IMG/VR virus record: IMGVR_UViG_3300041583_000345
Coordinates: 57,931-121,930 of that record
DNA length: 64,000 nt
Origin: a virus
Direction: 5' to 3' (one strand)
Positions 1 through 64,000 of the stretch are shown here, one piece after another; positions within the stretch are counted from its first letter, which is position 1, and the number at the start of each line of letters is the position of its first letter. The notes below the pieces were generated by a model that worked only from the letters and a program-made list of their open reading frames with translations, made no database searches and was not told where the DNA came from. The translations under genes and the position numbers were made by a program.

Positions 1-882
1 GTGCCATTTCGTTAAATTTACTGAGGATAAACAACAAATAAAGGAATGTTCTTCGTCGGTAAATAATGTAATTTCCGAACAGATATTTGTCATCGTAACT
101 TCAAGGTTATTTCTCGTATATGCAGGAGGATTGTCATTATTAACGTTATCCTTAAACATAATATAGGGTTCTCCTGTTTCTACTCTAGACTTAAGTATCT
201 CTACCCATGTCTCCATTGCCTCCGGTACTCTCCTGTCGAGTTTCTCCATAAAGCTATCATCCACTACAACGCATTGGTGTAGGTTTAGACACTGTCTATT
301 AGGGTCCCCTTTAGGTCTTCTAATTTGTAAAAATTCTTTAATATCTGGATGATTTATATCTAGGTTAACTGATGCTGCTCCTCTACGAACTGCGCCTTGG
401 TTAGTTGCTATGATAGTAGAATCGTAAATCTTAGCCCAAGGTATTACACCTTCTGACTGTCCCATTTCTAAGGTTCCGATTTTTTGACCTCTACCTCTAA
501 CTTTAGATAATCCAATACCAACTCCACCTCCTAAGGAAGTCAATCTCATGAGTTCAGCATTGGTCAAGCCAATACCTCGAATTGAGTCGGGGGTATCAAT
601 TCCGAAACATGAGATTGGTAATCCTTTATCAGTTCCTGTATTTGATAGAACAGGTGAGGCTAAATTTAACCACCCTTTCCACATATACCTGAAGAATTTT
701 GGTGCTAAATCTGGTCGATCTAGTCTTTTTGCTACCGTATCAGCTACTCTCTTGTATGCTAATTTTGGTGTTTCATTTGGTAGTAAATACCCTTTTGATA
801 TTGTTGCTATTGAAACTTCGTTCATCCATTCCGGATAGTCTTTTCCTGCTTCCCAATTGTAAGTATCTACTGGTGTATTCAT
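1..882 (-). CDS. nrdA: Ribonucleotide reductase class Ia alpha subunit, N-terminal part (runs off the window's left edge)
   Basis: Missing from the ORF track; hand-translated from ATG at 882: MNTPVDTYNWEAGKDYPEWM...LNLASPVLSNTGTDKGLPISCFG...GGGVG...NQGAVRRGAASV...TNICSEI. These are RNR alpha motifs. The ATG overlaps the upstream HNH stop (ATGA). Confidence 0.95.
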   Translation of the reverse strand, partial: MNTPVDTYNWEAGKDYPEWMNEVSIATISKGYLLPNETPKLAYKRVADTVAKRLDRPDLAPKFFRYMWKGWLNLASPVLSNTGTDKGLPISCFGIDTPDSIRGIGLTNAELMRLTSLGGGVGIGLSKVRGRGQKIGTLEMGQSEGVIPWAKIYDSTIIATNQGAVRRGAASVNLDINHPDIKEFLQIRRPKGDPNRQCLNLHQCVVVDDSFMEKLDRRVPEAMETWVEILKSRVETGEPYIMFKDNVNNDNPPAYTRNNLEVTMTNICSEITLFTDEEHSFICCLSSVNLTKWH

Positions 883-1691
883 TTAATTTTGTTTTTGTTG
901 TTTCCGTAATTTATATTCTCTACGTAGTTAATTATAGACCCTTTTAATTTACCTCCTTTTACTGTAGTTCCTGTGTTTCTATTTCTCTTTAATGTTCCTT
1001 CATCGTACTTTTCTAAAGCTTCCATTAAGCTATGTAGTAGTTCTTTGCTCTTGTCTGGGTGTATAATTGTATAGGTTCCTTTCGATTTTCCGTAATTACC
1101 TGCTAACTCTCCTGGTCGTTTTACTCCCCACTGTGAGCTCTTCTCTCCTGTGTGGTTTTTTATGAACTTTTCAAAATACTCCTTCCGTGTCATACTGCCT
1201 TTAGTCTGCTTACAGGAATACACTCTTTTTTCTATAGCTTCTCGTGACTGTTGGTTTCCGGAGTTACATAATTCTCGTATCCTTGCAAGTCCTTTTTCTG
1301 AGTGGTATTTCCCGTTGTACTTAGCTTTTTTTGTTTCTTTTGCCTTATCTACGGTTTCAGTATTGAACATTGGATTTTTCTCTAGAAAAAGCTTTCTCCG
1401 TTTTTCTACAGGGTAGGCTATTAAGCACAATTTTTTTCTTTGTAACTCCCCCTCTTCTGTTTTACCTGATAGTAGCAACCATGCTACTTTATCTTGCATT
1501 TTCCCTAACCACTTGTACCGTATCCAATGTGCTGTTGCATGGTTTTTTATTGATAGTCTTACTAAGTTAGATTCTTCGTTGGTTCCTTGTTCATATCTTG
1601 GAATAATGTGATGTTTATGTGTACCCCCTATTACTTTATTACTTTTTCTCTCCTCTAGGAATTTTTTATAAATTTCTTGCCAGTTTACCAT
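879..1691 (-). CDS. Free-standing HNH homing endonuclease
   Basis: HKHHIIPRYEQGTNEESNLVRLSIKNHATAH is an HNH motif; basic C-terminal region; lies between nrdB and nrdA. Confidence 0.8.
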   Translation of the reverse strand: MVNWQEIYKKFLEERKSNKVIGGTHKHHIIPRYEQGTNEESNLVRLSIKNHATAHWIRYKWLGKMQDKVAWLLLSGKTEEGELQRKKLCLIAYPVEKRRKLFLEKNPMFNTETVDKAKETKKAKYNGKYHSEKGLARIRELCNSGNQQSREAIEKRVYSCKQTKGSMTRKEYFEKFIKNHTGEKSSQWGVKRPGELAGNYGKSKGTYTIIHPDKSKELLHSLMEALEKYDEGTLKRNRNTGTTVKGGKLKGSIINYVENINYGNNKNKIK

Positions 1692-1704
1692 AGTATTTGT
1701 TTAG

Positions 1705-1712
1705 AATAAATA
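1705..1712 (-). promoter_or_regulatory. TATTTATT late-promoter-like box upstream of the HNH gene
   Basis: One-base variant of the recurrent TATTTATA box, just upstream of the ATG at 1691. Confidence 0.5.
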
Positions 1713-1744
1713 GGTAAGAAAAAGATTTTATTGCAACTCGAATC

Positions 1745-2719
1745 TTAAAAAGCGGTGTCCCAATCCATATGTCCTTTACTATAATTTGTTACGCGCACAG
1801 CGAAGAAATCTGAAAATTGTTTACCTGCAATTACTGCGTCAAACCATTTCATTGTCTTTAATGCTCCTTTGTCAATTTCTGTTGAGGGTATTAATGGTTT
1901 TAGTCCTAAGTCCCCCATTTTGGTGTTTACTCTATGTTTAATAAAATTCTTAAGCTCTTCTTTGGTAAGATTCTCTAAATCTCCCATTTCAAAGACTTTG
2001 TCTATAAAGTCATATTCAAGTTTTATAGCAGCTGTTGCTGCTTCTCTTATATCCTGCTCTAATTTAGCTGTTTTAAATTCTGGGTGTTCTTTCATTAATG
2101 TTCTAAATAACCAACAGCCTGCTTCTGAGTGTAGAGATTCATCTCTTACTGACCATTCTACTATCTGTCCAACACCTTTTAGTTTGTTTCTCATCTTAAA
2201 TGAAAGTAACACTGCAAAGGAACTAAATAAGTTAACTCCTTCTGTGAAAGCAGAGAAGATAGCGAGAGAGACAGCTCTTTGGTGCCAATCCGGAGATTCG
2301 TGTGAATCTCTAACATCCATTAGATGTTGAATTTTTGCCATTGTAGCTTCATCCTCCATAAACTCCGCAAAATTATCCAAACCCAGCTGTTCGTTTAATA
2401 ATGAATAAGCTTCTGCGTGTATTGTTTCAAAAGATCCAAAAGTGACCGCCATTGCAATGACTTCTGGTTTTCTAAACCATTTTGTAACTAAATTAGTCCA
2501 GTAGTCATTTACTACTGTTTCGGTTTGTGCGAATCCTTTTAAGATTCCCCCAATAAGGTTCTTTTCATGATCCTTTAGGTTAGAATTCCAGTCTGTTACA
2601 TCTTGTGACATTGGTATTTCTGTATGTAGCCAGTGGGCTTGTTGCTGTCGGAGCCAGTAGTCGAATGCTTGTGGATATTCAAAGGGCTTGTAAACAATTC
2701 GTTCCTGTAAAAGACTCAT
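1745..2719 (-). CDS. nrdB: Ribonucleotide reductase class Ia beta subunit
   Basis: Ferritin-like metal ligands (FAQTE, ETIHAEAYS, EGVNLFSSF, VRDESLH) and a C-terminal DFF..RVTNY tail. Confidence 0.97.
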   Translation of the reverse strand: MSLLQERIVYKPFEYPQAFDYWLRQQQAHWLHTEIPMSQDVTDWNSNLKDHEKNLIGGILKGFAQTETVVNDYWTNLVTKWFRKPEVIAMAVTFGSFETIHAEAYSLLNEQLGLDNFAEFMEDEATMAKIQHLMDVRDSHESPDWHQRAVSLAIFSAFTEGVNLFSSFAVLLSFKMRNKLKGVGQIVEWSVRDESLHSEAGCWLFRTLMKEHPEFKTAKLEQDIREAATAAIKLEYDFIDKVFEMGDLENLTKEELKNFIKHRVNTKMGDLGLKPLIPSTEIDKGALKTMKWFDAVIAGKQFSDFFAVRVTNYSKGHMDWDTAF

Positions 2720-2835
2720 ATGTATTTATATATTTGAAGTTAAATTAGATGGGAATATCCTCTTGGTTATCTCTCGGGGACGTTTTAATAAATAGAATAT
2801 ATATTCTACTTTTGTCTGGTTTTTTAAGAACTTTA

Positions 2836-4173
2836 TTATAGTAATTTCTGTAGCGTTTCTGATGTTAAGTTATACTTAGGTTTAGCGGCTTCTGCTAATA
2901 GATCATCTAAGTCTGTTTTACCTTTAAATGATATATGTCCGTTATTGGTATCCATGTTTATGTCGTAAGTCATTCCGTCCATACCGTATCTGTTTTTCAT
3001 AATATGAATTCGACCAGTTCCTAAAACTTTATCTTCTTTCATCCTAGATAAGGATAAACATACATCGGCTACCATCATCTTATCATACGATCCTGCAGCT
3101 TTATCTCCTTCTATTATTGAATCTTTAGCTCCCATACGGTTAACCTGTGAAGGTGTTAAGATTGGTATTTTTAATTCTTTGGCTAATCCTTTAGTTGCGA
3201 TAAAAACATCATCGATTTCATCTTTTCTTTCGGCGAATTTACCTCTTGAAGGTGCTCTTAGGTAATCAACATAATCAATGATTACTAAGTCTGGTTTATG
3301 CCCCATATCGGTACATTTCTGTATATGAGACTTAATAGTATTTACTGTTGCTCCCTTTGGTGGGTATTCTTTAACAATTAACTTCCCCTTTAGTGCGTCT
3401 ACTGTCTTCTGAACTTCTTTTCTATGTTTGTTTACTTCATCTATAGAATATCCGGTAAAATAACAGTCAAATCGTTTCCCAACATAGTCTTCTCCTAATT
3501 CTAAGGTGTAATATATAACATTATACCCTAGTTTTACAGCGTGGGCTCCAGCTGCTACCATAGTCCATGATTTTCCACCTCCTGGGTTACCAAACATGAT
3601 AATTAAATCTCCTGGTCCGAATCCTCCCTGTATAGCATCATTCATTATAGGCCAAGGTGTTGGGATAGTAGGCCTGTAGTCAACTCTGTATCGAGTCTCT
3701 ACATCTTTATTGTATTCATGGCCAATGTTTTTATCCATCCCAGCTTTCATTGCCTTTTCAACTTGATTTCTAATCCCGTCGAAATCTCCATCTTTTAAAA
3801 GGTCTGCTGATGCTAAAATTGCAGCTTTCATCTCTTGGTTCTTACAAAAGCCTAAAAACTCTTCTTGAATATACTCTAAATCCTCTTGAGATGCTGCGTA
3901 AGAGTTTCTAAGCTCTTCTTTTAACGCTACGACTAGTACTTCATTCTCTACCTTCTGAAGTTCTACTTTCAGAACATCCATTGTTACTACTGTATGGTAT
4001 TTATCAAAGTACCTGATAATTTCATTTATAATCCACTTATGTGAATCCGCATCGAAATAGACATCTGTCAATACATCTCTGGTATTCTGTAGGAATGTTT
4101 TGTCTGTTAGTAGTGATCCTAGTACTTTTAATTGGAAGCCTTTTCCGTATTGCTGAAGTGATTTAAGTGTCAT
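2836..4173 (-). CDS. DnaB/gp41-like replicative helicase
   Basis: Walker A GNPGGGKS, IIDYVDYL, SQVNR, KNRYG. Confidence 0.92.
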   Translation of the reverse strand: MTLKSLQQYGKGFQLKVLGSLLTDKTFLQNTRDVLTDVYFDADSHKWIINEIIRYFDKYHTVVTMDVLKVELQKVENEVLVVALKEELRNSYAASQEDLEYIQEEFLGFCKNQEMKAAILASADLLKDGDFDGIRNQVEKAMKAGMDKNIGHEYNKDVETRYRVDYRPTIPTPWPIMNDAIQGGFGPGDLIIMFGNPGGGKSWTMVAAGAHAVKLGYNVIYYTLELGEDYVGKRFDCYFTGYSIDEVNKHRKEVQKTVDALKGKLIVKEYPPKGATVNTIKSHIQKCTDMGHKPDLVIIDYVDYLRAPSRGKFAERKDEIDDVFIATKGLAKELKIPILTPSQVNRMGAKDSIIEGDKAAGSYDKMMVADVCLSLSRMKEDKVLGTGRIHIMKNRYGMDGMTYDINMDTNNGHISFKGKTDLDDLLAEAAKPKYNLTSETLQKLL

Positions 4174-4181
4174 TGTATAAC

Positions 4182-5210
4182 CTATTTAAATATTGTTAAT
4201 CCTCTAAAATTTTCCAACCAACCTTCTGTATTTTTGGTGATCCCTTCAATCTTATCTGTGTCCAGTAAGTGTAGGAATCCTCCTACCTGTAGTGACGGTA
4301 TTGGGCTCTTTATTACTTCTAATATATGGTCTTTTTCTTTCTGATCCAACGCTGTAATGTGTAAATCCATTAATTTAAAATTAGTTTCCACACGATCCCA
4401 TTCGCTTATAATTTTAGGAAAGATTTTTTTTACTTTGGGGTCTGTTAACTTAGCTGCGCAGACATCGTACACATACTCTAATGTTGTGCCGGGTACATTT
4501 ACCAGGTCAGGGAACTGTGAGATTATAGTCTTTATCCCCAAACCTTTTACTCCTGCTAAATTATCAGAGTTGTCCCCTAAAAGGGCTTTTACAACATTAT
4601 AGTTTTCAGGAAGAACTTGTAATTCTCCTTGAATGTTAGCAGCTGTTAATAGAAGTTTTTTAACCGGAGCATAAACCTCTACGTTTTCATCTACAAGCTG
4701 TAAAAAATCTTTATCTGATGAAATTATGGTAAGTTTCTTATTAGTAGACGATGCTGTTTTTGCTAAATATGCTATAATATCATCTGCTTCAAGTTTTTCC
4801 ATCATAACCTGCTGAACTGGTAAACATTCTATATAGTCCTGTGTTCTATACAGTTGTGCTATTAATGCTTCCTGTTCTTCGGCTTTTGTATCATATAGTC
4901 CCCAGTGCGTAATTCGAGATGTTGCTCGATTGGCTTTATAATTCTGGTCTATATTCTTTCTATTAGCAGAACCTCCTTTTCCGTCCCATATTATAAGTAC
5001 CCTTGTCGGGTCAAAAGTACGGGTTACAAATCCTAATGATCGCAGGAAACCAATTAGACCGCCTACATGGTGGCCTAAAGGGTTCATTGCCTTAAGGAGT
5101 GAAAAGCTTCGAATTAGCATATTCATAGCATCTATAACTAAAATATGGTCGTTTAACTCTCGGGGTGGGGACTGTTTTAAATTTTTCAGAAGATCTGAAT
5201 AGTCCGTCAT
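4182..5210 (-). CDS. 5'-3' exonuclease / T4 RNase H-like flap endonuclease
   Basis: VIDAMN, EADDIIA, SSDKDFLQL, GDNSDNLAGVKGLGIKT. Confidence 0.9.
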   Translation of the reverse strand: MTDYSDLLKNLKQSPPRELNDHILVIDAMNMLIRSFSLLKAMNPLGHHVGGLIGFLRSLGFVTRTFDPTRVLIIWDGKGGSANRKNIDQNYKANRATSRITHWGLYDTKAEEQEALIAQLYRTQDYIECLPVQQVMMEKLEADDIIAYLAKTASSTNKKLTIISSDKDFLQLVDENVEVYAPVKKLLLTAANIQGELQVLPENYNVVKALLGDNSDNLAGVKGLGIKTIISQFPDLVNVPGTTLEYVYDVCAAKLTDPKVKKIFPKIISEWDRVETNFKLMDLHITALDQKEKDHILEVIKSPIPSLQVGGFLHLLDTDKIEGITKNTEGWLENFRGLTIFK

Positions 5211-6280
5211 TAGTCTAGTAGGTTTGGTGTAATTGTTTCTTCTTCTAAATCTCCTTCTTCAATTAAGTCGAAATCTATTGATCCAACAAGTTTTAACCAG
5301 TGCTCTTTATGGGCGTCTCTGTACTTATCGATAGCTTTTTTATCATCTTCAATAAATCCATGAGAGGTCATTACTACTTTCCCTCTAGATTGTACTCCCC
5401 CTATGTGGTTCTTTTCAATCTGGATGTTTGTACGTTTGGCAAACTCTACCTGTAAACCATCTTTAACTGCTTTAATCTTAGAAGTGCCCGGGTTTGTAAT
5501 ATTACCGAAGGTAACTACTAAGGTAGCGTCGTACCACATAGACATTCCTCCTTTATTCTGCAGCTTAGGTTGTCCCATTGGATGCTCAGGTTTCATAGTC
5601 CATACTTTATTAATAGCTACAAGAGTATTGGTGTAGGGAAAGTTTTCTTTTCTTGATAATAAAATCTTTTGATTTAAATTATTACCAAACTGTGTGGACA
5701 TCGCTCCCGCATTCCATTCATTGTTATTCTTATTAGAACGAACTGATAAGTCACATGGTATAGAACCGATAGAATCCCAAAAGAAACATAAATCGAAAGG
5801 TAAGTTACCTTTAGCCTGCTCATCCATTAAGTCAGCCATATGTACAGCTACTTCTTCAATGGTATTTAAAGATCCTCGGTCTGCATATAGAAAATGTCCT
5901 TCAAAATCTACTACTTTACCGTTTTCATCTTTAACTTCATTAAATTGAAGCCCCATCTCCCTTGCATGCTCCCATGACCATTTCATCTCCGAGATAATAA
6001 ATACCGGTAAGATACCCATTTTCTGTGCACTTACTGCTGCTTCTAATAAAGCAGTAGTTTTTCCTGTGTCAGAATGCCCTCGTAGTAAGGTGATGTGACC
6101 GGTTGGAATACCGGGTAAGGAAGTAATATCTTGAAAAGCTTTAGATAGGGGTATCCAACCCTGCTCTTTAAATTTTACAGATGCTTCTGCAAAGCCTTTC
6201 TTTTTTTTAAAATTACCAAGATTAAAATTCTTCTTGATGGCCGCAGATGCGGCCTCCTGTACTTCCTGTTTCTTCGCCAT
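5210..6280 (-). CDS. uvsX: RecA/UvsX-like recombinase
   Basis: Walker A GHSDTGKT, FFWDSIG, GG..MWYDA, RecA-type layout. Confidence 0.85.
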   Translation of the reverse strand: MAKKQEVQEAASAAIKKNFNLGNFKKKKGFAEASVKFKEQGWIPLSKAFQDITSLPGIPTGHITLLRGHSDTGKTTALLEAAVSAQKMGILPVFIISEMKWSWEHAREMGLQFNEVKDENGKVVDFEGHFLYADRGSLNTIEEVAVHMADLMDEQAKGNLPFDLCFFWDSIGSIPCDLSVRSNKNNNEWNAGAMSTQFGNNLNQKILLSRKENFPYTNTLVAINKVWTMKPEHPMGQPKLQNKGGMSMWYDATLVVTFGNITNPGTSKIKAVKDGLQVEFAKRTNIQIEKNHIGGVQSRGKVVMTSHGFIEDDKKAIDKYRDAHKEHWLKLVGSIDFDLIEEGDLEEETITPNLLD

Positions 6281-6282
6281 AA

Positions 6283-7104
6283 TTACTCGTTAAATAAGTC
6301 GTCAAATTTGCTAACTGTATCCTGTTTTCCAGCAGTAGCAGTCTCTAGACTAAAGTCAGACTTTTTTTGTCCTAGGCTTTCTGGTAATGATGTATCAATA
6401 TTACTATCTACCGGTTTTGTAACTGTAGTAGTTGTCTCTTCTGTAATCGAAGAAGGGTCTAAGTATCCTTGAAGTTGTTTCTTAATGTAGTCGTAATCAT
6501 ATTGGGTATGTACATCTACTGGGTTTGGTTGAGTCTTCAGCCACAAATCTACTTCTTCATTTTTATCTGATAGAGTAGTTTGTTTAGGTTTAATACGTAC
6601 AGTAGTTTCAGGGTAAGGGTTACCAGCTGATTGTTCTACCACCATATCCCATCCTTGCATAACATCTGTGAAGTCCCCAATATCTTCATCCTCTGCTAAA
6701 GCAAGTAATGCTTTGTATATTGTTACACCGAATCCCCATAAACGTACTCCTTTGTCTTCTTCTCCTCTTACTATAACAGGAGCGAAAACACGAGTTTTAG
6801 GGTTTAATTTACCTGATAAGGACCAGTTGTCTTTATCTGATGTCTTCCTAAGTTCTTTTACAAACTCTTCGATTGGGTCTTGTTTACCAAAGTTTGATAA
6901 AGCTACCATTGGATACTTTCCAATTCCGTAATGGAATTTTAATTCTTTAAATGGGAACGCAGGGTCATAAGCAGACGGGACAATACGAATTGTCTGTTTA
7001 CCTAATGAGGGTTTCCAAAAAATAGTTGAATAGTCAGTTTTTTCTGTGTCCTGACTAGTAGAGTTCAAAGCTTCTAGCTTTGCTTTAATTGCATTAATGT
7101 CCAT
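6283..7104 (-). CDS. Single-stranded DNA-binding protein (gp32-like)
   Basis: FWKP...IRIVP, GVRLWGFG, DFTD...GWD, acidic FDDLFNE tail; next to uvsX. Confidence 0.75.
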   Translation of the reverse strand: MDINAIKAKLEALNSTSQDTEKTDYSTIFWKPSLGKQTIRIVPSAYDPAFPFKELKFHYGIGKYPMVALSNFGKQDPIEEFVKELRKTSDKDNWSLSGKLNPKTRVFAPVIVRGEEDKGVRLWGFGVTIYKALLALAEDEDIGDFTDVMQGWDMVVEQSAGNPYPETTVRIKPKQTTLSDKNEEVDLWLKTQPNPVDVHTQYDYDYIKKQLQGYLDPSSITEETTTTVTKPVDSNIDTSLPESLGQKKSDFSLETATAGKQDTVSKFDDLFNE

Positions 7105-7133
7105 ATAACTGATTTTAAAATTATAACGTTTAT

Positions 7134-7165
7134 CTAATATAAGAATAATATCTTAAACTACCAAC
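7134..7165 (-). promoter_or_regulatory. Bacteroidota sigmaA-type promoter upstream of SSB
   Basis: Minus strand GTTG-N20-TATATTAG, resembling the -33 TTTG / -7 TAnnTTTG consensus. Confidence 0.55.
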
Positions 7166-7617
7166 TAGATTTCAATAATCTTGTGTAATTTTGTATTTAC
7201 TCTTTTTAGTTCCGGTCCTTTGGTTAAAAGTACGCAGTTTTTGTAGTCCGCCCAATTAATACGGAAGTTAGAATCTAACTCTCCATCGTTTAATTGTTTG
7301 ATTAGTGTATTAAGTGCATTAATAGTGTAAAGAGTATTGGACTCTTTTTTGCGATGCACTAAGATAGTATTATCTAGGAATGTACCGACGTTACCGAAGT
7401 CCACGTTATAGGTACATATGTATTCGTCTTGGCTCTTTGAGTATAGAACGAATATTTTATTATATATAATCTTATACCTCTCTTGTACTGTCGACAATAC
7501 TTCGTCTAAAGTATCTTCAGAAGCGAAGGTACAGAATAGTTTGTTACTCATATCTTCATTTAAATAAAATGGTTCAATATCGTAGTCGAACCGGGACGTC
7601 ATAACATCTGTTATCAT
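7165..7617 (-). CDS. Hypothetical protein of the replication module
   Basis: 150-aa ORF packed between pol and ssb; TATTTATA box at 7619-7626. Confidence 0.7.
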   Translation of the reverse strand: MITDVMTSRFDYDIEPFYLNEDMSNKLFCTFASEDTLDEVLSTVQERYKIIYNKIFVLYSKSQDEYICTYNVDFGNVGTFLDNTILVHRKKESNTLYTINALNTLIKQLNDGELDSNFRINWADYKNCVLLTKGPELKRVNTKLHKIIEI

Positions 7618-7636
7618 ATATAAATATCTTTGTTGT

Positions 7637-8962
7637 CTATAAAACTAAATTCTTACTAAATTTAAACTTTACCGGGTAATTGCCACCCGATTCCATTATT
7701 CTTTTAATATCTTCTAATGTTTCCTTACCGTCCGCTTTATGAAAGTCAAATAAAAATGCGTCGTAGGTATACAAGACTATCTTGGTTTTCTTATCTTTTA
7801 GGTACCTTAATACATCTTTTAATGTAAGTATATTTCTTGCGGTTTCCAACGATTGCATCATATAGTTCATTAATTTGGCTGGATGCATTTCTTTTAGCTC
7901 TTTGGTAAAAGGTTTGTTTGATATCGGGTTGTACACCACCCCGTCATTTTGGTAGGATTTCCACATATCATCTATGTACTGCTGTACTTTCCGAAATATA
8001 GGTAAGTCTTTATGTTCTTCCGGTATTTTACCGTAAATTGCTTGGAAGTTGATTTGTTTTGCCTGTATATACTGCTCTTCTGATATATCTTCAGTCCCAA
8101 AGTAGGTTTTTGCTAATTCTCTGTGGGCAGAATCTCCTTTTAATAGGTAATGAATCTGATCACACAATAAACGAAGGTGATACCCATCAAAATCGAGTTC
8201 AACAAAATAATCCCCTTGCGGGAAGAAACAGTTCCTGTGCTCTGCACTCTTAGGAATAGCAGCGAAATTAACAGAGTTAAAAGCATTAGTAGGTCTAGAT
8301 GTGACATTATACAAATTGTATTGGGTTAAAACTATGTTATTTTCCACGTTATATTTAGGGTCTCGTGGTGTAAACAGTTGATTAAATGCATCGTAGTGTA
8401 TTCCTATTCCGGGCTGTTCTAATAAATAGAATACATTTACTGCGGTTTTGTTATAAAAGTCAAAGCCTAGTGGGATATTTAACTCAATTACGTGTTTAAC
8501 TTGATTATATATTTTTTCACATGATTCATATAATTTAGATATAGGGATCAACTGATTAATGTTTGAAAAACCTCTAAATTTATTATAAAAAAAGTTTAAC
8601 GTCTCGTTTTCTTTTGAATACTCTAACCTATCAAACTTTACCATGGAGTAAACTAACGATAAATCTATAGCTTCCTGTAGATTAAAGTGGTAGAGTAGGG
8701 TTTTCTTATCTAATGTATACAGTTTACTTGAAGACGAAAGCAGTTCATAGAGACGGTCTTTTGCAATGTTTATACCTTCATCATGATTAATAGGTACTAT
8801 AAAGCCGTGCTGACTTAAAAGAGGTCTTATGTAGACCGCTACAGTCGTAGTAAGTTTTGGATGGTATAGATCATTGGTGGAGATTACATCTACGTAAACT
8901 CCTTCTTTGGCCAACATCTCTAAGTTAAGTAACTTATCTTCTTCTTCTACTATATAAAACAT
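7637..8962 (-). CDS. Divergent family A DNA polymerase
   Basis: Motif A ELDFDGYHLRLL, motif B AKQINFQAIYG, LMNYMMQSLET, motif C YTYDAFLFD. Confidence 0.8.
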   Translation of the reverse strand: MFYIVEEEDKLLNLEMLAKEGVYVDVISTNDLYHPKLTTTVAVYIRPLLSQHGFIVPINHDEGINIAKDRLYELLSSSSKLYTLDKKTLLYHFNLQEAIDLSLVYSMVKFDRLEYSKENETLNFFYNKFRGFSNINQLIPISKLYESCEKIYNQVKHVIELNIPLGFDFYNKTAVNVFYLLEQPGIGIHYDAFNQLFTPRDPKYNVENNIVLTQYNLYNVTSRPTNAFNSVNFAAIPKSAEHRNCFFPQGDYFVELDFDGYHLRLLCDQIHYLLKGDSAHRELAKTYFGTEDISEEQYIQAKQINFQAIYGKIPEEHKDLPIFRKVQQYIDDMWKSYQNDGVVYNPISNKPFTKELKEMHPAKLMNYMMQSLETARNILTLKDVLRYLKDKKTKIVLYTYDAFLFDFHKADGKETLEDIKRIMESGGNYPVKFKFSKNLVL

Positions 8963-8981
8963 TTTTAATATAACCTTTTAT

Positions 8982-9012
8982 ACAATATAAGATAAATTTT
9001 CTATTCTACAAA
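8982..9012 (-). promoter_or_regulatory. Bacteroidota sigmaA-type promoter upstream of the polymerase
   Basis: Minus strand TTTG-N19-TATATTGT. Confidence 0.5.
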
Positions 9013-9510
9013 CTTCCCATAGTCTTTTATGTACTCTTTTAATCCTTTTATAAGATTATCTTGTATTTCTATGGTTTGTTTATTTTTTGTTTCAGCTCCT
9101 TGGTAAATATACGGAGGTTTAACCAAGTCCTTGGCTGGTCCTTTAATAACCCAGTTTAATTCTATGCCTTTAATATGAGTTTCTTTTATAAGGTAATAGT
9201 ACTTGTCTTGTTGTACTTCTATTATCTTTAAATTTCTCCTATCTTGCAGTACATACCTTGTAAAGTATCCACGTACATAATCTCCTTGTTTTGGAGCAAT
9301 TATATCCAGTGTAAAAGTAAATTCTCTAGTGTAAGGTTCTTCACTAACAATGGTAAGTTCCTTTGTAGTATTAGAGGGTACCTTCCCTGTCAGGTACCTA
9401 TCATTATAAGTCTTTATATACCACCCCACATACGGGGTACCGTCTTTTTTAAAAAGAAAGTCTCCTCTTGAATGTTTAGGTTCACTATATTTTGATTTGG
9501 GTATATACAT
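9001..9510 (-). CDS. Hypothetical protein, probably baseplate-associated
   Basis: 169-aa ORF closing the baseplate gene run. Confidence 0.65.
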   Translation of the reverse strand: MYIPKSKYSEPKHSRGDFLFKKDGTPYVGWYIKTYNDRYLTGKVPSNTTKELTIVSEEPYTREFTFTLDIIAPKQGDYVRGYFTRYVLQDRRNLKIIEVQQDKYYYLIKETHIKGIELNWVIKGPAKDLVKPPYIYQGAETKNKQTIEIQDNLIKGLKEYIKDYGKFVE

Positions 9511-9530
9511 ATTTAAAGTCCTATTATTGT

Positions 9531-12410
9531 TTAAAAACCTAAAGCATTTTTTTGAACAAAATTATTAGTAGTCTCTCCAACTTCATCCCAGATTATTTTA
9601 GAAGGGTCACCTATCCCATTACCTTTGGAAATTTTCATATGTAAATGGTCTAACATTCTAGTTGATTGATAAGATTCCGATACTGATCCCATTCTTCCTA
9701 TAACAGTGGATGCTTGTATTACGGTTTTTCCATTAAATCTTTGTTCACCGGCAAATTTTGTTACATACCCAAGTGTCATAATAATGCCCTTATATTCCCC
9801 GGTTCCGGTGATTTCAAAGCGTCCTATGGTTGTTGTATCTATTTTCTGTCCTTTTGAATATGGTGCGTTCCAGGTGATTGTTCCCGGGAATGGGCAGTAG
9901 ACTAAATCTCCTTTTGTTACTAGTACATCCCAGGCTTTATGTAAGTAGTCTTCCCCTGTTTTCTTATTTTTTCTTGGACTTGTCCAAACTCCTTTTCCTT
10001 CGAGATCATTTCGGGTATCTAAATCTTTTTTACCTAATGGGTTTATATATTTAAGCTTAGGCATGGGGACTGCAGCGTACCCTCCTAAGATTTTTACTGT
10101 AAAAGCTTCGTCTGAAAAGGCTGTTAGGTCTAACTCTTCCTTTGTTCCTGTCACGGTGGCGGTGGTAATCATCTGAGTTTTTATATCCGTAACCCATCTT
10201 CCGCTTTTGATGCTATTTGAAACCCCTGTCACTAGAAAAGCAATTCTATCTTTGTACTTTTTAGGAATTACTTCGTTAGGTACAAGAAAGGATTGTCCAA
10301 TTTTAATTCCAGCGATTCCTTTTATCGTGAAGCTTAATTCAAAAGGTATAATACCTGCAGGATTAGTGTTTTGTTCTTTCGTTGTATATTCTACAAAGGA
10401 GGTTGTAAAGCTAGTATGGTGAGGAATTATAGCTTTAAGGGCATTAGTATCAAATATTAAAGCATTCAAGTTATTAAATTGATCGTTTGCGCGATGTAAA
10501 TGCAAAACTAGTTGTTCACCATCTTTTACGTTTACTATAGTTGTTTTTTCAGGGATTCCCTCTGTTTTAATTGGAGAGCCTATATTCTTAGTAACAAGGT
10601 GTCTATCCTGTATGCCCTTATTCCAGTTAAGAAGTGCGCCGGTGTCTGTGCCTAAATCTGTGGATCCGTACTGTGCTGATATAGCCATCATTGTGGTAAT
10701 ATTACTACTCAACTTAGAGGTGAAAGATAAATTTTCTAACATAGAATTTAAACCTACTAGGTCTATACTTGACCCACTATTCTTAAGGGCGTCTCCTCCG
10801 GGAACTACTTTTCTATCCACTATATAATAAGTAAATTCATCTTCATCATAATGAAAATCAAACTCATTAATCCCCCCCATTGTTTTTTGTATAGTAGCTA
10901 ATAGTTCTTTAACAAATTTGAATACAGTTGATTGGGTTGGGTGGGGTGTTGTTATAGTCTCATCTAATATCGATAGTATATGATCTATTCCCACGTATAT
11001 ATTAAGTATATCGTTTGAGAATTTACTTTCAACTTTACATTTAGATGCTACTGCATAATTATATTCTGTATTCTGATCTCCTTTAGGTAATACTGCAATG
11101 GTAGGGTCTAAAGCGAAATGCTGAAAGTATGTTAAAAACTGGGTTTTTATTTTTTCTTCTTTATTTCCTGTGTAAAATTTAATAATATTTTCTCCCTCTT
11201 GGTCGGTAACCATATAAATTAAATTAACTAATTCTAAAAGGTGATGTAAGGGGATTAACTTTACCCTACTTTCACCGATTGATGTTCCTTTACTGTCAAT
11301 ACTATTCACATCAAATTCTATAAAGTCAAAAGCTTGTTTATTGTTTTCTAAATTACTTTTTATTTTATTATAGTACGTAGGTACATATTTTGTAAGGGCT
11401 GCTGCTGCATCTGTCTTTTCCGTATAACTTTTTATAGTAATTAAGTATCGATGAAGGATACTTTTCTTAATCTCCCCATCGTAGAAATCAGTAGGATCGT
11501 CGGGGAATTGTTCGGGGAATTCTACTAGCGGTTCAGACGGATTGTATTTAGGTACGGGGGAACTATCAGTATAGACAATAGAGGGGTAAGTGTTTGACGG
11601 TGATCCGGTGTTGGGGGATATAATAGTTTGAATAGATTCTATTAACTCACCGGGAGATATTATATCTACACTACAATTATATGTTCCATCTACGTTAAAA
11701 CTCCAAGAAAAGTTTTTAATAAATCCAAACATTGCATCGTAATTATAGCTTGAATTTTTCTTAAGAGTCTGTATTTTAGATTGTATAACTGATTTGGATT
11801 GACCTGTAAAGTAGTCCGAAAATGAGGAGATTAGTGTACCTATCTCGTTACTGTTACTTACGTATATAGAATGTCCCCATTCTAGTAGGATTGTATACCC
11901 TGGTCTTAGGTATATTTGCTCTAAATCATCTAACTGCTCTATAGAGTTAGCTTTAAACTCTACTTTTCCTTCTCTTAGTGTACCAAATTGATTTTTACTT
12001 GAAACAGTCATAGAAGTAATTCCTGGCATAGGTCGTGCTCCGTAGAGATTCGATTTTTTATATGCACCGGTAGAAGGATCAAAACCAGCCTGAAGTTCCT
12101 TGCCTTCGTATAACGTTCCACCTAAAAGTACATTGTTTTTAGCTAATTCTGAGCTATATTTTGGTACTTCTGTGGGTGAAATTACTTCCCCTGTTTTAAT
12201 AACTTTGGGGATTTCTATGTTAATAGATGAGGAGAGTTTTACCCATCCGGTATTACTATTTAGGTATAGTATATCATCTTTAGTCCTTGTATGTCTCTTA
12301 CTAATAATATTTTTTCTAGCAGTAAGCTGGTTAATTACTCCTCGGTCTAGCGGTCCACCTATAATAGCACTGTCTATATCAATATTTAGGGGATTAGATA
12401 TTTTGCTCAT
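9531..12410 (-). CDS. Baseplate hub-like protein with a C-terminal M23 peptidase domain
   Basis: Follows the LysM gene; C-terminal HKAWD...HLH M23 zinc motifs. Confidence 0.65.
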   Translation of the reverse strand: MSKISNPLNIDIDSAIIGGPLDRGVINQLTARKNIISKRHTRTKDDILYLNSNTGWVKLSSSINIEIPKVIKTGEVISPTEVPKYSSELAKNNVLLGGTLYEGKELQAGFDPSTGAYKKSNLYGARPMPGITSMTVSSKNQFGTLREGKVEFKANSIEQLDDLEQIYLRPGYTILLEWGHSIYVSNSNEIGTLISSFSDYFTGQSKSVIQSKIQTLKKNSSYNYDAMFGFIKNFSWSFNVDGTYNCSVDIISPGELIESIQTIISPNTGSPSNTYPSIVYTDSSPVPKYNPSEPLVEFPEQFPDDPTDFYDGEIKKSILHRYLITIKSYTEKTDAAAALTKYVPTYYNKIKSNLENNKQAFDFIEFDVNSIDSKGTSIGESRVKLIPLHHLLELVNLIYMVTDQEGENIIKFYTGNKEEKIKTQFLTYFQHFALDPTIAVLPKGDQNTEYNYAVASKCKVESKFSNDILNIYVGIDHILSILDETITTPHPTQSTVFKFVKELLATIQKTMGGINEFDFHYDEDEFTYYIVDRKVVPGGDALKNSGSSIDLVGLNSMLENLSFTSKLSSNITTMMAISAQYGSTDLGTDTGALLNWNKGIQDRHLVTKNIGSPIKTEGIPEKTTIVNVKDGEQLVLHLHRANDQFNNLNALIFDTNALKAIIPHHTSFTTSFVEYTTKEQNTNPAGIIPFELSFTIKGIAGIKIGQSFLVPNEVIPKKYKDRIAFLVTGVSNSIKSGRWVTDIKTQMITTATVTGTKEELDLTAFSDEAFTVKILGGYAAVPMPKLKYINPLGKKDLDTRNDLEGKGVWTSPRKNKKTGEDYLHKAWDVLVTKGDLVYCPFPGTITWNAPYSKGQKIDTTTIGRFEITGTGEYKGIIMTLGYVTKFAGEQRFNGKTVIQASTVIGRMGSVSESYQSTRMLDHLHMKISKGNGIGDPSKIIWDEVGETTNNFVQKNALGF

Positions 12411-12411
12411 T

Positions 12412-12714
12412 TTACCTTATTGTATTTTCTCTATTAAATAACTCAACTGCTTGTGATTTACTTGCAGGAATTCTTAATTGTACCCCTGGCTGTACTATTA
12501 GGGAGGCTCTTTCTGAGTTATTAGCTGATGCTATTATCCACCACAGTGAAGCATCATTGTAGAACTGTAGGGATAATGTATCATATCTATCCTCTATAGT
12601 AGTTATAATATAGATATCATCTTCGGATACAGGAATAGCTGGGTATATAGTAGTTCTTTTATACTGTCTACCTTCTTGAGTTTCTATATTATCTATATCT
12701 GTATATCTATTCAT
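12412..12714 (-). CDS. LysM-domain baseplate protein (gp53/tail X-like)
   Basis: DRYDTLSLQFYNDASLWWIIASAN...PGVQLRIP. Confidence 0.8.
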   Translation of the reverse strand: MNRYTDIDNIETQEGRQYKRTTIYPAIPVSEDDIYIITTIEDRYDTLSLQFYNDASLWWIIASANNSERASLIVQPGVQLRIPASKSQAVELFNRENTIR

Positions 12715-12726
12715 TTTATAACTTTA

Positions 12727-14202
12727 TTATGTTTTAGTTGCCTCTGGAACTTCTGTTCCACCGAATTTAGATGTAGTCTTATCAAAAAATTTTGCTCCGT
12801 TGTTGAGTTTATTGTTGGAGGTAATATAATGATAAAGACCTGTCTGTGGGACAAATTCATGTATAGGTCTAAAATTAACCTGACAGTTTAATAACATAGG
12901 GAGTTCTTGTTGATGAAAATCTGCTTCATTCTCTCCTTCTTTTGCTTGCGGGGTATTCATAGCTATCTCCCATGGGTAGTTTTGGTCCCAAGAGTAGTTA
13001 ACACTTTCTATAATCCCGTACTGTTTGTCTACATAATCCCCTACTGTCAACTTAGCAATTGTTCCTCTCATATACCCCTGTTCAGTATATGTAGGAGCGG
13101 TTGCAGATGCTAAAGCTACTATTTTTTGATAAAGAGGTCGCATTTCATGTCTTGTATTTGCTGATATAGTAAACCCTACCGAAATAGTTCTATTAAAACC
13201 CTGGTAGGTAAAAAAGTCTTCTCCTCTACCGACGTAATTAAAACTGTTCCAATTTCCTGCATAATTATCAGTAAAGGAAGTTAAGTACGCTCTAAAGAAT
13301 AGTACTTTTTCTACGTCTGGGGTGATTATATTAAATCTAAATTTAATTATATCCCTTCCTAATTCTGCTGTTGTAGCGGCTTTAAAATCGTCTTTATCTA
13401 CTATACCTTTAATGTTAACTTTATCTATAGCTGCATTTTCAGAGGGGCTCCAGTATTCAGTACTGTTGGCCTTTGTGCGTTTAAAAGAATGATCACTTAC
13501 ACCTATTCTGGATTCTTTTCTTACTATATTTCCTACTCTGGGTTCTACGTCAATTCCTGCATATTTGTTTAATTTTACCCGTGCCTGTAGTTCTGATGTT
13601 CCTAATGCTGCTATTGCTGCTTGTTTAGAAAGTTTTACTGTTTCTTTTGGAGGGCTTACTTTTATACCAGTAGCCTTTTCAAGTCTATTAGCATATCCGT
13701 CTACCTCCTGATACTGTGTTTTTTCGCCTTTTAAACCAGAGTTTTCTAGTTTTGCGCCCCCTATTGTTCTTTCTAAGTATCCTTTATTTCCGGCGAATCC
13801 TTTTACAAAATGGGTACCGGTTCCGTTTAAAGGTACTTGGGCTAGGGTGGAACCTATAATTTTAACGCTATTGAAAAGATTTGCTCCAACTGTAGCAAGT
13901 ACACTTCCTACTCCTGTTCTATCAGTACCGTCGGGTTTTGGCTTTATTTCTACACTTGCTTTATTTAATAGGGTTTCATTTGCTATCCACTTAAGGCCTG
14001 GTTTTTGAGTAAGTAAAGTACCTATTCTCTTTAAATCATCAATACGTCTTGATACTTCGTTAGAGGAAGGTCCGTTTTCTCTTAGGCCAGTAGGAATCTT
14101 TTTAGTAACTATTGGAACATTGCCTATAGATGCTATTTCCCCAAACTTAAGTTTATTAAGTTGGGTTTGAGTTCCGTTAGCAAATGATTCTATTAAGGCC
14201 AT
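12727..14202 (-). CDS. Baseplate tube-initiator-like structural protein (gp48/54-like)
   Basis: C-terminal FRAYLTSFTDNYAGNW...VGRGEDFFTYQGFNRTISVGF; lies between tape measure and LysM genes. Confidence 0.55.
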   Translation of the reverse strand: MALIESFANGTQTQLNKLKFGEIASIGNVPIVTKKIPTGLRENGPSSNEVSRRIDDLKRIGTLLTQKPGLKWIANETLLNKASVEIKPKPDGTDRTGVGSVLATVGANLFNSVKIIGSTLAQVPLNGTGTHFVKGFAGNKGYLERTIGGAKLENSGLKGEKTQYQEVDGYANRLEKATGIKVSPPKETVKLSKQAAIAALGTSELQARVKLNKYAGIDVEPRVGNIVRKESRIGVSDHSFKRTKANSTEYWSPSENAAIDKVNIKGIVDKDDFKAATTAELGRDIIKFRFNIITPDVEKVLFFRAYLTSFTDNYAGNWNSFNYVGRGEDFFTYQGFNRTISVGFTISANTRHEMRPLYQKIVALASATAPTYTEQGYMRGTIAKLTVGDYVDKQYGIIESVNYSWDQNYPWEIAMNTPQAKEGENEADFHQQELPMLLNCQVNFRPIHEFVPQTGLYHYITSNNKLNNGAKFFDKTTSKFGGTEVPEATKT

Positions 14203-14205
14203 GTA

Positions 14206-14385
14206 TTACCTAGGTAAGTTGTTTACGTATTTTTGTGGTGTTTTTCCGTCTAAATCCAAATCAGATTGATCGGGAAATGAATCGGGGTTGTGTATTGGAG
14301 AAGATTTTAATGCTCCTGCTCTCAGGGGTGGTGCTTGACCTTTTAGCCCTAAGTTTGAATTTGGTAATGAATCTAGTAATCCCAT
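14206..14385 (-). CDS. 59-aa small protein missing from the ORF track
   Basis: MGLLDSLPNSNLGLKGQAPP...SDLDLDGKTPQKYVNNLPR; fills the gap exactly and has a TATTTATA box at 14401-14408. Confidence 0.7.
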   Translation of the reverse strand: MGLLDSLPNSNLGLKGQAPPLRAGALKSSPIHNPDSFPDQSDLDLDGKTPQKYVNNLPR

Positions 14386-14410
14386 ATTAGTTTATTTTAT
14401 TATAAATAGT

Positions 14411-16726
14411 TTAACTTAACTTATAGGATGATAGCACAAGGGCTTCTCCTACTTTATTTCCGTCCATATAAACATTTCCTCCTTTTTCTACTGCTGCAAT
14501 AAGTTTCTCTAGTTTTGCAAGTATAGCGCTTTCTCCTTTTTGGTTACTACTGCTACCGTTAAGATTTGTTCCTGCTATTATACTATCCTGTTTGTTTAAC
14601 TGTATAGATCCTTTTTGCCCGGATACTACTAGTCCTCCTTGGGGGTCTATAATACCGTCGTCTATCCTATCGTCACTTACTGTAGTGGGGGTGCCTGATT
14701 CTTCCTCTTCCGAGCTAGAACCCATATTTTTTGATGTCATCACCCCAGCTGCAAGACCTGCACCGACGACTGCTAAACCCCCTGCTATTGCGAAAGCGGC
14801 GGTACCTCCGGTTAAGGCTAGCGCGGTCACTACTGAACTAGCAGCTACTAGTGCCATGGTTACTGCAAGAGATGTTAAAATTCCAACTAGAAGAGGTAGG
14901 TTATCTATAAGGGAAGCAAATATATCTTTTGCTTTATCTAGTGCCCCATTAAACCTATCCTGCAGCTTAGCTCTCTCTAATGCTGCTTTAGCGTCTTTTT
15001 CGGATGCTGCTTGGTTTAGTATTCTATTTGCTCCTTCAATGTCGCCTGCTTTTGTTAATAGGTCAACTCTGTCTAGTAACTGTTTTTTTGTGTTTTCTCC
15101 TAAACTATTTAAGTTTTGTTGCTGTAATAAAACAGTAGCTAATTCATCAGCGGTCATGTTTACTGCTTTAGCTAAAGAATCTTGTGCAAGAATATTCATA
15201 TCTTGGAAATCTTTTAAAGATCCAAAATTCTTAGCTAATTCTACGGCTGCTTCTGCTGATTTTCCTTGAAGAGCTAAGTATCTTGCTTTTTCAAGGTTTA
15301 ATTCTTTACCTGTTAGTAATTCCGCTTCTAATTCGTTGGATATACTTGATTCAAAGTCCAACAAACCTTTGGAGGCTGCTGCTGCTTGTTCTAAGGTCAA
15401 ACCTAATCGTCTAGCTTGTACTACCGCTGCTCCTATTAATACAGGGTTATTTTTATAGTTAGCAGCTAATCTTCCGGATGTATTTGCTACTTCTTCGAGT
15501 ATTTCCCTATTATCTAATGATACACCGTTTTGAAACTTTAAAGCTTGTGTCTGCTTAATAACACCCTTTAGGGTGTCATCCATTGAAATTTTTGATACTC
15601 TGGCTAATGTTCCAAGTTTTGCTCCGGCTTCTGCAGCAATTCCTACATATTTGGTTAATTTTACCTGTGCCTGTAGTTCTGATGTTTTAAATCCTGCTGT
15701 TACTCCTGCTTGTTTAGAAAGTGCTGTTTGTGCGTCTACAAGGCTTTGTGTGGTCTCTAGTATTCTCCCGCTACCTCTAGCTGCGTCCGAGAGTTCTTCT
15801 CTAAATGCTGCAGCCTCTTTATAGGATTTACCTTGAGATTTGGAAATTTCTGTTATCTGTGTATCTACTTTAAATGCTAAATTTAATATACCTTTAAAAG
15901 CGGTGGCTAAAAGTGCAAGCTGTCCCATTGGACTTGCAAACATTCGTGTTATACCCCCAACGATGGAGTTCATCCCTGCTGCGTTTGCTTCAGCTAAATT
16001 CTTTGTCTTTTTATATGCGGCTGCTGCAGCTTCTTCGGCTTCTTTAAATGCGGGGGCTAGTTTTCTAAGACCTGGTATTGCTCCTATTATATCTGCCATT
16101 GCGGCAAATTTAGCTGTAGCTTTATTTATATCTTTCTGAAGTGCTAGACGTTCTCCAGCTTTGTTTATTATTGCTTCTTCTATCGCTAACTTTTGAGTCG
16201 AGTATTTTAAAAGCTCGTATTCCTCCTCCGTTATAGCCTTACTTACTTTTAATTCGTCTAGTTTAGTTTTATAAGCTTCCCCCTCCAAGCCAGATAGCTG
16301 ATATTGATTTTTAAGTAAGTCTGTACTTGTCTCAAGTATACCTTTTTGAATTTCAAGAGAGGCTAGGTGTTTTATTAGTTGTTTCTCTGAAAGATTTACT
16401 AACCCATTTTCATCGTTTACTAGTTCCTGCGATATATTTCTAAATTCTTTTCTACTTTTAAGGGCGTTATTGGTAAAGGATTCTGTTTTGGAAAGTTCCG
16501 CTAAATTTGCTCGTAGAATACTAGTAAGGTCTGCAAAGGTTTCATTTGAAAAAGCAGCAATATTAGATAATTCTGTAACTTTTAAAGCCATAAGTCCTAA
16601 TTGGACCTGTGCTGCTGTTACATTATTTTTTACGGCTTCAAAAGCAGCAACCATTGCTTCTACTTCTTTGGTAGATGCACCTAATTTATTAAGTTGCCCT
16701 ACTATTTTTGCTAATTCCTTATCCAC
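14411..16726 (-). CDS. Tape measure protein
   Basis: 771 aa, Ala/Leu-rich helical with hydrophobic segments; downstream of tube and chaperone genes. The track start is GTG. Confidence 0.8.
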   Translation of the reverse strand: MDKELAKIVGQLNKLGASTKEVEAMVAAFEAVKNNVTAAQVQLGLMALKVTELSNIAAFSNETFADLTSILRANLAELSKTESFTNNALKSRKEFRNISQELVNDENGLVNLSEKQLIKHLASLEIQKGILETSTDLLKNQYQLSGLEGEAYKTKLDELKVSKAITEEEYELLKYSTQKLAIEEAIINKAGERLALQKDINKATAKFAAMADIIGAIPGLRKLAPAFKEAEEAAAAAYKKTKNLAEANAAGMNSIVGGITRMFASPMGQLALLATAFKGILNLAFKVDTQITEISKSQGKSYKEAAAFREELSDAARGSGRILETTQSLVDAQTALSKQAGVTAGFKTSELQAQVKLTKYVGIAAEAGAKLGTLARVSKISMDDTLKGVIKQTQALKFQNGVSLDNREILEEVANTSGRLAANYKNNPVLIGAAVVQARRLGLTLEQAAAASKGLLDFESSISNELEAELLTGKELNLEKARYLALQGKSAEAAVELAKNFGSLKDFQDMNILAQDSLAKAVNMTADELATVLLQQQNLNSLGENTKKQLLDRVDLLTKAGDIEGANRILNQAASEKDAKAALERAKLQDRFNGALDKAKDIFASLIDNLPLLVGILTSLAVTMALVAASSVVTALALTGGTAAFAIAGGLAVVGAGLAAGVMTSKNMGSSSEEEESGTPTTVSDDRIDDGIIDPQGGLVVSGQKGSIQLNKQDSIIAGTNLNGSSSNQKGESAILAKLEKLIAAVEKGGNVYMDGNKVGEALVLSSYKLS

Positions 16727-16741
16727 TTAAAAGTTATTTAT

Positions 16742-16749
16742 TATAAATA
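16742..16749 (-). promoter_or_regulatory. TATTTATA late-promoter-like box upstream of the tape measure gene
   Basis: Exact match to the recurrent intergenic motif. Confidence 0.6.
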
Positions 16750-16762
16750 GTAAAGGCCTCTA

Positions 16763-17015
16763 TTATTTAGAAGCCTTTGTGCTGTATGCTGGTTTTATAT
16801 TAGGTCGTGCGATAGCTGTCGATGGTTTAGTTGGTGGTTGTGTATCTTCATTCTGTTTATCGTACCATTCTTTTAATTTATTAAATGTAAACTTTCTTAA
16901 CCATATTGGCATGTTGTATACATCTGCCCATGAATACCCTCCATTACCATGGAAGACTATATCATGTATTTGAGAATAGAACGATGTTCTATAGTTTTGC
17001 GTCAGGCCAAAAAAA
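16763..17015 (-). CDS. Frameshift extension of the tail assembly chaperone (GT-like C-terminal part)
   Basis: The +1 frame from the U7 run (17009-17015) reads FFGLTQNYRTSFYSQIHDIVFHGNGGYSWADVYNMPIWLRKF...ASK-stop, with no ATG until MPIW. Confidence 0.7.
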
Positions 17016-17729
17016 GTTTAGAGTAATCGGAAGATCGACGCCCTCCTCAACGCCGTCTACATAAACTATTAAGTCTATGTCTGGGTTTATTCTAGAGTAT
17101 TCATCTCTAAGGGCTCTAGCATCAAGGGCTAATAGTCCGTTATCGACAAAGTCTCTAATGTCTTTTTTCTCTGTACTTCCGTTTACTGATAAAATTATAT
17201 GCTTTAGTCGGGTGGTGCTTGTAGTCGAACTATCTTTATTAATTTTTTTCAGACCTTTCATTTCTCTTTCTATAGATGCTTCATCCGAATGAGTTAAAAG
17301 TTTAAATGTTACAACATTATCTGTGTTTGGTAGTTGAAATAAAAATTCATTCTTTCTTTCCTTATACAAGTCCTGGTTGATTTCTTTTTCTTTTATCTGG
17401 GATAAATCAATAGTTTCCTGTTTTCCTTTCACTGTGGTGGTATACTCTTTTCCATACGCAAGTATACGTGCTGCTATCATTATAGCATTTTTATCACCAG
17501 TTAGTAAATCTCCATAAACAATCCCTTCTGTTACGATAAGGGACTGTAACAGTTTATCTATTACTGTACCATTTGTTATATAATTACCGTTGGTTAGTAT
17601 ATCTTCTTCCCTAGCGGTCATATACTTCATTTCAATCTTACCGGTGGCTAGTGGTGATCCTTCGGGGTAAAGTAACCCTTTTGAAGGCAAATCTACCGTT
17701 TCGGTAGGTAAATTAAATTTTGATTCCAT
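16989..17729 (-). CDS. Tail assembly chaperone / hub assembly protein (gp26/gp51-like)
   Basis: LPSKGLLY, MTAREEDIL, ends LNFFWPDAKL; lies between tube and tape measure genes. Confidence 0.7.
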   Translation of the reverse strand: MESKFNLPTETVDLPSKGLLYPEGSPLATGKIEMKYMTAREEDILTNGNYITNGTVIDKLLQSLIVTEGIVYGDLLTGDKNAIMIAARILAYGKEYTTTVKGKQETIDLSQIKEKEINQDLYKERKNEFLFQLPNTDNVVTFKLLTHSDEASIEREMKGLKKINKDSSTTSTTRLKHIILSVNGSTEKKDIRDFVDNGLLALDARALRDEYSRINPDIDLIVYVDGVEEGVDLPITLNFFWPDAKL

Positions 17730-17757
17730 AAATTTTATTAGTTATAACTTGTCTATA

Positions 17758-17791
17758 TATAAATATACGAAGAATATATTTCTAAAACAAC
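17758..17791 (-). promoter_or_regulatory. Overlapping sigmaA-type promoter (GTTG-N20-TATATT) and TATTTATA box
   Basis: Plus strand CAAC 17788-17791, AATATA 17762-17767, TATAAATA 17758-17765. Confidence 0.55.
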
Positions 17792-17835
17792 AACTAGTTA
17801 CTCTATTTTACAGCTTTTAGTTAACTATATTCCAT

Positions 17836-17871
17836 AAAAAAATGCCTATCTAATTTAATCTAAATAGGCAC
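17836..17871 (-). terminator. Intrinsic terminator after the tail tube gene
   Basis: TGCCTAT / ATAGGCA stem followed by a T-run on the minus strand. Confidence 0.65.
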
Positions 17872-17924
17872 TATTTTATAAAAGTAGTAGTTTAATATAC
17901 GTTCTTTAGTATTTCAACACAACA

Positions 17925-18410
17925 TTAATAATTTAGGATACAATAATCCATTGATACAGTAATTGCTAAATCTACCACTGCATCTGAAGTCCAATCATAT
18001 TGACCGAAATCTCCTGTTTGTAAGAATGCTCCTTTAATAATCCATTCTCCTACTATATCCCCTACTGGTCCTAAGATGTTAAGGGTAAGGTCTTTTTTGT
18101 AAAAGTCTGAATATCCAGCTCTACCTGTTACTGATTCGTAAGATAGACGTGCCCATTCCATTACCGACTGTGCTCCTGATGGAGTGATTGGGTCGTAAAG
18201 AGTCATTGACATATCTTGCCATTCTCTCTTTCCTCTAATTTTTCGGTAAGAGTTAATATGATCAAGTTTAATCACGTTATCTGTAAATGATGGTGCTTTC
18301 ACATTCTTTACTAAGAAAGAAGGTATTCCGTCCATGTACATTACAAATCTGTTTTGTACTTTAGGCTCGAAAGCTCTAAACATTATCTCATTGGGATCTA
18401 ATACTGCCAT
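17925..18410 (-). CDS. Tail tube protein (gp19-like)
   Basis: FEPKVQNRF, W.DMSMTLYDPI, WIIKGAF; directly after the sheath gene. Confidence 0.88.
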   Translation of the reverse strand: MAVLDPNEIMFRAFEPKVQNRFVMYMDGIPSFLVKNVKAPSFTDNVIKLDHINSYRKIRGKREWQDMSMTLYDPITPSGAQSVMEWARLSYESVTGRAGYSDFYKKDLTLNILGPVGDIVGEWIIKGAFLQTGDFGQYDWTSDAVVDLAITVSMDYCILNY

Positions 18411-18447
18411 GTTGTATTTGCTTTATTATAAATATCTTAAATTTTAA

Positions 18448-20169
18448 TTATGCTCCGAAAGTAGCTCCTGATGGTTCTACTACGAAATCTAGTACTATAA
18501 ATTCTGCTGTCTTAGCTGGTTGAATAAATATTTGTCCAACCAATTGGTTTCTATCAATTACATCAGCAGTGTTATTAGTATCATCCATTACTACTCTGTA
18601 TGCATAAAGACCTTGTCTCTGTGTTACTGATTCTAAGTAAGGGTTAACTGTAGATAAGAATTTATTTCTTGTAGTGATTGTATTTTGTTCAAATACTAGT
18701 CCTTGAGAAACTCCTCCGATAAACTTCTTAAGATCAATTAATAATCTCCTAACGTTTACTCTATCTAAAGCAGAAGCTTTAGTTTGTAATGTTTTTTGTC
18801 CAAATACTGCTAAACCTGTTCCAGGGAAAGTAGCGATTGGATTAACCTTACCGTTATATAGAGTGTCTCTATCTGTTCTAGTTAATTTTCTCTCTGCTTG
18901 TATCACCCCAACTAATCCTCCTCTAACTAATCCAGCTGGTGCGAACCATGGTGCTGAAGCTCCGTCAGTAAAAGCATAAATTCCTGGAATAACAACTGAA
19001 GCTGGTACCCATACATTTTTACCTGTAGCAGATTGAACTTGTAACCAAGGCCAGTAAGTAGCCCCATAGGAACTATTCATTACTGTTGCTTGTGTTTTAG
19101 CTGCTCCCACTGTAGAACCGTATTCTACTGTGTCTACTACTGCGATTGCATCTCCTCTATTCTCTGCTAGAGATAAGATACTATCTATCTGTGCAGAATG
19201 AAGGCTTTTAATTAATCCTGGTGCTGAAATAATATTAAATTGATAATCATCGGCATTACTTAATAATGTGATAACTTTAGTATAGTCCGTGGCTGCAAGA
19301 CCTTGTGTGTTTACATTACTAATGTTACCGTATAATTTAGCTGTGGTTAAAATCTCTCCAACTCCGCCGTAGAATGATCCTTTTCCTGCTGATGGTAGTT
19401 TATCTGCATTTTCAGATGTATAAGTTACTCCGTCATTTGCTAAGTAATTAAGTATCTTGTGCGGTACAGAAGCTACTCTTATGAAGTTGGATTGATTAAT
19501 ATATTCTCCTACTTGAAGTATAGCTGTTCCGTCTGCTGTTATTGCAGAAGATTGGTTACCAATTACTTTCTCGATGTAGTTAGTTGAATTAGCATCTAAA
19601 GATAAGTTGTTGAATGTCTCTAATACTATTTTACTGTTTGTATTATCATCTCCTCTACGGACAGATAGTGTGAATGTTCCTTGTGTTGGTTCTACGTTTG
19701 AGATTTCCCATCTTAGGTTATCTGCTGAACCTAACGTTAATGATCCGTCTGCAAGTTCATCGCCCGCTTGTAAAGAAGCAGATGAAGCATTATAAATTGC
19801 ACCTTTACCTAAAGTACTTAGAGTAAAAGGTTCTGTTCCTGCTGAGGAAGAGATAAATGTAGATGATGCATTAGTCCAGTTTGTAGCTATTGATACTACT
19901 CTTGTTACAAGACAGGTATTCCCCCCTTGTTCAAAGTAGCTTTTAACAGCTAATGAGGTTAAGAACTCTTCTTTAGAGGATTCTAATTCGAATGTTACTC
20001 CAAACTTTCTTGTAAAGTCATTATAAGATGTAACAATAGTGGGTACTTCTACCGGTCCTTTTACTGTAGGGCCAAGGATTACTGCTCCGGCTTCTATTGA
20101 AGCTGGTTGGATAAATGAAATATCATTTTCTCTTTGGAATACACCTGGGGAGATTATTGATTCTGCCAT
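18448..20169 (-). CDS. Contractile tail sheath protein (gp18-like)
   Basis: SPGVFQREND, WFAPAGLVRG, NPIATFPG, FGQKTL, RVNVRRLL. Confidence 0.95.
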   Translation of the reverse strand: MAESIISPGVFQRENDISFIQPASIEAGAVILGPTVKGPVEVPTIVTSYNDFTRKFGVTFELESSKEEFLTSLAVKSYFEQGGNTCLVTRVVSIATNWTNASSTFISSSAGTEPFTLSTLGKGAIYNASSASLQAGDELADGSLTLGSADNLRWEISNVEPTQGTFTLSVRRGDDNTNSKIVLETFNNLSLDANSTNYIEKVIGNQSSAITADGTAILQVGEYINQSNFIRVASVPHKILNYLANDGVTYTSENADKLPSAGKGSFYGGVGEILTTAKLYGNISNVNTQGLAATDYTKVITLLSNADDYQFNIISAPGLIKSLHSAQIDSILSLAENRGDAIAVVDTVEYGSTVGAAKTQATVMNSSYGATYWPWLQVQSATGKNVWVPASVVIPGIYAFTDGASAPWFAPAGLVRGGLVGVIQAERKLTRTDRDTLYNGKVNPIATFPGTGLAVFGQKTLQTKASALDRVNVRRLLIDLKKFIGGVSQGLVFEQNTITTRNKFLSTVNPYLESVTQRQGLYAYRVVMDDTNNTADVIDRNQLVGQIFIQPAKTAEFIVLDFVVEPSGATFGA

Positions 20170-20197
20170 GTTAGGTTAAGTTTGTTTTTGTGTCTAT

Positions 20198-20263
20198 TAT
20201 AAATATAAGTAGAAAATCGAAACCAAGTTTAAATTAAACGGGCTTCAACTACATATATAAATA
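20198..20263 (-). promoter_or_regulatory. Two TATTTATA boxes upstream of the sheath gene
   Basis: Exact matches at 20198-20205 and 20256-20263. Confidence 0.55.
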
Positions 20264-20285
20264 GACTAAAACTTATTAAACATCT

Positions 20286-20540
20286 TTACTGAAGAGGAGT
20301 AAACTCACCTGTATCTATATTAACATTTCCTTTACCGTAAGTCTGTTCCAGTACTTTGGCTATCTCTTTTTCTTTATTAATATTTTCTGAGTAGAATACT
20401 TCTATTTGGGTTTCTCTTAGTTTAATATTGAGCTTAATTTGTCCTACAGCAGCTAACTCCTCTTTTAAGAGTGCTTGCCTCTGTTGGAGTTCATTTAAGA
20501 GTTCTAGGTGTTCCTGTGTTAATTTTACTGTTTTTGCCAT
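20286..20540 (-). CDS. Small coiled-coil hypothetical protein
   Basis: 84 aa, ends YGKGNVNIDTGEF. Confidence 0.7.
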   Translation of the reverse strand: MAKTVKLTQEHLELLNELQQRQALLKEELAAVGQIKLNIKLRETQIEVFYSENINKEKEIAKVLEQTYGKGNVNIDTGEFTPLQ

Positions 20541-20545
20541 AACTT

Positions 20546-21016
20546 TTATTTATTTATACGTGTATCCACTCCCTCTCTAACTTCTATTTTAGTTCCTATC
20601 TCTACTTTCTTCTTTATGCTGACTGTTTTATAGAGGGTTATAGCTTCTCCTTCTTCATTAAAGCTTGTATAAGCGGCTTCCTTTTTAACTTCTCTTTCTT
20701 GAAAAATGGGTAATTCTACTTCTTTTTGTGTTGAAACGGATGTTTTAAAAAAGTGCGGGACTAAAACTTCTATCCCCTCACTATCTGTATTATCAAAGTA
20801 GAGTAACCTTTCCTGTACTAGCCCGGTTGCATTTTTTGGTTCTTCGTCTAAATACTTCCTATTAAACTTCAGAGCGTAACTTTGATCGAACCATTACGTT
20901 AACTGTACTGCTATATCGTTTGCAACTTTATTATAGGTAAGACTCTCTATTCTTACATATACCTCGTGCGAGGGACCTTCACTTGTCTCCAAGTCAACAT
21001 TTAATATAAAACCCAT
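20546..21016 (-). pseudogene. 156-codon frame interrupted by one in-frame TAA at codon 41
   Basis: MGFILNVDLETSEG...AVQLT-TAA(20894-20896)-WFDQSYALKFNRKYL...RINK-stop; the frame stays open on both sides and fills the gap. Confidence 0.65.
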
Positions 21017-21082
21017 TTTAATTTTTTATTCTGTTAATTGATCTACTTGAAGTTACTCTCGTATTTGAATACCTATTTGCCA

Positions 21083-21931
21083 TTATATTAAGTTTTTTAT
21101 ATCTACTACTGACTCTACCCCAAATATAACCGCAGCTTTATTAAAAAACTTACTAACTCCCTGTGGAAGGGTGTTTATTCCGTCCGGAATTATATGACCA
21201 AGAAGTTTTATCTGAAATGTTGTTTTAACTGTTCTATCTTGTCCTTGGTTTAACTCTGTAGAAGTTGTATAATTATCAATCATAGCCCTAAAATTAAACT
21301 TATCTGGGTCTCCCCAGTAGGCATCTGAAGCATAATTTATACTTTCTACTAATTTATTCATCTGTTCTATATATTCTGTGAAGATTGTGCATGAATATGT
21401 GATATTTACATAGTCAGGCATAACAACTCCTTGATATTCTTTAACAATTGATCTTGTATTTAGTATAGAAAACTTATCGTATTTGTTTTTACTAGAGTAT
21501 TTTTTTTCAAATATACCGAAATGATTTGGATTGTTAGCATCCATTTTATTTCCCACCTGTCTGTTCTTTTCTATACTGTCTCTCTTAATCATTATAAGAG
21601 GAACTTGTATCTTTCCGTTTTTATCCCTGTAGAATCCGTCTTTTTGTACTGCAGCCCAGCGTTCTGGTGAACCATATAGTACGGGGACTGTTTTGGTTAT
21701 GCTATTTTGTACAACAGAGGGTCTAATTACTTCATTAAAGTAAAAGAATATTGCTTCATCTATTTCTCTAAGACCAATACTAAGTCGTTTTACATCATCT
21801 CCTTTAACTGTACGCTGGTTAGCTCTTGTTTTTGTGTTAACATCAGGGGTTTTGCCGTCTGGGAGTAAAGATGTTACTGTTTTCTGTGAGAGTTCTACTT
21901 GAGATTTCGGAAGTATTGTTTTACCTGCCAT
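21083..21931 (-). CDS. Tail terminator / completion protein (gp15-like)
   Basis: VPVLYGSPERW, PLIMIKR, PDYVNITY; lies in the neck cluster. Confidence 0.7.
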   Translation of the reverse strand: MAGKTILPKSQVELSQKTVTSLLPDGKTPDVNTKTRANQRTVKGDDVKRLSIGLREIDEAIFFYFNEVIRPSVVQNSITKTVPVLYGSPERWAAVQKDGFYRDKNGKIQVPLIMIKRDSIEKNRQVGNKMDANNPNHFGIFEKKYSSKNKYDKFSILNTRSIVKEYQGVVMPDYVNITYSCTIFTEYIEQMNKLVESINYASDAYWGDPDKFNFRAMIDNYTTSTELNQGQDRTVKTTFQIKLLGHIIPDGINTLPQGVSKFFNKAAVIFGVESVVDIKNLI

Positions 21932-22202
21932 ATTTCCTATTTACGTGTTGTCTAAATGCTTTTTTAAACGATGCAAAGACGTTAAACAGCTGTTCTAGCT
22001 TCTGATCTTCAGGGTATTTCTTTAATACATCTTTATAATTATCATATGCGGACTGAATAGCAGTATCTACTCTTTTTAACGGGGTATATTTAATATCCCA
22101 AGACACTGTACCTGTTACCGGATCAGTGCCAGTTTTTTTTGATTTAAAAGTAGTGCTATCCTGTCTCCAGTCGTCTTCGTTAAGTATATCCTTTATCTTC
22201 AT
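21921..22202 (-). CDS. Hypothetical protein with a MKIKDILNE leader (putative internal head protein)
   Basis: Shared N-terminal motif; TATTTATA box at 22207-22214. Confidence 0.65.
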   Translation of the reverse strand: MKIKDILNEDDWRQDSTTFKSKKTGTDPVTGTVSWDIKYTPLKRVDTAIQSAYDNYKDVLKKYPEDQKLEQLFNVFASFKKAFRQHVNRKYGR

Positions 22203-22216
22203 CTTATATAAATAGT

Positions 22217-22711
22217 TTAGTAACTAGTACCTTCAAATTCAATCCCTGTCTTCTCTCTTCTTGTTAAATGACAGTCAACTATTATAGAAACTGATGTTCC
22301 AAACTGTTCTCCGTAGCTAGTTAAATTGTAATTCCTATCTCTACCTACAAATAATTGGTTTTCTCTTACTGTATCTACTTCATAGTAATCTTCTTGCCAA
22401 TTTAGTATGTCCCCTACCTCAGGTACCGTACCTATATCTACTAGATCCTCTCTTATGAATGCAAATGATACATCTCTTGTAAGATCTGGTCCAAAATCAT
22501 CAACATTTATTATTTGATCCCCTCTAGTTATTAAACAATTCAATTTTACCGGGGTCCAGTAGTTTTTAGTTAGAGCTTCTCCGTAGAGATTAGCTTGTGT
22601 CTCCTCTAAGCTTAGTTTATAGTACAGTACCTCCTGTTCTACTATGTCTTTTAGTAGTTCTCGGCTAATACCGGTTAGTAAATTAAAATCTCTGTTAGAT
22701 CCAAATAACAT
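22217..22711 (-). CDS. Neck / head-closure protein (gp14-like)
   Basis: NLYGEA, PEVGDIL, YYEVD; lies in the neck cluster. Confidence 0.7.
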   Translation of the reverse strand: MLFGSNRDFNLLTGISRELLKDIVEQEVLYYKLSLEETQANLYGEALTKNYWTPVKLNCLITRGDQIINVDDFGPDLTRDVSFAFIREDLVDIGTVPEVGDILNWQEDYYEVDTVRENQLFVGRDRNYNLTSYGEQFGTSVSIIVDCHLTRREKTGIEFEGTSY

Positions 22712-22712
22712 A

Positions 22713-23030
22713 TTAATAGTCTCCTGGTAATTTCATTCGTTCGATTGTCTTATTTGCTATTTTTACTACTTTAACATCCGGGTATCTCTCTAAAGCGGAC
22801 TTTTTGAAAGCTTCAAAAGCTTCTGCCCCGTTTTTTTGTGTTATTAATTTTACTTTAAACACATACGTCTTAGTTAATTCATTGCTTCCGGCTGCTGTTA
22901 CTGTTGTAACCCCTGGCAATGCCCTTAAAAGTTCTGCTAGTCGCGTAGTAGATTCTCCAGTACTAATAACCTGTACCATAGCTCTGTAGGGTATAAAGTT
23001 TACTTCCAGTAATATGTCTGATAGTTTCAT
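22713..23030 (-). CDS. Hypothetical protein with a MKLSDILLE leader (putative internal head protein)
   Basis: Shared N-terminal motif. Confidence 0.65.
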   Translation of the reverse strand: MKLSDILLEVNFIPYRAMVQVISTGESTTRLAELLRALPGVTTVTAAGSNELTKTYVFKVKLITQKNGAEAFEAFKKSALERYPDVKVVKIANKTIERMKLPGDY

Positions 23031-24172
23031 TATCCGATATAAATTGTCATTGGAATTTCTTTTAAAGTTCTGTTAAGGTTTTCTGATTCAGAAGCTCTTC
23101 TTTCTAACTGTGATTGACGTGATGTTTGTTCTAACATCTCTCTTAAACTAGTTAGCAATTCTAATTTTTCACTTCTTGCATCTGCTAATAAGTCTGCTTG
23201 ATTTAGTGTAACTTCTGAACCGGGAACTGGTACGTTTTGGTATTTCCCGCGTACATATGCTAGTAATTCTTTGGATAAAGCCAGTGTGTATCTAAATATC
23301 CACTGTCTTCCTATACTGTTTATTGAAAGATAAGAAGGATTATTGTAGGGGACTTCTGCTACATTGGTTATTAACCCTGCTCCATCTTGAATAGATGCTG
23401 CTTTCTTTTCATTTACTTTAAAATATTCAAATCTCATCTTACCTGCTGCTTTTGGAAGAGGTAAAACAGTAAGTGTATTATTTATTAATTGAAAAGTATA
23501 AGCTGATCTACGTATCTGATCGTTAAATTCTATGGCTTGGGTTTTTAACATATCAAAAGATGCTGGCATCATTAAGAAGTTGACACCTGGACTGTAAGAT
23601 CCAAAGTCAAAAGCGTCCATTAGAGATTGTATACCTGTTCCGGTTCCTGCATATGGGTCAAAGTATCGCTGAATGGCCGGTGGAGCTTCGTAAAATACTC
23701 TTCTTATTTCAATACTGCCTGTTATCCCCTGCTCTACCGCCCATTGATCAAGATTGTACTCTTGAATTGAGGAAGAAATATTTAATGTCCCGGTATACCT
23801 TGTTACATTTCCTCCTACATCTGCTTCCGTACCGTAATTTTTACCTATTTGAATTAACCTATCTAAAGAGGGGTTAATAAGTTTGTTATTTATACTGTTA
23901 GTACTATTGGAGCCTTCTAGTGATATATAGTTCTCTCTTATTTTGTACTGAAATACTTCATTACCGTATGTAGAAACTGCTTCTTCAAAGCAGGCAAAGA
24001 AATTTTCATCCTGCAATTCTACTTCCATAAGCGGATACCCAAGACGGGTACCGCAAAACTTAGCTACCTTGTTAGCGTCTGTTTGAAAATCTGTATCTGT
24101 GTCGTAGAATCCGAAAGGAGTAGAGCCGACAGTGAAATTAGCACTACCGTTCCATGTAGTTGTATTAGCCAT
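23030..24172 (-). CDS. Neck / head-tail adaptor protein (gp13-like)
   Basis: RLGYPLMEVELQD..F.ACFEEA, W...YTLAL.KELL...RGKY, VTLN..DL; TATTTATA at 24188-24195. Confidence 0.75.
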   Translation of the reverse strand: MANTTTWNGSANFTVGSTPFGFYDTDTDFQTDANKVAKFCGTRLGYPLMEVELQDENFFACFEEAVSTYGNEVFQYKIRENYISLEGSNSTNSINNKLINPSLDRLIQIGKNYGTEADVGGNVTRYTGTLNISSSIQEYNLDQWAVEQGITGSIEIRRVFYEAPPAIQRYFDPYAGTGTGIQSLMDAFDFGSYSPGVNFLMMPASFDMLKTQAIEFNDQIRRSAYTFQLINNTLTVLPLPKAAGKMRFEYFKVNEKKAASIQDGAGLITNVAEVPYNNPSYLSINSIGRQWIFRYTLALSKELLAYVRGKYQNVPVPGSEVTLNQADLLADARSEKLELLTSLREMLEQTSRQSQLERRASESENLNRTLKEIPMTIYIG

Positions 24173-24199
24173 AAAATACGGTTTACATATAAATAGTAG

Positions 24200-24886
24200 T
24201 TAATCTCTGAACTTCTGGTATACTTTTAGTATAGGGGATACTATTTCGTGTCGGTGATTTTTTTCTAAATTTACTGTTCTAAATCCTGGTACGTGTTCTT
24301 CTATTCGAGATAAAAAAGAAAATCCAGTTTCTCTCCTATCTTTTAGGTCTATTTGAGCTAGGTCCCCGCAGATCACCATTTTTGAACCTTTTCCAAGGCG
24401 ACCGATGACAGTCTCCATTTGAGAGTGGGTGACATTTTGTGCTTCATCTACTATTACAAAGGCATTGACGAAAGTTCTTCCTCGCATGAAAGCAAATGGT
24501 ACAATTTCAATACGTCCTTCCTCTAACTCCTTCTTTACTTTCTCTTCATTATAAAGTATATATAGATTGTGGTAGATTGGTGCTAACCAAGGGTCCATTT
24601 TTGCCTGTAGATCGCCTGGTAGAAATCCTATATCTTCTTTAGATACGGTCGGTCTTGTTATAACAATCTTCTCTACTTGTTTGGTAAAGAGCATATCTAA
24701 TGCTACCTGTGTTGCAACGAGCGTCTTACCTGAACCGGCCATTCCTCTTATGGCTGTAATTGGGGATTCTATTATTACTTGCTTTGCGTGTTTTTGTTCT
24801 TCATTTAGTTGAACATTAAATTTAATTGGGTTCTTAGGTCTTCTCTTTTGAACGAATACATCGTCCGTGTGATGGTGTGAACTCAT
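24200..24886 (-). CDS. phoH: PhoH-family ATPase
   Basis: GMAGSGKT, GFLPGD, FMRGRTF, DEAQN, RLGKGSKMVICGD..QID; TATTTATA at 24911-24918. Confidence 0.95.
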   Translation of the reverse strand: MSSHHHTDDVFVQKRRPKNPIKFNVQLNEEQKHAKQVIIESPITAIRGMAGSGKTLVATQVALDMLFTKQVEKIVITRPTVSKEDIGFLPGDLQAKMDPWLAPIYHNLYILYNEEKVKKELEEGRIEIVPFAFMRGRTFVNAFVIVDEAQNVTHSQMETVIGRLGKGSKMVICGDLAQIDLKDRRETGFSFLSRIEEHVPGFRTVNLEKNHRHEIVSPILKVYQKFRD

Positions 24887-24953
24887 TTATAATAACTTTT
24901 AATTTGTTCTTATAAATATCCGAAATTCTATTTTAATATACTACTTCTTAAAC

Positions 24954-24985
24954 AAAAAAAAGAGATTGCTACTTGGCAGTCTTCT
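24954..24985 (-). terminator. Probable intrinsic terminator after the endonuclease gene
   Basis: Imperfect AGACTGC / GCAATCT stem followed by a long T-run on the minus strand. Confidence 0.5.
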
Positions 24986-25000
24986 TTTTAAATGTTACTG

Positions 25001-26407
25001 TTAATGGGTCTTTCCTTTTAGTGTATTCTCTATTCTTGTCCACTCGTATTTATAATTTCCGCAGTCCCATACCCTATGGTAACCCCTATCTAACATTATT
25101 TCATATTCAGACATATTTGGATCTCCTCCTTGCTGTACAAGTTTATGTTTTTGAAACTGAAATCTTGAATAACGTATTTTGGACTTAACATAGAAGTACC
25201 CGGGCACTGTTGGTTTCAGTTCGGACATTCCTAATGTACTATATAATGCACCGTTACTCCAATCTCGGTTAGCATACGAAATTATACGTTCCGGTGTATA
25301 CGTCTTTATAAAGTAGGAGTATAGTTTTGATGCTCCTCCTATTACTGCAGTGTTTAACTTATTACAGAATCTAAGTAGTTCGTACTCTCCTTTCTTAGCT
25401 ACTTGTCCTGTAGCTGCTCTTAATGAAGAAAATGTCATGACACTTACTAGTTCTTCCCCTGTAAAAAGTCCTATACGTATTTTAGAGATTCCGCTACCCT
25501 GTAAATGGTTATTTCCTAGAAACGTATTCGCTTCCTTATAGGTGATTTCACGTACCTCTGTCTTCCTTGCATAGATTCTATCTGCTGTCTTACCTAATAC
25601 GTTAGCTATCACCGATCTTACTATTGCTTCTTTCTGAATCCAATCTGCTTCCCATATGTGTATTAATCTATACCCTTTATCTGCTGCTGCTAATTGCTTA
25701 CTTAGGTGGTACTTTCTATCTTTAAATAAATCACTATGCCAGTAACTCCCGTTGTACTCTATAGCTACTTTTTCTGACTCTACTACTATATCCAGCTCTA
25801 ATCCACTCAATATACCCCTATTGCTCTGCTCTACTTCAAAACCTAAACCCTCTACCATCTTACACACTTCTGCTTCTCCCCTACTTGGACCTGAGCTGTG
25901 CCATGTTCCCCTGCCTTCCTGCATTCTCTTTATAGCAGCTGCTCTCATGGTCTCTCTCTGTTCCTTACTGTTCTCCCTGTATCCTGGTCTGTGCTGATGA
26001 TGCCCTGCTAACATAGTTCTTGAATAAGCTACCTCCCCTTTTTCATTCTTACCATGTCTTATCAATCTAACATCTTCTCCACAGCCACAGGAGCAGGTTG
26101 GAGGTGTTCCATTAAAGAAGTACTTTATAAAATAGTCTTGCCAACTTATACCATGTGTATGTATATGATGAAGTAACTGCTTATGTGATATTTGAGACTC
26201 TTTACAGATTTCACACTCTATTCCGCTCCCTTCCCGAAGTTTTTGTGCGGTCAAGTGTTTCTTTCTAAATTCTCCAAATGTTTTCGAATATTCTTCTGAG
26301 GACATTTTGTCATGCTTATGGTAGAGGTGGCTCCCCATCCCGGAAGCTGTTAAACTTATTTTACATATTTTACAGGTAATCGGTGTACTATCTTTTTCTC
26401 TACTCAT
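25001..26407 (-). CDS. Zinc-finger plus Vsr/DUF559-like free-standing endonuclease
   Basis: C2H2 motifs (CKIC..H..H, CEIC..H..H), CSCGCG, ELDI..KVAIEYNGSYWHS; own TATTTATA box at 26441-26448. Confidence 0.7.
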   Translation of the reverse strand: MSREKDSTPITCKICKISLTASGMGSHLYHKHDKMSSEEYSKTFGEFRKKHLTAQKLREGSGIECEICKESQISHKQLLHHIHTHGISWQDYFIKYFFNGTPPTCSCGCGEDVRLIRHGKNEKGEVAYSRTMLAGHHQHRPGYRENSKEQRETMRAAAIKRMQEGRGTWHSSGPSRGEAEVCKMVEGLGFEVEQSNRGILSGLELDIVVESEKVAIEYNGSYWHSDLFKDRKYHLSKQLAAADKGYRLIHIWEADWIQKEAIVRSVIANVLGKTADRIYARKTEVREITYKEANTFLGNNHLQGSGISKIRIGLFTGEELVSVMTFSSLRAATGQVAKKGEYELLRFCNKLNTAVIGGASKLYSYFIKTYTPERIISYANRDWSNGALYSTLGMSELKPTVPGYFYVKSKIRYSRFQFQKHKLVQQGGDPNMSEYEIMLDRGYHRVWDCGNYKYEWTRIENTLKGKTH

Positions 26408-26472
26408 ACTTACTTAAAACGCTAAATAGTTATTTATACTTATAAATAGGCTAGTTTTTACATAACAGACAT

Positions 26473-26498
26473 AAAAAAAGAGCCCCGAAGGGCTCTCT
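26473..26498 (-). terminator. UUCG-tetraloop intrinsic terminator after the major capsid gene
   Basis: Minus strand AGAGCCC-TTCG-GGGCTCT-TTTTTT. Confidence 0.9.
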
Positions 26499-26523
26499 CT
26501 TAGTATTAAATCTAAAGTTAATC

Positions 26524-28095
26524 TTAGATTTGATTTAAATCAGATACGAAGATCTTACCATAAAATTCTGGTCTGATCATTTTCTTAGCATAACGAGTCA
26601 TTAAACCTTTTCTTGGAGTGAAAGTTTCTGGATCGTATACTAATGGAGTCATCATCAATGGAACATAAGGAGCATAAACTGCACCTGTTTCTAAGAACTG
26701 AGAACCTCTATATCCCATAAGGATTGTGTTTTCAGTCATGTAAGGGTTCTTGTAGACCTTGAATCGGTTAGATAAAGCTCCTACTTTTTGAACTCCCATA
26801 TTAAATTCCATTGCATCACCATCTGTTGCTGCTGCAAATCCTGGTATAGACTCTAATACAGTTGCTACTGTTGGAGATACTACTACGAAGTTTGCACCAC
26901 CTCTAAGAGTTTTTTGGTGAATCTTGTTAGATACTTTTTGGATTTTAGTTCCTAAAGTTTGGAACCATTGTCCTTGAGTATTGTAGAAATCTGAAGTAGA
27001 TACTGACCAGTTAGATCCGTCCCATACTTTGTTGTTTTCAGCTGACCAGAAATCAGTTGTTACAGCACCTGCAATTAACATATCTAATATTTCCATGTCA
27101 ATCTCCATAGAGATGTACTCAGATAATAAAGAAGTTAATTCAGCTTCTGCATCAATTGAATGGTAAGCGTTAAGATCCTGTGCAAATTCTGGAGTCCATT
27201 GTGCTTTTAACTTTCTAGTCTTAGCAACAATTGATTCAGAAGCAAGTTTAACATCAATAGACGGAATAGAGATTGAAGTATCTACTGCAGCATTTGAATC
27301 TGCTTCGAAATCTCCTCTATCGTTGTCTACTGGTTGTTTGTGCCATAATACAACTTTAGTTCCATTTGATCCTGCATCACCTGTAGCTACAACAAATACT
27401 AGGTTAGCTCCAACTACCTTAGTATATTGTGCTAATACTGCAATACCTGTAAGTCTAAATGCTCTAATACCTGTACTGTCGTATCCTGCTAAGTCTGATG
27501 TTGCAAAAGATACTGTATCGTAAGATGCAGGTGCTAATCCAACTTCGTAATCTAAAGAAGATGAAGTTGCTGTTGCAACTGTACCTGTAGCTGAAGTAGA
27601 GTTTTGGTTGATTGAGTAACCGAATTGACCGGCGCCGTAAAGACCTCCTGATACTTCTTCGTTTACTGCCATTTTGTCATTAGCTGTAGATACGTTTCCG
27701 TACATGTTGTCAGCTGCGGCTCTTCCGTTTGTTGAAGATCCATATTTAAAGTCAAGATAGAATACAAGACCTGATGGTAGGTTCATTGGTTGAACTGATA
27801 CGAAGTCTTGAGCTACGATTTGAGAAAATACTTTTCTTACTAACGGTAAAGCTACTCCTGCCCACTGCTCACCTGCTCCTGCAGAGAAAGAACCACCACC
27901 AACGTTAGTTGAGTTTGCTTCAGCAACGATTTGTTTTGCTTGATTCTCAAGGATCATAGCCATGTTGTTAGCATGACGCTCGTCTTTGATGCCTTCTAAT
28001 AATCCCGATTGAGACCATTTGTTTGCTAATTTAGTAGCGTCAGCCTGCATACTTTTGTATGAGTTTGAGCTTTCTAATAATGTGTTTATTTCCAT
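26524..28095 (-). CDS. Major capsid protein (gp23-like)
   Basis: VSVQPMNLPSGLVFYLD, KTRKLKAQWTPEFAQDL, YAPYVPL, FTPRKGLMTRY. Confidence 0.97.
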   Translation of the reverse strand: MEINTLLESSNSYKSMQADATKLANKWSQSGLLEGIKDERHANNMAMILENQAKQIVAEANSTNVGGGSFSAGAGEQWAGVALPLVRKVFSQIVAQDFVSVQPMNLPSGLVFYLDFKYGSSTNGRAAADNMYGNVSTANDKMAVNEEVSGGLYGAGQFGYSINQNSTSATGTVATATSSSLDYEVGLAPASYDTVSFATSDLAGYDSTGIRAFRLTGIAVLAQYTKVVGANLVFVVATGDAGSNGTKVVLWHKQPVDNDRGDFEADSNAAVDTSISIPSIDVKLASESIVAKTRKLKAQWTPEFAQDLNAYHSIDAEAELTSLLSEYISMEIDMEILDMLIAGAVTTDFWSAENNKVWDGSNWSVSTSDFYNTQGQWFQTLGTKIQKVSNKIHQKTLRGGANFVVVSPTVATVLESIPGFAAATDGDAMEFNMGVQKVGALSNRFKVYKNPYMTENTILMGYRGSQFLETGAVYAPYVPLMMTPLVYDPETFTPRKGLMTRYAKKMIRPEFYGKIFVSDLNQI

Positions 28096-28118
28096 TTTTT
28101 TAATTTAATGTTTTTTGG

Positions 28119-29075
28119 TTATTTAATAATTCCAGCTAGTTTCTGCATTCTACGGACTGCATCAGATACTTCCGAAATAATCTCCGGTTTAGAAGCTGTT
28201 GTTCCTGTAGCTTTAGACGCCATACCTTTAAATTTTGATTCTGTAACATTTTCTTTTCTTGTATTAACTACATTTTCAGAAACTGTTTCAAAAACTAGTT
28301 TTACTTCTTTTACTGTTTCAGCTTTGTCGAAAGCAGCTATGATGTTAACTTTTTGTGATTCTGTAAGGCTGTTTGCCTTAAAGATTTTGTTTACATATAA
28401 CAATTTTGAATTAAGAAGGTTTACTTCTTGAAGATCTTTTTTAAGATATTTAATAGTATTTAAAGCTTCTTTAAGCTCTTCTTCCATTTTATCTTCTTTA
28501 TCAGACTTTTTAGATTTATGGTACTTCTCGCTTACTTGTTCTTCGTTTCCGTATTCTAATTCTCTTAAAAGTTCATCTAAATCGATTTCCTCTTCGTCTT
28601 CTACTTCCATTCCTGGTTCTTCCATTGCCGGTTCGTCTCCCATTCCTTCGATATCACCAGCATCCATATCATCTCCCATCTCAGCGTCGCTGCTTCCGAT
28701 TTCTTGAGCAATAATATCTCTGATCATGTCTTTGAATTGGTCTACTGAAAGATCACTAAGATCTTGGTCGCCTTCTAATTCCTCTTCTTCTGATTCCTCA
28801 GCTTCGTATCCTGGTGCTTCTTCTTCAGCTTCGTCTTCAGATTCTTCTGAATCATCCTCTGCCTCTTTTACTGCAATAAATCCTGATGCGTTTTCCTCTA
28901 CTCCTTCTTCTTCTTCATTAGATGAATCTTCCATCTCTTGAAGTTTAGCAGCTAACATATCTTTTAGATGAGGGGTTAAAGTCTCTTCTAGAGCTTGTTT
29001 AGCGTTAGCAATAGCGGCTTCACGTACGGATTTAGCTTCAGCAATAGCTTGCTTAAATAAATCTTTGTTTGCCAT
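28119..29075 (-). CDS. Prohead scaffolding protein (gp22-like)
   Basis: Highly acidic, helical, ends RMQKLAGI; directly upstream of the capsid gene; TATTTATA at 29171-29178. Confidence 0.75.
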   Translation of the reverse strand: MANKDLFKQAIAEAKSVREAAIANAKQALEETLTPHLKDMLAAKLQEMEDSSNEEEEGVEENASGFIAVKEAEDDSEESEDEAEEEAPGYEAEESEEEELEGDQDLSDLSVDQFKDMIRDIIAQEIGSSDAEMGDDMDAGDIEGMGDEPAMEEPGMEVEDEEEIDLDELLRELEYGNEEQVSEKYHKSKKSDKEDKMEEELKEALNTIKYLKKDLQEVNLLNSKLLYVNKIFKANSLTESQKVNIIAAFDKAETVKEVKLVFETVSENVVNTRKENVTESKFKGMASKATGTTASKPEIISEVSDAVRRMQKLAGIIK

Positions 29076-29191
29076 TTTAATTTAATGTGTTGAGTTTCGT
29101 ATAGCTATTATAAGCTATAATGTGAAGTTATAAATTTTTTCAATACCGTATAGAGACGGTATATTATGTCTATAAATATAGGCATTTTTAT

Positions 29192-29223
29192 AAAACAAGA
29201 AACCCCTACATTGCTGTAAGGGA
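29192..29223 (-). terminator. Intrinsic terminator
   Basis: Minus strand CCCTTACA-GCAA-TGTAGGGG-TTTCTTGTTTT. Confidence 0.7.
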
Positions 29224-29228
29224 ATCGA

Positions 29229-29263
29229 CACCTGCCTTCGGTACCTTCCGAGGGAATTATTTT
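29229..29263. repeat. 35-nt structured direct repeat, copy 1
   Basis: CACCTGCCTTCGGTA-CCT-TCCGAGGGAATTATTTT; differs from the copy at 30328 at 2 positions, both in the loop. Confidence 0.9.
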
Positions 29264-29298
29264 TAAGAGTTTAATATATTCTTTATTTTATTTTTATG

Positions 29299-30066
29299 TT
29301 ATGAATCTAATTTAGAAAATCCATTGGGTACAACTCCTTCACATATAAGTGTTGCTACAATTGGTGATACTACTGAACCTACAAATATACCTACACCTGC
29401 TGGTGTTGATAATGCTGCTGTTGCGTATATTGGATTTGCTTTACCTACTACATTAGTAAGTACTCTTGTTAGTAATGGTTTATCACATTTTCCGTTAACA
29501 CCTGGTATTAAAAATATACCTTCAGCTAACAATTTACCAATTACAGTTGATACTGTCATCATTGCCACTTTTTGTCCTACTGTTGCCATTGCCGCTAACA
29601 TAGTTGCACTAATTGTAGTTGATGTTACAGTACCGGGGTCAGCGGGTGCGGGTTTTGGTGTGAAGTATATAACACATCCGGTTGTTAGTGCCATATTCAA
29701 TCCAATGTAACAAGCATTTTCATCTAACCAATCAATAGCAGCTGTTACTCCTTCTTCAACTACTTCCAATCCTTCTTTAGAAAATTCAATTGCCTGTGCA
29801 CTACCTTCTTTCCATACTGTAGATGTCACATCAATACCTTGTTTGGCCGCTTCAGTTGTATTCTTAGCAACGACATCTGTTGTATGTACTACGGCTTTTG
29901 TTGCATCCTTATATATATTCTCAGTAGTTTTAACCACATTATCAACTTCATCCTTAATTATATCAATGGGGTTAGGTATTTTAGGAATTGGGTTAGGTAT
30001 GTTTGGTATTGGGTTAGGTATTTTAGGTATTTTAGGTACTTTTATTTTGTTTAATGGATTCTTCAT
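29299..30066 (-). CDS. Accessory protein with N-terminal (K/N)IP(N/K)P repeats and a hydrophobic C-terminal half
   Basis: KIPKIPNPIPNIPNPIPKIPNP; long Ala/Val/Thr-rich segments with four Cys. Confidence 0.7.
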   Translation of the reverse strand: MKNPLNKIKVPKIPKIPNPIPNIPNPIPKIPNPIDIIKDEVDNVVKTTENIYKDATKAVVHTTDVVAKNTTEAAKQGIDVTSTVWKEGSAQAIEFSKEGLEVVEEGVTAAIDWLDENACYIGLNMALTTGCVIYFTPKPAPADPGTVTSTTISATMLAAMATVGQKVAMMTVSTVIGKLLAEGIFLIPGVNGKCDKPLLTRVLTNVVGKANPIYATAALSTPAGVGIFVGSVVSPIVATLICEGVVPNGFSKLDS

Positions 30067-30071
30067 AATTA

Positions 30072-30275
30072 TTATTTATTTCTTTTATTATTGTTCATAC
30101 CGAAATAAGTGCCCACTATAGCCACTAATCCAGTAATTGTCACTTGTAAAAGGTGTATTATGTTTTCGTCTATAGGTCTACTATCTTCTAATGCAATGTA
30201 GAAATCTCCTATTACTATAATTACTAGTAATATCATTATACCTGTAACCAATATTAATACAACTTTTTCTTTCAT
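30072..30275 (-). CDS. Small two-transmembrane-helix protein
   Basis: 67 aa, two hydrophobic segments and a basic C-terminus; TATTTATA at 30280-30287. Confidence 0.7.
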   Translation of the reverse strand: MKEKVVLILVTGIMILLVIIVIGDFYIALEDSRPIDENIIHLLQVTITGLVAIVGTYFGMNNNKRNK

Positions 30276-30291
30276 TTCCTATAAATATCGT

Positions 30292-30321
30292 AAAAAAGAA
30301 AACCTCATATTTCTATGAGGT
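30292..30321 (-). terminator. Intrinsic terminator
   Basis: Minus strand ACCTCATA-GAAA-TATGAGGT-TTTCTTTTTT. Confidence 0.8.
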
Positions 30322-30327
30322 CATCCC

Positions 30328-30362
30328 CACCTGCCTTCGGTAGCGTCCGAGGGAATTATTTT
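30328..30362. repeat. 35-nt structured direct repeat, copy 2
   Basis: CACCTGCCTTCGGTA-GCG-TCCGAGGGAATTATTTT; includes the stop codon of the upstream ORF. Confidence 0.9.
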
Positions 30363-31024
30363 AATGATTTAAGAACTGCTTCTTTAAGCGTCTTTTCTCT
30401 TTTAGTTAAACCCTCCATTATACTCTGTATAGCCATGTCATTTACTTCATCAGCCATTTCATCTGTTAGTTTATCTAACTCATCATCTGTTAATGGAGTT
30501 CCGTCTTCATATTCTGCATAACTTATAAAAGCATCAGCAAAGTCTGGGTAGTCTCTAGAGTCAACGCCATCTACTTCTATGGTTGATCTATCTATAGGTT
30601 TTGTTAAAGCACTAGGAGGATTCCCTCTACGTGCAGACCTAGCTAACATAGCATCAATACTTGCATTTGAACCTTTTTTTGGTTCATTCTCTAAAGAAAC
30701 TTCGTTTTTCCTTTCTCTCATTGACATTTCCTCCGAATTGGAGGCGAAGTCAATTACATCGTCTTTTAAAGCTGCTAAATCTTGTAGCAAATCTGTATCT
30801 ATTCCTCCCTGGTCATTCCATGCATTTATATAATCATCTACTGTAGGAAGACTTGTTATATGTTTAGGAGCATATTTATTCATTATTCGATCAAAGTTGA
30901 TTCTCTCTAAAGCTACTCTTAAGGCTTCTTCCTCACCTTCTATTGCTTGTTCTTTAATTATTTTACTTGTTTGTGAAAGTTTATTTTCTAATATAAACCC
31001 TCGTAGGTTAAAGTTGTTGCTCAT
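30356..31024 (-). CDS. Putative internal head protein sharing a module with ORF 31606-33408
   Basis: NF..I..KY.P....LPT.DDYI.AW...GG.D module; directly downstream of the protease gene. Confidence 0.65.
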   Translation of the reverse strand: MSNNFNLRGFILENKLSQTSKIIKEQAIEGEEEALRVALERINFDRIMNKYAPKHITSLPTVDDYINAWNDQGGIDTDLLQDLAALKDDVIDFASNSEEMSMRERKNEVSLENEPKKGSNASIDAMLARSARRGNPPSALTKPIDRSTIEVDGVDSRDYPDFADAFISYAEYEDGTPLTDDELDKLTDEMADEVNDMAIQSIMEGLTKREKTLKEAVLKSLK

Positions 31025-31602
31025 AATGCTCTTAATATATCGTTTATAATTAATTCTAGTTTACTATATATATTATCAGTTGTTTTTCCTTCATTTAACG
31101 CTACTGGGTTCATAAAAGCTCCCTGTGTAGATGGATTAGATACGAAGTCCCAACATACTAGCTCAAAATCAGTTTGTACTTCTAAAGTACCTTCGTTTGT
31201 TTGCTGTACTGAACCGGTTCCTCTAGAGGAAATACCTATTGTATGCCCTGCTTTGCATATTTCTTTAACAATATTACCTGAAGGTGTATTTAATAGCTCT
31301 ATACGTCCCATAAGGGCGTCTCCCTCCCACCATAGTTCTTTTACTACATGTGAAGCGTTCTTTAGAGAGACTATAGGAGACTCAGGGTGATCAAGTTCTC
31401 CAAAGGCATTTCCAACCTTAACAAACTCTTCTATATATCTTTGAGATTCTCTAAGAAGAATTTCTTTACTGTATGTGCGTCCGTTTTGATTCTTGGCTAC
31501 TGCTCTCTGCAGAATACCTTCTACTTCGTAGACTCCAGGTTTTGTTTTGGATTCTGTAAGTAGGGATCTAAAAGGGGTGACATCTACTAATAGCTGTGAC
31601 AT
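31021..31602 (-). CDS. Prohead protease (gp21-like)
   Basis: NQNGRTY, GELDHP, GISSRGTGS, WDFVSNPST. Confidence 0.95.
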   Translation of the reverse strand: MSQLLVDVTPFRSLLTESKTKPGVYEVEGILQRAVAKNQNGRTYSKEILLRESQRYIEEFVKVGNAFGELDHPESPIVSLKNASHVVKELWWEGDALMGRIELLNTPSGNIVKEICKAGHTIGISSRGTGSVQQTNEGTLEVQTDFELVCWDFVSNPSTQGAFMNPVALNEGKTTDNIYSKLELIINDILRAL

Positions 31603-31605
31603 AGT

Positions 31606-33408
31606 TTATTTTTTTTTAGATTCATATACCGGGGTAAACATCGTTTGTTTATCCATACCTTCTTCTCCTAATGGTCTCTCTCCTGAATTATGAGCTTCTA
31701 TGTCTTTTGAAGATATTGTTTTTACTTTAGGGAGATCTAATCCCTTAATAAATCCTTTTGCTATTACTGGTCTAAGATCTTTCATGAACGCTGATTCTAT
31801 GGCTGGTGCTAAGAAGCCTCCAACTTTTAATCCCTCTTCGTTTGTAATATTACCTAAATCTCCGTATACTTTTTGAATCTTCTCTCTTACTTTAGAATAA
31901 TACGCTTCTACATCTGTTACAATATTTTCTAGTTGATTGATAGCATTCTGCATTCCTTGAAATCCATCATACTCGTCTGCAATATGGGAAAGGTTTCCTG
32001 TAGCTGCTTCGTTAATAGACTCTTCTGTTAATACTTTTCTAATAATAGATTTAACAGCTTCTTTTAATTTAGCATTACTTTCCGCCATATTCTGATTATC
32101 TAGGTTTTTAGCGTAATGAATTACGTCCTGTTGAAGGAGTTTTGGGTCTAAATAATCTGGATCTAATCCTCCTGAGTCTTGCCATGCTTTAATATAATCA
32201 TCTTCGTCTGGTAAGTTATTTACATTTCTAGGAGTATATTTATCAATTAGTACTTTAAAATTAATTTTAAATAGGGCTTCTCTAAATTTTGTTTCTAAAT
32301 CTGAATCTTCATTTTCTGCCATATTCTGATTATCCAGTTTTCTAGCGTAATCAATAATGTCTTGCTGAAGCATTCTTATATCAAGGAAGTCTGGGTCTAA
32401 TCCTCCTTCGTTCTCCCATGCTTTAATATAATCATCTTCTGTAGGTAGATTATTTAATCCCTTAGGTGCGTATTTATCTACTATCCCCCTAAAATTTACT
32501 TTTGCTAAATTATTTCTAAATTCAGCTTCAAGATTTTCAGAATCTCCTTCTGTTTTCATAGCTCTTTTAATAGCTTTAGTTCTAGCTCCTCTATGTTCTT
32601 TTTCACCTGTTTCAATTTTACCGTTTCCGTCATAATCTTTATCGGCTAATTCTTTTTCGTTTAGTGAATCATAGTTAACACTAATAAATTCATCAAACTC
32701 ACTTACAGGGTCCATATCTGGATTGTTCATTAAACCGGTAGCTTTTGTGTGTAAGAAATCTTTTATTATAGCGTTAAGACCGGGTATTTCCTGATATTCT
32801 GCTGTAATAGCGTTTATAGCTGCTGCTAAAATTTCTTTTTTACTACTAGTAGGTTCTTCTGTGGTTAGTCCTTTTCTCTCTTTAATTTTAGCTATAGCGG
32901 TACTAATTTGATTTTCTGTATATCCGCTTTCTTTTAGTGTTGCTTTCTTCATACCGTTAAACACGTCTACTTCTGCTTTACCTCTTTTTGTTTCAACTTC
33001 TCTATCATGTTTATTAACTTTAGAAGATTCCCCGGACACTAAGTCCAGGTAATGTGTTGGATTTTTTTCTAAGTTATCTTTAGCTTTTTTTTCAGCTTTC
33101 TTAAAATCTTCTGCAGATACTGTTTCTCCTTCCTGTTTTCCTAAAGCTTTTATTTCAGCTCTAATGCCTCTATCTAAAGATCCTAAGGAATAGTTTAATA
33201 CTGGTCTTTCATCATAGACTACTTCTTCTACTTTTTTAGTTTCAAATAAGAGACCTCTATTTTTTAAGATCTGTACTGAGTCGTCAAATCCGTTAAATTG
33301 AGTTACATGCATAGGGTACTGTTGTCTCATTTGACGGACAAATTCCTTTTTTGTCATAGTGCCTTCGTTTACGGCTCTATATCTCTCTGTTACTGATTTT
33401 ATCTTCAT
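31606..33408 (-). CDS. Modular prohead core / internal protein with tandem ~75-aa repeats
   Basis: Two copies of FR..L.K.NF..DKY.P..NNLP.EDDYIKAW..GGLDPD..LQQD.I.YA..LDNQNMAE. Confidence 0.65.
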   Translation of the reverse strand: MKIKSVTERYRAVNEGTMTKKEFVRQMRQQYPMHVTQFNGFDDSVQILKNRGLLFETKKVEEVVYDERPVLNYSLGSLDRGIRAEIKALGKQEGETVSAEDFKKAEKKAKDNLEKNPTHYLDLVSGESSKVNKHDREVETKRGKAEVDVFNGMKKATLKESGYTENQISTAIAKIKERKGLTTEEPTSSKKEILAAAINAITAEYQEIPGLNAIIKDFLHTKATGLMNNPDMDPVSEFDEFISVNYDSLNEKELADKDYDGNGKIETGEKEHRGARTKAIKRAMKTEGDSENLEAEFRNNLAKVNFRGIVDKYAPKGLNNLPTEDDYIKAWENEGGLDPDFLDIRMLQQDIIDYARKLDNQNMAENEDSDLETKFREALFKINFKVLIDKYTPRNVNNLPDEDDYIKAWQDSGGLDPDYLDPKLLQQDVIHYAKNLDNQNMAESNAKLKEAVKSIIRKVLTEESINEAATGNLSHIADEYDGFQGMQNAINQLENIVTDVEAYYSKVREKIQKVYGDLGNITNEEGLKVGGFLAPAIESAFMKDLRPVIAKGFIKGLDLPKVKTISSKDIEAHNSGERPLGEEGMDKQTMFTPVYESKKK

Positions 33409-33411
33409 AAT

Positions 33412-33636
33412 CTATATATAATCAAATCCTTTTGTATGTGATGGCCGTGTAGGACGGCTAACCTGTTTGTATCCTAATTTTGTTAATGTTTTCTTAGCTT
33501 TATTACCTTTTCCGAAAGCTTTTGGTGTCGCATATTGTGCTCCATCTCCTGGTGAAAAAGATCCTCCTCCGGTACTGGTAATATTTGCTTCGTCAAGCAT
33601 TTCCTTTATTAACTTAGTTAAGTCTGATCTTTTCAC
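33412..33636 (-). CDS. Small putative internal head protein
   Basis: MKRSDLTKLIKEMLDE leader followed by a Gly-rich/basic peptide. Confidence 0.65.
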   Translation of the reverse strand: MKRSDLTKLIKEMLDEANITSTGGGSFSPGDGAQYATPKAFGKGNKAKKTLTKLGYKQVSRPTRPSHTKGFDYI

Positions 33637-34490
33637 TATACTATTTTTAACTCATTAACTAATTCGTAGTATTGCATAAGGTTAACTAAGTGGCTATCGG
33701 TTACTTTTTCCTTGTTGGTTAAAGGCTTAATAGCTTTAGATACTTCATCTAATTTAATTTTAACTACCTCGTCTTTTACCTTTAAAGATAATTGTCTAAC
33801 CTGTTCAGCTATTTTAACTAACTCTTCATTTACAATTGTATGTAAACGTTTATTTGAGTTTACTGACGTAATAAACTCTCTTAATATGTTTTTCTGTTCT
33901 GGAAGTAAGTCTTTGTAGTTGTCGTTAAACTTCTCTAATAGTATTTTAAATGTAAGAAGACGTAAATCTTTATCGTACTTAGAGTACTCTTCAATTAATG
34001 TGTCCTTTACATCTGCTTCTTTCTGTGGTGATGATGTTAGGTGTTCTAAAATTGTGGTTTTATTATCCACAAGAAAAGAAGGGCTTACTAAATCAGCATT
34101 ATTCTGTGCTTCTAATAAACAGTACAGAGCGGCAAGGGCTTTATAATCCCTTACTTGAATGCCGAAAAATTCATCTACATTATACGCTTCTTTAATATCA
34201 GATATTAATCCGTATTTTTGCTCTTTTAAAGCTTTTTGATCTAGCTTACGAGATACTTCCGTAATAGTAGAAACAATGGCTTCTGCTTTAGACTGGGATA
34301 CATTCTTATTTTTAACAATGAATTCATATAATTTGAATTCCCTTGCCAGGGCTGTTCTACCGGTAAAATATTTTTTTACAATATTAACAGCAGCGGAATC
34401 TTTATTATTTAGAGTGTCCGAAGCTATTTGTTTTACTAGTAGCTCAAAAATAAGACCTGTATTTCTAAATTTCGAGTGTTTTACTTTCAT
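33636..34490 (-). CDS. Hypothetical head-module protein
   Basis: 284-aa helical ORF directly downstream of the portal gene; TATTTATT at 34507-34514. Confidence 0.65.
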   Translation of the reverse strand: MKVKHSKFRNTGLIFELLVKQIASDTLNNKDSAAVNIVKKYFTGRTALAREFKLYEFIVKNKNVSQSKAEAIVSTITEVSRKLDQKALKEQKYGLISDIKEAYNVDEFFGIQVRDYKALAALYCLLEAQNNADLVSPSFLVDNKTTILEHLTSSPQKEADVKDTLIEEYSKYDKDLRLLTFKILLEKFNDNYKDLLPEQKNILREFITSVNSNKRLHTIVNEELVKIAEQVRQLSLKVKDEVVKIKLDEVSKAIKPLTNKEKVTDSHLVNLMQYYELVNELKIV

Positions 34491-34518
34491 TGTATACGTT
34501 TACTATAATAAATATGGA

Positions 34519-36414
34519 CTAATTACCTAAATCTTTAATGTTATCTTCATTCATCATATCTGGTTCAGATATAGTTTCTTTAGAAAACACTATATTTTTT
34601 AGTGCTGCTTTATTTTTATGGTAAACTCCTTTAGTGACCATGTTCTCCATTACATTCTCGTTGTCTGATGGGTATCCGCCGTGCATCCCGTGGGTGCCTA
34701 AAGGGTCTCTTCCTCCTAAACCGGCTGTTGTTCCGTATACTGAGGCTTTTTCAGTCGGTCTTCCTCCTTCTGGGCCTGGTTCTCCCCAATCCGGGGTTTC
34801 TTCTTCATATCCTGCTGGTACTTCTCCCGGGCCTCCACCTTTTGGTGTTGAAGTAGATCTTCTACCGTACATTGAAGCTAAGTCATGAGGGGTTCCGTAA
34901 GTTGTTCCTGATTTAGCAGGATCATTACCTTCATTCTCAATTTGTGCTATTCTAAATAGGCGTTTGGAATCTTCCCTAACTAAATCTCTCATTTCCATAT
35001 ACTCATCTTCTGATAAGTTAAATAGGTTTTCATATATGTAATCTGATGAGAATAATTTAGAGTCTTTCATTTGATTTGCAAGATCAATTTTCTCTTTCAT
35101 AAGAGCGACTTTTTCTTGTTCAAATATAATAGAAGGGGTAGTAAGTTTAATTTCAAAATTGGTTAAACTCTCTCCGGTAAATCCCTGTGTGTATAAATGT
35201 ACTAGTGCAATCTTAGTTAATTCAGATTCCAGTATCTTTTGAATTCTCTCTACAGTTCTAGCAAATCTAATGTCTTCTGCTGCTAATGTTGCCTTACCTG
35301 ATAAATCTCCTTCGTACCCGAAATAAGCTTTTGGTATCTTTAATGCTGCAAACATCTTAGCTTGTAGGTATATAACGTCTGTTACACCGTCATACTCTAA
35401 TCCTTTAGTAGTTTCAATTCTAGTAGAAGTATCACCTCCTCTTACAGGCATGTAGAAATCTTCCATCATGTTCTGCATATTAAACTTTAAGTTATATTGT
35501 CCATCATCTCCAATATAAGGAGTTTTTTTCATTCCATTGATAGTCTTTTGCATGAACTGTTCTACCTCTGTAGGTGGTACGTTTCCTACATTTATATAGA
35601 ACATTCTCTTTTCTGGAGCTCTCATGATTCTATGAATCAACATTGCATCCTCCATTAAAGTTACCTGTTTAAAGATTTTTCTGGCTGGCTCTAAATAAGA
35701 ACGGCCGTAAGGTAGGTAATTTGTATCTGAGATTAGTCTAAAGTGAGCAATTTCGTAATTGTCAAACTCTACTACTCTTTGGTCTGATTTTCTCTTGGGT
35801 AAGTAGTTTGGATTCTGTGAAGATGCTAATCCGTCTGGGTCTAGTTGGAATGAAACTTTGGAAGGGTTTTCTGGGTCTATGCCCTCTCTTCTCACCATAT
35901 GGTAAACTGTATATGGAAGTACATTATAAACTCCAAACTTCTCAGCTATCTCTAATTTTAAAAAGAAATCACCGTATTTACACATATTACGAGTCCATGA
36001 CCATAAGTTAAACTCGATGTTTAATACATCGTAAAATAAATTATAAAGAACTTTTTGAATGTTTTCGTCTGATGATTTAATCGCTAAGATTTCGTTTTGA
36101 TCGTTCTTAGTGCATGCTTCATCGGCAATAATATCTAATGCTGAAGCTATAATAGGATCGGTGTCCATCGCTTCATAATCAGAATATAATTGAATCCTTA
36201 ATGTTTGATAATTCAAGTTAGGATTAAATATATTTTTATTGTTGTAAATATATAGACGGCTAAACCTGTCTATAAGTGAGTTTGTCTGGTATTTACCAGT
36301 CTGCTGTATTTGATTAACATCGGCAATCTTTAACTCATTACCTCCTACGTTTCTGATTACAATATCAGAAGCAAAGAGTGTTTTAAGTCTGCCAAATAGT
36401 GAAGTATCCGCCAT
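34519..36414 (-). CDS. Portal protein (gp20-like)
   Basis: MEDAMLIHRIMRAPEKRMFYINVGN, EDFYMPVRGG, ALKIPKAY, DIRFARTVERIQ; TATTTATA at 36431-36438. Confidence 0.95.
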   Translation of the reverse strand: MADTSLFGRLKTLFASDIVIRNVGGNELKIADVNQIQQTGKYQTNSLIDRFSRLYIYNNKNIFNPNLNYQTLRIQLYSDYEAMDTDPIIASALDIIADEACTKNDQNEILAIKSSDENIQKVLYNLFYDVLNIEFNLWSWTRNMCKYGDFFLKLEIAEKFGVYNVLPYTVYHMVRREGIDPENPSKVSFQLDPDGLASSQNPNYLPKRKSDQRVVEFDNYEIAHFRLISDTNYLPYGRSYLEPARKIFKQVTLMEDAMLIHRIMRAPEKRMFYINVGNVPPTEVEQFMQKTINGMKKTPYIGDDGQYNLKFNMQNMMEDFYMPVRGGDTSTRIETTKGLEYDGVTDVIYLQAKMFAALKIPKAYFGYEGDLSGKATLAAEDIRFARTVERIQKILESELTKIALVHLYTQGFTGESLTNFEIKLTTPSIIFEQEKVALMKEKIDLANQMKDSKLFSSDYIYENLFNLSEDEYMEMRDLVREDSKRLFRIAQIENEGNDPAKSGTTYGTPHDLASMYGRRSTSTPKGGGPGEVPAGYEEETPDWGEPGPEGGRPTEKASVYGTTAGLGGRDPLGTHGMHGGYPSDNENVMENMVTKGVYHKNKAALKNIVFSKETISEPDMMNEDNIKDLGN

Positions 36415-36444
36415 TGAAATAATATTTATATATAAATAGTTGGT

Positions 36445-37605
36445 TTATAGAAGCCAGGTGATATCCTCATCCCCGTAGGCTGTCTTTATAATATATGGAT
36501 TTTCTCTCTGATTTCCAACTGAAGACATAACTACTCTATTCTGAGTGTTTAGATTACTAAAAGAGGACATTTGTGCTCTGGTTAGGTCCATTCCCTGTTG
36601 TCTTAGTCTTAATGCAGTATCTCGTACATACAATGCAGTAGCACATGATATAATTAAATCGTCATTGTAATTTGTTTGTGCTTGGGGCTTTCCGTTTTTC
36701 CAAACAAATACTCTCATCTCCCCCATTGTACGTTTAGATTGTATTATTACAGATCTCTCCCTAATGTACTCAGTCATCTTAGCGATCACTAAAGGTCGTG
36801 TTTTCATAGACATTGTAAAGCCTGGTACTAATTTATCTCTTTCATATTTAGACATATACGATTCTACTGTCTCCATATTACCTGTTGAACTGTAATATAA
36901 GTTTCTATATTCACGTTCCATTACCTGTTCTATAGTAGCCCACCCAATATTGGCATTCTCTATTACAAGAAGTGCTTCATTATATTCTGTTGCTATACCT
37001 ACAAGAACATTACCAAAATCTTTGGGTGATACTTTGCCCTTGTATTCCCCTACTTGGGTACAAGTTTCTACATCAAATATGTGAAATGCAGAATAATCGG
37101 CAGAGTCTCCTCTAGAGACATCCGCTACAACTATATAGTCTTTAGTGTAGTCTGGTGATTCCCAAATCCATAAATTACTATCTACCCCTCTTTTTTCGAC
37201 AGGGTCTCTTTGATAAGTCTGTTCGTAAAATAAAAGATCATCTGGTTCAAATACTGTATCTCCAGAAGCTAAGAAATCACAGTTATGGGATACGAGTTTG
37301 TCAGCAATGAATAGATGCTTAGTGCCTACGTCTACTGGGTCGTATAATATGAAGTCTCCTTCTATCTTTTCAATGGATACTACTGTTACATCTTTCTGTA
37401 GAATATCCCCCGGTTTTATGTCTTTAGCAAGAACTTCTAGTCCGTCAACTATAAACCTATGTTCTAAAGAAGACTGTATCTCTACACTGTTGGAAAGTAT
37501 AAAATGTATAACTTCTGATTTAGATGTTTTCCTAATAGCAGAGAAAGGTTTATAGCCGTCTGGGGTCATTAGCTCGTACCTTGTGTTCTTTCTAATTTCT
37601 ATCAT
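36445..37605 (-). CDS. terL: Terminase large subunit C-terminal fragment (nuclease domain) preceded by the IntC intein half
   Basis: 108-aa Hint-like leader ending LVSHN, then CDFLASG; nuclease motifs VADVSRG..DYS and NDDLII. Confidence 0.9.
   Translation of the reverse strand: MIEIRKNTRYELMTPDGYKPFSAIRKTSKSEVIHFILSNSVEIQSSLEHRFIVDGLEVLAKDIKPGDILQKDVTVVSIEKIEGDFILYDPVDVGTKHLFIADKLVSHNCDFLASGDTVFEPDDLLFYEQTYQRDPVEKRGVDSNLWIWESPDYTKDYIVVADVSRGDSADYSAFHIFDVETCTQVGEYKGKVSPKDFGNVLVGIATEYNEALLVIENANIGWATIEQVMEREYRNLYYSSTGNMETVESYMSKYERDKLVPGFTMSMKTRPLVIAKMTEYIRERSVIIQSKRTMGEMRVFVWKNGKPQAQTNYNDDLIISCATALYVRDTALRLRQQGMDLTRAQMSSFSNLNTQNRVVMSSVGNQRENPYIIKTAYGDEDITWLL
37282..37605 (-). mobile_element. 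Split intein C-terminal half (IntC, 108 aa)
   Basis: Block B SLEHRF, block F LYD, terminal His-Asn followed by Cys+1. Confidence 0.9.
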
Positions 37606-38329
37606 ACTTCACCCTTATAAATGTACATCCTAATTTCTTTTCTATTTGCTTCTGTCTAGTAGTATCTTTACTACATAATTCACCGGTCTTATCAAAGTGG
37701 TGTTTTTCATCTACTTCTAAAGCTACATTACTTATAGGGTCGTATCCGTCTAAAAAGTATCCAAGGTGCTCTACAAAGAATTCTCCTCCATTTTCAGCAT
37801 GCATAAACTTATACCCGTTCTTTCTTCCGTACTCCTCTATTACCTTAATAGAGTCTATATTATACCTAGGAGCTAATTGACCTTTACATTTTGTTAAGTA
37901 CGCTAAAGTAGATACTCTCATCTTCCGTTTAGTTTCTTCAGTATGTGGTTTACCTAATTGATTTCTCTTAGGGTCTGGGCATTTTCTACAGTACTGCGAC
38001 CAATTATACTTTCTACCACACTCACATTTTAATTTACTAATATCTCTATCTAGCTCTGTGATAAACTTAAGTCTATGTGTTAGGTTGTAAGCTGTTTTGT
38101 ATGTCTTCTGGTTTGTAAATAACTCCTCTAATTCAGTAGTATGTTCAAGTACTGATTTATATAGTTTAGGGTGCTCTTTAATGAAAGTTCTATTTTTAGC
38201 TTTACCTATGTACCTCTTATATAGCTCTCCTTCAAGTAGTAGATCTCTTGTCTCTATATATGAATAGAGCTCAATAGCTTCTAACTCTTCTTTTAGTTTC
38301 TCCCAATACACCTTAGTATGATTTATCAC
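37592..38329 (-). CDS. Free-standing homing endonuclease between the split-intein halves (NUMOD3 plus Vsr-like domain)
   Basis: GKPHTEETKRKM, FLDGYD...ALEVDEKHH; TATTTATA box at 38348-38355. Confidence 0.8.
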   Translation of the reverse strand: MINHTKVYWEKLKEELEAIELYSYIETRDLLLEGELYKRYIGKAKNRTFIKEHPKLYKSVLEHTTELEELFTNQKTYKTAYNLTHRLKFITELDRDISKLKCECGRKYNWSQYCRKCPDPKRNQLGKPHTEETKRKMRVSTLAYLTKCKGQLAPRYNIDSIKVIEEYGRKNGYKFMHAENGGEFFVEHLGYFLDGYDPISNVALEVDEKHHFDKTGELCSKDTTRQKQIEKKLGCTFIRVKYDRN

Positions 38330-38346
38330 AAGAATGCCTTTCTTTA

Positions 38347-39195
38347 TTATAAATAGTCGCCTTCTTGCGATATAAGTGAATAAAGTTCTTCTAATGTTAC
38401 ATTCTGTTCTATATTAGTATGCTTGTCAAGTACCTGTACTCTACTCTCCCCCCATAGACAGTCACACTCCTGCCCTGCCATGCGTGGTCCTAAATCACGG
38501 TCCTGCATATCTCTCCAATCTTGAGTTCTTTCAGGGTGCACACTCCATGGCAGTCTCACAGGCATAAAGGAATTTTCTCCTGTTTCTGCTTTTTCCCATG
38601 TCTGGTGGAACCAATTCCCAATACCGTTAGGTGTTGATAGAGCCATACATTGTCCACCTGTTGCTAGTGTTTGTTGTGCTGCTGCAAAGGTTTCATCAAT
38701 ATTGTCTATAAAAGCGGCTTCATCTATTAATAGTAGAGATACCGCTTCTGATCTAGCTGCATCAGCATTCGATGATTTAGCCTGTATCTTAGAGCCGTTT
38801 TTTAGTCTTAGTGATAGTTTGTTCTTTTCAACAGATGGTAGCTTTAGCCACCTTGGTAGTTCGTCATACATAAAGATAACCTTTGTTACAAGGTTTCTAG
38901 CTGTGGCCTGTGTGGTTGCTAGTGCGAGTATGTTTTTATCCCTATGAAACAACATTAACCAGAGGCTGTATGCTGATGCTAGTGTGGATATGCCTAATTG
39001 TCTAGATTTAAGTGTTATAATAAACTGCTCATCTCTAAATAAATGTAAAACTTTCTCTTGAAATGGGTATAGATTAAAGAGTATCCTACCTCTCTGTGGG
39101 TGTTGTATATGGCAGTACTTTCTCATAAAGTACGCCGGATCCTTTGCACACTTGATGTACTCCTGTGCAATTATTTTTTTTATGTCTTGACTCAT
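38347..39195 (-). CDS. terL: Terminase large subunit N-terminal fragment (ATPase) ending in the IntN intein half
   Basis: KSRQLGIST, LLLIDEAAFI, STPNG; ...AGQECD then a 37-aa tail starting CLWGES. Confidence 0.92.
   Translation of the reverse strand: MSQDIKKIIAQEYIKCAKDPAYFMRKYCHIQHPQRGRILFNLYPFQEKVLHLFRDEQFIITLKSRQLGISTLASAYSLWLMLFHRDKNILALATTQATARNLVTKVIFMYDELPRWLKLPSVEKNKLSLRLKNGSKIQAKSSNADAARSEAVSLLLIDEAAFIDNIDETFAAAQQTLATGGQCMALSTPNGIGNWFHQTWEKAETGENSFMPVRLPWSVHPERTQDWRDMQDRDLGPRMAGQECDCLWGESRVQVLDKHTNIEQNVTLEELYSLISQEGDYL
38350..38460 (-). mobile_element. Split intein N-terminal half (IntN, 37 aa)
   Basis: CLWGESRVQV...NVTLEELY, matching intein block A (Cys1). Confidence 0.85.
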
Positions 39196-39211
39196 AACTC
39201 ATTATTTTATT

Positions 39212-40333
39212 CTACTTTATTAATGCAAGTCTAGGAGTATAATCAGAAACTGTTGTTACTATCTTTATAGAGTTACCAATCTCCTGCTCAAGGTCTTGAC
39301 TATTACTTATTATTTTATAGTCTAGGTCACTACTAATAAACATTATAGGATGTGCTATTTCTTCTATGTATGCTTTGGCAAGATCTTTTGCTATTCTTAA
39401 ATTAAATTGCGATAAGGAATTTAGGTCCGCAGTTTCTACCTTTACTACCCCTGGGCCGTATATATCATCTAAAAGTTCCTTAAGGTTTATGTAAAATTGG
39501 TTTTCCTTATTTTTATCAGATGTTTGTTTAAGAACGTTTAAATAGTGGAATAACCTTCCCGTCCATCCTGCATTTTTAAGCGGTATTAATACCTTAGCAT
39601 CTTCTTCCGGGAAGAATTTTAATATGTTTGAAACTATTTCACCTATACTATCTCCTCTTCCTGAAATCTTTTTTGGAGCTAGTATTGCACCTGTTAATGT
39701 TCCTTTCTTATTTAAAGAAGAAGCTTTTAATTCTAATGTACCACTAGCTGTTAATACGTCCCCCTTTGGTGCACTTTTAGTATCACTAAGAAGGCAAACT
39801 AAGGCTATCTCTCCTCTTCCAACTCCTTTTTGATTTGAACCCGGGGAGAAGCTAATTAATTTATTAATATGTTTTGAATCTATACCGGTTATATTTGCTA
39901 ACTCGCTTGAGAGGTTTCCTGATTTAGAAAGTTTATCGAATGTATTATTACTATTATTAAGCGAGGAAATTATATTGTTTTCTATGTTATTTTTATCTGC
40001 ATACCCAACAATTAAAAGAGTTTGTTCTTCCCCTAACCCTTTTTTAGTTAATGCATTAATTAGAGAAGTAGTATACCCTTTCCCGGTTTTCTTAATAACT
40101 GAATAAAGCTTAGCAATCTGTTCTGGGGAAAACTCTTGTTCTTTCGAATTTAAAAGTTTAATTATATCCTGGACTGATTGGTTGGTTTGTTGAGTTTCTT
40201 GTTTTACTGTATCTGTAAGTTTAACTCCAAACATATCTTCAAATAAAATTATATCCTCTTGATTATTAATATCAGGATATCCTTTATTAGTTCTATAAGA
40301 CCATTCTTGTATAATTTTATCTATAAGATTCAT
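39212..40333 (-). CDS. Putative internal protein with a PD-(D/E)xK nuclease-like domain
   Basis: MNLIDKIIQE leader; GVGRGEIAL...GDV...LELK. Confidence 0.5.
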   Translation of the reverse strand: MNLIDKIIQEWSYRTNKGYPDINNQEDIILFEDMFGVKLTDTVKQETQQTNQSVQDIIKLLNSKEQEFSPEQIAKLYSVIKKTGKGYTTSLINALTKKGLGEEQTLLIVGYADKNNIENNIISSLNNSNNTFDKLSKSGNLSSELANITGIDSKHINKLISFSPGSNQKGVGRGEIALVCLLSDTKSAPKGDVLTASGTLELKASSLNKKGTLTGAILAPKKISGRGDSIGEIVSNILKFFPEEDAKVLIPLKNAGWTGRLFHYLNVLKQTSDKNKENQFYINLKELLDDIYGPGVVKVETADLNSLSQFNLRIAKDLAKAYIEEIAHPIMFISSDLDYKIISNSQDLEQEIGNSIKIVTTVSDYTPRLALIK

Positions 40334-40342
40334 TTATTGTTA

Positions 40343-41002
40343 TTATGCTTCTGGTTCTTCTCCGTCTTCAAAATCAATAGGCTCATCGGATAAATCCTCT
40401 CCTCCTCCTTCATCACCACCTTCTGCTCCTCCGGTATCATCTGCTGCAAAGTCATCTTCTCCTCCTGTTGCTCCTCCTTCTCCTCCAGGAAATTCCCCAC
40501 CGCCCCCAGATGCGTCTGCTACATCTGATCCTGATACTGAGTCTTCCCCTGCGCCTTTCATTGGTGATTCTGAGTAGAGTATTGCAAGTTTGTCTAGAGC
40601 TTGTTGGTAGTCTGAAATATTGGAAAGGGTGTATCGTTTACCTAGAATTTTAGCAACAAAGGTTTTACCCATCCATTTTAACTCGTAGTCTTGACCGTTC
40701 TTGAGGTTAATTCTAAAAGCGGTCGGTCTTGGAGAGATCCAATCTATTGTATCTACAAATTCTAAAAAGTCTTCTGTTTGTAATTTTACAATAGCCTGTT
40801 TCAAGGTTGGAAACTTAGCTAAAATAGTATCTGTTGCATCTTCAAGTACAGTCTCTTTTGGTGCATCCATATCAGGTTCTTCTTCAGGTGTTGGCTTTTC
40901 TTCAGTTTCTTCTTCAGCTTCCTCTAGCTCATCTAATAAACCTTCTAATAAAACTTCTTGGTATGCTTCTAGTATAATATTCTTTAAATCGCTTTTTTTC
41001 AT
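40343..41002 (-). CDS. Acidic putative prohead core protein
   Basis: MKKSDLKNIILE leader; very Glu/Asp/Gly-rich termini. Confidence 0.6.
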   Translation of the reverse strand: MKKSDLKNIILEAYQEVLLEGLLDELEEAEEETEEKPTPEEEPDMDAPKETVLEDATDTILAKFPTLKQAIVKLQTEDFLEFVDTIDWISPRPTAFRINLKNGQDYELKWMGKTFVAKILGKRYTLSNISDYQQALDKLAILYSESPMKGAGEDSVSGSDVADASGGGGEFPGGEGGATGGEDDFAADDTGGAEGGDEGGGEDLSDEPIDFEDGEEPEA

Positions 41003-41003
41003 A

Positions 41004-43712
41004 TTACTTAGTTCTACAATGATCTTTACCTTTTAAAAATGGAGTTTTACATTTAGACCCCTTAACGTGTACCCGGCCACATTTTCCACAGCAGGTTCCT
41101 TTTTCTTCGTCAATATGGTGACCCTTATCTGTTGCCCAATCATCCATATCATCGTTGACATCCTCATCTTCCGTAATGGATAAAAGGTTAAGCTTTTTAG
41201 TTTCGTCTTCTGCTCTTTTCTTAGTTGCAAAATCTGTTATAATTTTATCTCCTTTCCATACTTGGTATGTATTATTAGATTTCGAAAACTTTACTTTGTG
41301 TTTTCCCTCTTCTATTGATTTTTTAATTACACCACCTTTATTATATATGTTTGTAGCTTTAGTATCGCCTGTTCCTTTATTGTAGGATACACTATATTGA
41401 GGTCTATCCATTATGTCTGTTCCGGCTTTTGTGATAACACCTGGGTGGCCTAAGTGTTTTACTTTGTCTCCTACTTTAAACTCTAACCCTGAAGCTTCTT
41501 CTAGGTCTTCGCTTACTATATTACCTTTGGTAGTTTCAGATACCTCTTTAGATAGTTTTTTATACTTAGATAGTAAATTAGCTATTTTGTCATCTTTCCC
41601 AACCATTGTATTAATTTGACTAGGTTCTAATTTTCTACTATAGTATTTTTCTATTTGATTTTTGAGGTCTTTAAGTTGAGAGGGTTCGTTTACTTCTATT
41701 TTACGTTCCTCAAGATATTCATTTTCGGCACCAACAGCATTATATGCTTCTATACCAAATCTTTTTATTACTTCTTGTTGAGATTTCCCAGAATCGATCA
41801 TTCGCTTTGCTCCCTCAATATCTTTTCTAAATTGTGTTTTTTTAGGTTTGGATGGGCGACTGGCTGCTTTGTCAGCATACTTTTGTTGTGCTGGTGTTAT
41901 TTCATTTACACCATCATAGTTTTGTTTTCTTAATACTTGCGTAACAGCGTAGACAGCATCCTGTAATGAATAATCGTATCTATCTGCTAATTTTCTTATA
42001 AATCCATTTACTAGTCTATCTAATTCGGGGTTTACATTTTCTTTTATATTAGAGGAGGAGGGGAGTATTGAATTAGTACCTCTAACTATTAGTCTTAGTT
42101 TACCATTTTTTATAACTACAGTTTTTGTAAATAAGGAATCTGACTTAACATGGTCCACCTTATAATCTGTGCCTTTAATAAATGAGTTTTTATCTTTACC
42201 ATTATATTTTACAGTATCTCCGGGTTTTACCGTATTATAAAATTTGATTTGTTCTTTTTGGTCTAGCCCTTCATTTTCTTTTACTAAATGGGACATCCAT
42301 GATGAATCTATTTTATACCCATCCAGCCAGTCTTTTAGTTCAGCAGGGGAATCTCTCTTAATGGTAGAAGTAGCATTTTGATCATATATACTAGCATCCT
42401 TCTTTGTTATATCCATTTCCCATTTATTCCCACTTTTTTGAATATCGTATTGCTTACCAGTATTACTGTCTTTATATAATGTTGAGTTACCTTCATTTAA
42501 CCCATCATAGTTTTGTTTTCTTAATACTTGCGTAACAGCGTAGACAGCATCCTGTAGTGAGTAGTCGTACCTATCTGCTAATTTTCTTATAAATCCATTT
42601 ACTAGTCTACCTAATTCGGGGTTTACATTTTCTTTTACTATTTCATCAATAACATCAATAACTTCATCTGTATCATACCCACTTGAATCTGCCCAATCTT
42701 GGAACCTATCGAAGTCTCTTTTTGGTAAAACATAATAAGTATCCCTACCGTCTTTTTTATAACCTAAGTTTCTAGAAAGACTTTCATCAGATAAGAATTT
42801 ATCATCTAAATATCCATCGTCTAATGTGAACGTAATGGTATTACTATCTTTATTAGTATTTTTATTTTTATTCTTTTCGGTTGCTATTAAAGCTTGTATT
42901 TTCTCTATGGTGGTTTTTTCAGGATGGTTTTTTAGTCTATCAGCTTGTTGTGCATCAGAAAATTCATTATCTGTCATTTCACTTGTTGGTGTAGGGTGAT
43001 ATTGTCTTAGGTTTGGCTTTACCTCTATACCGTGTTTAGTACCTCCTTTTAAAAAGGCTGCTCTACGGCTTAATTTATTGGCGGTTGATACTGCCCTATT
43101 TGATGTTTTAATCTTTTTTTCTTGCATTTTGGAAGAAAAATGTTTGGTAAGCTCATTTGCTATTACATCAACATGTATTACCGGTTCTCCTGATGGTTTA
43201 ATACCTATTTCACCAACTGCTTTATTATATGAAAAATCTACTAAGTGTAATTCTTCTCCCTCTATATAAAAAGAAAAGTTATCTGTCCGATTATCTTTAT
43301 ATTCTACGTGTAGATTAAAACTACCCTCTTCTATGTTTATAGCTTTCATATGAGATAATTCATCTCCGGCTGCTATAAGGGCTTTGGCTAAAGATTTACC
43401 TACCCCTCTTGCAATTTGTTTAGTTTCTTCTACCGAAAATCTAGCTTCTCCTTTTGCTTCTTTAGTTAACTTAACGTTGATCCCTTTTTTGGCTAGTTTT
43501 TCTGCTTCTATTTCACTATCAGTAGATATTGTACCAGCTTCTTGTTCAGCTAAAATTTTTAATTCACTATCTAATGCTTCTTTAATAGACTGTAGCTGGG
43601 ATATGGTTTCTTGTACATTTATTCCAGGTACATTTTGATATGTTCCGCTCTGTAGTGAAGTTAGTGCGGACTGAACGTTTGTTAACCTGTCGTTTAGTTC
43701 TTGATATGTCAT
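41004..43712 (-). CDS. 902-aa modular putative internal polyprotein
   Basis: MTYQEL start; short modules bounded by hydrophobic-x-E sites; duplicated 45-aa module. Confidence 0.6.
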   Translation of the reverse strand: MTYQELNDRLTNVQSALTSLQSGTYQNVPGINVQETISQLQSIKEALDSELKILAEQEAGTISTDSEIEAEKLAKKGINVKLTKEAKGEARFSVEETKQIARGVGKSLAKALIAAGDELSHMKAINIEEGSFNLHVEYKDNRTDNFSFYIEGEELHLVDFSYNKAVGEIGIKPSGEPVIHVDVIANELTKHFSSKMQEKKIKTSNRAVSTANKLSRRAAFLKGGTKHGIEVKPNLRQYHPTPTSEMTDNEFSDAQQADRLKNHPEKTTIEKIQALIATEKNKNKNTNKDSNTITFTLDDGYLDDKFLSDESLSRNLGYKKDGRDTYYVLPKRDFDRFQDWADSSGYDTDEVIDVIDEIVKENVNPELGRLVNGFIRKLADRYDYSLQDAVYAVTQVLRKQNYDGLNEGNSTLYKDSNTGKQYDIQKSGNKWEMDITKKDASIYDQNATSTIKRDSPAELKDWLDGYKIDSSWMSHLVKENEGLDQKEQIKFYNTVKPGDTVKYNGKDKNSFIKGTDYKVDHVKSDSLFTKTVVIKNGKLRLIVRGTNSILPSSSNIKENVNPELDRLVNGFIRKLADRYDYSLQDAVYAVTQVLRKQNYDGVNEITPAQQKYADKAASRPSKPKKTQFRKDIEGAKRMIDSGKSQQEVIKRFGIEAYNAVGAENEYLEERKIEVNEPSQLKDLKNQIEKYYSRKLEPSQINTMVGKDDKIANLLSKYKKLSKEVSETTKGNIVSEDLEEASGLEFKVGDKVKHLGHPGVITKAGTDIMDRPQYSVSYNKGTGDTKATNIYNKGGVIKKSIEEGKHKVKFSKSNNTYQVWKGDKIITDFATKKRAEDETKKLNLLSITEDEDVNDDMDDWATDKGHHIDEEKGTCCGKCGRVHVKGSKCKTPFLKGKDHCRTK
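41911..42046. repeat. 136-bp intragenic direct repeat, copy A
   Basis: 5 mismatches versus 42502-42637 by manual alignment. Confidence 0.9.
42502..42637. repeat. 136-bp intragenic direct repeat, copy B
   Basis: Encodes KENVNPEL(G/D)RLVNGFIRKLADRYDYSLQDAVYAVTQVLRKQNYDG. Confidence 0.9.
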
Positions 43713-43753
43713 AATACTTTTTCTTATTGTACGGTATATTTAATAAATATCTT

Positions 43754-44374
43754 CTATTCTTCTTTATTAAGAGTATAATAATATATCTCTTCGTCTTCTT
43801 TATTTATTAGCCATTTATCTGATACATTCTCACAACACCAGTCTTTATTATCTATTTTCCAATCAGGTTTTTTAGGAAATGGCCTAGTAATAAACGACAT
43901 ATCTCTCCATATTGTTCTATTATTAGGTTGAAGAGTAAAATTACCGTCATCTAATTTAATTAAATGTGCAGCTTTATATTGGGTAGGTTCGTTAGAATAG
44001 GGGTTACTATGCCAATCAAAAGTCATAAGGTAGTTTCCCCATTCTGATGTTTTATCTTTAAATATAGTCTTTACTCTTGATTGAAGTAAATAATCATAGG
44101 TATTAGTTGTAACTTCATGTCCAAAACAATCCCAAAGCTGTAAATGATCTAGAGGTTTTTTAGGAGCATCTTCTTTCCACCCAAGCATATGAATAGGGAC
44201 TCTTGAACGAACTGCCCCTTCATCGGTCATAACGTGAAACGTCATAGCTCTCCCTGCTACTGATTGTGCACCAAAAACGATTACATCTTGAAAGCCGGGT
44301 CTATCATCATGCTGGTAGAGGTGTTCGCTCCGCATTTTAGCATAAAAGTGAGGTATTGATATATTTAAACTCAT
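43754..44374 (-). CDS. Hypothetical protein
   Basis: 206 aa, aromatic-rich globular composition, no leader motif. Confidence 0.7.
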   Translation of the reverse strand: MSLNISIPHFYAKMRSEHLYQHDDRPGFQDVIVFGAQSVAGRAMTFHVMTDEGAVRSRVPIHMLGWKEDAPKKPLDHLQLWDCFGHEVTTNTYDYLLQSRVKTIFKDKTSEWGNYLMTFDWHSNPYSNEPTQYKAAHLIKLDDGNFTLQPNNRTIWRDMSFITRPFPKKPDWKIDNKDWCCENVSDKWLINKEDEEIYYYTLNKEE

Positions 44375-44429
44375 AAATTACTTTTTTACGCCCTTCATAT
44401 TAACACACTAGTATCGGACCCACCTTCAT

Positions 44430-45089
44430 TTAGGTATTTTTGTACCGTGCTTTTTGTAAGTATTTATTTTCTTTTAATTTAGGTGTATTGTCGTGCCAAC
44501 ATTTATGGCAAGTATATAAATCGTCTCCACCCTCTTTTATTTTCCAATGCCAATCGCAATTGTCGCAGTGTATTTCATCTCCAACTATGGTTTCGAACAT
44601 ATCTTCGGCTTTATAAGCTGATACGTCTACTTCAATATCATCTGTTCCACTTATTTTAGCTTTTGGAAAATTTTTCTGTATAATAATTTTATATAATTTT
44701 GCTCTAGTATTATCTTTAGCATCTTCTTCCCCTGTTTTTCCTTTGGTAGGAGAATATAGTATACTATCAACATCACCCTTATATTCTATAAAAGATTTTA
44801 CTATATCAACTATAGTAGACATTATTTTAAGTGGTTCGTTTCCCCCCGTTAATTGTTTTGAAGACATACCCCTAACACCATGTTGGGCTAAAAATTCAAG
44901 TTCCCAAACAGAACGAGTGCCTATGTAATTGTAGAGATTAACCTCATATTTAGTACCACTGTCTGTGATAAAAGTATATACGTCATTTTCTTCATCGCTT
45001 TTATCAAATTCAGCTTTCCAATCGTAGGGTTTTTGAGATAAATCTCCTATCTCGTTTAGTTTTTCGAATATGATATCAGTTAATTTCAT
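44430..45089 (-). CDS. Putative internal protein with a C-terminal zinc ribbon
   Basis: MKLTDIIFE leader; CDNC...CHKC. Confidence 0.65.
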   Translation of the reverse strand: MKLTDIIFEKLNEIGDLSQKPYDWKAEFDKSDEENDVYTFITDSGTKYEVNLYNYIGTRSVWELEFLAQHGVRGMSSKQLTGGNEPLKIMSTIVDIVKSFIEYKGDVDSILYSPTKGKTGEEDAKDNTRAKLYKIIIQKNFPKAKISGTDDIEVDVSAYKAEDMFETIVGDEIHCDNCDWHWKIKEGGDDLYTCHKCWHDNTPKLKENKYLQKARYKNT

Positions 45090-45091
45090 CT

Positions 45092-45817
45092 TTATCCTAA
45101 ATTAGTAGACTGTGTACCACCTTGAGGTTTAATTAAATCTTGGGCAAAAGCAGTTAATTTTTCTATTGAAGTAAATGCTGGGGTTCCTTTAGTTTCTCCT
45201 GTAGCTACATCTACTACTCTATATAATGCTCTACCGGATTTGTCTTTATATGTAGGTTCCACTTTTACTAATTTAAAAATATACTGATCATTATACTTAG
45301 AAGAAATTTGGTTTGGCCATTCTTGTGGGATGTCTTCCTCCTTTATAGCTTTTTTAGATAATTTAAAAGCCGCTAATCTTACTTTTAATCTTTTAATTTC
45401 AGCTTCATACCCCTTAGGATTTTCATCTTGTAATATTTTAATTTCTTTTTCTATATCCTTATAGGCTACAGCATTTTCGGCTACAGCTTTTTTAGCTGTT
45501 AAAGCTGCTTTAACTTGAGCTATATCTTTTTCTAGGTCCATAACTTCTTTATCCGTACCTCTAGATTTAGCTATTGCTAGCTCGTTGTTTAGGTTTATTA
45601 TGTACTGAGCTAGTTCATTTCTAGTGGTATTATCATATGCTGCTTCATTCTTCATAGCATTACCTGCTGCCACTGCATCTTTGTGTGCATTAGAATTACC
45701 GTGAGATGGTTTTTTACCTTTTTTACGTTTAGCATTAATATTAGCCCATAAGCCCGGTGTATTCTTTTCTGCTAATAAAGCATCTTTGATAATTTCTATA
45801 AGGTATGATTTTTTCAT
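45092..45817 (-). CDS. Modular putative internal protein
   Basis: MKKSYLIEIIKDALLAE leader; modules end in xxE. Confidence 0.6.
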   Translation of the reverse strand: MKKSYLIEIIKDALLAEKNTPGLWANINAKRKKGKKPSHGNSNAHKDAVAAGNAMKNEAAYDNTTRNELAQYIINLNNELAIAKSRGTDKEVMDLEKDIAQVKAALTAKKAVAENAVAYKDIEKEIKILQDENPKGYEAEIKRLKVRLAAFKLSKKAIKEEDIPQEWPNQISSKYNDQYIFKLVKVEPTYKDKSGRALYRVVDVATGETKGTPAFTSIEKLTAFAQDLIKPQGGTQSTNLG

Positions 45818-45818
45818 A

Positions 45819-46181
45819 TTATAATTTACTTGTTTCTGATGAGATTATTATTATACGAATTACAATTGCTACAATTGAGCCAAATATAATCCAAAGTGCC
45901 TTATTAACACCGTTTCTCCACCTTTTTACGTCCTCTAGCTCCATCATCTGTGAGCGAAATTCCTTATCCCCCAGTTCCATTTTATTTCGGAAATCTGTGT
46001 TTTTATTAGTGTTTACTACTACTCCGGTTTCCGGGTTAAGCATAGTGTGTTTTATTTCCGAGATATCCTCTTTAAGTTCTTCCATATCTTTTTGCATCTG
46101 CTTTAACTCTCCGTTAGGCATATGGGTTTTGATATGTTTAATTTCAGTTAAAAGGGCATCTAGTACTTCTTTTTGAGTCAT
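45819..46181 (-). CDS. Coiled-coil protein with a C-terminal transmembrane helix
   Basis: ALWIIFGSIVAIVIRIIII; TATTTATT at 46199-46206. Confidence 0.65.
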   Translation of the reverse strand: MTQKEVLDALLTEIKHIKTHMPNGELKQMQKDMEELKEDISEIKHTMLNPETGVVVNTNKNTDFRNKMELGDKEFRSQMMELEDVKRWRNGVNKALWIIFGSIVAIVIRIIIISSETSKL

Positions 46182-46211
46182 TAGTAGGCGGTTTTAGTAA
46201 TAAATAGTTAC

Positions 46212-46790
46212 TTAAAAATGTTCCCGTAAGTGACCTAAGTAAGTCTTGAGGTCTTCTAATAACTGCTTGCTTTTATTTGTATTTGAGTTCCAGTCTTCTA
46301 TTACTCCATCTTCTGTGACAAAAGATTCGTTTGTATTAGATACTAAATCTAACACCCAATGTTCAACATCTTTTGCAAATGCTTGAATATTACCGGACAT
46401 CATTTTCTGTTCATAAGCTTGATATAAACCTGCTTTTTGTAAATCTGCTTCAAAGTTGACTGTACATGGATCAAAACAAAAACCATGTAGTTTATACATT
46501 TTTTTAGCTAAGTGGTGTTTCATTGTGCCCTTACACTTTGGACATATTAATGGTATATGAACTGCCTTTTTTGCAGCGTCTAATTTGGTAATGTTCTGTC
46601 TAATCCCATTTTTAACCGTCCAGTTCTTACCTCCTTCTTCCCATATTTCACCTTCTTTGTACCTCTTTATAACTTTTTGATACCCAACTTGGGTTTTAGT
46701 GTTAGCTGTATAGTCCTTATTTACTATATTCCTAACTCGTTGAACATCTGATTGTTTAAAGTCTTTTTTTAATAACGATTCCTTACTCAT
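46212..46790 (-). CDS. Hypothetical zinc-binding protein
   Basis: CPKC...CFDPC. Confidence 0.65.
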   Translation of the reverse strand: MSKESLLKKDFKQSDVQRVRNIVNKDYTANTKTQVGYQKVIKRYKEGEIWEEGGKNWTVKNGIRQNITKLDAAKKAVHIPLICPKCKGTMKHHLAKKMYKLHGFCFDPCTVNFEADLQKAGLYQAYEQKMMSGNIQAFAKDVEHWVLDLVSNTNESFVTEDGVIEDWNSNTNKSKQLLEDLKTYLGHLREHF

Positions 46791-47328
46791 ATCCGAGTTC
46801 TTTTAATTGACCTATTACTTGTTTTACATTTCCCTGCACACATCTAATAGCTATCCCGCCGCTGGCAGTCCATTCTTCTATATTAGATTTCTTATCATCT
46901 ATTAGGATAGTATTACTTTTTGCGTATCTTTGTTTATCAGCAGAGTATGAAAATATTACTTTTGGGTGTGGGGTTAAATGATTTCTAACCCACATATTTT
47001 TACCCAATCTTGAGTTATTATCTCTTGAAGGGGATGTAAGAAGGTCTGGTTGATAAGGTTTGATAAAGTCCCAAAGTTGTTGGCCGTTGGGCATAAATTT
47101 CATATCTGACCAAAACTTAAGTCCCACTTTCACATCTATTAACTCCCAAAAAGCGGCTGTACTATTTTTACTCTCGTATTCTTTTGGTTTCATACCGGAG
47201 AAATGTTCAAATCTCTCTTCGAAATCTGTTAATACTCCGTCCATATCACAATAAATCTTGTAAGGTGGTTTTTCTTTTTGTTCCGGTAATGTGTACCCTT
47301 CTGCTAGTAGTTCTGATATTTTTTTCAT
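46783..47328 (-). CDS. HAD-family 5'(3')-deoxyribonucleotidase-like phosphatase
   Basis: IYCDMDGVLTDF, LLTSP, ILIDDKKSN; MKKISELLAE leader. Confidence 0.85.
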   Translation of the reverse strand: MKKISELLAEGYTLPEQKEKPPYKIYCDMDGVLTDFEERFEHFSGMKPKEYESKNSTAAFWELIDVKVGLKFWSDMKFMPNGQQLWDFIKPYQPDLLTSPSRDNNSRLGKNMWVRNHLTPHPKVIFSYSADKQRYAKSNTILIDDKKSNIEEWTASGGIAIRCVQGNVKQVIGQLKELGYE

Positions 47329-47340
47329 ATAACCTTTATT

Positions 47341-49968
47341 TTATAAATTAACTTTTAGCCCTAATGCTTTTATACGGCTACTCCATAGTCTTTTAATCTT
47401 CATTCCTTCTTCCGGTGTAACTTCTACTTTATTTAGATAATCATCCACGACGTCTTTAAATGGAGTCTTACTCTTCTTAGCCTTAAAGTACATCCCCTGT
47501 ATCATTGCATCTATTTCTTTTGGAAGAGTATAGTATTTATTTTTATCTAACAAACCTACATTAATAAGGTCTCGTAAAGTTTGATCGTTTCCAAGGTACT
47601 TTCCCTGTTTTAAATTAGTGCCATCCTGTGTGAGGTGCTCTATTTCATGACGTATCACATCTTTAATATCCATTGATAATTCCTGATAATCTATTTTTTT
47701 AGGAACTTCAAATACTATATTTATTAGGGGTTGTATTTCATCTCCATCATCATCAATACCGGGGTTTGCTCCTCCATCTACTGAATAGTTATCTTCTGTG
47801 TTTCTCATGTGGATGTTTAAGTCAAACTCTAAAGGATGGTTATAATCAGCATCTTCCTCAGGACCTACTCTAAATGTATCCTCTACATCCTCACCTTTTA
47901 GGTGTGCAGTTTTAAATACTTTAAATACCGCGCTAGAGATATCATTAGATATCTTATCATACTTTCCTTCACTCACTACTGTTTTTTTTTTCTGACCGTC
48001 TTCCCAGTTGCGGAAGGTTATATTACCCTGTAAATACGCTTCTTTCTCTATCTCTAATAGATTATTATCTTCATTTGTATCACTAGTACCTATTAGGCCT
48101 AAACGTCCTTCTAGGTTCTGTATATGATGTATCATTTCGTGTACAAATGATCTCATAATATCTTTAGGGTGCCTTCCCTCTACATACAAAACTACTTCTT
48201 TTAAAGATGGGTCATAATATGCTGTCTTTCCAAAGAAATTTTCTGATTCGGTTAGGTCTTTTCTAATTCTAATCTCCGGAAGAGGTATAATTTTCATTTT
48301 TTGATCTATCATATACTCTAAAATAGAAGACATATAAGGTGTATAGTCAAATCCTTTTCTTTCTCCTTCCCCTTTTAGAGTTATACGTATATGATCTTGG
48401 TGAAACTCTATATTATAAAAGCTATCTCCAAGTACATCTCTCAATTGATTAAAGGTTCTCAGTAATTTAGCCCTATCATCTGATCTAATTATGGATTTAG
48501 GAGCGATAGGTGTTCCTAAGGATCCTTCTTTAATTTCTTCTTTAGTTGAAAATAAATCTTCAAGTGTACTAGTAAGGGCCATTTCCATTAACGTAGGGGC
48601 TAGTATATTTAATATCTTCTCTCTATCGCTCTTAGATACTTCTTTAGGTATCCAATTACCGGTTTTTAAGTATGTTTCTGAGTGTCTAATTGCAGTGGCA
48701 GAGAATTTATTATCTTCGTCTTTAACTTCAGGTAGGGTGAGTATCTCTAGATTTGGGTGTCTTTCAGGTTGTTTTAAGAAACCTGTAAATTTACTCATTT
48801 CGTCAGGAAGTGCTCCTGTAATAATCTTACCTACTGTGTTCTCATTATATTCTACGTACTTGTATATATCCGTTACTGGTGAGATAGGGCTAATTTTTAA
48901 TTCTATATCTGTAGGTATATACTTTGAATATACTTTCCAAATTTGTAAGGACTGGTCAGGGGTTATTTCTAATCCTTCCCTTACTTTTTTACCAATAAAA
49001 ATTACTAGTTTATCAGCTTTTCCTGCAAGTATTTTAGCATTATTAAAATGTGCTAAATGAGGAGGTTTAAATCCTCCTCCATACAGGGCTACTGTTTTAT
49101 TTTTATTTTCTTGTTCAAGTAAACTATCTACTTTGCTAAGTGCTTTTTCTTTATTATCACCTTTCGGGGTATTCGCTTCTCCTGATTTAACTGATATCAT
49201 ACTTTTAAAAATACCTTTTACCCTATTTTTTGATCTAGGATTTTTTAATTTATGAACAACGTCTACTAATAACTCTTCAAATGAACCTTCTATATTATAG
49301 TTGGATAGTAAATCTTTTATACTATTCCAATTAGTTGAAGTCCAAATTTCCTCTCTAGATACTTCTTTAAACCCTTCTAGTTTGACTTTTCGTAGTGTTA
49401 ATTTATTTGAACTTAAGTTAAATTCAAATTCTTCGTTTTCTTCTAAGGTAGGTATGTTTTTAATTCCCATTCTCTTGAATACATCTTGAGGATTTTCTTC
49501 AAGTAGAACCACTTTAGTCAACCCTAAAATTAATCCTTGCTTTTCAGCAGGTATATCTAAGAACCCACCTTTAAATTTATGTTCTTCATCGGTAAGGGAT
49601 ATTATATTATCTACCTGTATGTACTGGTTTTCTTTACCCTCTATCGGGTACAGTACCGAAATAATTTCTCCAGAATTATAATACTTTCTTCCCAAGTATT
49701 TTTCACTTTTAAATGGAATAATAATAGTGCTAGGAAGAGAATTAATTACACTTATAATTCTTTGTTTAACTTCTTTTTTATCTTCCCCTTCAAATAGGGT
49801 TATTAAATCTAAATCCCCATAATCAGATTTAGACCCTACTTTAACACTGCCGGAAAGATCCGCTTTCTTAAAACCAGGTACTTTTTTTAGAACTTCTTTT
49901 ATATATTTCTGAAATGTCTTTTGTACATCTGCTTTTTCAATTCTATTTCCTCCTGCTACTCCTGACAT
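47341..49968 (-). CDS. Multidomain protein: Pol-beta-type nucleotidyltransferase, HxGH nucleotidyltransferase and two HExxH domains
   Basis: GSVKVGSKSDYGDLDL..QVD; YGGGFKPPHLAHF..FSATAIR; VHEMIHHIQ; RHEIEHLTQ. Confidence 0.75.
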   Translation of the reverse strand: MSGVAGGNRIEKADVQKTFQKYIKEVLKKVPGFKKADLSGSVKVGSKSDYGDLDLITLFEGEDKKEVKQRIISVINSLPSTIIIPFKSEKYLGRKYYNSGEIISVLYPIEGKENQYIQVDNIISLTDEEHKFKGGFLDIPAEKQGLILGLTKVVLLEENPQDVFKRMGIKNIPTLEENEEFEFNLSSNKLTLRKVKLEGFKEVSREEIWTSTNWNSIKDLLSNYNIEGSFEELLVDVVHKLKNPRSKNRVKGIFKSMISVKSGEANTPKGDNKEKALSKVDSLLEQENKNKTVALYGGGFKPPHLAHFNNAKILAGKADKLVIFIGKKVREGLEITPDQSLQIWKVYSKYIPTDIELKISPISPVTDIYKYVEYNENTVGKIITGALPDEMSKFTGFLKQPERHPNLEILTLPEVKDEDNKFSATAIRHSETYLKTGNWIPKEVSKSDREKILNILAPTLMEMALTSTLEDLFSTKEEIKEGSLGTPIAPKSIIRSDDRAKLLRTFNQLRDVLGDSFYNIEFHQDHIRITLKGEGERKGFDYTPYMSSILEYMIDQKMKIIPLPEIRIRKDLTESENFFGKTAYYDPSLKEVVLYVEGRHPKDIMRSFVHEMIHHIQNLEGRLGLIGTSDTNEDNNLLEIEKEAYLQGNITFRNWEDGQKKKTVVSEGKYDKISNDISSAVFKVFKTAHLKGEDVEDTFRVGPEEDADYNHPLEFDLNIHMRNTEDNYSVDGGANPGIDDDGDEIQPLINIVFEVPKKIDYQELSMDIKDVIRHEIEHLTQDGTNLKQGKYLGNDQTLRDLINVGLLDKNKYYTLPKEIDAMIQGMYFKAKKSKTPFKDVVDDYLNKVEVTPEEGMKIKRLWSSRIKALGLKVNL

Positions 49969-49972
49969 ATTA

Positions 49973-50881
49973 TTATACTTTATATATTGTTAATTTTGAA
50001 TCATCTGGTAGAAATTTTCCTTTCAGTCCTAATCTTTCCTGATTATCAATCCAGTAAGGTTGTAAATCTTCAGGTATATCAGCTCTAGTAGAGTCTAGAA
50101 TCTTAATAAATCGATCTAAAATACTATTTAACACATCTTCTTTAAAGTTATTTCTCATAAACTCTATTAATTTAAAATAATCTTCTAATATTTCCGAAGT
50201 AAATTTTATATTATAAGATTTGGTTAATAAGTCTATTGCTTTAGAAGGTGACTTTGCTACTATTTTTTGAGTTTCTTTATCCTTAACTCCGTAGTTATGG
50301 GAAAATGTATATCCTAAATTTGAAAATAAAGCAAGCATTAGTTGTGTTCTATGTAGTCCTTTAACATTTCCTGAGTAGTTAGCGGAGTAGTAAGCAAAGG
50401 ATAACCAATCGAGATTACCGAAGTTAATGTCAATTTGTACCCCTATATTAGATTGTTCACCTTGGGGATTATATTGGGGGAATACAAAAAATAGAGTACC
50501 TGTTGATGAGCTTTTCTTATCAACTCCTATATCGGTGTTAAATTCTTCTATCTTATCCGCAATAGTATCCAGTACCGCTCTTTTAATTAACTGCCTGTTT
50601 GTTGCAGATCTAGCTCTTTGTTTATGGTTCCTATATAGTTCAACAATTTTAGATCTATCTAAATCCCAATCTTCTACTTGTATTAGAGATCTTTCTCCCA
50701 TTGCTAAGTCTATATCCCCGGAGTATTCTTTTTTTCCAACTGAACCTAGGGGTTTAATGTCTTTAAAGTATTTAGATGCTTTAGGGAAGATAGTACCTAA
50801 CTGCTGGTAGAATTTACCTAATGTAGGTTCTATGTCCTCTCTTTTTATCTTATCTGTAGCATTAAATACATTACCTCCCAT
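49973..50881 (-). CDS. Pol-beta-superfamily nucleotidyltransferase
   Basis: LGSVGKKEYSGDIDL and third acidic residue in VQIDI; TATTTATT at 50945-50952. Confidence 0.75.
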   Translation of the reverse strand: MGGNVFNATDKIKREDIEPTLGKFYQQLGTIFPKASKYFKDIKPLGSVGKKEYSGDIDLAMGERSLIQVEDWDLDRSKIVELYRNHKQRARSATNRQLIKRAVLDTIADKIEEFNTDIGVDKKSSSTGTLFFVFPQYNPQGEQSNIGVQIDINFGNLDWLSFAYYSANYSGNVKGLHRTQLMLALFSNLGYTFSHNYGVKDKETQKIVAKSPSKAIDLLTKSYNIKFTSEILEDYFKLIEFMRNNFKEDVLNSILDRFIKILDSTRADIPEDLQPYWIDNQERLGLKGKFLPDDSKLTIYKV

Positions 50882-50970
50882 ATTTCAATATCTTTATTAG
50901 TTTCTAAATATAGTAAATTTAATTCAAATAAACTACACTATTCTAATAAATAGTTTCTATATACGTTTAC

Positions 50971-51756
50971 TTACTCAAGCTTAAGTGCGGTGGGAAATGA
51001 CTTATATGCAGGCTTAACATCAGGGTTATCTAGTAAAAAGAGCTTGTAGATTAACATAAATAACTCATGATTTTTATCAATTTCATCTACAACTTTAATT
51101 TGCCAACCCTTACCTTGGTATGTATCTTTCTTTTTAGATTCTCCTCTAGTTAAAGCCTTCAACCATAAGATCCCAGTTCTTTGTATCTTTAATCCTGTTT
51201 TTTCTTCTATAGCTTTAGCGTATGCAGCTAACTGTAGGTCATAAGTTTTATGTAAATGGTTAGATGTTTTAATATCTAGTAACCATATTTCTCCATCCAT
51301 TTTTACAACTAAATCTGCTGTGCCTGCATATTTGTGTTTATCTGACCAAACAAATTCTTCAGTTGAAATTAATTCAGGTTTATGTGTAGTCCAAAACTCA
51401 TGAAATCTCATAATCATTTGCCAAACAAGTTGAGAGTATTTTGCATTTCCAAAATCATCTATCCAGTTTAATTCTTCTCCTTTTAATAATGCTTCAGCTG
51501 CTTCGTGTACCTGTGTACCTTCTCTACCAGCTTTCCTCATTATAATATCGGAGTTGTGTCCTACATCTTTTAACCAGCTTTCAAAAAACCTATTCTTTGG
51601 CATGTATTGAAGTATGGTTGTTACTGATGGGTAAAATACATCTTCGTCTCTCTGGTAAACTCTTCTATCTAGAAAGTTAACCTGTTTAAGTTTTTTGTTC
51701 CAATCTAATCCCGGTTTTGTACTTTCTTTATTAAAATTTGTTCCTTTTTCAATCAT
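50971..51756 (-). CDS. PD-(D/E)xK exonuclease (Cas4/lambda-exonuclease-like)
   Basis: YPSVTTIL, YAGTADL, LDIKTS, QLAAYA. Confidence 0.85.
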   Translation of the reverse strand: MIEKGTNFNKESTKPGLDWNKKLKQVNFLDRRVYQRDEDVFYPSVTTILQYMPKNRFFESWLKDVGHNSDIIMRKAGREGTQVHEAAEALLKGEELNWIDDFGNAKYSQLVWQMIMRFHEFWTTHKPELISTEEFVWSDKHKYAGTADLVVKMDGEIWLLDIKTSNHLHKTYDLQLAAYAKAIEEKTGLKIQRTGILWLKALTRGESKKKDTYQGKGWQIKVVDEIDKNHELFMLIYKLFLLDNPDVKPAYKSFPTALKLE

Positions 51757-52676
51757 AGGTCTAATTTATGCAGTATTAAACTTGAAAAATCTAATTCTTC
51801 TGCTATTTGTACTAATTTAGTAAAAGCTTCAAAGCCCATTTCAGATGGGTCTTTAGATTGAAGGTTTATTATAAATATTCTTTTACCTTGGTTTAATAAT
51901 TGTTCTGCTATTTTTAAAGCAGTTATTTTTGCATCTAAATCTAATGCTATATATACGTCCACTAATGGACTAGATATAATTTTTTTATAAAGGGCTTCTG
52001 ATATTGCTTTTCCAAGTATTGGAATTGCATTTCTACGAATTGCTATAGCATCAAAAGCTCCTTCACATAGTATAATAGGCTGAGTCCAGTTAATTAGGTT
52101 TTCAAAAAATATTATGTCTTTGGAAGCTTCTGGGTTTTTATACTTAAAGTAATTGCCATCATGACTTCTTCCAACATAGTAATTGAGTTGACCGGATGTA
52201 GAATAACTTGGAATAATAATTCTTCCTCCAAAGTCCCCATCTGTACAGTATCCAATATCATATTTAATAAAATCATTGTCGGTAAGTCCTCGTTCATATA
52301 GATACTTTCTTACTTTATTTGCTATGACTGATGTTGTAGAGGCTCCATATAGTGGTTGAAACTCTTCAGGTAATGTTACTGCTTCTAATCCTTTATACTC
52401 AACATAGGTTCCTTTTGGCAAATACTTTAGTATATCGGCTGCTTGGTCTCTAGGTGTTTTTAACTGTTTTAATAGTGATCGAATAGTTGTACCTCGAGAT
52501 TGGCATACCCAACATTCCCAAAAGTTTTTACCCTCTTCGTTGGTGTGCATATTAATCTCAAGCTTAGGTTTGCGGTGATTACAGAAAGGGCAATGAAAGG
52601 CATAGTTCTCTCTTGCTCTTTTATGGCTTTTGCCAAGTAAGTTTTCAACCGATCCTAATAGGAAAGCATAATCCAT
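51753..52676 (-). CDS. DNA primase (zinc finger plus TOPRIM)
   Basis: CPFC..WECWVC, RIIIP, LCEGAFDAI, ALDLDA, KDP. Confidence 0.88.
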   Translation of the reverse strand: MDYAFLLGSVENLLGKSHKRARENYAFHCPFCNHRKPKLEINMHTNEEGKNFWECWVCQSRGTTIRSLLKQLKTPRDQAADILKYLPKGTYVEYKGLEAVTLPEEFQPLYGASTTSVIANKVRKYLYERGLTDNDFIKYDIGYCTDGDFGGRIIIPSYSTSGQLNYYVGRSHDGNYFKYKNPEASKDIIFFENLINWTQPIILCEGAFDAIAIRRNAIPILGKAISEALYKKIISSPLVDVYIALDLDAKITALKIAEQLLNQGKRIFIINLQSKDPSEMGFEAFTKLVQIAEELDFSSLILHKLDL

Positions 52677-52700
52677 AAAAATATCCGTAACTATAATACT

Positions 52701-52732
52701 ATAATATACGGACTTTAATTCGATTTAGCAAC
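52701..52732 (-). promoter_or_regulatory. Bacteroidota sigmaA-type promoter upstream of primase
   Basis: Minus strand GTTG-N20-TATATTAT. Confidence 0.55.
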
Positions 52733-52733
52733 T

Positions 52734-53162
52734 TTATACGTCAATCATTTTAAGTTGCCTTGTTTTTAGGTCTATCATTACATTCCCCTTACCGAAGTCC
52801 AATTCTTGTGGATCTATATTGTTTTCCTGTGCTTCTTGTTTAACTGCTTCTTCAAAATCATGAGGTATTTCTCCATTGAATACCTGTAAAAGCTCCATTG
52901 TTATAATACCTAATTTTGGGTTCATTACTTCTACATCGTGAATAAAAGCAAAGTTTCTAGTTGGTATTCCTTTTAGAAGTTCTGCATGTTCTATTTCAAC
53001 CTCATCAGTAGTTACTTTAACAACCACATTGTTAACTTGATATGCTGAGCCATAATCTCCTGAACCTAAGAATTTACCTCCGTCTGATTTTATTTTATCT
53101 ACAAGTCTAGTGTATTCTGGTGTAGGTTCTATAATTTCAAGTATAATAGAGGATAATTTCAT
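52734..53162 (-). CDS. Minimal protein-kinase-like enzyme (142 aa)
   Basis: LGSGDYGSAY, VVKV, DEVE, LDFGKGNVM (DxxxxN), terminal MIDV; MKLSSIILE leader. Confidence 0.75.
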   Translation of the reverse strand: MKLSSIILEIIEPTPEYTRLVDKIKSDGGKFLGSGDYGSAYQVNNVVVKVTTDEVEIEHAELLKGIPTRNFAFIHDVEVMNPKLGIITMELLQVFNGEIPHDFEEAVKQEAQENNIDPQELDFGKGNVMIDLKTRQLKMIDV

Positions 53163-53166
53163 GTTT

Positions 53167-53607
53167 TTATGATACGTCTATTTCAGAATGTTCAGCATCA
53201 TAACCTGCATTTCTCAAAGCAGATATCACTTCATTTTCATCAAATCTACTTCCATGGGAAAGTACTATTCCTGTTATACTCTTTATCATTTCAATAGCCT
53301 TAACTTCGTCTTCCTCTCTTTGTTTTACACCGTCGATAGATATACTGTATAGTTTACCGGTTTGCTCTACTGAGGTTATATTTATTTTAGGGCTACTGTT
53401 TTCTTCTGCTATTTCATCTAAACCTAAGTGTTTATGAAGTTCTTCCATAAAGAGCCCAACAAGGTGGGAGCCGTATTCATTTCTTACTACTTCTGCTACT
53501 CCTTGTGCAAAATCTTTATATCCTAGATTTGGATCTATTTTATCAATAGCGCTATTAATTGCTACTGCAATTTTACTTTCTTGTAATATTATATCCGTTA
53601 GTTTCAT
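53167..53607 (-). CDS. Putative internal protein
   Basis: MKLTDIILQE leader. Confidence 0.65.
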   Translation of the reverse strand: MKLTDIILQESKIAVAINSAIDKIDPNLGYKDFAQGVAEVVRNEYGSHLVGLFMEELHKHLGLDEIAEENSSPKINITSVEQTGKLYSISIDGVKQREEDEVKAIEMIKSITGIVLSHGSRFDENEVISALRNAGYDAEHSEIDVS

Positions 53608-53741
53608 TACCCCTGCCCTTTATATAGTTTTTGATAGTTTTTTGAACTTTTTAACTTTGATGTTTTACTTTTTGAATGAACTCCTGGTCGGCTTATTTTG
53701 CTTTTTGTTTTTGCTCTCCCGGCTGATGTTTCTTTTGCCAT
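53607..53741 (-). CDS. 44-aa Lys/Ser-rich basic peptide missing from the ORF track
   Basis: MAKETSAGRAKTKSKISRPGVHSKSKTSKLKSSKNYQKLYKGQG; its TAA overlaps the next ATG (TAATG). Confidence 0.7.
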   Translation of the reverse strand: MAKETSAGRAKTKSKISRPGVHSKSKTSKLKSSKNYQKLYKGQG

Positions 53742-53754
53742 ACTACCTTTAATA

Positions 53755-54513
53755 TTATATTCCTAATGATTTAGCATATTTCATTAAATTACAAGTCCAG
53801 TAGCCTGATTTTGTTTTGTCCGTCTTTGTAGAACACTTGTGCCTTATTCTATAAGCAGACATGGCTCCTTTAACTTTATTCTTTTGTGGGATACCCCCAT
53901 CGGTAAAAGCTACTTTTATTACTTTATTCCCATCCTTAACATAAACGTAGTATTTTTTAGTACCTCCACGTTTAGGTTTATCAAGTTTTACTTTTTTACC
54001 TTGATATTCTGCCTCGTTCATATATCCAACTGAAGCTTTTAACATATCAAATCCGCTGTAGTCAAAAGATTCATTATTTACGTCTACTGCTTTTCTAAAC
54101 TTATCCATATCTATTTGACCCCCTATTGATTCAACCATTTCTTTTATCTGGTCAAAATCAATCATATCAGCAATACATGACGCTTCATCAATTGTATCTT
54201 CATTTTCAATCATAGAGTCAATAAGTGCTCCAATTTCAAATAATGGATTATATTTTTTTGATACCATAGGCAGGTCTAATGGAACTTTCATACCATTATA
54301 TTGTGCATATTCTCCTATGTCTGTTGTTTCTATCAGATCTTGGTCCTCTTCTGTTAACTCTATTTCTTCGTTGCTAAGAGATTCTCTTGCTTCAGCAAAT
54401 AGGTTTACAAAGGCTGTTTCGTTACCCCGGTAGACATGTTCGTTTAATGGTAGTCCATTATCTAAATGGTACTTTAATGATGGGTAGCCAAGTACTTCTG
54501 TTAGTTTAATCAT
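53755..54513 (-). CDS. Modular putative internal protein with a basic C-terminal domain
   Basis: MIKLTE start; after YMNE comes AEYQGKKVKLDKPKRGG..KKYYVYVKD...YWTC. Confidence 0.65.
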   Translation of the reverse strand: MIKLTEVLGYPSLKYHLDNGLPLNEHVYRGNETAFVNLFAEARESLSNEEIELTEEDQDLIETTDIGEYAQYNGMKVPLDLPMVSKKYNPLFEIGALIDSMIENEDTIDEASCIADMIDFDQIKEMVESIGGQIDMDKFRKAVDVNNESFDYSGFDMLKASVGYMNEAEYQGKKVKLDKPKRGGTKKYYVYVKDGNKVIKVAFTDGGIPQKNKVKGAMSAYRIRHKCSTKTDKTKSGYWTCNLMKYAKSLGI

Positions 54514-54973
54514 TTTTAAAATCTTTTCTGTAGAATTTCCCGAGGATATTATCGTTTATGTAATCGTTAGTATCTTCAAGTACTCCTTTTATAAATAGGT
54601 ATTTAGTTTCAAAGTACGTTAATTGTTTTTTATTAGGCACGTACTGTAGTATGCTTCTTTGAAAGTCTTCTATTTTTCCTTTCCGTACTAACTCTTTAAT
54701 TTCTACTTGAGAGCCGTAATAGGTTTTCCAATCACTTTCAGTTACTACCTTCTTTTTGGCAGGAGTTCTACCTCCTATACCTGCTGCTTTTCTTTCAGCT
54801 TTTAAGTTTTCAAGCTCTCTTATTCCAAGTCTTTTATTCCTTTCAAAATATAGAACTTTTTTTCCTATATACTTCTTACCTGTCGGTATATGTTTTACTT
54901 CATATATAAAGCCATATGTTCCTGCAGGCATATTTTCTATATCCGGAACCGGTGTTGTGTTATATTTCCACAT
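54506..54973 (-). CDS. GIY-YIG endonuclease (T4 EndoII-like)
   Basis: YGFIYEVKH..TGKKYIGKK, WKTYYGS, YFE. Confidence 0.75.
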   Translation of the reverse strand: MWKYNTTPVPDIENMPAGTYGFIYEVKHIPTGKKYIGKKVLYFERNKRLGIRELENLKAERKAAGIGGRTPAKKKVVTESDWKTYYGSQVEIKELVRKGKIEDFQRSILQYVPNKKQLTYFETKYLFIKGVLEDTNDYINDNILGKFYRKDFKND

Positions 54974-54997
54974 ACTTTTGTCTTTTAAAAACGTGAT

Positions 54998-55087
54998 TTA
55001 AGTTCCGTCTGCTTTTAATAAAACAGCGTTGTTTACAACAATTACTTGTTCTACTATATTTTCGTTATTTACTTTTGTCAATGCCAT
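54998..55087 (-). CDS. 29-aa MALTK-type mini-ORF, possibly a remnant
   Basis: MALTKVNNENIVEQVIVVNNAVLLKADGT; starts just after the Gly-rich gene stop. Confidence 0.45.
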   Translation of the reverse strand: MALTKVNNENIVEQVIVVNNAVLLKADGT

Positions 55088-55089
55088 AA

Positions 55090-56127
55090 TTAAGCTGTAT
55101 ATGTTCCTGAACTTGTGTATATTAAAATTGTATGATAGCCGTCTGTGGATACCACCGGGTTGCCAGTTGTTGTTCCGCTATAGTTTGAGGATAGTATTCT
55201 TAGTATTACTACTCCAGAGCCTCCAGCTCCTGAATTACCAGTTATTGATTGATTAGGGTGTCCTCCCCCTCCAGATCCTGTATTGGTAGTTCCGTTGCCT
55301 GCATTTCCATTTCCAGAAACACTAGCCCTACCTACGCCGCCGCCTCCATTGCCTCCATTGCCAGCGGTTGACCCAGAGCCATTAGCGGCACCACCGCCGC
55401 CCCCAGAGTAAAAATTACTAGTACCACCTTTTATGTTAACTTCTAATCCCGCACCGCCATTAGCACCTATTAAAGCAGTTGTAGCGTTTTGACCAGAGGC
55501 TCCCGCACCGCCGCCGCCGCCACCGCCTTCTTGATTGGTTGTTGCTCCTGATGAAGAGTTGTTCCCTCCGCTATTTCCTTGACCCGCTGTGCCATTCCCT
55601 CCAACTCCAAAATCCCCAGCAGAAGAACCGCCGCCGCCGCCAGAACCTCCGTCAGAGCCTACATTATTAGGGCTACCAAGTCCCCCAGCCCCTCCGCCTC
55701 CACCAATAACTGTAGTATTGTAAAACGAAGAATTTGTGCCGTTATTTCCTTGACCTTGTGAGGGTAGCCCAGCACCTCCACCGCCAATAGTTATTGTATA
55801 TAATACTGATTCTGTTAGCAATAAAGGTGTGCCTAAAAAATTACTTAACAAGCCCCCAGCCCCTCCGCCTCCTGCACCTCTGTTATAACCGCCCCCTCCA
55901 CCTCCAGCAACTACTAAGTAGTCAATTAAAATAGGTAAAGCAGCCAGCTTAACCTGCTTCCATTCTGTCCCGCTATAATACTCAGTAACATTGTCATCGG
56001 TATTACTCCTTACCATACCAGTTACAGCAGAAGATGGCCTCTGAGCCGTTGTTCCCTTAGGTAGATTAAGACTTAACGTGCTATCGCCTAGTTGTAGTAA
56101 ATCGTTTGTTACTTTAGTTAAAGCCAT
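55090..56127 (-). CDS. Glycine-rich tail-fibre-associated protein
   Basis: MALTKV start, PKGTTAQRP motif, YLVVAGGGGGG...GGSGVVIL. Confidence 0.75.
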   Translation of the reverse strand: MALTKVTNDLLQLGDSTLSLNLPKGTTAQRPSSAVTGMVRSNTDDNVTEYYSGTEWKQVKLAALPILIDYLVVAGGGGGGYNRGAGGGGAGGLLSNFLGTPLLLTESVLYTITIGGGGAGLPSQGQGNNGTNSSFYNTTVIGGGGGAGGLGSPNNVGSDGGSGGGGGSSAGDFGVGGNGTAGQGNSGGNNSSSGATTNQEGGGGGGGAGASGQNATTALIGANGGAGLEVNIKGGTSNFYSGGGGGAANGSGSTAGNGGNGGGGVGRASVSGNGNAGNGTTNTGSGGGGHPNQSITGNSGAGGSGVVILRILSSNYSGTTTGNPVVSTDGYHTILIYTSSGTYTA

Positions 56128-56130
56128 TTT

Positions 56131-56192
56131 GTGTGGTTAAGTTAAAAAAACGCCAGTAAATAAGTTTTCTGGCAAATATATGATTTTAAGGT
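56131..56192. repeat. 62-bp direct repeat containing an intrinsic terminator, copy 1
   Basis: 2 mismatches versus 59576-59637; minus strand GCCAG..CTGGC hairpin then GTTTTTTT. Confidence 0.9.
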
Positions 56193-56319
56193 AGTCATTC
56201 ATTACGCAGTAAATAGCAACCGCTGTTAGTACTATTTTTAACAATAGGTCTATTTGCATAAAATTAAAGCCTAATGTTATAACATTTATAAAAGCTATTT
56301 TAATGTCAGAAGTAGTCAT
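56137..56319 (-). CDS. Chimeric small hydrophobic ORF, possibly a holin-like remnant
   Basis: MTTSDIKI plus a hydrophobic stretch joined to the YLPENLFTGVFLT tail that runs through the terminator. Confidence 0.4.
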   Translation of the reverse strand: MTTSDIKIAFINVITLGFNFMQIDLLLKIVLTAVAIYCVMNDYLKIIYLPENLFTGVFLT

Positions 56320-56329
56320 ATTTTATTAG

Positions 56330-58666
56330 TTAGAATTGGTTAGCAAAAGCCATATAGATATAGGTTTGTCCGTTTCCATTAAATTCTACATAACTAGTCT
56401 TTAATTCAAAGCCATTAGACAGAAAATCTATACCGTCATAAGCACCACCCTCTGCATTACTAAGGTTAGCATATAGTTGAATATCAGCTCCTCTTTTATT
56501 ATCCATCATTTGCCAGTTTCCGTTAGCTGAACTTGTCAATTTAATCATTACAAAAGCTGGTTCAAAACCAGTTGTAACAGTTGGCCCATTAGCAGAACCA
56601 TTACCAGTATAACTACCAATCTTACTAAACCCAGCCTTTTCAGCAAAGCAGTATGCTACTAAGTTTTCCCCGCCTATAGAACCCATTTGTCCGTCAAAAC
56701 TATAACCACCAGCAGCGCCAGCTGTATTTAATGTTAATATCTGTCCTCCTTTTAAAGTAAATGTATCATTTGAAGTTGAATTTTGCTCAACAGATTGATG
56801 CCAAGTAATCCATTGGTCGGTGCTATCGTTTCTATTTTTAACAATAAGCAAATCCAAAGGGCTTCCTAATCCGTGACCCACAGTAGTGCCAGAAGAATTA
56901 CCTCCGCTAAAAGTTACAATACTAAACCCAGCATCTACATTAGCAGACACCTCAGAAGTAATAGAGCCGTCTGTGTTAGTTACAGCAGCACCACCAGCTT
57001 TCCAACACCAAGCTACAAAGTTTTGAGAGTTTGCATTAGTTCCAACAAAAGTAGCTGCACTTACTGTAAATCCATCTAAATCAAAAGAGGTTATTGTATT
57101 GTAAAAATTTTCAGCAACAGTTAAATTTGAAATTAAGCCGTAACCAGCACCCCTAACTACATCGTGTAATTGATGGTCATAATCAATGCTTCTGCTCTTA
57201 ACCCATACTAAATCTGGCTGAAAGCCTACCCCACTAATAGATTGAGTAGAACCATTACCAGTGTAAGTAACAGTATTAAAACTTGCGTTACTTGGGCATT
57301 GCACCTCATTGTAAAGCGTTGTTACTTCTGCTGCTGTTATGGCTCTGTCGAAGATTTTAACTTGGTCTAATTTTCCGCTAAACTGTCTGCCAGAAGAACC
57401 AGCATATCCGCTTATTTGTGTCTCTAAACTAACAGAATTATTTAAAGCACCATAGCCACTATCTGAAATAGTAACACCTACGTTGTTTAAATATGAATTA
57501 AGAACACCGCTGCTATTTATTGTAAAAACTAAATGACTCCACACATTTGCAGTAAGCGTTATTGTAGGGGAAACCTTAAAAGAAGAACCATTAAAAAGAG
57601 CAAAATAATAAGTGTTTGTACTAGTGCCACTTTGTTGAATTACCCAACCACCTGTAGAGGTGTGTAAGTGGTCTATCATATGATTAGTACCACCTTGAGT
57701 AGCTTGAGGATTTACCCAAATAGATAAAGATATTGCACTAGCACCCAATCCAGCAACCCCAAAAGATACGTTTCCTAAAGTTATTTCACTACTACTTCCA
57801 TTAAACCCTCCAGCACTACCAAACCTTCCTTGTGTCCAACTAACATTCGTAGCCGTTCCATCGTATAAAGTTCCACTACCATTAGAATCTGTAGCATTGC
57901 CATCTAGCTTGTAGTAAGCTATGCAGTCTGGCACTATTTGTGGCGTATCTGTTGTGCAAGTCTTTTCGCAAGCTGCCTCTGCGTATAAGGTAGATACCTC
58001 TGCTGCTGATATTGCCTTATTGAAGATGCGTACTTGGTCTATTGAGCCGTTTAACCACCTATTTCCGGAAATCCAAGTGCCAAGCTGTAACCCGACGCTT
58101 GTATTGTATGCTTTTCCAGCCCCTCTTGTTAAGGTGGATTCTAATACTCCATTTATATATGCTTTTAAAGTTCCACCAGATAATCCGTCCCAAGTTACAA
58201 TAATATTAATCCAATTTCCGGAAATTAAGTTTGTTGAAAATCCAGTCATTACTTCATCTACATTTGGTCCGTTACCAGCAAATCCATAAACGTTTAAAGT
58301 GTTGGTGGTTGGGGCTATTGAAAATTGGTTATTATCTGCGGAAGAAGTTGAGCCTAAGCTAACTAAAATATTGTCTGTATTTGTTGTTTTGTACCAGCAA
58401 GATATTGTTCTTGATAAATTCCCACTTATTCCAGAAGAAGCAACAACCTTACTACTACTCCCATTAAAAGAACCAGCACTATCTATATGACCATTAACAA
58501 AAGAAACATTAGTAGCTACGCCATCATAGTTGCCACTCATATCTGAGCCATCCCAGTTCAATTGGTATAAAGCTACACCGCTGCTATCTCCAAAAATATC
58601 CGCTTCGTCAGAAGTACATACACCACCGCCAGCATCATTTGATTTTATTAATCTTGAATTAATCAT
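56330..58666 (-). CDS. Putative receptor-binding protein with two LamG/ConA-like domains and a C-terminal fibre domain
   Basis: Two LamG-type repeats (F.GSSS...IDQVRIFNKA; LDQVKIFDRA); FNTVTYTGNG..GFQPDLVWVKSR. Confidence 0.75.
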   Translation of the reverse strand: MINSRLIKSNDAGGGVCTSDEADIFGDSSGVALYQLNWDGSDMSGNYDGVATNVSFVNGHIDSAGSFNGSSSKVVASSGISGNLSRTISCWYKTTNTDNILVSLGSTSSADNNQFSIAPTTNTLNVYGFAGNGPNVDEVMTGFSTNLISGNWINIIVTWDGLSGGTLKAYINGVLESTLTRGAGKAYNTSVGLQLGTWISGNRWLNGSIDQVRIFNKAISAAEVSTLYAEAACEKTCTTDTPQIVPDCIAYYKLDGNATDSNGSGTLYDGTATNVSWTQGRFGSAGGFNGSSSEITLGNVSFGVAGLGASAISLSIWVNPQATQGGTNHMIDHLHTSTGGWVIQQSGTSTNTYYFALFNGSSFKVSPTITLTANVWSHLVFTINSSGVLNSYLNNVGVTISDSGYGALNNSVSLETQISGYAGSSGRQFSGKLDQVKIFDRAITAAEVTTLYNEVQCPSNASFNTVTYTGNGSTQSISGVGFQPDLVWVKSRSIDYDHQLHDVVRGAGYGLISNLTVAENFYNTITSFDLDGFTVSAATFVGTNANSQNFVAWCWKAGGAAVTNTDGSITSEVSANVDAGFSIVTFSGGNSSGTTVGHGLGSPLDLLIVKNRNDSTDQWITWHQSVEQNSTSNDTFTLKGGQILTLNTAGAAGGYSFDGQMGSIGGENLVAYCFAEKAGFSKIGSYTGNGSANGPTVTTGFEPAFVMIKLTSSANGNWQMMDNKRGADIQLYANLSNAEGGAYDGIDFLSNGFELKTSYVEFNGNGQTYIYMAFANQF

Positions 58667-58670
58667 AGTT

Positions 58671-59216
58671 TTAGTTTATTGGCATTCCATTTTCCCCCAA
58701 TGTTGAAGGGAAGAATATAGTACTGTATTTTAATGCTTCTAAGTAAGTTGTAAGTGCGTTTACCTCTGCTTCTTTTTCATCACACTTAGCTATTGCTTTT
58801 GCTCTTTCTGCCAATACATCTTCATCTATTGCAATGCCTCTTTCTGATAGCCTTATAACTTGCCAGTCCGTACCGCTTAACATACTGCCGCACATACCTT
58901 TTAAGGTTGCTATAATCTGCTTCTTTTTAGCTGCTAAATCATAGGCTGGTGTTTCAACACCATCTTCATCTGTATTAACAGTATCAAAATCAAAGTCTAT
59001 AATTTCCCTTGTAAATACTTTCCCATCAAAGTAAACATTACCCAATGATTGTGTTTCGCTGTCTATTGAGGGTTTTACAACAGGGTAATACCCATGAGAC
59101 TCAACAAAGTCTTTTGACTGCTTATTAAAGCCGTGCATAGTTCCTCCATCTACCTCTATAGATTCAGGCAGGTTCTTTGTAATAACTATTTTTCCGTTTA
59201 TTTCTTTTCCTACCAT
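58671..59216 (-). CDS. Tail-fibre assembly chaperone-like protein
   Basis: Start likely MVGKEING at 59216; LSGTDWQVIR motif; paralog of 60496-60975. Confidence 0.6.
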   Translation of the reverse strand: MVGKEINGKIVITKNLPESIEVDGGTMHGFNKQSKDFVESHGYYPVVKPSIDSETQSLGNVYFDGKVFTREIIDFDFDTVNTDEDGVETPAYDLAAKKKQIIATLKGMCGSMLSGTDWQVIRLSERGIAIDEDVLAERAKAIAKCDEKEAEVNALTTYLEALKYSTIFFPSTLGENGMPIN

Positions 59217-59218
59217 TA

Positions 59219-59563
59219 TTAAGATATTTCTTGTGAGATTGAGTACCAATATTCACCCGTGTTAGTAACCTCTACCTGTATAAAGTTTACATCTGTAGTG
59301 CTATAAGTACCTGCTATTTTTTTTCCAGGTAGAGTAAGTGCATAGGTTGCCGGCGTAACAACAAACGTTTTTACGTCACCTATTTTTGTGTTAGAGTACG
59401 TAAATGTATCTGCCCCCGTTAGTGTCTTTGTGAACACAGCAGACGACGAAAAATCCACGTTCGAAGTAGACACAACCGAGGCAGTCGTAAACTCCACGCC
59501 TAGCTTTGCGTAGACAATAGCATTGTCTTCTATTAATTCACTTATTATTTTTGTTAGTGCCAT
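59219..59563 (-). CDS. 114-aa MALTK adaptor-like protein, copy 1
   Basis: Paralog of 60978-61322 (YxKLGVEFTT, NFIQ, YSISQEI). Confidence 0.7.
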   Translation of the reverse strand: MALTKIISELIEDNAIVYAKLGVEFTTASVVSTSNVDFSSSAVFTKTLTGADTFTYSNTKIGDVKTFVVTPATYALTLPGKKIAGTYSTTDVNFIQVEVTNTGEYWYSISQEIS

Positions 59564-59575
59564 ACTGTTCTTTTT

Positions 59576-59637
59576 GTGCGGTTAAGTTAAAAAAACGCCA
59601 GTAAATAAGTTTTCTGGCAAATATACGATTTTAAGGT
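59576..59637. repeat. 62-bp direct repeat containing an intrinsic terminator, copy 2
   Basis: Near-identical to 56131-56192; overlapped by mini-ORF MTTSDLKIVYLPENLFTGVFLT (59582-59650). Confidence 0.9.
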
Positions 59638-59655
59638 CAGAAGTAGTCATATTTT

Positions 59656-60495
59656 TTATAGTATATCAAAAATTCGAAACTTACTAAGAGTTTCATCTCC
59701 CCAAGCCAGTTGCGTGTTATTATTTACAATAGTAGGTGCTCCTGGACCTCCGTTTGCAGACTTACATACATATGTCTTAGTAGAAGTTAAATCAAAAGGA
59801 ATTGAAAAGTTTATTAGCAAAACATTATTTGTATTTGTGCTTGCTCTTTGTGTTACTATACATTGAGTGCCGTCATTTTGAAATATAATTCCATAACCTA
59901 TTGAGTTTGATAATCCAGTTGCTGCTGTTGTTAAATTTATACTTGAAAGCAAAGTGAAAGTGCTTGTAATGTCATAAGCAATAGATAAACTATACATATA
60001 AATTTGTAGGTTGCTGCCATCTGTATAGTCTCGAATCACAAACTTATTTCCGTCGTCTAAAAAAGAAACCCCAATCGGTCTCTGTGGAGGTGTTGATTTT
60101 GTCCTAAGATTTGACGCACTTGTAATATTGTAAGGTGTAGATAAATCGTATGTTAATATATTAGTACTGCTACCCGTTGATACTAACATTTTATTTCCAT
60201 TATCATAAAACTTAAAATCACTTCCGTAACTGTTTGGTGGGTCAAAATTGGCAGGGCTACTCGAATACATAGAAGCCAAATTAAACGCTGTCGATAACGT
60301 GTACTTATAAATTTGATTATTAGGATATTCACTTTGAGAATAGCAACTTAACCCGTCCTCTGAAAATTGGAATCCACTAGCAATATAAAGACCTTGTTGG
60401 TCTGGGTTTGCCTCTGAATTTAAAGAAAACCCACTGTCTATATTCCATTGACCAGATGAAACAGTACTGGTATTTATTAATCTTTTTCCAAACAT
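59656..60495 (-). CDS. Putative beta-propeller receptor-binding protein
   Basis: Four blade-like repeats: Y.LSTAFNLAS, YDLSTPYNITS, YSLSIAYDITS, FSIPFDLTS. Confidence 0.65.
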   Translation of the reverse strand: MFGKRLINTSTVSSGQWNIDSGFSLNSEANPDQQGLYIASGFQFSEDGLSCYSQSEYPNNQIYKYTLSTAFNLASMYSSSPANFDPPNSYGSDFKFYDNGNKMLVSTGSSTNILTYDLSTPYNITSASNLRTKSTPPQRPIGVSFLDDGNKFVIRDYTDGSNLQIYMYSLSIAYDITSTFTLLSSINLTTAATGLSNSIGYGIIFQNDGTQCIVTQRASTNTNNVLLINFSIPFDLTSTKTYVCKSANGGPGAPTIVNNNTQLAWGDETLSKFRIFDIL

Positions 60496-60975
60496 TTATT
60501 GTAAATTAAAGGTTGGTAAATCATAAGTAAGAACCGCTTTCTTTGTAGTTAAAGCCTTAATTTCTGCACCTATTGTATTGCTTTGTGTTCTTAATTCTGC
60601 TCTGCTATCTATAACTTCTTGTGGGGCAACTTCTCCGCTATCCATTTGCCTAATAACAACCCAATCTGTTTTTTGTAATTCGCCTCCTGTAATAGATTTT
60701 AAATTGTCTATTTTTTGTGTTTTTAGTTCTGCTAAAGTTTGAGTGATAACCCTATCTACAACATCGTATGTATAAACATCTCCAACTAATTTAATAGCAG
60801 ATAACTCCTCTATTCTTGAATCGTAAGTAGGTGTGTTAATATTAAAATACCCGTAAGCTTCTAGTTCTTCGTCAGAAAGCCTATTGAACCCCACAACCGT
60901 CGATCCATTTATTGTTTTGTTTTTAGGAACTGAACTAACTACAGTTAATACCCCATTCTCATTTAATACTTTCAT
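60496..60975 (-). CDS. Tail-fibre assembly chaperone-like protein
   Basis: LQKTDWVVIR motif; paralog of 58671-59216. Confidence 0.6.
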   Translation of the reverse strand: MKVLNENGVLTVVSSVPKNKTINGSTVVGFNRLSDEELEAYGYFNINTPTYDSRIEELSAIKLVGDVYTYDVVDRVITQTLAELKTQKIDNLKSITGGELQKTDWVVIRQMDSGEVAPQEVIDSRAELRTQSNTIGAEIKALTTKKAVLTYDLPTFNLQ

Positions 60976-60977
60976 GT

Positions 60978-61322
60978 CTATATTATTTCTTGTGAAATTG
61001 AATAATGAAATACAGAGGAGCTTTTGGCTACTATTTGAATAAAATTATCTACAGACTCTACAAACCCGCCAGAAATCAATAATCCTCCTGTGATTATAAA
61101 ACTACCAGTTCCATTAAGGTAAAAATCTTTTACCATAGATACGTCTGCGTTAGTAATCGTGTAGGTAACTACGCCAGAGTTTGTCGCTGTGAATGCCGAA
61201 TTCAAACTAAAATCCAAAACAGTCCCCGCCAATGCTGCTTGCGTCGTAAACTCCACGCCTAGCTTTGTGTAAGATACAGAATCGTTTCCTAATACGCTTG
61301 ATGTTATTTTAGTTAGTGCCAT
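60978..61322 (-). CDS. 114-aa MALTK adaptor-like protein, copy 2
   Basis: Paralog of 59219-59563; 61243-61267 is identical to 59484-59508 (25 bp). Confidence 0.7.
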   Translation of the reverse strand: MALTKITSSVLGNDSVSYTKLGVEFTTQAALAGTVLDFSLNSAFTATNSGVVTYTITNADVSMVKDFYLNGTGSFIITGGLLISGGFVESVDNFIQIVAKSSSVFHYSISQEII

Positions 61323-61331
61323 TTTATGTGG

Positions 61332-61682
61332 TTAAATTAATGTACTATTAAACCTAAGTTGTTGATGGTCTTCATTTAATCTGTAATTTAATATGCCGCT
61401 ATATGAATTTTCATCTTTTTCACAATAATCGCAAGAAATCAACTGATATACATCTGTTTCTTTTAGTTGTGGCTTAATGCCTATATAAAAAAGTGTTAGA
61501 GCATCCGACTTTTCCAATGTTGTTGGCTGCTCTCTTTCTTCTTTAAACCTTTTTAACAAAGATTCTTTTTCCACAGCATCCTCTTCTTTTTGAGAACGCA
61601 TTAATTGTTTTTCTGCTTCTGTTAGTTGAATTGCAATTTGCTCTATCCAAACTCCTTCTATTGTTGATTGAAAATTTTTCAT
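61332..61682 (-). CDS. Hypothetical protein
   Basis: 116-aa ORF packed in the fibre region. Confidence 0.6.
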   Translation of the reverse strand: MKNFQSTIEGVWIEQIAIQLTEAEKQLMRSQKEEDAVEKESLLKRFKEEREQPTTLEKSDALTLFYIGIKPQLKETDVYQLISCDYCEKDENSYSGILNYRLNEDHQQLRFNSTLI

Positions 61683-61687
61683 ATTTT

Positions 61688-62983
61688 TTATTGATTATTT
61701 TGATTATTATTTCCGTCTATGCAAAGAACAACGCGTCCTGCACCTGATTTGGTTCTAAATGTTCCTAACGTCAAACGACAGTAGTAAAGCTTACCTGATA
61801 ATACGCCCGGCAATATTCCATTAAAATTTGCACCGCCAAAAGACTTTTCTCCACCTATACAATTATTAAATGTACCTGATGCCGTACCACCACCACCACC
61901 AAAATTATAACTACCTAGTGCTATACAATTAGTAAATCTACCTGATGCTGTACTACTACTACTACTGCCGCCCCCAAATGCATTATCTCTTCCTTGACAA
62001 TTAGTAAATGTACCTGATGCTGTACCACCACCACCACCAAATGAATTTGCATTTGCCGCTGCCGTACAATTAGTAAACACACCTGATGCTGTACCATTGC
62101 CGCCAAAAGAAGCATAATCACCTTGACAATTAGTAAATGTTCCTGATGCTATGCCAGAGCCACCAAAAGACCCATAAATACCTTGACAATTAGTAAACAC
62201 ACCTGATGCTGTACCATTGCCGCCAAAGGCATCAACCCCTCCTTGACAATTAGTAAACACACCTGATGCTGTACCATTGCCGCCAAAAGAACCTGTCCCT
62301 CCTTCGCAATTAGTAAATGTGCCTGATGCATTGACCTGATAACCAAAAGAATAATCCCCACCTTGACAATTTTCTAATTTTAAAGTATTTAGATTATTTC
62401 CTGTTATAAAACGTTTATCTAAAACGTCAACACCTTTTACAAAAATATTATTTGCAGTAATGTTGATTGTATTTGCTCCATTAAAAACAATACTTCTATT
62501 TCCGTCTAATGAAACTAAATCAACATATTCGGTATCCATGATAAAATTTCCATTTTCAAAATTGTAATTTCCAGGTGCTGCGATTACGATTGATTTTGTA
62601 GTTACAGAAACGTAGACACGAACATCGCCTCCATTATATGTAAATGCTGTCGGAAATTCAACTCTATATGGGAAATTAGCCATAACAACTTCTCCTATCA
62701 TATCAACACCTTCAACATTAAAAGTATAAGTCTGTCCTACAATTAAAACTGGTAACGTTCCACCAAAATCAATAAAATCTAGTGTAGTTGGAGTTTGTTG
62801 AGATGGTACATCATAAGGTGCAGAAAGAACATCAAAAGTTTGAATTTTTGTAATTGCTAAATCATAAGCTGCTTGTAATTCTATTGCATTCTCAACGTCT
62901 GTACCATTTGCTTGTACAAATACATACTGAGTGCCTTCTAATCCGCCCCCAGCACTAGGGAAAAAATCTGTTAAATTACTCAT
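61688..62983 (-). CDS. Beta-helix repeat protein, putative fibre or spike
   Basis: Eight ASGxF(T/N)NC..(S/A/N)FGG repeats. Confidence 0.65.
   Translation of the reverse strand: MSNLTDFFPSAGGGLEGTQYVFVQANGTDVENAIELQAAYDLAITKIQTFDVLSAPYDVPSQQTPTTLDFIDFGGTLPVLIVGQTYTFNVEGVDMIGEVVMANFPYRVEFPTAFTYNGGDVRVYVSVTTKSIVIAAPGNYNFENGNFIMDTEYVDLVSLDGNRSIVFNGANTINITANNIFVKGVDVLDKRFITGNNLNTLKLENCQGGDYSFGYQVNASGTFTNCEGGTGSFGGNGTASGVFTNCQGGVDAFGGNGTASGVFTNCQGIYGSFGGSGIASGTFTNCQGDYASFGGNGTASGVFTNCTAAANANSFGGGGGTASGTFTNCQGRDNAFGGGSSSSSTASGRFTNCIALGSYNFGGGGGTASGTFNNCIGGEKSFGGANFNGILPGVLSGKLYYCRLTLGTFRTKSGAGRVVLCIDGNNNQNNQ
61835..62375. repeat. Coding tandem repeat with a 60-bp core period
   Basis: (A/G)CAATTAGTAAA at 62066, 62126, 62186, 62246, 62306, plus longer units near 61997, 61925 and 61859. 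Confidence 0.85.
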
Positions 62984-62996
62984 ATTGTTTTGTTTT

Positions 62997-64000
62997 TTAT
63001 AATCCTATTATTACCCATCCTTTTGTTGCCCCTGAATATACAAATTCAAATGATGCCGTGGCGTTGTCCAGTGTTAAATCCTGTGTTAGCCCCATTATGT
63101 TATTCCCATTCCTACCAACTATACAAGTAGCAACACCCGATAAGTTTGACATTTTAACAGACGCTCCGTTTGTTGGACTAGACGGTAATGTCAATGTTAA
63201 GTCCGCTGTAAGCACATACAACGAACCTGCTATAGCGGCTGTACTTGTGGATATAACAAAAGGGTTGTTTAAAACAACAGCCCCTGTTTGCCCATTTACC
63301 GAGCTTACCGCAGTAACTAAAGAGGCTGTTGAAATAATCATAGTTTCAATTGCATCTCCAGCATCTGGCGCTTCAGAGAATGATAATGTTGTGCCTACTA
63401 AAGTATATGTATCTTTATTTTGGTAAGCCCCGTTCACATACACATCCATAAAGTCAATGCTTGGAGGTGCAGTAGATAACGTGAAATCCGTTTGGGCTGT
63501 AACACCCGTAAAATCATCCCTAGTTATTGTATTTGCGCTAGGAGATATATTATTAGAAACTAATGAAATAACTTCAATAGAACCGCCGTTTGGAGGTGCT
63601 GTTGTGAAGTTTAGTGTGCTACCTGTTATAGAATATGTTTCTTTTTCTTGATACACACCAGCAATATAAACACTAGTAAATAATGTAGATATAGGGGAGA
63701 CAGATAAAGTAAATGCTGTAGTTGCATTATCACCAGTAAAATCATCTTTTACTATTGTAGCTCCGCCGTCTACCGAGCCTCCAATAGCCCCCCATGCAGT
63801 GCCGTCGTAGCCTTCAAAAGTAAGTGAAGTTGTGTTGAACCTAAACATTCCAGCCACTGGCGTAGGTCTATTCCCATCCGTTCCCGTAGGCATCTCCAAA
63901 GCACCAGTTGAGTCTATATGAAGATCCGCCACCGTAACAGTTCCTGTAAATGTTGGCGAGGCTAAGTTAGACTTTAAATCCAACGCCGCTTGAGCAGCCG
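62997..64000 (-). CDS. Tail fibre protein, C-terminal part (start lies beyond the window)
   Basis: Frame open to the edge (AAQAALDLK); MPTGTDGNRP; two DDFTG..FTLS..P..VY..G.YQ.K.TY repeats. Confidence 0.8.
   Translation of the reverse strand, partial: AAQAALDLKSNLASPTFTGTVTVADLHIDSTGALEMPTGTDGNRPTPVAGMFRFNTTSLTFEGYDGTAWGAIGGSVDGGATIVKDDFTGDNATTAFTLSVSPISTLFTSVYIAGVYQEKETYSITGSTLNFTTAPPNGGSIEVISLVSNNISPSANTITRDDFTGVTAQTDFTLSTAPPSIDFMDVYVNGAYQNKDTYTLVGTTLSFSEAPDAGDAIETMIISTASLVTAVSSVNGQTGAVVLNNPFVISTSTAAIAGSLYVLTADLTLTLPSSPTNGASVKMSNLSGVATCIVGRNGNNIMGLTQDLTLDNATASFEFVYSGATKGWVIIGL

Follow-up and report, generated by a model that had tools for sequence, protein, structure and literature searches.

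An N-terminal leader on about ten unrelated proteins of a marine Flavobacteria T4-type phage is most likely a capsid-loading tag

About ten unrelated proteins of an uncultured T4-type phage of marine Flavobacteria begin with a common leader. Judging from the sequences, its most likely role is that of a capsid-loading tag, because the common peptide ends in the cutting motif of the head protease. The capsid-targeting sequence of T4 serves as the textbook example of how a phage fills its head with proteins for injection. We analyzed a window of 64,000 nt (positions 57,931-121,930 of the record IMGVR_UViG_3300041583_000345), in which a first-pass annotation had proposed that twelve ORFs carry address tags of this type. 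The record is estimated to be ~74% complete, and the lineage to which it belongs comprises hundreds of IMG/VR contigs and a sole cultured relative, immuto. All coordinates refer to the window, and all genes described lie on the minus strand.

Results

By homology, the head of this phage is T4-type, with counterparts of gp20, gp21 and gp23. The portal protein (34519..36414, gp20 family) matches Pfam Portal_T4 with 234 bits, and the major capsid protein (MCP; 26524..28095, gp23 family) matches Pfam Gp23 with 279 bits. The prohead protease (31021..31602; Peptidase_S77, 114 bits in Pfam) is 38% identical to T4 gp21 (E 9e-30), retains the catalytic motifs GELxHP and SSRG, and is presumably the enzyme that removes the leaders. 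The maturation site that had been noted in the capsid protein at residue 59 is present and conserved in ~30 orthologues (I56-V57-A58-E59|A60, codons at 27919-27930), and IVAE59|A aligns with LLRE|STTTN of T4 gp24. Hydrophobic-x-Glu sites are conserved in three head-cluster proteins, namely the MCP, the N-terminus of the protease ([LI]-x-E at residues 15-17) and a 74-aa core-cluster protein. Several such sites (IAE|A, VRE|A and LQE|M) also occur in a scaffold-like protein (28119..29075), which was assigned from its gp22 position and conserved N-terminus and had no match in Pfam.

All twelve N-termini quoted in the first-pass annotation are present, residue for residue and at the positions reported, and the leader that they were said to share is found on ten, four in a core form and six in a looser or longer form; w43712 and w54513 do not carry it. 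With the first 20 residues trimmed, BLAST found no related pair among the twelve ORFs. Between non-paralogues, 14 pairs of N-terminal 10-mers scored at least 20 (shuffle mean 3.8) and 8 scored at least 22 (mean 1.6), and no pair of internal 10-mers reached these scores. The short leaders follow the consensus M-K-[LK]-[ST]-x-[IL]-[IL]-x-(x)-E, and leader length ranges from 9 to 17 residues. In leave-one-out PSSM scoring, where chance matches of at least 10 bits number 0.14 (shuffles) or 0.02 (internal sites) per genome, the core leaders reached 15.9 to 21.8 bits. A bare criterion of [LI]xE near the N-terminus gave an enrichment of merely 1.6-2x. The leader copies are encoded by differing synonymous codons and no common sequence was found in the DNA upstream of the leader genes. 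Because synonymous codons vary between copies, the leader is a peptide-level signal, and the codon comparison shows selection on it to act at that level. Leader genes are grouped with virion genes in this genome (Fisher p = 3e-5), and in the early half, with ~75 genes, no leader reached 6 bits or more.

The core leaders head four proteins. The highest score (21.8 bits) belongs to w53607 (53167..53607; 146 aa, acidic; MKLTDIILQE), whose family has the most members of any tagged family in the relatives (n=56) and whose immuto orthologue has a long leader, MKKSQLREIIRKE, in place of the short one. w23030 (22713..23030; 105 aa; MKLSDILLE; 20.6 bits) has a ferredoxin/ACT-like fold and is placed in the neck/adaptor block; in 120 homologues M1, K2, L3, I6 and I7 are nearly invariant, with Glu at 8-10. 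The zinc ribbon that had been listed among the cargo was confirmed in w45089 (44430..45089; 219 aa; MKLTDIIFE; 17.5 bits) as a C-terminal CxxC..CxxC (Cys 175/178/194/197), and a weak DUF6934 match begins at residue 31. The proposed kinase corresponds to w53162 (52734..53162; 142 aa; MKLSSIILE; 15.9 bits), which is predicted to have a protein-kinase-like fold (Foldseek matches to ERK2, CK2 and TYK2-JH2, E ~2e-5); MKLSKIILE, MRLSHVILGE and similar leaders are retained in 102 homologues. Two structures, w23030 and w53162, were modeled with AF2. The leader is the best-conserved segment in both families, yet its pLDDT is low in otherwise confident models (58 at residues 1-10 against 82.8 overall in w23030, and 39 against 89.5 in w53162), and the models place it outside the folded domain.

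Three further short leaders scored lower, at 6-8 bits. The HAD phosphatase of the earlier cargo list is, by sequence match, a HAD-type 5'-deoxyribonucleotidase (NT5C), w47328 (46783..47328; 181 aa; MKKISELLAE; phrog_2643, E 1.4e-26); its domain begins at residue 20. All of its orthologues have an x-L-x-[DE]-L-L-[EG] extension ahead of the DMDGVL motif, with the Glu lost in some. w22202 (21921..22202; 93 aa; MKIKDILNE; 7.9 bits) is basic, with a mature pI of 9.6, and its orthologue in one related locus (L011) begins MKIKDILSE. w40333 (39212..40333; 373 aa; MNLIDKIIQE; 7.2 bits) is a virus-only protein whose leader abuts a conserved W-[SA]-[YWF]-[RK], and M-x-[LIV]-[IVT]-D-K-[ILV]-x-x-E-W is retained in 35 orthologues. 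Its earlier description as nuclease-like is a weak lead; a GDV..ELK motif and Atlas restriction-endonuclease clusters (0.79) suggest that it is possibly so.

A longer variant, MK[KR]S.L..[LI]I.E, is found on w33636, w41002 and w45817, and in immuto it stands in for the short leader on homologous proteins. w33636 (33412..33636), the 74-aa protein of the prohead cluster, has an N-terminal helix (MKRSDLTKLIKEMLDE), and the sequence in 70 orthologues is MK[KR]S[EQ]L..LV[KR]EV..EL.E|AN[VI]T..GGASFTPG. Downstream of the helix is the same sequence as after the MCP cut site, where the MCP reads ..QIVAE|ANSTNVGGGSFSAG. w41002 (40343..41002; 219 aa, very acidic; MKKSDLKNIILE) has a conserved helix that is N-terminal in ~15 loci and internal, as [IT][ST]K.ELKE[IL]MLEAY, in L074, L076, L077, L078 and immuto; some relatives have this module as the C-terminal portion of a protein of 600-840 aa. 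w45817 (45092..45817; 241 aa, basic) starts with 17 leader-like residues (MKKSYLIEIIKDALLAE), after which comes a GLWANI.AKR.RG.KP motif. Relatives share the GLWANI motif alone, and in them it is internal and repeated; on its sequence, membership of w45817 in the tagged set is plausible but weaker.

The two ORFs that failed differ in how they did so. w43712 (41004..43712; 902 aa), which starts MTYQEL, is a doubtful member, its family retaining MTYQE[LVI] without the hydrophobic-x-Glu end. w54513 (53755..54513; 252 aa; MIKLTEVLG) is not a member: 76 orthologues retain MIKLK[DE]hhG[YL]PSL, with Gly in the place of Glu and Glu never present.

In 160 related phage loci the motif was enriched at protein starts, where it occurs at 228 of 2178 ORF starts (10.5%) against 6 of 10747 internal Mets (0.06%). 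Fifteen unrelated protein families carry it in the relatives, including a superoxide dismutase (SOD) and a zeta-type kinase. The SOD, zeta-kinase and NT5C domains behind the leader are complete, with the Pfam/PHROG matches beginning after it, and the short and long leader forms interchange on homologous domains. We selected 134 ORFs by residues 2-7 only, leaving the Glu out of the selection. Glu was nevertheless found at 8-10 in 134/134 (26% in other N-termini), with I or L two residues before it in 133/134. The leader end thus conforms to the cleavage rule of T4 gp21, (L/I)-x-E. The residue after the leader Glu is mostly N, D or E, compared with A or S at the sites of the capsid and scaffold proteins. 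Leaders were found in 0/68 and 0/124 genes of two AT-rich Flavobacteriia phages that lack T4-type heads and have a GC even lower than here. Many tagged genes adjoin replication genes, and in a variable island of alternating cassettes adjoining the primase in relatives, 54% of the genes are tagged.

Discussion

We consider it probable, on comparison of the sequences, that the leaders represent a version, specific to this lineage, of the T4 capsid-targeting sequence or prohead propeptide, with enzymes among the cargo. The claim that these leaders are address tags fits the computational tests with respect to the gp21 homologue, the end motif, portability, position outside the fold, placement ahead of complete enzyme domains and absence from the two Flavobacteriia phages that lack a T4-type head, and it falls for w43712 and w54513. 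In the mechanism that we propose, the leader would bind the scaffolding core during head assembly and so carry the tagged protein into the prohead. Cleavage after the leader Glu by the gp21 homologue would follow, as at the capsid IVAE|A, and the mature protein would remain in the head alongside the DNA and enter the host on infection. Cargo here would include the kinase-like protein, the dNMP nucleotidase, the zinc-ribbon protein and small basic proteins, joined in relatives by the superoxide dismutase and the zeta-type kinase.

As in T4, a short N-terminal peptide is found on unrelated proteins in a phage with a gp21 protease, with genes scattered outside the head cluster and a hydrophobic-hydrophobic-x-Glu end at residue 9-10. 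The starts of gp21 substrates in the T4 record are MKTYQEFIAE (IPII/III), MAKINELLRE (gp24), MELITELFDE (Alt), MNEPQLLIE (gp21) and MLKEQLIAE (gp22), and their removal by gp21 has been published (PMC9958956 sec. 3.1; PMC9026906 sec. 2.6); capsid targeting of IPII and IPIII, with IPI and Alt, goes back to Mullaney & Black 1996, as reviewed in PMC9026906 and PMC3012670. The propeptides of gp24 (10 aa), gp21 (9 aa) and gp22 (PMC9958956) have the same length and end motif as the leaders here, with MAKINELLRE close to MKKISELLAE of w47328, and MNEPQLLIE and MLKEQLIAE being 9-mers like MKLSDILLE of w23030; unlike the leaders here, however, they belong to structural or core proteins and are not a portable tag on enzymes. 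The consensus here, MK[LK][ST]x[IL][IL]xE, resembles the IPII/III leader in pattern and not in sequence, and a PSSM comparison detected no similarity between them. On T4 ORFs the leader PSSM ranked Alt, gp24, gp22 and gp68 in the top 15, with non-head proteins such as DNA ligase also high and IPII/III outside the top 25. Similarity to the IPII/III leader is not defining, as the other core proteins of T4 also lack it. In T4 the leader copies have identical DNA, whereas those here differ at synonymous sites, cargo families are far more numerous here and include several enzymes and some acidic proteins, and function is proven in T4 and inferred here. The polymorphic ip loci of T-even phages (PMC3012670, PMC9026906) are likewise variable islands of unrelated small genes with the leader alone in common, although host group and genes differ. 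Giant phages of the phiKZ/SPN3US type (PMC5694885) also have a homologous protease that cuts after Glu and process many ejected head proteins, but their propeptides are mostly of 80-130 residues, with an A/S-x-E motif and no common short tag.

Several observations sit uneasily with a capsid-loading tag. The dNMP nucleotidase and SOD have no obvious use within a capsid, several cargo proteins are acidic where T4 internal proteins are basic, and the N/D/E that follows the leader Glu departs from the A/S of the capsid and scaffold sites. To these are added the replication-gene neighbors of many tagged genes, the loss of Glu in some NT5C orthologues, the internal position of the w41002 helix in fused relatives and the continuity of the w40333 leader with a conserved segment.

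Some of these observations would also suit a leader that is a short linear motif docking another partner (a protease timer or degron, a chaperone or another assembly), its likeness to a gp21 site being coincidental. Portability, disorder and conservation would suit any docking motif, metabolic enzymes are among the cargo, tagged genes often lie near replication genes, and the T4 cross-PSSM is only moderately specific. However, such a motif leaves unexplained the invariance of the Glu, the I/L two positions ahead of it, the 9-10-residue length in common with T4 propeptides and the presence of the leader on proteins encoded in the prohead cluster, and no candidate partner is apparent, so that we regard this explanation as unlikely. 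We find it quite improbable that the leader belongs to the protein for good, as an N-terminal helix that is never removed, serving as a structural or oligomerization element through convergence or old domain sharing. The abutting conserved segment of w40333, the w41002 helix as an internal segment of fused proteins, and the w54513 family, whose similar start clearly belongs to its domain, agree with this possibility; against it, the leader lies outside the fold in both confident AF2 models (pLDDT 39 and 58), the SOD, zeta-kinase and NT5C domains begin after it, their cellular homologues lack it, and leader types swap between homologous domains.

It is very improbable that the motif arises from AT-rich composition or from a translation-start preference of Bacteroidota (no Shine-Dalgarno, A-rich starts) and is no protein signal. 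Leader codons lean slightly to A-ending, MK starts are common everywhere, and shuffles already yield many moderate matches because N-termini are compositionally biased. Nevertheless, order-preserving statistics exceed within-protein shuffles, synonymous codons vary, the two lower-GC phages of the same host class have no matches, and neither do the ~75 early-half genes at 6 bits or more. The explanation to which we give least credence is that a modifying enzyme recognizes the leader, in a radical-SAM/SPASM-linked and RiPP-like arrangement, since this genome (~74% complete record) has no SPASM domain and its sole radical-SAM match, below the family cut-off, is a QueE-like gene of the deazaguanine pathway.

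In the literature that we searched, a capsid-targeting tag is described for T-even phages only, on a few small basic proteins, and for T4 IPI an anti-restriction role has been shown (PMC3012670, PMC9026906). If the leader works as in T4, a widespread marine phage lineage loads a far larger and more diverse cargo that includes recognizable enzymes. We tentatively suggest, as an idea for which the case is nearly balanced, that T4-type phages of marine Bacteroidota have an open-ended cargo system, in which any protein bearing the 9-13-residue tag would be head-loaded and injected with the DNA, the primase-side island would be a site of cassette exchange, and the enzymes would serve host takeover or counter-defense. 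If tagged enzymes are head-loaded, the phage would therefore arrive with ready-made kinase-like, zeta-type kinase, SOD, dNMP nucleotidase and nuclease-like cargo. The cultured relative immuto makes the tag idea directly testable. If it is true, the tag would be a second, independent sequence for engineering phage protein delivery, and the tagged proteins would offer a list of effectors, candidates for injection, drawn from the 'dark matter' genes of these phages.

Results

The viral record spans 121,930 bp (completeness estimate, 74%), and in the window, its final 64 kb, the minus strand carries all of the real genes. By its Pfam matches, the phage head module is of the T4 type: the portal matches Portal_T4 at 234 bits, the prohead protease matches Peptidase_S77 at 114 bits, and the major capsid protein matches Gp23 at 279 bits. 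The protease (window 31021-31602) is 38% identical to gp21, the T4 prohead protease, and retains the GELxHP and SSRG motifs. The closest cultured relative by capsid protein is Flavobacterium phage vB_FspM_immuto (immuto; 68% identity; host, Flavobacterium sp. LMO8), and T4-like cyanophages rank next at ~33% identity. A 468-aa homing/HNH endonuclease lies between the capsid and PhoH genes (window 25001-26407, minus strand), with 0 matches in 80 portal-anchored relatives, and a 245-aa ORF with 1 match in these relatives interrupts the large terminase (window 37592-38329, minus strand). As almost all of the 80 relatives lack the two, they look like recent mobile insertions.

The first-pass annotation had proposed that twelve unrelated ORFs share a leader like the T4 capsid-targeting sequence (CTS) and form a packaged and injected enzyme set. 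All twelve N-termini were found where it had placed them, and 0 BLAST paralogues remained among these proteins (named here by their minus-strand start, as in w53607) once the first 20 residues were trimmed. All-against-all comparison of N-terminal 10-mers from non-paralogous proteins gave 14 pairs scoring at least 20 and 8 pairs scoring at least 22, against means of ~4 and ~1.7 in within-protein and column shuffles, and internal 10-mers gave 0 such pairs in the same comparison. With a leave-one-out, N-anchored PSSM, for which chance hits of at least 10 bits per genome amount to 0.14 (shuffles) or 0.02 (internal positions), w53607 scored 21.8 bits, w23030 20.6 bits, w45089 17.5 bits, and w53162 15.9 bits; w22202, w40333, and w47328 scored 6-8 bits. 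A longer form of the leader, MK[KR]S.L..[LI]I.E, is present on w33636, w41002, and w45817. The two forms are interchangeable: the w53607 family has the short MKLTDIILQE in this phage and the long MKKSQLREIIRKE in immuto, and MKLSKIILEN, found in several loci on the family whose gene directly follows that of the protease, gives way to MKKSELVKLIKEE in immuto. Candidate tagged products of immuto are encoded at MW353175 positions 102294-102869, 102880-103359, 103366-103806, 109856-110455, and 123355-123576.

Two of the proposed members fall outside the set. The w43712 family keeps an MTYQE[LVI] start but without the hydrophobic-x-Glu end, and Gly occupies the Glu position of w54513 in 76/76 orthologues. 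A looser criterion of [LI]xE near the N-terminus was enriched only 1.6-2x and is unreliable alone.

The comparison set comprised 160 related IMG/VR loci, with the portal and the primase as anchors, in which the leader is retained within each family. In 120 homologues of w23030, M1, K2, L3, I6, and I7 are almost invariant at an overall identity of only ~50%. A leader-profile scan of these relatives reached at least 10 bits at 228 of 2,178 first-Met ORF starts versus 6 of 10,747 internal Mets, and the 228 tagged ORFs fall into 15 unrelated families when the first 14 residues are trimmed. Among them are an Fe/Mn superoxide dismutase (L148:2380-3000), whose Pfam domain begins at residue 12, and a zeta-toxin-type P-loop kinase (L144:12094-13026), whose domain begins at residue 10; both are otherwise ordinary enzymes that carry the tag as an extension. 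The NT5C/HAD nucleotidase domain of w47328 likewise begins at residue 20, with the tag ahead of it.

Many tagged genes adjoin replication genes, which weakens a capsid-loading reading; still, the leader genes scoring at least 6 bits in this genome all (7/7) fall in the virion-gene region of 38/155 genes (p = 3e-5). In 68 relatives (range L086-L165), a variable island of 0.6-3.1 kb (window 52677-53754 in this phage) separates the w54513 homologue from the primase. The tag is carried by 126 of the 232 genes in it (54%), and its cassettes alternate at fixed positions, an arrangement that recalls the polymorphic ip loci seen in T-even phages. A 44-aa, very basic ORF rich in Lys, Arg, and Ser (window 53607-53741, minus strand) lies immediately upstream of the tagged genes; it has matches in 41 related loci and may encode a DNA-binding peptide. 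Two types of box occur genome-wide 10-40 nt before gene starts: (C)TATTTATA upstream of the portal, adaptor, sheath, tube, and other virion genes, and TTCGTATATTTA upstream of the polymerase, primase, and other early-type genes. Their assignment is too weak for these promoter boxes to be used as proof that leader genes lie in "late" units.

Several T4 proteins known to be processed by gp21 start, in the T4 record, with comparable peptides, namely IPII and IPIII (MKTYQEFIAE), gp24 (MAKINELLRE), Alt (MELITELFDE), gp21 itself (MNEPQLLIE), and gp22 (MLKEQLIAE). Processing by gp21 has been published, with gp23 cut after FLTE65 (PMC9958956, section 3.1), and residues 4 and 7 of the T4 CTS are needed for targeting and residues 8 and 10 for processing (PMC9026906, section 2.6). 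In a non-circular test, in which ORFs were chosen by residues 2-7 alone (n = 134), Glu was present at positions 8-10 in 134/134, versus 26% of other N-termini, and Ile/Leu stood two residues before the Glu in 133/134. The Ile/Leu-x-Glu end of the leaders follows the T4 gp21 rule. In T4, Asp in place of this Glu prevents processing while targeting persists. Against a gp21-type cut here, the residue after the leader Glu is mostly N, D, or E, whereas sites in the capsid and in the scaffold-like protein (window 28119-29075) have A or S, and the Glu is missing in some NT5C orthologues.

In the capsid protein, the conserved site QIVAE59|ANSTNVGG (codons 27919-27930, minus strand) aligns with LLRE|STTTN of T4 gp24, and a conserved [LI]-x-E occupies residues 15-17 of the prohead protease. 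Beside the portal gene, a 74-aa protein (33412-33636, minus strand) begins with a helix, after which comes LDE|ANITSTGGGSFSPG. Its E|AN[IV]T..GG.SF.PG is nearly identical to the capsid post-cut sequence E|ANSTNVGGGSFSAG, a match seen in 70 loci, and the protein may mimic the capsid N-arm or be a further substrate of the protease.

Other starts and helices resemble the leader. No leader-like junctions were found when the large proteins of this genome were scanned with a polyprotein in mind, and in relatives the scan gave only the w41002 helix, which is internal in fused relatives and would fit a cut at a junction as well as a structural helix. At window 40343-43712 (minus strand), 902-aa and 219-aa genes, with a stop and one base between them, correspond to one 600-840-aa protein in immuto, L074, L076, L077, and L078, with the leader-like helix marking the exact point of the split. 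After its leader, w45817 (45092-45817, minus strand) has GLWANI.AKR.RG.KP.H.NS, which is repeated inside a 1150-aa protein in relatives (L011:3229-6678). A second leader type, M.DNFNLR.F[LI].ENKL, occurs at window 30356-31024 (minus strand), L035:120-458, L074:5875-7134, L071:73-1965, and L078:3183-4202, on proteins that vary widely in length and genomic location and have only the first ~25 residues in common; w31024 is a paralogue of the 600-aa w33408, across the protease gene. Outside the window, at genome 48253-51362, the N-terminus is MIKLIDLLENKILVPRRS in four paralogues and MKFNYSKLLIENK in a fifth gene; these starts are leader-like but have the hydrophobic pair directly before Glu. A 141-aa immuto protein starts MIKLIDLLTE.

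Discussion

An artefact of composition or translation could produce similar N-termini, but the shuffled sequences, the codon evidence, and the control phages all contradict this explanation. Leader codon usage in the 228 tagged genes of relatives is about that of the gene bodies. Such an N-terminus occurs in 9/155 genes of this genome and 6/212 of immuto, versus 0/68 in phage 11b (31% GC) and 0/124 in Cellulophaga phi14:2 (30% GC), both AT-rich phages of Flavobacteriia without a T4-type head. Leader copies also differ in their synonymous codons and do not share upstream sequence, which rules out a box or recombination hot spot at the level of DNA, of the kind seen in T4 ipII and ipIII; these two genes carry an identical 30-nt leader, whereas the copies here lack identity at the DNA level. 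The signal lies in the peptide and not in DNA or composition.

The leader could instead be an integral helix that is never removed, but the AlphaFold models and the domain boundaries contradict this. Models built from family alignments gave w23030 a ferredoxin/ACT-like fold (mean pLDDT, 82.8; residues 1-10, 58) and w53162 a protein-kinase-like fold (mean pLDDT, 89.5; residues 1-10, 39), the latter with Foldseek matches to ERK2, CK2, and TYK2-JH2 (E ~2e-5); the fold search with w23030 returned nothing more specific. Given the low leader pLDDT in these confident models, the best-conserved segment of each family lies outside its fold, which is how a linear signal behaves. Beyond NT5C, the cargo matched Pfam, PHROGs, and NCBIfam only weakly, at DUF6934, and w40333 gave weak leads only when searched against Atlas and PDB sequences. 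The wide spread of cargo pI, 4.1 to 10.2, counts against capsid loading. A radical-SAM-linked leader was set aside, as no SPASM gene was found in this genome (record ~74% complete). We consider it less likely that the leader binds another shared partner, and we favor its reading as a candidate capsid-loading signal.

We do not claim sequence similarity between this candidate signal and the T4 CTS. When a 7-residue PSSM from these leaders was run against 286 T4 ORFs, Alt, gp24, gp22, and gp68 were in the top 15, but DNA ligase ranked first, other non-head proteins also scored high, and IPII/III were missed; specificity is moderate, so the resemblance to T4 is one of pattern. In the literature, we found CTS-like leaders described for T-even phages only, and a search for a virion proteome of this lineage returned none. 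Although the leader set differs from the T4 CTS/propeptide system in its consensus, in the number of cargo families, and in having enzymatic cargo, it appears to resemble that system in every feature that could be tested computationally.

Follow-up and report, generated by a model that had tools for sequence, protein, structure and literature searches.

Two described systems are among the closest to the locus analysed here. In phage T4, whose capsid-targeting sequence (CTS) is MKTYQEFIAE (PMC8442874), the gp21-type (S77) head protease cuts after Glu, at the motif hydrophobic-x-Glu (PMC9026906, PMC8442874). In the second, the polyvalent proteins, several unrelated enzymatic domains share one polypeptide with a constant zincin-like metallopeptidase and variable effector inserts, and processing and delivery together with the DNA are predicted (PMC5512222); the Pol-beta nucleotidyltransferases (NTases) described there are minimal MNT-like forms of Firmicute conjugative elements.

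The window (the whole stretch of 64,000 nucleotides that was analysed, from a large Flavobacterium-type phage) shares features with both. As in T4 with its internal proteins IPI, IPII, IPIII and Alt, there is an S77 (gp21-family) protease in the genome, one gene of the cluster studied (gene C) starts with a leader, MKKISELLAE, that resembles MKTYQEFIAE, and this type of leader is likewise portable across unrelated proteins; the putative cargo here, however, would consist of enzymes strung in polyproteins with internal joints. With polyvalent proteins the cluster and its relatives have in common the unrelated enzymatic domains on one polypeptide, the constant zincin-like metallopeptidase, the variable effector inserts (ART-PolyVal in relatives) and the predicted processing and delivery. 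The core is nevertheless a different one, made up of a HIGH NTase with two zincins, PolX-like NTases and an NT5C-type HAD enzyme, and a term search found none of these components in the text of PMC5512222.

Results

Organization and family of the cluster

Genes A, B and C and a 192-aa gene all lie on the minus strand. They are listed here with the modules of gene B, two leader-bearing genes and a protease of the same window.

49973..50881, minus strand: gene A, 302 aa, a stand-alone miniature family-X-polymerase-like NTase with palm, thumb and C-terminal helical domain (AlphaFold model and structure comparison)
47341..49968, minus strand: gene B, 875 aa, five modules
49114..49968, minus strand: N1 (B residues 1-285), PolX-like NTase, distant paralogue of gene A (hhalign, Pfam of relatives)
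48559..49107, minus strand: AT (B residues 288-470), HIGH-superfamily, NMNAT/PPAT-like adenylyltransferase (Pfam and PDB profile)
48364..48558, minus strand: linker and L module (B residues 471-535; model, joint conservation)
47983..48363, minus strand: Z1 (B residues 536-662), minimal gluzincin metallopeptidase fold (model and VIA-align)
47344..47982, minus strand: Z2 (B residues 663-875), second HExxH domain (alignment and predicted secondary structure)
46783..47328, minus strand: gene C, 181 aa, NT5C-type HAD 5'(3')-(deoxy)nucleotidase with a 10-residue leader (profile match)
46212..46790, minus strand: 192-aa gene, zinc-ribbon-like (ORF listing and synteny)
44430..45817, minus strand: two leader-bearing genes (241 aa, 219 aa), downstream of the cluster
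31021..31602, minus strand: head maturation protease of T4 gp21 type (Peptidase_S77), candidate joint cutter (Pfam, PHROG)

An earlier note on this DNA had described a tightly packed unit of three genes behind a promoter box. The packing is borne out, with 4 nt between A and B and 12 nt between B and C, but the number is not: the unit counts four genes, including the 192-aa gene, which shares 8 nt with the end of C. The box is present upstream, at 50952-50945 (TATTTATT on the coding strand), but is identical to TATTTATA, a box that stands upstream of many structural genes, at 7/8 positions, and it is a weak point of that note. A scan for sigma-70-type promoters and terminators yielded sites at or below chance, its model being probably inapplicable to this host group. 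The cluster comes directly after primase and exonuclease genes and lies outside the head module. The 192-aa product gave no Pfam or PHROG match, and its gene comes after the HAD gene in nearly all relatives (synteny). Further downstream, the modules of the 241- and 219-aa genes, including a C-terminal CxxC zinc ribbon, correspond to inserts in the AT-Z1-Z2 proteins of relatives (phmmer against representatives), one such insert being visible between Z1 and Z2 in relative P0105.

Gene B matches 2,861 clusters at 50% identity and belongs to a family that is known almost only from metagenomes and has no Pfam entry. In a set of 50,697 deposited phage genomes, the family was found only in Immutovirus isolates, its sole cultured carrier, where it is annotated as plain NMNAT. 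The genes grouped together by the earlier note do co-occur in relatives, the order primase, exonuclease, A, B, HAD and 192-aa gene being kept at about 70 of 80 IMG/VR loci; relatives at about 45% identity have the same order with a different first module, and in many relatives the genes are physically fused. Across the family, modules are fused, split and reordered, with AT-Z1-Z2 as the core and L travelling with Z1 (architecture table). Eight representatives have the gene A module (A302) joined to N1 and two have it joined to AT-Z1, N1 is found as a separate protein in some relatives, and among 150 representative relatives at least 25 have HAD attached to the C-terminus of AT-Z1-Z2. Two complete relative genomes lack A302 and N1 and have a Zeta/AAA_33 P-loop kinase in their slot; not every core is accompanied by A302 and N1. 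Relatives also contain inserts of the kind known from injected polyvalent proteins, such as ART-PolyVal (2.2e-5, 2/46 relatives) and RegB-like domains, and MPTase-PolyVal was matched in one relative at E 0.12. A, B, C and the 192-aa gene together represent one modular family of phage enzyme polyproteins in its split form.

Two family-X-polymerase-like nucleotidyltransferases

The earlier note had read two Pol-beta-type transferases in the cluster, and their motifs are found where it placed them. Gene A starts M-GGNVF and contains G46-S47, G55-D56-I57-D58 and Q149-I150-D151, and N1 starts M-SGVAGGNRI and contains G40-S41, G51-D52-L53-D54 and Q118-V119-D120. The catalytic residues (GS, D56/D58 and D151 in gene A; GS, D52/D54 and D120 in N1) are invariant or nearly so in alignments of 33 gene A and 10 N1 homologues, respectively, so that both Asp triads, on which the note had made its reading depend, are conserved. 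When the two alignments were compared (hhalign), they matched at E 4.2e-5 over 139 columns with the GS, DxD and D motifs in register.

For the AlphaFold model of gene A (pLDDT 90.7), the closest solved structure in VIA-align was ASFV PolX (Z 9.3; 162/176 residues, rmsd 3.6), and TdT (Z 9.1) and Pol beta (Z 9.0; 176 aa, chain 142-335) were close behind. Foldseek returned Pol beta and Pol lambda at E about 3e-5, and the matches in BFVD were giant-virus PolX entries and uncharacterised phage proteins. The thumb lies directly behind the palm, model residues 5-236 covering Pol beta 142-335 and nearly all of ASFV PolX, whereas other NTases aligned over ~105 aa, the catalytic core only, at Z 7 or less; among these were terminal uridylyl and poly(A) transferases (Z 5-7) and CD-NTases, OAS and MenT (Z 4.4-5.2). 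The PolX likeness of gene A rests on fold, as no significant sequence or Pfam match, DNA_pol_B_palm included, was obtained with it, and PDB sequence searches with A and N1, as single sequences and as profiles, gave nothing significant. The N1 domains of relatives match Pfam DNA_pol_B_palm (1.7e-5), Polbeta and NTP_transf_2, those of two relatives scoring 25.5 and 21.8 bits against DNA_pol_B_palm-type models (cut-off 25), and N1 of the window itself matches NTP_transf_2 and MTPAP weakly.

Both A and N1 begin at the palm (gene A model residue 5 corresponds to Pol beta 142), the 8-kDa dRP-lyase and HhH finger domains being absent. Since ASFV Pol X also lacks these, their absence rules out an enzyme of the Pol-beta type while leaving room for a minimal one. 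The phage enzyme shares with ASFV Pol X and family X a palm bearing GS, DxD and D and a thumb-like subdomain behind it, and ASFV Pol X has no 8-kDa or finger domain either. The differences are an identity of just 13-15% to family X polymerases, an extra C-terminal helical domain of ~90 residues in gene A, and the occurrence here as a paralogue pair of predicted activity with one member embedded in a polyprotein. As modelled, the pair of mini-PolX enzymes adds a new branch to a much-studied polymerase family, and their palm and thumb in a PolX-like fold favour nucleic-acid 3' ends as substrates over protein nucleotidylation or signal synthesis.

The latter two activities belong to a host-directed role, in which the NTases would act on host proteins as nucleotidylating enzymes, or would produce immune nucleotide signals or decoys of them, with the zincins as proteases of host targets. 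PMC5512222 does list Pol-beta NTases and zincins among the effector domains found in polyvalent proteins, and CD-NTases, OAS and MenT do appear among the weaker fold matches of gene A. Those matches, however, fall clearly under PolX (Z 9) and take in the core only, the thumb-like region points to nucleic acid as the substrate, and no sensor or effector partner is present, and we therefore regard host-directed effectors as very improbable.

The adenylyltransferase domain

AT contains GGFKPPHLAH (298-307, with PHLAH at 303-307) and SATAIR (423-428), confirming the HxGH transferase noticed earlier, and among 46 relatives the GGFKPP...H and R positions show conservation of 90% or more. Pfam CTP_transf_like matches the window protein at E 0.0076 and 26 of the 46 relatives, at best with 1.1e-6. 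When the family profile was compared with PDB, the best match was the archaeal NMNAT MJ0541 (3e-5), followed by PPAT (5e-5) and NaMNAT (1.4e-4), and by sequence AT is inseparable from PPAT. Scores against the curated NCBIfam models were below threshold (NMNAT, 14.1 bits, cut-off 127; NaMNAT, 12.7 bits, cut-off 210). In GenBank, the immuto orthologue is annotated as NMNAT/NadR. AT and the phage NadM/NadR enzymes of NAD salvage (NARP2-type pathways) have the HIGH-superfamily fold motifs in common, but AT is without Nudix or ribosylnicotinamide-kinase fusion, is fused to zincins instead, and scores far under the family cut-offs.

These data bear on whether the cluster could reconstitute NAD+ against NAD-depleting defences, with AT as a true NMN adenylyltransferase and the HAD enzyme and the kinase of relatives handling NMN and nicotinamide riboside. 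Phage NAD salvage is documented (PMC9503650), and such a role would agree with the HxGH and SxTxxR motifs, with MJ0541 as the top PDB profile match, with the NadM-like GRFQP variant present in some relatives and with the resemblance of kinase plus HIGH NTase to NadR. Yet PPAT scores nearly as well as NMNAT, the NCBIfam NMNAT models give 14 bits where 127 or more would be required, a Pfam search of the window's own record (74% complete) for NAMPT/NadV gave no NAPRTase-family match, and the obligatory zincin pair and the PolX-like pair would be left unexplained. NAD+ reconstitution thus appears improbable to us. An apparent NAD synthase match (8e-4) proved to be the QueC gene itself.

Two HExxH domains

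Gene B has the two HExxH domains that had been reported for it, HEMIH (610-614) in Z1 and HEIEH (774-778) in Z2. The L region before Z1 consists of a disordered start with a conserved joint between KE and GS, followed by a helix and a beta-hairpin; pLDDT is <50 in the linker (B 471-489, model residues 1-19) and 88.8 in Z1. HEMIH is followed 27 residues further on by E-x-E-A, and H, E, H and E are invariant in two alignments. In Foldseek, the L-Z1-Z2 model found nothing at E 0.001 or better, and the zincin fold of Z1 emerged only from the exhaustive aligner, VIA-align, with Wss1 (Z 8.5), the ERAP1 catalytic domain (8.0), PprI/IrrE (7.6), SPRTN (7.6) and ArdC (7.1). Pfam matches of Z1 were weak (DUF6782, SprT-like, MPTase-PolyVal). 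Thus, Z1 has the same compact fold as Wss1, SPRTN, IrrE/PprI and ArdC, with HExxH and a Glu on the next helix (Z 7.1-8.5), but it is not a member of these families at the sequence level, has no DNA-binding or SUMO/ubiquitin-binding modules, and sits in tandem with a second HExxH domain.

In Z2, HEIEH is followed by KEIDA, with H, E and H invariant in the alignment, and the modelled secondary structure has a zincin-like order (one helix, four strands, the HExxH helix and more helices). Z2 had no PDB sequence match, and no solved relative of it was among the VIA-align matches listed, which were taken up by Z1; the ESM Atlas gave unnamed viral clusters only, plus sub-threshold leads to LPD23 (0.88) and SprT-like. 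Z1 and Z2 match each other weakly by hhalign (E 0.003, probability 10%), and we do not claim a duplication.

A nucleotidase with an N-terminal leader

Residues 20-170 of gene C match phrog_2643, 5'-3' deoxyribonucleotidase, at 1.4e-26, and include the HAD motifs DMDGV (28-32, motif I) and, later, LIDD (motif IV, DD). Pfam NT5C gave no match for the window's own HAD protein and reaches 1.1e-5 in fused relatives; stand-alone homologues are found in pelagiphage HTVC008M, Melnitz and several jumbo phages. Gene C resembles NT5C (mdN/cdN) and its phage homologues in its full-length match and in DxDxV with the later DD motif, but differs from them in having a cleavable-looking leader and in that, in relatives, it is often the C-terminal module of an AT-Z1-Z2 polyprotein.

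T4 Pnkp and Rnl heal ends cut by host anticodon nucleases, and an analogous repair of RNA or tRNA ends can be envisaged here, with the NTases rebuilding 3' ends and the phosphatase, together with the kinase of relatives, healing anticodon-nuclease cuts. The combination of AAA_33 kinase and HAD phosphatase resembles T4 Pnkp, gene C has a weak match to phrog_415 polynucleotide kinase, and terminal uridylyl and poly(A) transferases are among the fold matches of gene A. However, gene C matches, over its whole length, the family of capped NT5C mononucleotidases, not the Pnkp phosphatase, the PolX matches of gene A span palm and thumb while RNA NTases match the catalytic core only, and no ligase was seen within the cluster. 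We accordingly give very little credence to RNA repair.

The leader on the HAD phosphatase, also pointed out in the earlier note, is real, and orthologues have an equivalent one. It ends L8-x-E10, that is, in hydrophobic-x-Glu, as does the T4 CTS. Genes A and B have no N-terminal leader, the leader-like motif of B being internal, at the N1/AT joint. An N-terminus of the MKLTDII.E type is common to ten window proteins with unrelated bodies, and the N-terminal leader motif occurs in 18 of 69 ORFs compared to 7.9 +/- 2.5 expected, the 18 including the major capsid protein, the protease and a scaffold-position protein. Leaders of the MNQLTKFLVDGILNE type begin most AT-first relatives.

Glu joints and head protease

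The earlier note had also proposed that Glu sites separate the fusion domains of gene B. LLEQE (283-287), EIKE (478-481) and VVSE (664-667) do lie at domain joints, and all three are kept in 17 orthologues as hydrophobic-x-E followed by G or A; the fourth site proposed, LME (459-462), is not conserved. Two of the three joints are in or beside low-confidence linkers of the model. Across the family, joints have a conserved hydrophobic-x-Glu followed by Gly, Ala or Ser, and in fused relatives the internal starts of both NTase domains come directly after [LIV]-x-E in 18 of 18 cases. Ahead of GGNVF and SG.AGG.RI, the starts of the two domains, stands either nothing but the initiator Met or [LIV]-x-E, and both routes would yield the same mature N-terminus. 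Hydrophobic-x-Glu is a short motif that is perhaps partly structural, for example at the start of the first Z2 helix.

The head protease of the window matches Pfam Peptidase_S77 at 6.6e-33 and phrog_207 at 9e-51, and four of five records of distant relatives contain S77 as well. The two zincin-like domains of B itself could cut joints outside the capsid.

Discussion

Our preferred reading, to which we give somewhat less than even chances, is that the cluster encodes a late-made polyprotein set that is cut at Glu joints, is probably loaded into the head, and would act on DNA ends or nucleotides early in infection. Cleavage after Glu at the joints would free separate enzymes. The cutter would be the phage's own S77 (T4 gp21-type) head protease, and the pieces, at least those with CTS-like leaders such as C, would find themselves in the prohead and exit together with the DNA, in the manner of T4 internal proteins or polyvalent proteins. 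In the last and weakest step, the PolX-like pair would fill or extend 3' ends or gaps of the incoming DNA, and the adenylyltransferase and nucleotidase would remodel the mononucleotide or dinucleotide pool. The incoming DNA is probably 7-deazaguanine-modified; the record from which the window comes has QueC (4.6e-38), as have 3 of 5 relatives' records, including both complete ones, and in the related cultured phage immuto all G is replaced by fdPreQ1 (PMC10516641).

As a counterpoint to packaging, the position after primase and exonuclease fits a role in replication or repair equally well. The cluster might then be an unpackaged, replication-linked toolkit of the cytoplasm that combines DNA repair with nucleotide-pool control for a 7-deazaguanine-substituted genome: PolX-like gap filling, removal of a canonical dNMP such as dGMP by the nucleotidase, cofactor synthesis by the adenylyltransferase, and removal of stalled covalent transglycosylase-DNA adducts, or processing of the polyprotein, by Wss1/SPRTN-like zincins. 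The block is always behind primase and a PD-(D/E)XK exonuclease, even at 45% identity, the occurrence of QueC and the wholly fdPreQ1-substituted G of immuto fit such a genome, DNA-dependent proteases (Wss1, SPRTN, IrrE and ArdC) are among the top matches of Z1, and the Zeta/AAA_33 kinase in the first slot of relatives would be another nucleotide enzyme. A cytoplasmic toolkit would nonetheless leave unexplained the portable leader on many unrelated proteins near head genes, the Glu-specific joints, which fit a head protease rather than a zincin, and the effector-type inserts (ART-PolyVal, RegB-like) of relatives. Moreover, the co-occurrence with QueC may be mere shared ancestry, and Pfam searches of the window's own record (74% complete) gave no TGT/DpdA or NAD-ligase match, a weak negative given that DpdA3 is divergent. 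We regard the toolkit as possible but rather doubtful.

Beyond this locus, we can entertain, though as unlikely, a very large undescribed class of capsid-delivered enzyme polyproteins in aquatic Bacteroidota phages with a T4-like targeting and cleavage code, in which mini-PolX, HIGH adenylyltransferase, nucleotidase and, in relatives, kinase would be injected together with hypermodified DNA. If so, the genome would arrive with its own end-repair and nucleotide-handling enzymes, these would be the first family-X-like polymerases as virion cargo, and enzymes would be guided into the head by leaders under a second, independent code. If the cluster is cytoplasmic, the cassette would be a candidate for repairing DNA fully substituted with 7-deazaguanine and for managing the nucleotide pool. 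In any case, the mini-PolX pair is directly testable in a cultured phage-host pair. Should the joints be head-protease sites, one short code would cut, and probably package, a changeable set of enzymes, the ideas developed for T4 internal proteins and polyvalent proteins would reach polymerase-like and nucleotide-metabolic enzymes, and the leader would provide a ready targeting tag for loading the capsids of Bacteroidota phages.

Organization and genomic setting of the cluster

The three tightly packed genes described in the earlier note, with every motif it named in them, were recovered at the positions it gave; A and B are separated by 4 nt and B and C by 12 nt, and the end of C overlaps by 8 nt a fourth gene encoding a 192-aa, zinc-ribbon-like protein. 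Limits of the B modules were set by mapping query segments onto the best 150 of 2,861 relatives found by scanning 1.8 billion cluster representatives at E 0.001 or better.

Genes, modules and sites (window coordinates unless stated)
50881..49973 (-): gene A (A302), 302 aa, PolX-like
49968..47341 (-): gene B, 875 aa
B residues 1-285: N1, PolX-like nucleotidyltransferase
B residues 288-470: AT, HIGH adenylyltransferase
B residues 471-535: L, linker module
B residues 536-662: Z1, HExxH domain
B residues 663-875: Z2, HExxH domain
47328..46783 (-): gene C, 181 aa, HAD
46790..46212 (-): 192-aa gene
54506-54973 (-): SegE-like GIY-YIG homing endonuclease (Pfam, 4.8e-26), upstream of the primase
36431-36438, 26441-26448, 24188-24195, 22207-22214 (minus): example sites of TATTTATA, coding-strand reading
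Starts at 54513, 53607, 53162, 47328, 45817, 45089, 41002, 40333, 23030, 22202: leader genes, at least ten, within 21921-54513
Source record (locus L086), G000:C1:51640-52368: QueC (7-cyano-7-deazaguanine synthase), ~6 kb before the window start

As to the promoter box that had been placed before gene A, TATTTATT is indeed present at 50952-50945 and matches TATTTATA at seven of eight positions, which is suggestive only. Exact TATTTATA occurs 24 times on both strands of the window (14.9 expected), and the 17 copies on the coding (minus) strand lie mostly just 5' of structural genes, 2-30 nt from many of their starts. The octamer is a candidate for a late-promoter element whose leaders would be very short.

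The source record (122 kb, IMG/VR) is 74% complete, and all genes of the window, including those for a T4-type portal, major capsid protein and head maturation protease, are on the minus strand. Directly upstream of the cluster are genes for a DnaG-type primase and a PD-(D/E)XK exonuclease. The closest deposited genomes are three isolates of vB_FspM_immuto, a phage of Flavobacterium sp. LMO8 (Immutovirus, 160 kb), with 67% DNA identity across the cluster and an identical gene order (primase, exonuclease, hypothetical protein, 907-aa 'NMNAT' and 5'-3' deoxyribonucleotidase). DNA near-identical to 46783-50952 was also present in metagenome runs of salt lakes, belonging to many studies dated 2017 to 2021, and in runs labelled freshwater, and one contig (L002) is 98% identical to it. 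The phage carrying this cluster is a persistent natural population.

Folds and motifs of the encoded modules

Residues G46, S47, D56, D58 and D151 of gene A, and its blocks KGLHRTQL and FSHNYGVK, are kept in 33 homologues (58-65% identical). Its confident AlphaFold model (pLDDT 90.7) had family X polymerases as top matches in an exhaustive structure comparison: ASFV Pol X (Z 9.3, 162 aligned residues, rmsd 3.6), TdT (Z 9.1), Pol beta (Z 9.0, 176 aligned, over the palm plus thumb at chain residues 142-335) and Pol lambda (Z 8.8). Foldseek concurred (E ~3e-5), and among viral models the best annotated matches were giant-virus PolX proteins, with an uncharacterised protein of jumbo phage Atu_ph07 also matched. 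Like ASFV Pol X, gene A is without 8-kDa and finger domains, but it has an added C-terminal helical domain. Weaker matches (Z 4.4-6.9), with only ~100 residues aligned, were to terminal uridylyl and poly(A) transferases, OAS, CD-NTases and MenT; RNA end repair and modification of host proteins by the cluster, both raised in the earlier note, are possible readings with less support.

N1 is a paralogue of gene A: hhalign pairs the two profiles along 139 columns (E 4.2e-5), placing their GS, DxD and D motifs opposite each other, and in relatives N1 matches Pfam DNA_pol_B_palm (best 1.7e-5). AT carries HIGH-superfamily motifs, and 26 of 46 relatives match Pfam CTP_transf_like (best 1.1e-6). Because its family profile matches archaeal NMNAT (3e-5), PPAT (5e-5) and NaMNAT (1.4e-4) about equally, the acceptor substrate is not readable from sequence; rebuilding of NAD+ by the cluster is likewise a possible reading with less support.

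In a model of L-Z1-Z2 (pLDDT 88.8), Z1 is a minimal gluzincin with invariant H, E and H residues and a Glu 27 residues downstream, resembling Wss1 (Z 8.5), the ERAP1 catalytic domain (8.0), PprI (7.6), SPRTN (7.6) and ArdC (7.1). Z2 has an invariant HExxH and a zincin-like order of elements; its profile link to Z1 is weak and no solved relative was detected. Gene C matches phrog_2643 over nearly its whole length (1.4e-26) with DMDGV as motif I, which identifies it as an NT5C-type HAD nucleotidase.

A conserved cassette with an exchangeable first module

Of 80 IMG/VR loci that contain a homologue of gene A, some 70 keep the order primase, exonuclease, A, B, HAD and 192-aa gene, and among the 150 best representatives AT-Z1-Z2 is the commonest core, its modules separated by variable inserts and Z1 and Z2 sometimes reversed. 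The modules form a network of fusions and fissions: in this set, eight representatives join A302 to N1 and two join it to AT-Z1, and the gene C HAD is the C-terminal module of an AT-Z1-Z2 polypeptide in at least 25. At L083:768-3929, AT, A302 and N1 are joined in one 991-aa protein. Its neighbours at this locus are a primase and an SbcCD-like nuclease fusion (Metallophos plus AAA_23); once more the context is that of replication and recombination.

More distant relatives (primase ~45% identical), two complete genomes (166 and 174 kb) among them, have neither A nor N1. Their gene between exonuclease and AT polyprotein instead codes for a Zeta_toxin/AAA_33 P-loop kinase (3e-12) that bears a leader (L111:9262-10017, and correspondingly in L094, L102, L142 and L160), followed in the usual order by AT-Z1-Z2, HAD and the 192-aa gene; the SegE-like gene also keeps its position. 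It follows that the PolX-like pair is not obligatory: it is one choice for the exchangeable first module of a conserved cassette.

Modules of the two genes at 44430-45817 occur as inserts in other relatives; segments of the ART-PolyVal, RegB-like, DUF6934 and DUF6782 types are also found in relatives. A 902-aa 'bead-on-string' protein (41004-43712, minus) has short modules in common with the 241-aa gene at 45092-45817 and with an 834-aa protein (L085:4879-7383) adjoining a distant AT-Z1-Z2-HAD gene, and the whole of 41-54 kb has the appearance of a pool in which modules are shuffled.

Among 50,697 deposited phage records, the AT-Z1-Z2 protein was found in immuto isolates only. The immuto literature that we found concerns DNA modification and a divergent PolA, and no other description of the AT-Z1-Z2 family was found. 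In concept, the nearest known systems are the internal proteins of T4, which carry a capsid-targeting sequence, and the polyvalent proteins described by Iyer et al.; a term search of the latter text did not meet the PolX-like pair, the HIGH nucleotidyltransferase with two zincins or the NT5C HAD (PMC5512222).

Probable DNA modification and a cytoplasmic alternative

Since the source record has a QueC gene (4.6e-38), the phage DNA is probably 7-deazaguanine-modified, like that of immuto, in which fdPreQ1 completely replaces G (PMC10516641). QueC is also present in three of five records of relatives, both complete ones among them; a Pfam search of the 74%-complete source record for TGT, as a sign of DpdA, gave no match. 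The main rival explanation, that the products are cytoplasmic enzymes forming a repair and pool-control set for such DNA, draws on QueC in this genome and in relatives, on the G replacement in immuto, on the constant position after primase and exonuclease and on the leaning of the Z1 matches towards DNA proteases. Counting against it are the effector-type inserts, the Glu-specific joints and the portable leader.

Glutamate joints and portable leaders

Three hydrophobic-x-Glu joints between the B modules are kept in 17 orthologues, whereas the fourth Glu site of the earlier note, LME, is not conserved.

Joints of gene B (slash within the motif, boundary)
N1 to AT: TLSE/AL or LLE/QE
AT to L: [IV]KE/GSSGTP
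Z1 to Z2: VMAE/G[RK]YD

The last two are inside or beside stretches that the L-Z1-Z2 model predicts with low confidence; the first joint falls outside that model. Fused relatives give the clearest evidence for the joints: in them, internal A-type (GGN[VL]F) and N1-type (SG.AGG.RI) domains start directly after [LIV]-x-E in nine of nine cases each, and N-terminal copies are preceded by Met alone (175/175). Methionine aminopeptidase takes off the initiator Met before Gly and Ser, and so both routes would give an identical mature N-terminus.

Gene C and its orthologues begin with leaders such as MKKISELLAE or MGNL.DLLLEE, and most AT-first relatives with MNQLTKFLVDGILNE-type leaders. An MKLTDII.E-type N-terminus is common to ten window proteins whose bodies have no mutual similarity, with MKLSDILLE, MKKISELLAE and similar sequences as variants. 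Of 69 window ORFs, 18 have a hydrophobic-hydrophobic-(x)-Glu motif that ends between residues 7 and 18, the major capsid protein, the protease and a scaffold-position protein among them, compared with 7.9 +/- 2.5 (maximum 17) at random internal positions in 2,000 trials. In T4 the capsid-targeting sequence reads MKTYQEFIAE (PMC8442874), its processing governed by residues 8 and 10, and the T4 gp21 family, to which the window's head protease belongs (Peptidase_S77, 6.6e-33), cuts behind the Glu of short L/I-x-E motifs (PMC9026906).

In our best reading, polyproteins of this one family would be cut at their Glu joints, with the S77 protease as the probable cutter. The enzymes would hence reside in the prohead and be delivered with the DNA, and they may work at gaps or 3' ends in DNA and on a pool of nucleotides.

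Follow-up and report, generated by a model that had tools for sequence, protein, structure and literature searches.

A predicted minimal T7-type protein kinase variant of T4-like phages that ends one residue past the DFG-equivalent aspartate

Overview

The window, which is the whole 64,000-nucleotide stretch of viral DNA analysed here (positions 57,931 to 121,930 of IMG/VR record IMGVR_UViG_3300041583_000345), encodes a 142-residue protein, termed here the mini-kinase, whose family is new as a minimal variant of the T7-type phage protein kinases. The earlier note on this DNA had described the gene product as a minimal kinase that ends one residue past the aspartate equivalent to that of the DFG motif; the open reading frame has been confirmed, and all 101 near-full-length homologues share this end. 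We assign a probability of roughly 55% to the joint reading in which the mini-kinase is a self-contained minimal kinase, a reduced and distant member of the lineage of the phage T7 gp0.7 kinase (T7K), that would be active and promiscuous and, as a secondary step, would be packaged in the capsid. The features on which the analysis rests are collected in Table 1.

Table 1. Features of the mini-kinase gene, its surroundings and the prohead protease gene (window coordinates)
Feature	Position	Strand	Remarks
T4 gp21-type prohead serine protease	31021..31602	(-)	Pfam Peptidase_S77 6.6e-33, PHROG 207 9e-51
AT-rich hairpin followed by AUUUUUAU	52679..52716	(-)	between mini-kinase stop and primase start
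Mini-kinase gene	52734..53162	(-)	142 aa + TAA stop; ORF listing and translation
Metal-binding Asp D141 + V142 + TAA stop	52734..52742	(-)	D141 invariant
Catalytic loop D122-F-G-K-G-N127 (DxxxxN)	52782..52799	(-)	counterpart of T7K D195-M-H-S-G-N200
alphaC acidic residue E56	52995..52997	(-)	invariant in 38-sequence alignment; in model helix 54-63
beta3 Lys K49 (in VVKV)	53016..53018	(-)	invariant in close clade and wide family; aligns with T7K K93
Gly-rich loop G33-S-G35-D-Y-G38	53049..53066	(-)	aligns with T7K GNGHFS loop
N-terminal leader, residues 1-12 (MKLSSIILEIIE)	53127..53162	(-)	two I-x-E motifs, ending at E9 and E12
Three close-packed upstream genes, same orientation	53167..54513	(-)	252 aa, 44 aa (basic), 146 aa
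TATTTATA box	54590..54597	(-)	77 nt upstream of the 4-gene cluster ending with the mini-kinase

The mini-kinase gene and its locus

The window comes from a T4-like phage that encodes a gp20 portal, a gp21-type prohead protease and a gp23 capsid protein, and the IMG/VR record to which it belongs is 121.9 kb long with a completeness estimate of 74%. The nearest cultured relative is the Flavobacterium phage vB_FspM_immuto (immuto), in which the gene order is the same. The mini-kinase reading frame opens with an ATG at 53162 and closes with a TAA at 52734-52736 on the minus strand. Its start lies 4 nt past the stop of the preceding gene, so that co-transcription with the three upstream genes is likely. 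Two of these three genes also carry leader-like N-termini. The mini-kinase gene adjoins genes for a primase and an exonuclease and stands outside the head module.

The upstream 146-residue protein has a counterpart in immuto and was considered as an obligate partner of the mini-kinase; this was rejected, as other small genes stand at that position in Tara contigs. The gene at 53167-53607 (-) shares a C-terminal domain with immuto gp177 (L001:5512-5991), including a similar ...SI.I.G.K... stretch, and both products end in S-E-[IM]-D-[VI]-S; a family search with the product of 53167-53607 returned nothing beyond a weak UBA match. The 44-residue reading frame at 53607-53741 (-) is very basic and rich in Lys and Ser, and it shares one base with the start of the next gene. 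Its product could be a small DNA- or RNA-binding peptide or an internal head peptide.

On the 3' side, the mini-kinase gene is followed by a 57-nt spacer with an AT-rich hairpin and then by the gene for a DnaG-type primase. The hairpin has a predicted folding energy of -12.8 kcal/mol (z -1.1, not significant), and a strict terminator scan found no terminator after the mini-kinase gene; the hairpin and the AUUUUUAU that follows it are a possible terminator or attenuator. A functional tie to the primase was also considered. The synteny holds in close and in some distant relatives, but the relative P0159 is encoded behind a gp19-like tail-tube gene, and the idea was set aside.

Several other genes of this region deserve mention. 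A SegE-type GIY-YIG protein (Pfam 4.8e-26) is encoded at 54506-54973 (-). Its gene has a fixed place in the gene order, shared with immuto and the Tara contigs, which argues against a recently mobile homing endonuclease. The immuto record and PHROG 447 name this gene 'NAD synthetase', which is probably a mis-annotation. Further downstream of the mini-kinase, the proteins encoded at 49973-50881 and 47341-49968 (-) both open with Pol-beta-type nucleotidyltransferase motifs (GS...GD[IL]D). In the 875-residue one of the two, Pfam also gives a weak match (E 0.0076) to an HxGH segment of cytidylyltransferase-like type; this protein is called NadR in the immuto record, a name that seems too specific.

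Predicted fold and catalytic residues

Structure prediction had been proposed as a check, and it yielded a confident model whose listed PDB matches are all protein kinases and whose last residue stands one past the DFG-equivalent Asp. The AlphaFold2 (AF2) model, computed with the family alignment, has a pLDDT of 89.7 and a pTM of 0.82. Following a disordered segment (residues 1-10), it contains a helix (15-26), three strands (30-35, 38-43 and 46-51), a second helix (54-63), two further strands (74-81 and 84-90), a third helix (101-113) and two final short strands (128-131 and 136-139). A Foldseek search of the PDB with this model gave at least 425 matches at E<=1e-3, and those listed are protein kinases or pseudokinases throughout. 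Furthermore, a VIA-align comparison with 48,161 representative chains gave best matches with Z from 9.7 to 7.3, all of them to kinases, and the best alignments run to model residue 141 or 142 and to the DFG of the matched kinase. The kinase endpoints of these alignments are residue 595 in BRAF, 187 in PIM1, 157 in PknB and 158 in TBK1, which, by established kinase numbering, we take to be the DFG positions. A profile of the wide family led to the same folds, with CDK5 matched at E 1e-4 and the last position of the profile placed on the DFG Phe; the best 60 of the 579 PDB matches of this profile are kinases or kinase domains.

Taken together, the AF2 model and the structural and profile matches indicate that the mini-kinase is predicted to consist of an N-lobe, an alphaE-like helix, a catalytic loop and a Mg loop only. 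The elements of the protein-kinase-like (PKL) N-lobe are present, namely a five-stranded sheet with alphaC, a Gly-rich loop, the beta3 Lys and the alphaC acidic residue. The PKL catalytic loop (DxxxxN) and the Asp at the DFG position are present as well, with the exception that 14 of 101 close members are without D122. The PKL helical C-lobe (the activation segment and alphaF-alphaI) is absent from the mini-kinase. Canonical protein kinases (PF00069, for example CDK5 and PknB) have the same catalytic residues as the mini-kinase and fold in the same way over the N-lobe, catalytic loop and Mg loop, whereas the mini-kinase family covers only about positions 6-142 of the kinase profile and has no activation segment, APE motif or alphaF-alphaI. 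These limits come from the best-scoring relative (P0222), which reaches 19.7 bits over positions 6-142 of the 263-position Pfam Pkinase profile. The mini-kinase itself matched no Pfam family at E<=1, with Pkinase (PF00069) staying below its gathering threshold of 31.7 bits. T7K likewise has no match in the Pfam copy searched, so this blank is uninformative for the mini-kinase.

The Gly loop, beta3 Lys, alphaC Glu, hinge, DxxxxN and metal-binding Asp had all been assigned within the 142 residues by the earlier note, and each is found where it was placed, an agreement well beyond what chance would give; the absence of an activation segment and lower C-lobe is equally borne out, since the chain stops at V142. 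In a 38-sequence alignment of 24-55% identity, the only invariant positions besides the start Met are G35, G38, K49, E56, D122, N127 and D141, and G33, T51 and D53 are kept at >=90%. Together, these invariant residues make up the standard catalytic set of protein-kinase-like folds. As to the alphaC acidic residue, E58 is invariant in the close clade only, whereas E56 is invariant across the wide family. The fifth strand and the hinge correspond to GIITMEL (residues 84-90).

The position five residues before the invariant Asn varies among the 101 close members, being Asp in 87, Ser in 11, Lys in 2 and Gln in 1. Consequently, the canonical catalytic Asp is missing from 14 close members, which include the only cultured phage, immuto. 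All 13 of the Ser and Lys variants, that of immuto among them, have an Asp directly before the Asn (N-1). The Ser/Lys/Gln clade would have either lost activity or relocated its catalytic base.

Homologues and the fixed chain end

A word-indexed search identified 102 homologue clusters, nearly all of 141-151 residues and mostly from marine metagenomes. The near-full-length close homologues end, without exception (101/101), in [MLIV][TVI]D[VI] followed by the stop codon. About 50 distant stand-alone relatives of 140-226 residues behave similarly: nearly all end at Asp+1 and a few at Asp+2-4, and the last positions of the profile coincide with their own C-termini. In these distant members, the final Asp is followed by one of V, I, F, Y or L, and this terminal hydrophobic residue aligns at the position of the DFG Phe. 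Whether homologues end at the same point had been named as a check on the minimal form; they do, and in tandem forms a new unit begins after a short linker.

These tandem forms emerged from an exhaustive profile search, which collected 760 proteins at E<=1e-3. The word-index search had returned no longer relatives, and the many long multi-unit proteins found by the profile search indicate that this blank was a limit of sensitivity. The multi-unit proteins are giant phage proteins of 560-2,400 residues with 2-5 detected mini-kinase units, in which 35-70 residues separate each Asp from the next Gly loop. They include P0124 (L002:8001-11888), P0119-P0122, P0127, P0218 and P0219, and reach 2,382 residues. 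P0124 and two other giants contain a cytidylyltransferase/NMNAT-like domain, and P0124 is encoded among the PolA, RecA, DnaB and RNR genes of a phage replication module. At the N-terminus of P0218, a putative SAM-methyltransferase-like glycine motif was read by eye.

A chain that stops mid-way through what is normally a single domain could in principle be what is left of a truncated gene, or the front part of a split kinase, with the C-lobe supplied by another gene or by read-through, and the GIY-YIG endonuclease-like gene 1.3 kb upstream would fit such an event. However, this gene has the same position in all relatives examined, and the end of the mini-kinase recurs in every close (101/101) and nearly all distant members. 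The tandem forms proceed from the Asp through a 35-70 residue linker to the next unit, and downstream of the mini-kinase itself lie the spacer with its hairpin and the primase gene. In addition, neither the window nor the whole 121.9-kb genome record yielded a second match, whether a paralogue or a separate C-lobe gene. Truncation or gene splitting is therefore excluded for practical purposes. On the basis of the shared chain end and of the T7K-type kinases that have no helical C-lobe (see below), we read the mini-kinase instead as the minimal extreme of a phage kinase type that is already known and whose activity has been demonstrated.

Even between deeply diverged members the chain stops at D+1, while T7K-type kinases have tails of varying length, and this contrast argues for selection on the end itself. 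We infer that the V142-type terminal hydrophobic residue completes the hydrophobic spine and that the terminal carboxylate lies near the Mg site. The conservation of the D+1 end at such distances suggests that the last residue, or its carboxylate, helps to build the active site.

Relation to the T7 gp0.7 kinase

The earlier note had pointed to the T7 gp0.7 kinase, which modifies many host proteins, and the link proves to be one of real homology. An hhalign comparison of the family with T7K alone gave a probability of 93% (E 3e-7), which rose to 97% (E 1e-10) when the kinases of Xylella phage Cota and Caulobacter phage Cd1 were included with T7K. The alignment places residues 22-142 on T7K 62-215, with D141 on D213 and V142 on P214. 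Furthermore, 13 of 38 members match PHROG 15752, the T7-type kinase family; the mini-kinase's own match to it is weak (E 0.004). The best structural neighbours in BFVD after the family itself are kinases of T7-like phages, including A0A7L7SMK1, which a study of T7K gives as a homologue (PMC13645617). In many relatives the catalytic loop has the form D-[ILF]-H-x-G-N-I-M; that of T7K is D-M-H-S-G-N-I-M, followed by I-T-D213-P-V.

According to the same study, T7K is active alone and hyperpromiscuous, with a DPV motif (213-215) at the DFG position (PMC13645617). Similar to the mini-kinase, T7K and its homologues in the Autographiviridae (PHROG 15752) are phage-encoded and have no helical C-lobe past the Asp. 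Natural T7K-type kinases end 12 (Cd1) or 26 (Cota) residues past the Asp, and in T7 the sequence past the Asp leads into a highly charged stretch. The short tails of Cd1 and Cota indicate that the helical C-lobe is dispensable in the T7K lineage, so that a kinase without subdomains VIII-XI already has an active representative. T7K and the mini-kinase have in common the G-loop, beta3 Lys, beta4-5, the alphaE-like helix, a D-x-H/R-x-G/D-N-I-M loop and the metal-binding Asp.

The two differ in several respects. T7K alone has a 60-residue N-terminal extension and an insert of about 45 residues before the catalytic loop; an insert before the alphaE-like helix occurs in T7K and in the relatives of 160-226 residues and is absent from the mini-kinase. 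In contrast to the mini-kinase family, T7K carries autophosphorylation sites in a conserved DPVSF tail, which is usually accompanied by a DNA-binding or shut-off domain at the C-terminus (PMC13645617). DPVSF is found in T7K, Cota and Cd1, whereas the mini-kinase family has neither DPV(SF) nor the Ser216 autophosphorylation site. The mini-kinase family is distinguished by its D+1 end, V or I at the position of the Pro in the T7K DPV motif, a length of 142 residues, the leader and the tandem arrays. T7K keeps at least 12 residues past the Asp, including DPVSF, and a T7K-type form with no tail is thus, to our knowledge, unprecedented. Without alphaF, the catalytic loop may be unstable.

The family also differs in its phages, which are T4-like marine and flavobacterial phages. 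A survey of T7K homologues collected 190 viral and 32 bacterial matches, which fall into Autographiviridae, jumbophage and prophage clades, and the portion of it available mentions no clade from T4-like marine phages (PMC13645617).

Proposed activity and alternative readings

The conserved residues suggest how the mini-kinase would work. ATP would be bound by the five-stranded N-lobe and alphaC through GxGxxG, K49 and E56, together with the hinge. Catalysis would draw on the one alphaE-like helix that is kept, on the loop D122xxxxN127 and on D141 as the Mg ligand, and the single hydrophobic residue past D141 would stand in for the DFG Phe, after which the chain ends. As the activation segment, the P+1 loop and alphaF-alphaI are all missing, the active site would be ungated and no substrate sequence would be selected, so that any exposed Ser, Thr or Tyr could reach the gamma-phosphate of the bound ATP. 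By analogy with T7K, for which this has been found experimentally, the enzyme would be constitutively active and promiscuous. Its targets would be host proteins early in infection, including defence proteins. The mini-kinase is thus most likely, as judged from sequence, an unregulated promiscuous kinase, possibly delivered from the capsid. Several points weigh against this joint reading, namely the 14 close members that have no Asp at the canonical catalytic position, the Pfam blank and the weak PHROG match, the complete loss of a T7K-type tail, the place of the gene outside the head module and the short, post hoc motif behind the packaging step.

Active kinases with a minimal catalytic core have been described outside the phages. 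OspG and NleH are active Ser/Thr kinases reported to be without Hanks subdomains VIII-XI (PMC12756638). Like the mini-kinase they do without these subdomains, and they are delivered into a target cell; however, they are bacterial type III effectors of about 190 residues or longer that keep residues past subdomain VII, and OspG needs E2~Ub. Neither is found among the PDB matches listed for the mini-kinase, which are filled by canonical kinases.

The requirement of OspG for an E2~ubiquitin partner for its activation (PMC12756638) also lends some weight to a different view, namely that the mini-kinase is a nucleotide-binding module with no phosphotransfer of its own, such as a pseudokinase, an ATP sensor, an ATPase or a half-enzyme activated by a partner. 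The absence of a substrate-binding lobe and the replacement of the catalytic Asp in 14 of 101 close members fit this view, and tandem arrays would suit cooperative or scaffold roles. We nevertheless regard it as unlikely. Every residue of the catalytic set, D122 and N127 among them, is kept without exception in the wide-family alignment, which is hard to explain for mere binding. With regard to a partner, no neighbouring gene is conserved (the upstream gene varies, and one relative lies behind a tail-tube gene), and the alphaE-like helix is largely charged, as expected of a solvent-exposed face rather than a missing interface. Moreover, the homologous T7K is active alone (PMC13645617).

The earlier note had also suggested a small-molecule kinase. 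In this alternative, the mini-kinase would phosphorylate a nucleotide, sugar or lipid-head-group precursor and work with a nucleotidyltransferase. The hint for it lies in the giant relatives, which fuse several units to a cytidylyltransferase- or NMNAT-like domain and whose catalytic loops weakly match APH and ABC1. The D-[ILF]-H-x-G-N loop of many relatives resembles the APH/Kdo-kinase type of catalytic loop, and an HxGH-type transferase is encoded three genes downstream in the window. In APH and choline kinases, however, substrate binding uses the helical C-lobe, so that in the mini-kinase no substrate pocket is left, and the mini-kinase has no match to Pfam APH (PF01636). A link through the downstream gene was examined and dropped, as the 875-residue NTase/HxGH protein has no detectable similarity to the mini-kinase, to P0124 or to the other giant proteins. 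The closest relatives by both homology and structure are protein kinases. Consequently, the small-molecule proposal is not supported, with the fusion in the giant relatives as its sole hint, and we consider it quite improbable.

The N-terminal leader and capsid packaging

Returning to the reading of the mini-kinase as an unregulated promiscuous kinase, its N-terminus suggests a route of delivery. Residues 1-10 of the leader have a pLDDT of 39 and are disordered in the model. A [LIV]xE motif is found within the first 13 residues of 100 of the 101 close homologues; some distant relatives have no leader and start directly at the N-helix. The leader type of the mini-kinase, MK[LK][ST]x[IL][IL]xE, is common to 9 of the 70 genes of the window, and the motif [KN][LKI][STIK][DSEY][ILKE][ILVK], which is short and was defined post hoc, is N-terminal in 9 of these 70 genes vs 3 internal matches in 20,237 residues. 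A DNA-level element (a promoter or RBS cassette) was considered as the source of this similarity and rejected, since the upstream DNA is not conserved and the codons differ; the leader is conserved as a peptide. Similar N-termini are found on neighbouring genes in related contigs.

The other leader-bearing genes of the window, all on the minus strand, are located at 53167-53607, 46783-47328, 45092-45817, 44430-45089, 40343-41002, 39212-40333, 22713-23030 and 21921-22202. The set includes a DUF6934-like protein and proteins that were first read as a HAD phosphatase and a PD-(D/E)xK nuclease. To go by their N-termini, the leader-bearing proteins would be candidate capsid-targeted, injected enzymes. 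A Tara contig of 182 kb that is a relative of the window has a second kind of leader-tagged kinase; there, L004:8222-9151 encodes a 309-residue P-loop kinase of the Zeta_toxin family with the leader MIKLANIILE...

The gene for the prohead protease lies near those for the gp20 portal and the gp23 capsid protein, and T4 likewise has all three. T4 gp21 cuts after L/I-x-E (PMC9026906), and the first 10 residues of the T4 internal protein IPIII suffice for capsid targeting (PMC3012670). Similar to the window proteins, IPI-III and Alt of T4 carry a short N-terminal hydrophobic-x-Glu peptide on otherwise unrelated proteins (PMC9026906, PMC3012670). IPI-III and Alt are targeted to the capsid, processed by gp21 and injected, as the mini-kinase would be. 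The window leader differs in sequence from that of T4. We know of no kinase among the packaged proteins of T4.

The shared leader, combined with a gp21-type protease of the kind that cuts after L/I-x-E, makes capsid packaging and delivery of the mini-kinase, as the earlier note had supposed, plausible. In this secondary step, the 9-12 residue leader would act as a T4-type capsid-targeting peptide that loads the protein into proheads, the gp21-type protease would cut the leader after I-x-E, and the remaining kinase of about 130 residues would be injected with the DNA.

A further element is the TATTTATA box. The window contains 24 matches vs 14.6 expected, and 17 of them are on the minus strand (examples are 36431-36438, 26441-26448, 24188-24195, 18427-18434 and 54590-54597). 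The majority of these 17 precede the start of a structural gene by 2-35 nt. This placement makes the box a likely late-promoter element. Its presence upstream of the mini-kinase cluster, when it is otherwise found by structural genes, together with the leader and the protease makes packaging and injection a reasonable hypothesis.

Implications

T7 gp0.7 kinase disarms bacterial defences. The present family would extend this anti-defence strategy, so far found mainly in the Autographiviridae, to abundant T4-like phages of marine habitats, and it may add a new mode of delivery in the form of a packaged, injected enzyme. A bolder version, which we offer as speculative and rather doubtful, is that the mini-kinase is the smallest self-sufficient kinase unit known (about 130 residues with a DFG+1 end), is preloaded in the capsid and is injected as a promiscuous enzyme, with the tandem giants as its multi-headed versions. 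If this were true, host defence and nucleic-acid-handling proteins would be phosphorylated within the first seconds of infection, before phage gene expression, and the tandem arrays in the giant proteins would be multi-headed forms of the same weapon. If active, the family would define how little of the kinase fold phosphotransfer needs, since the activation segment, the alphaF scaffold and the substrate groove are all absent. It would also be a very small, natural and well-conserved system in which to ask what makes T7-type phage kinases hyperpromiscuous.
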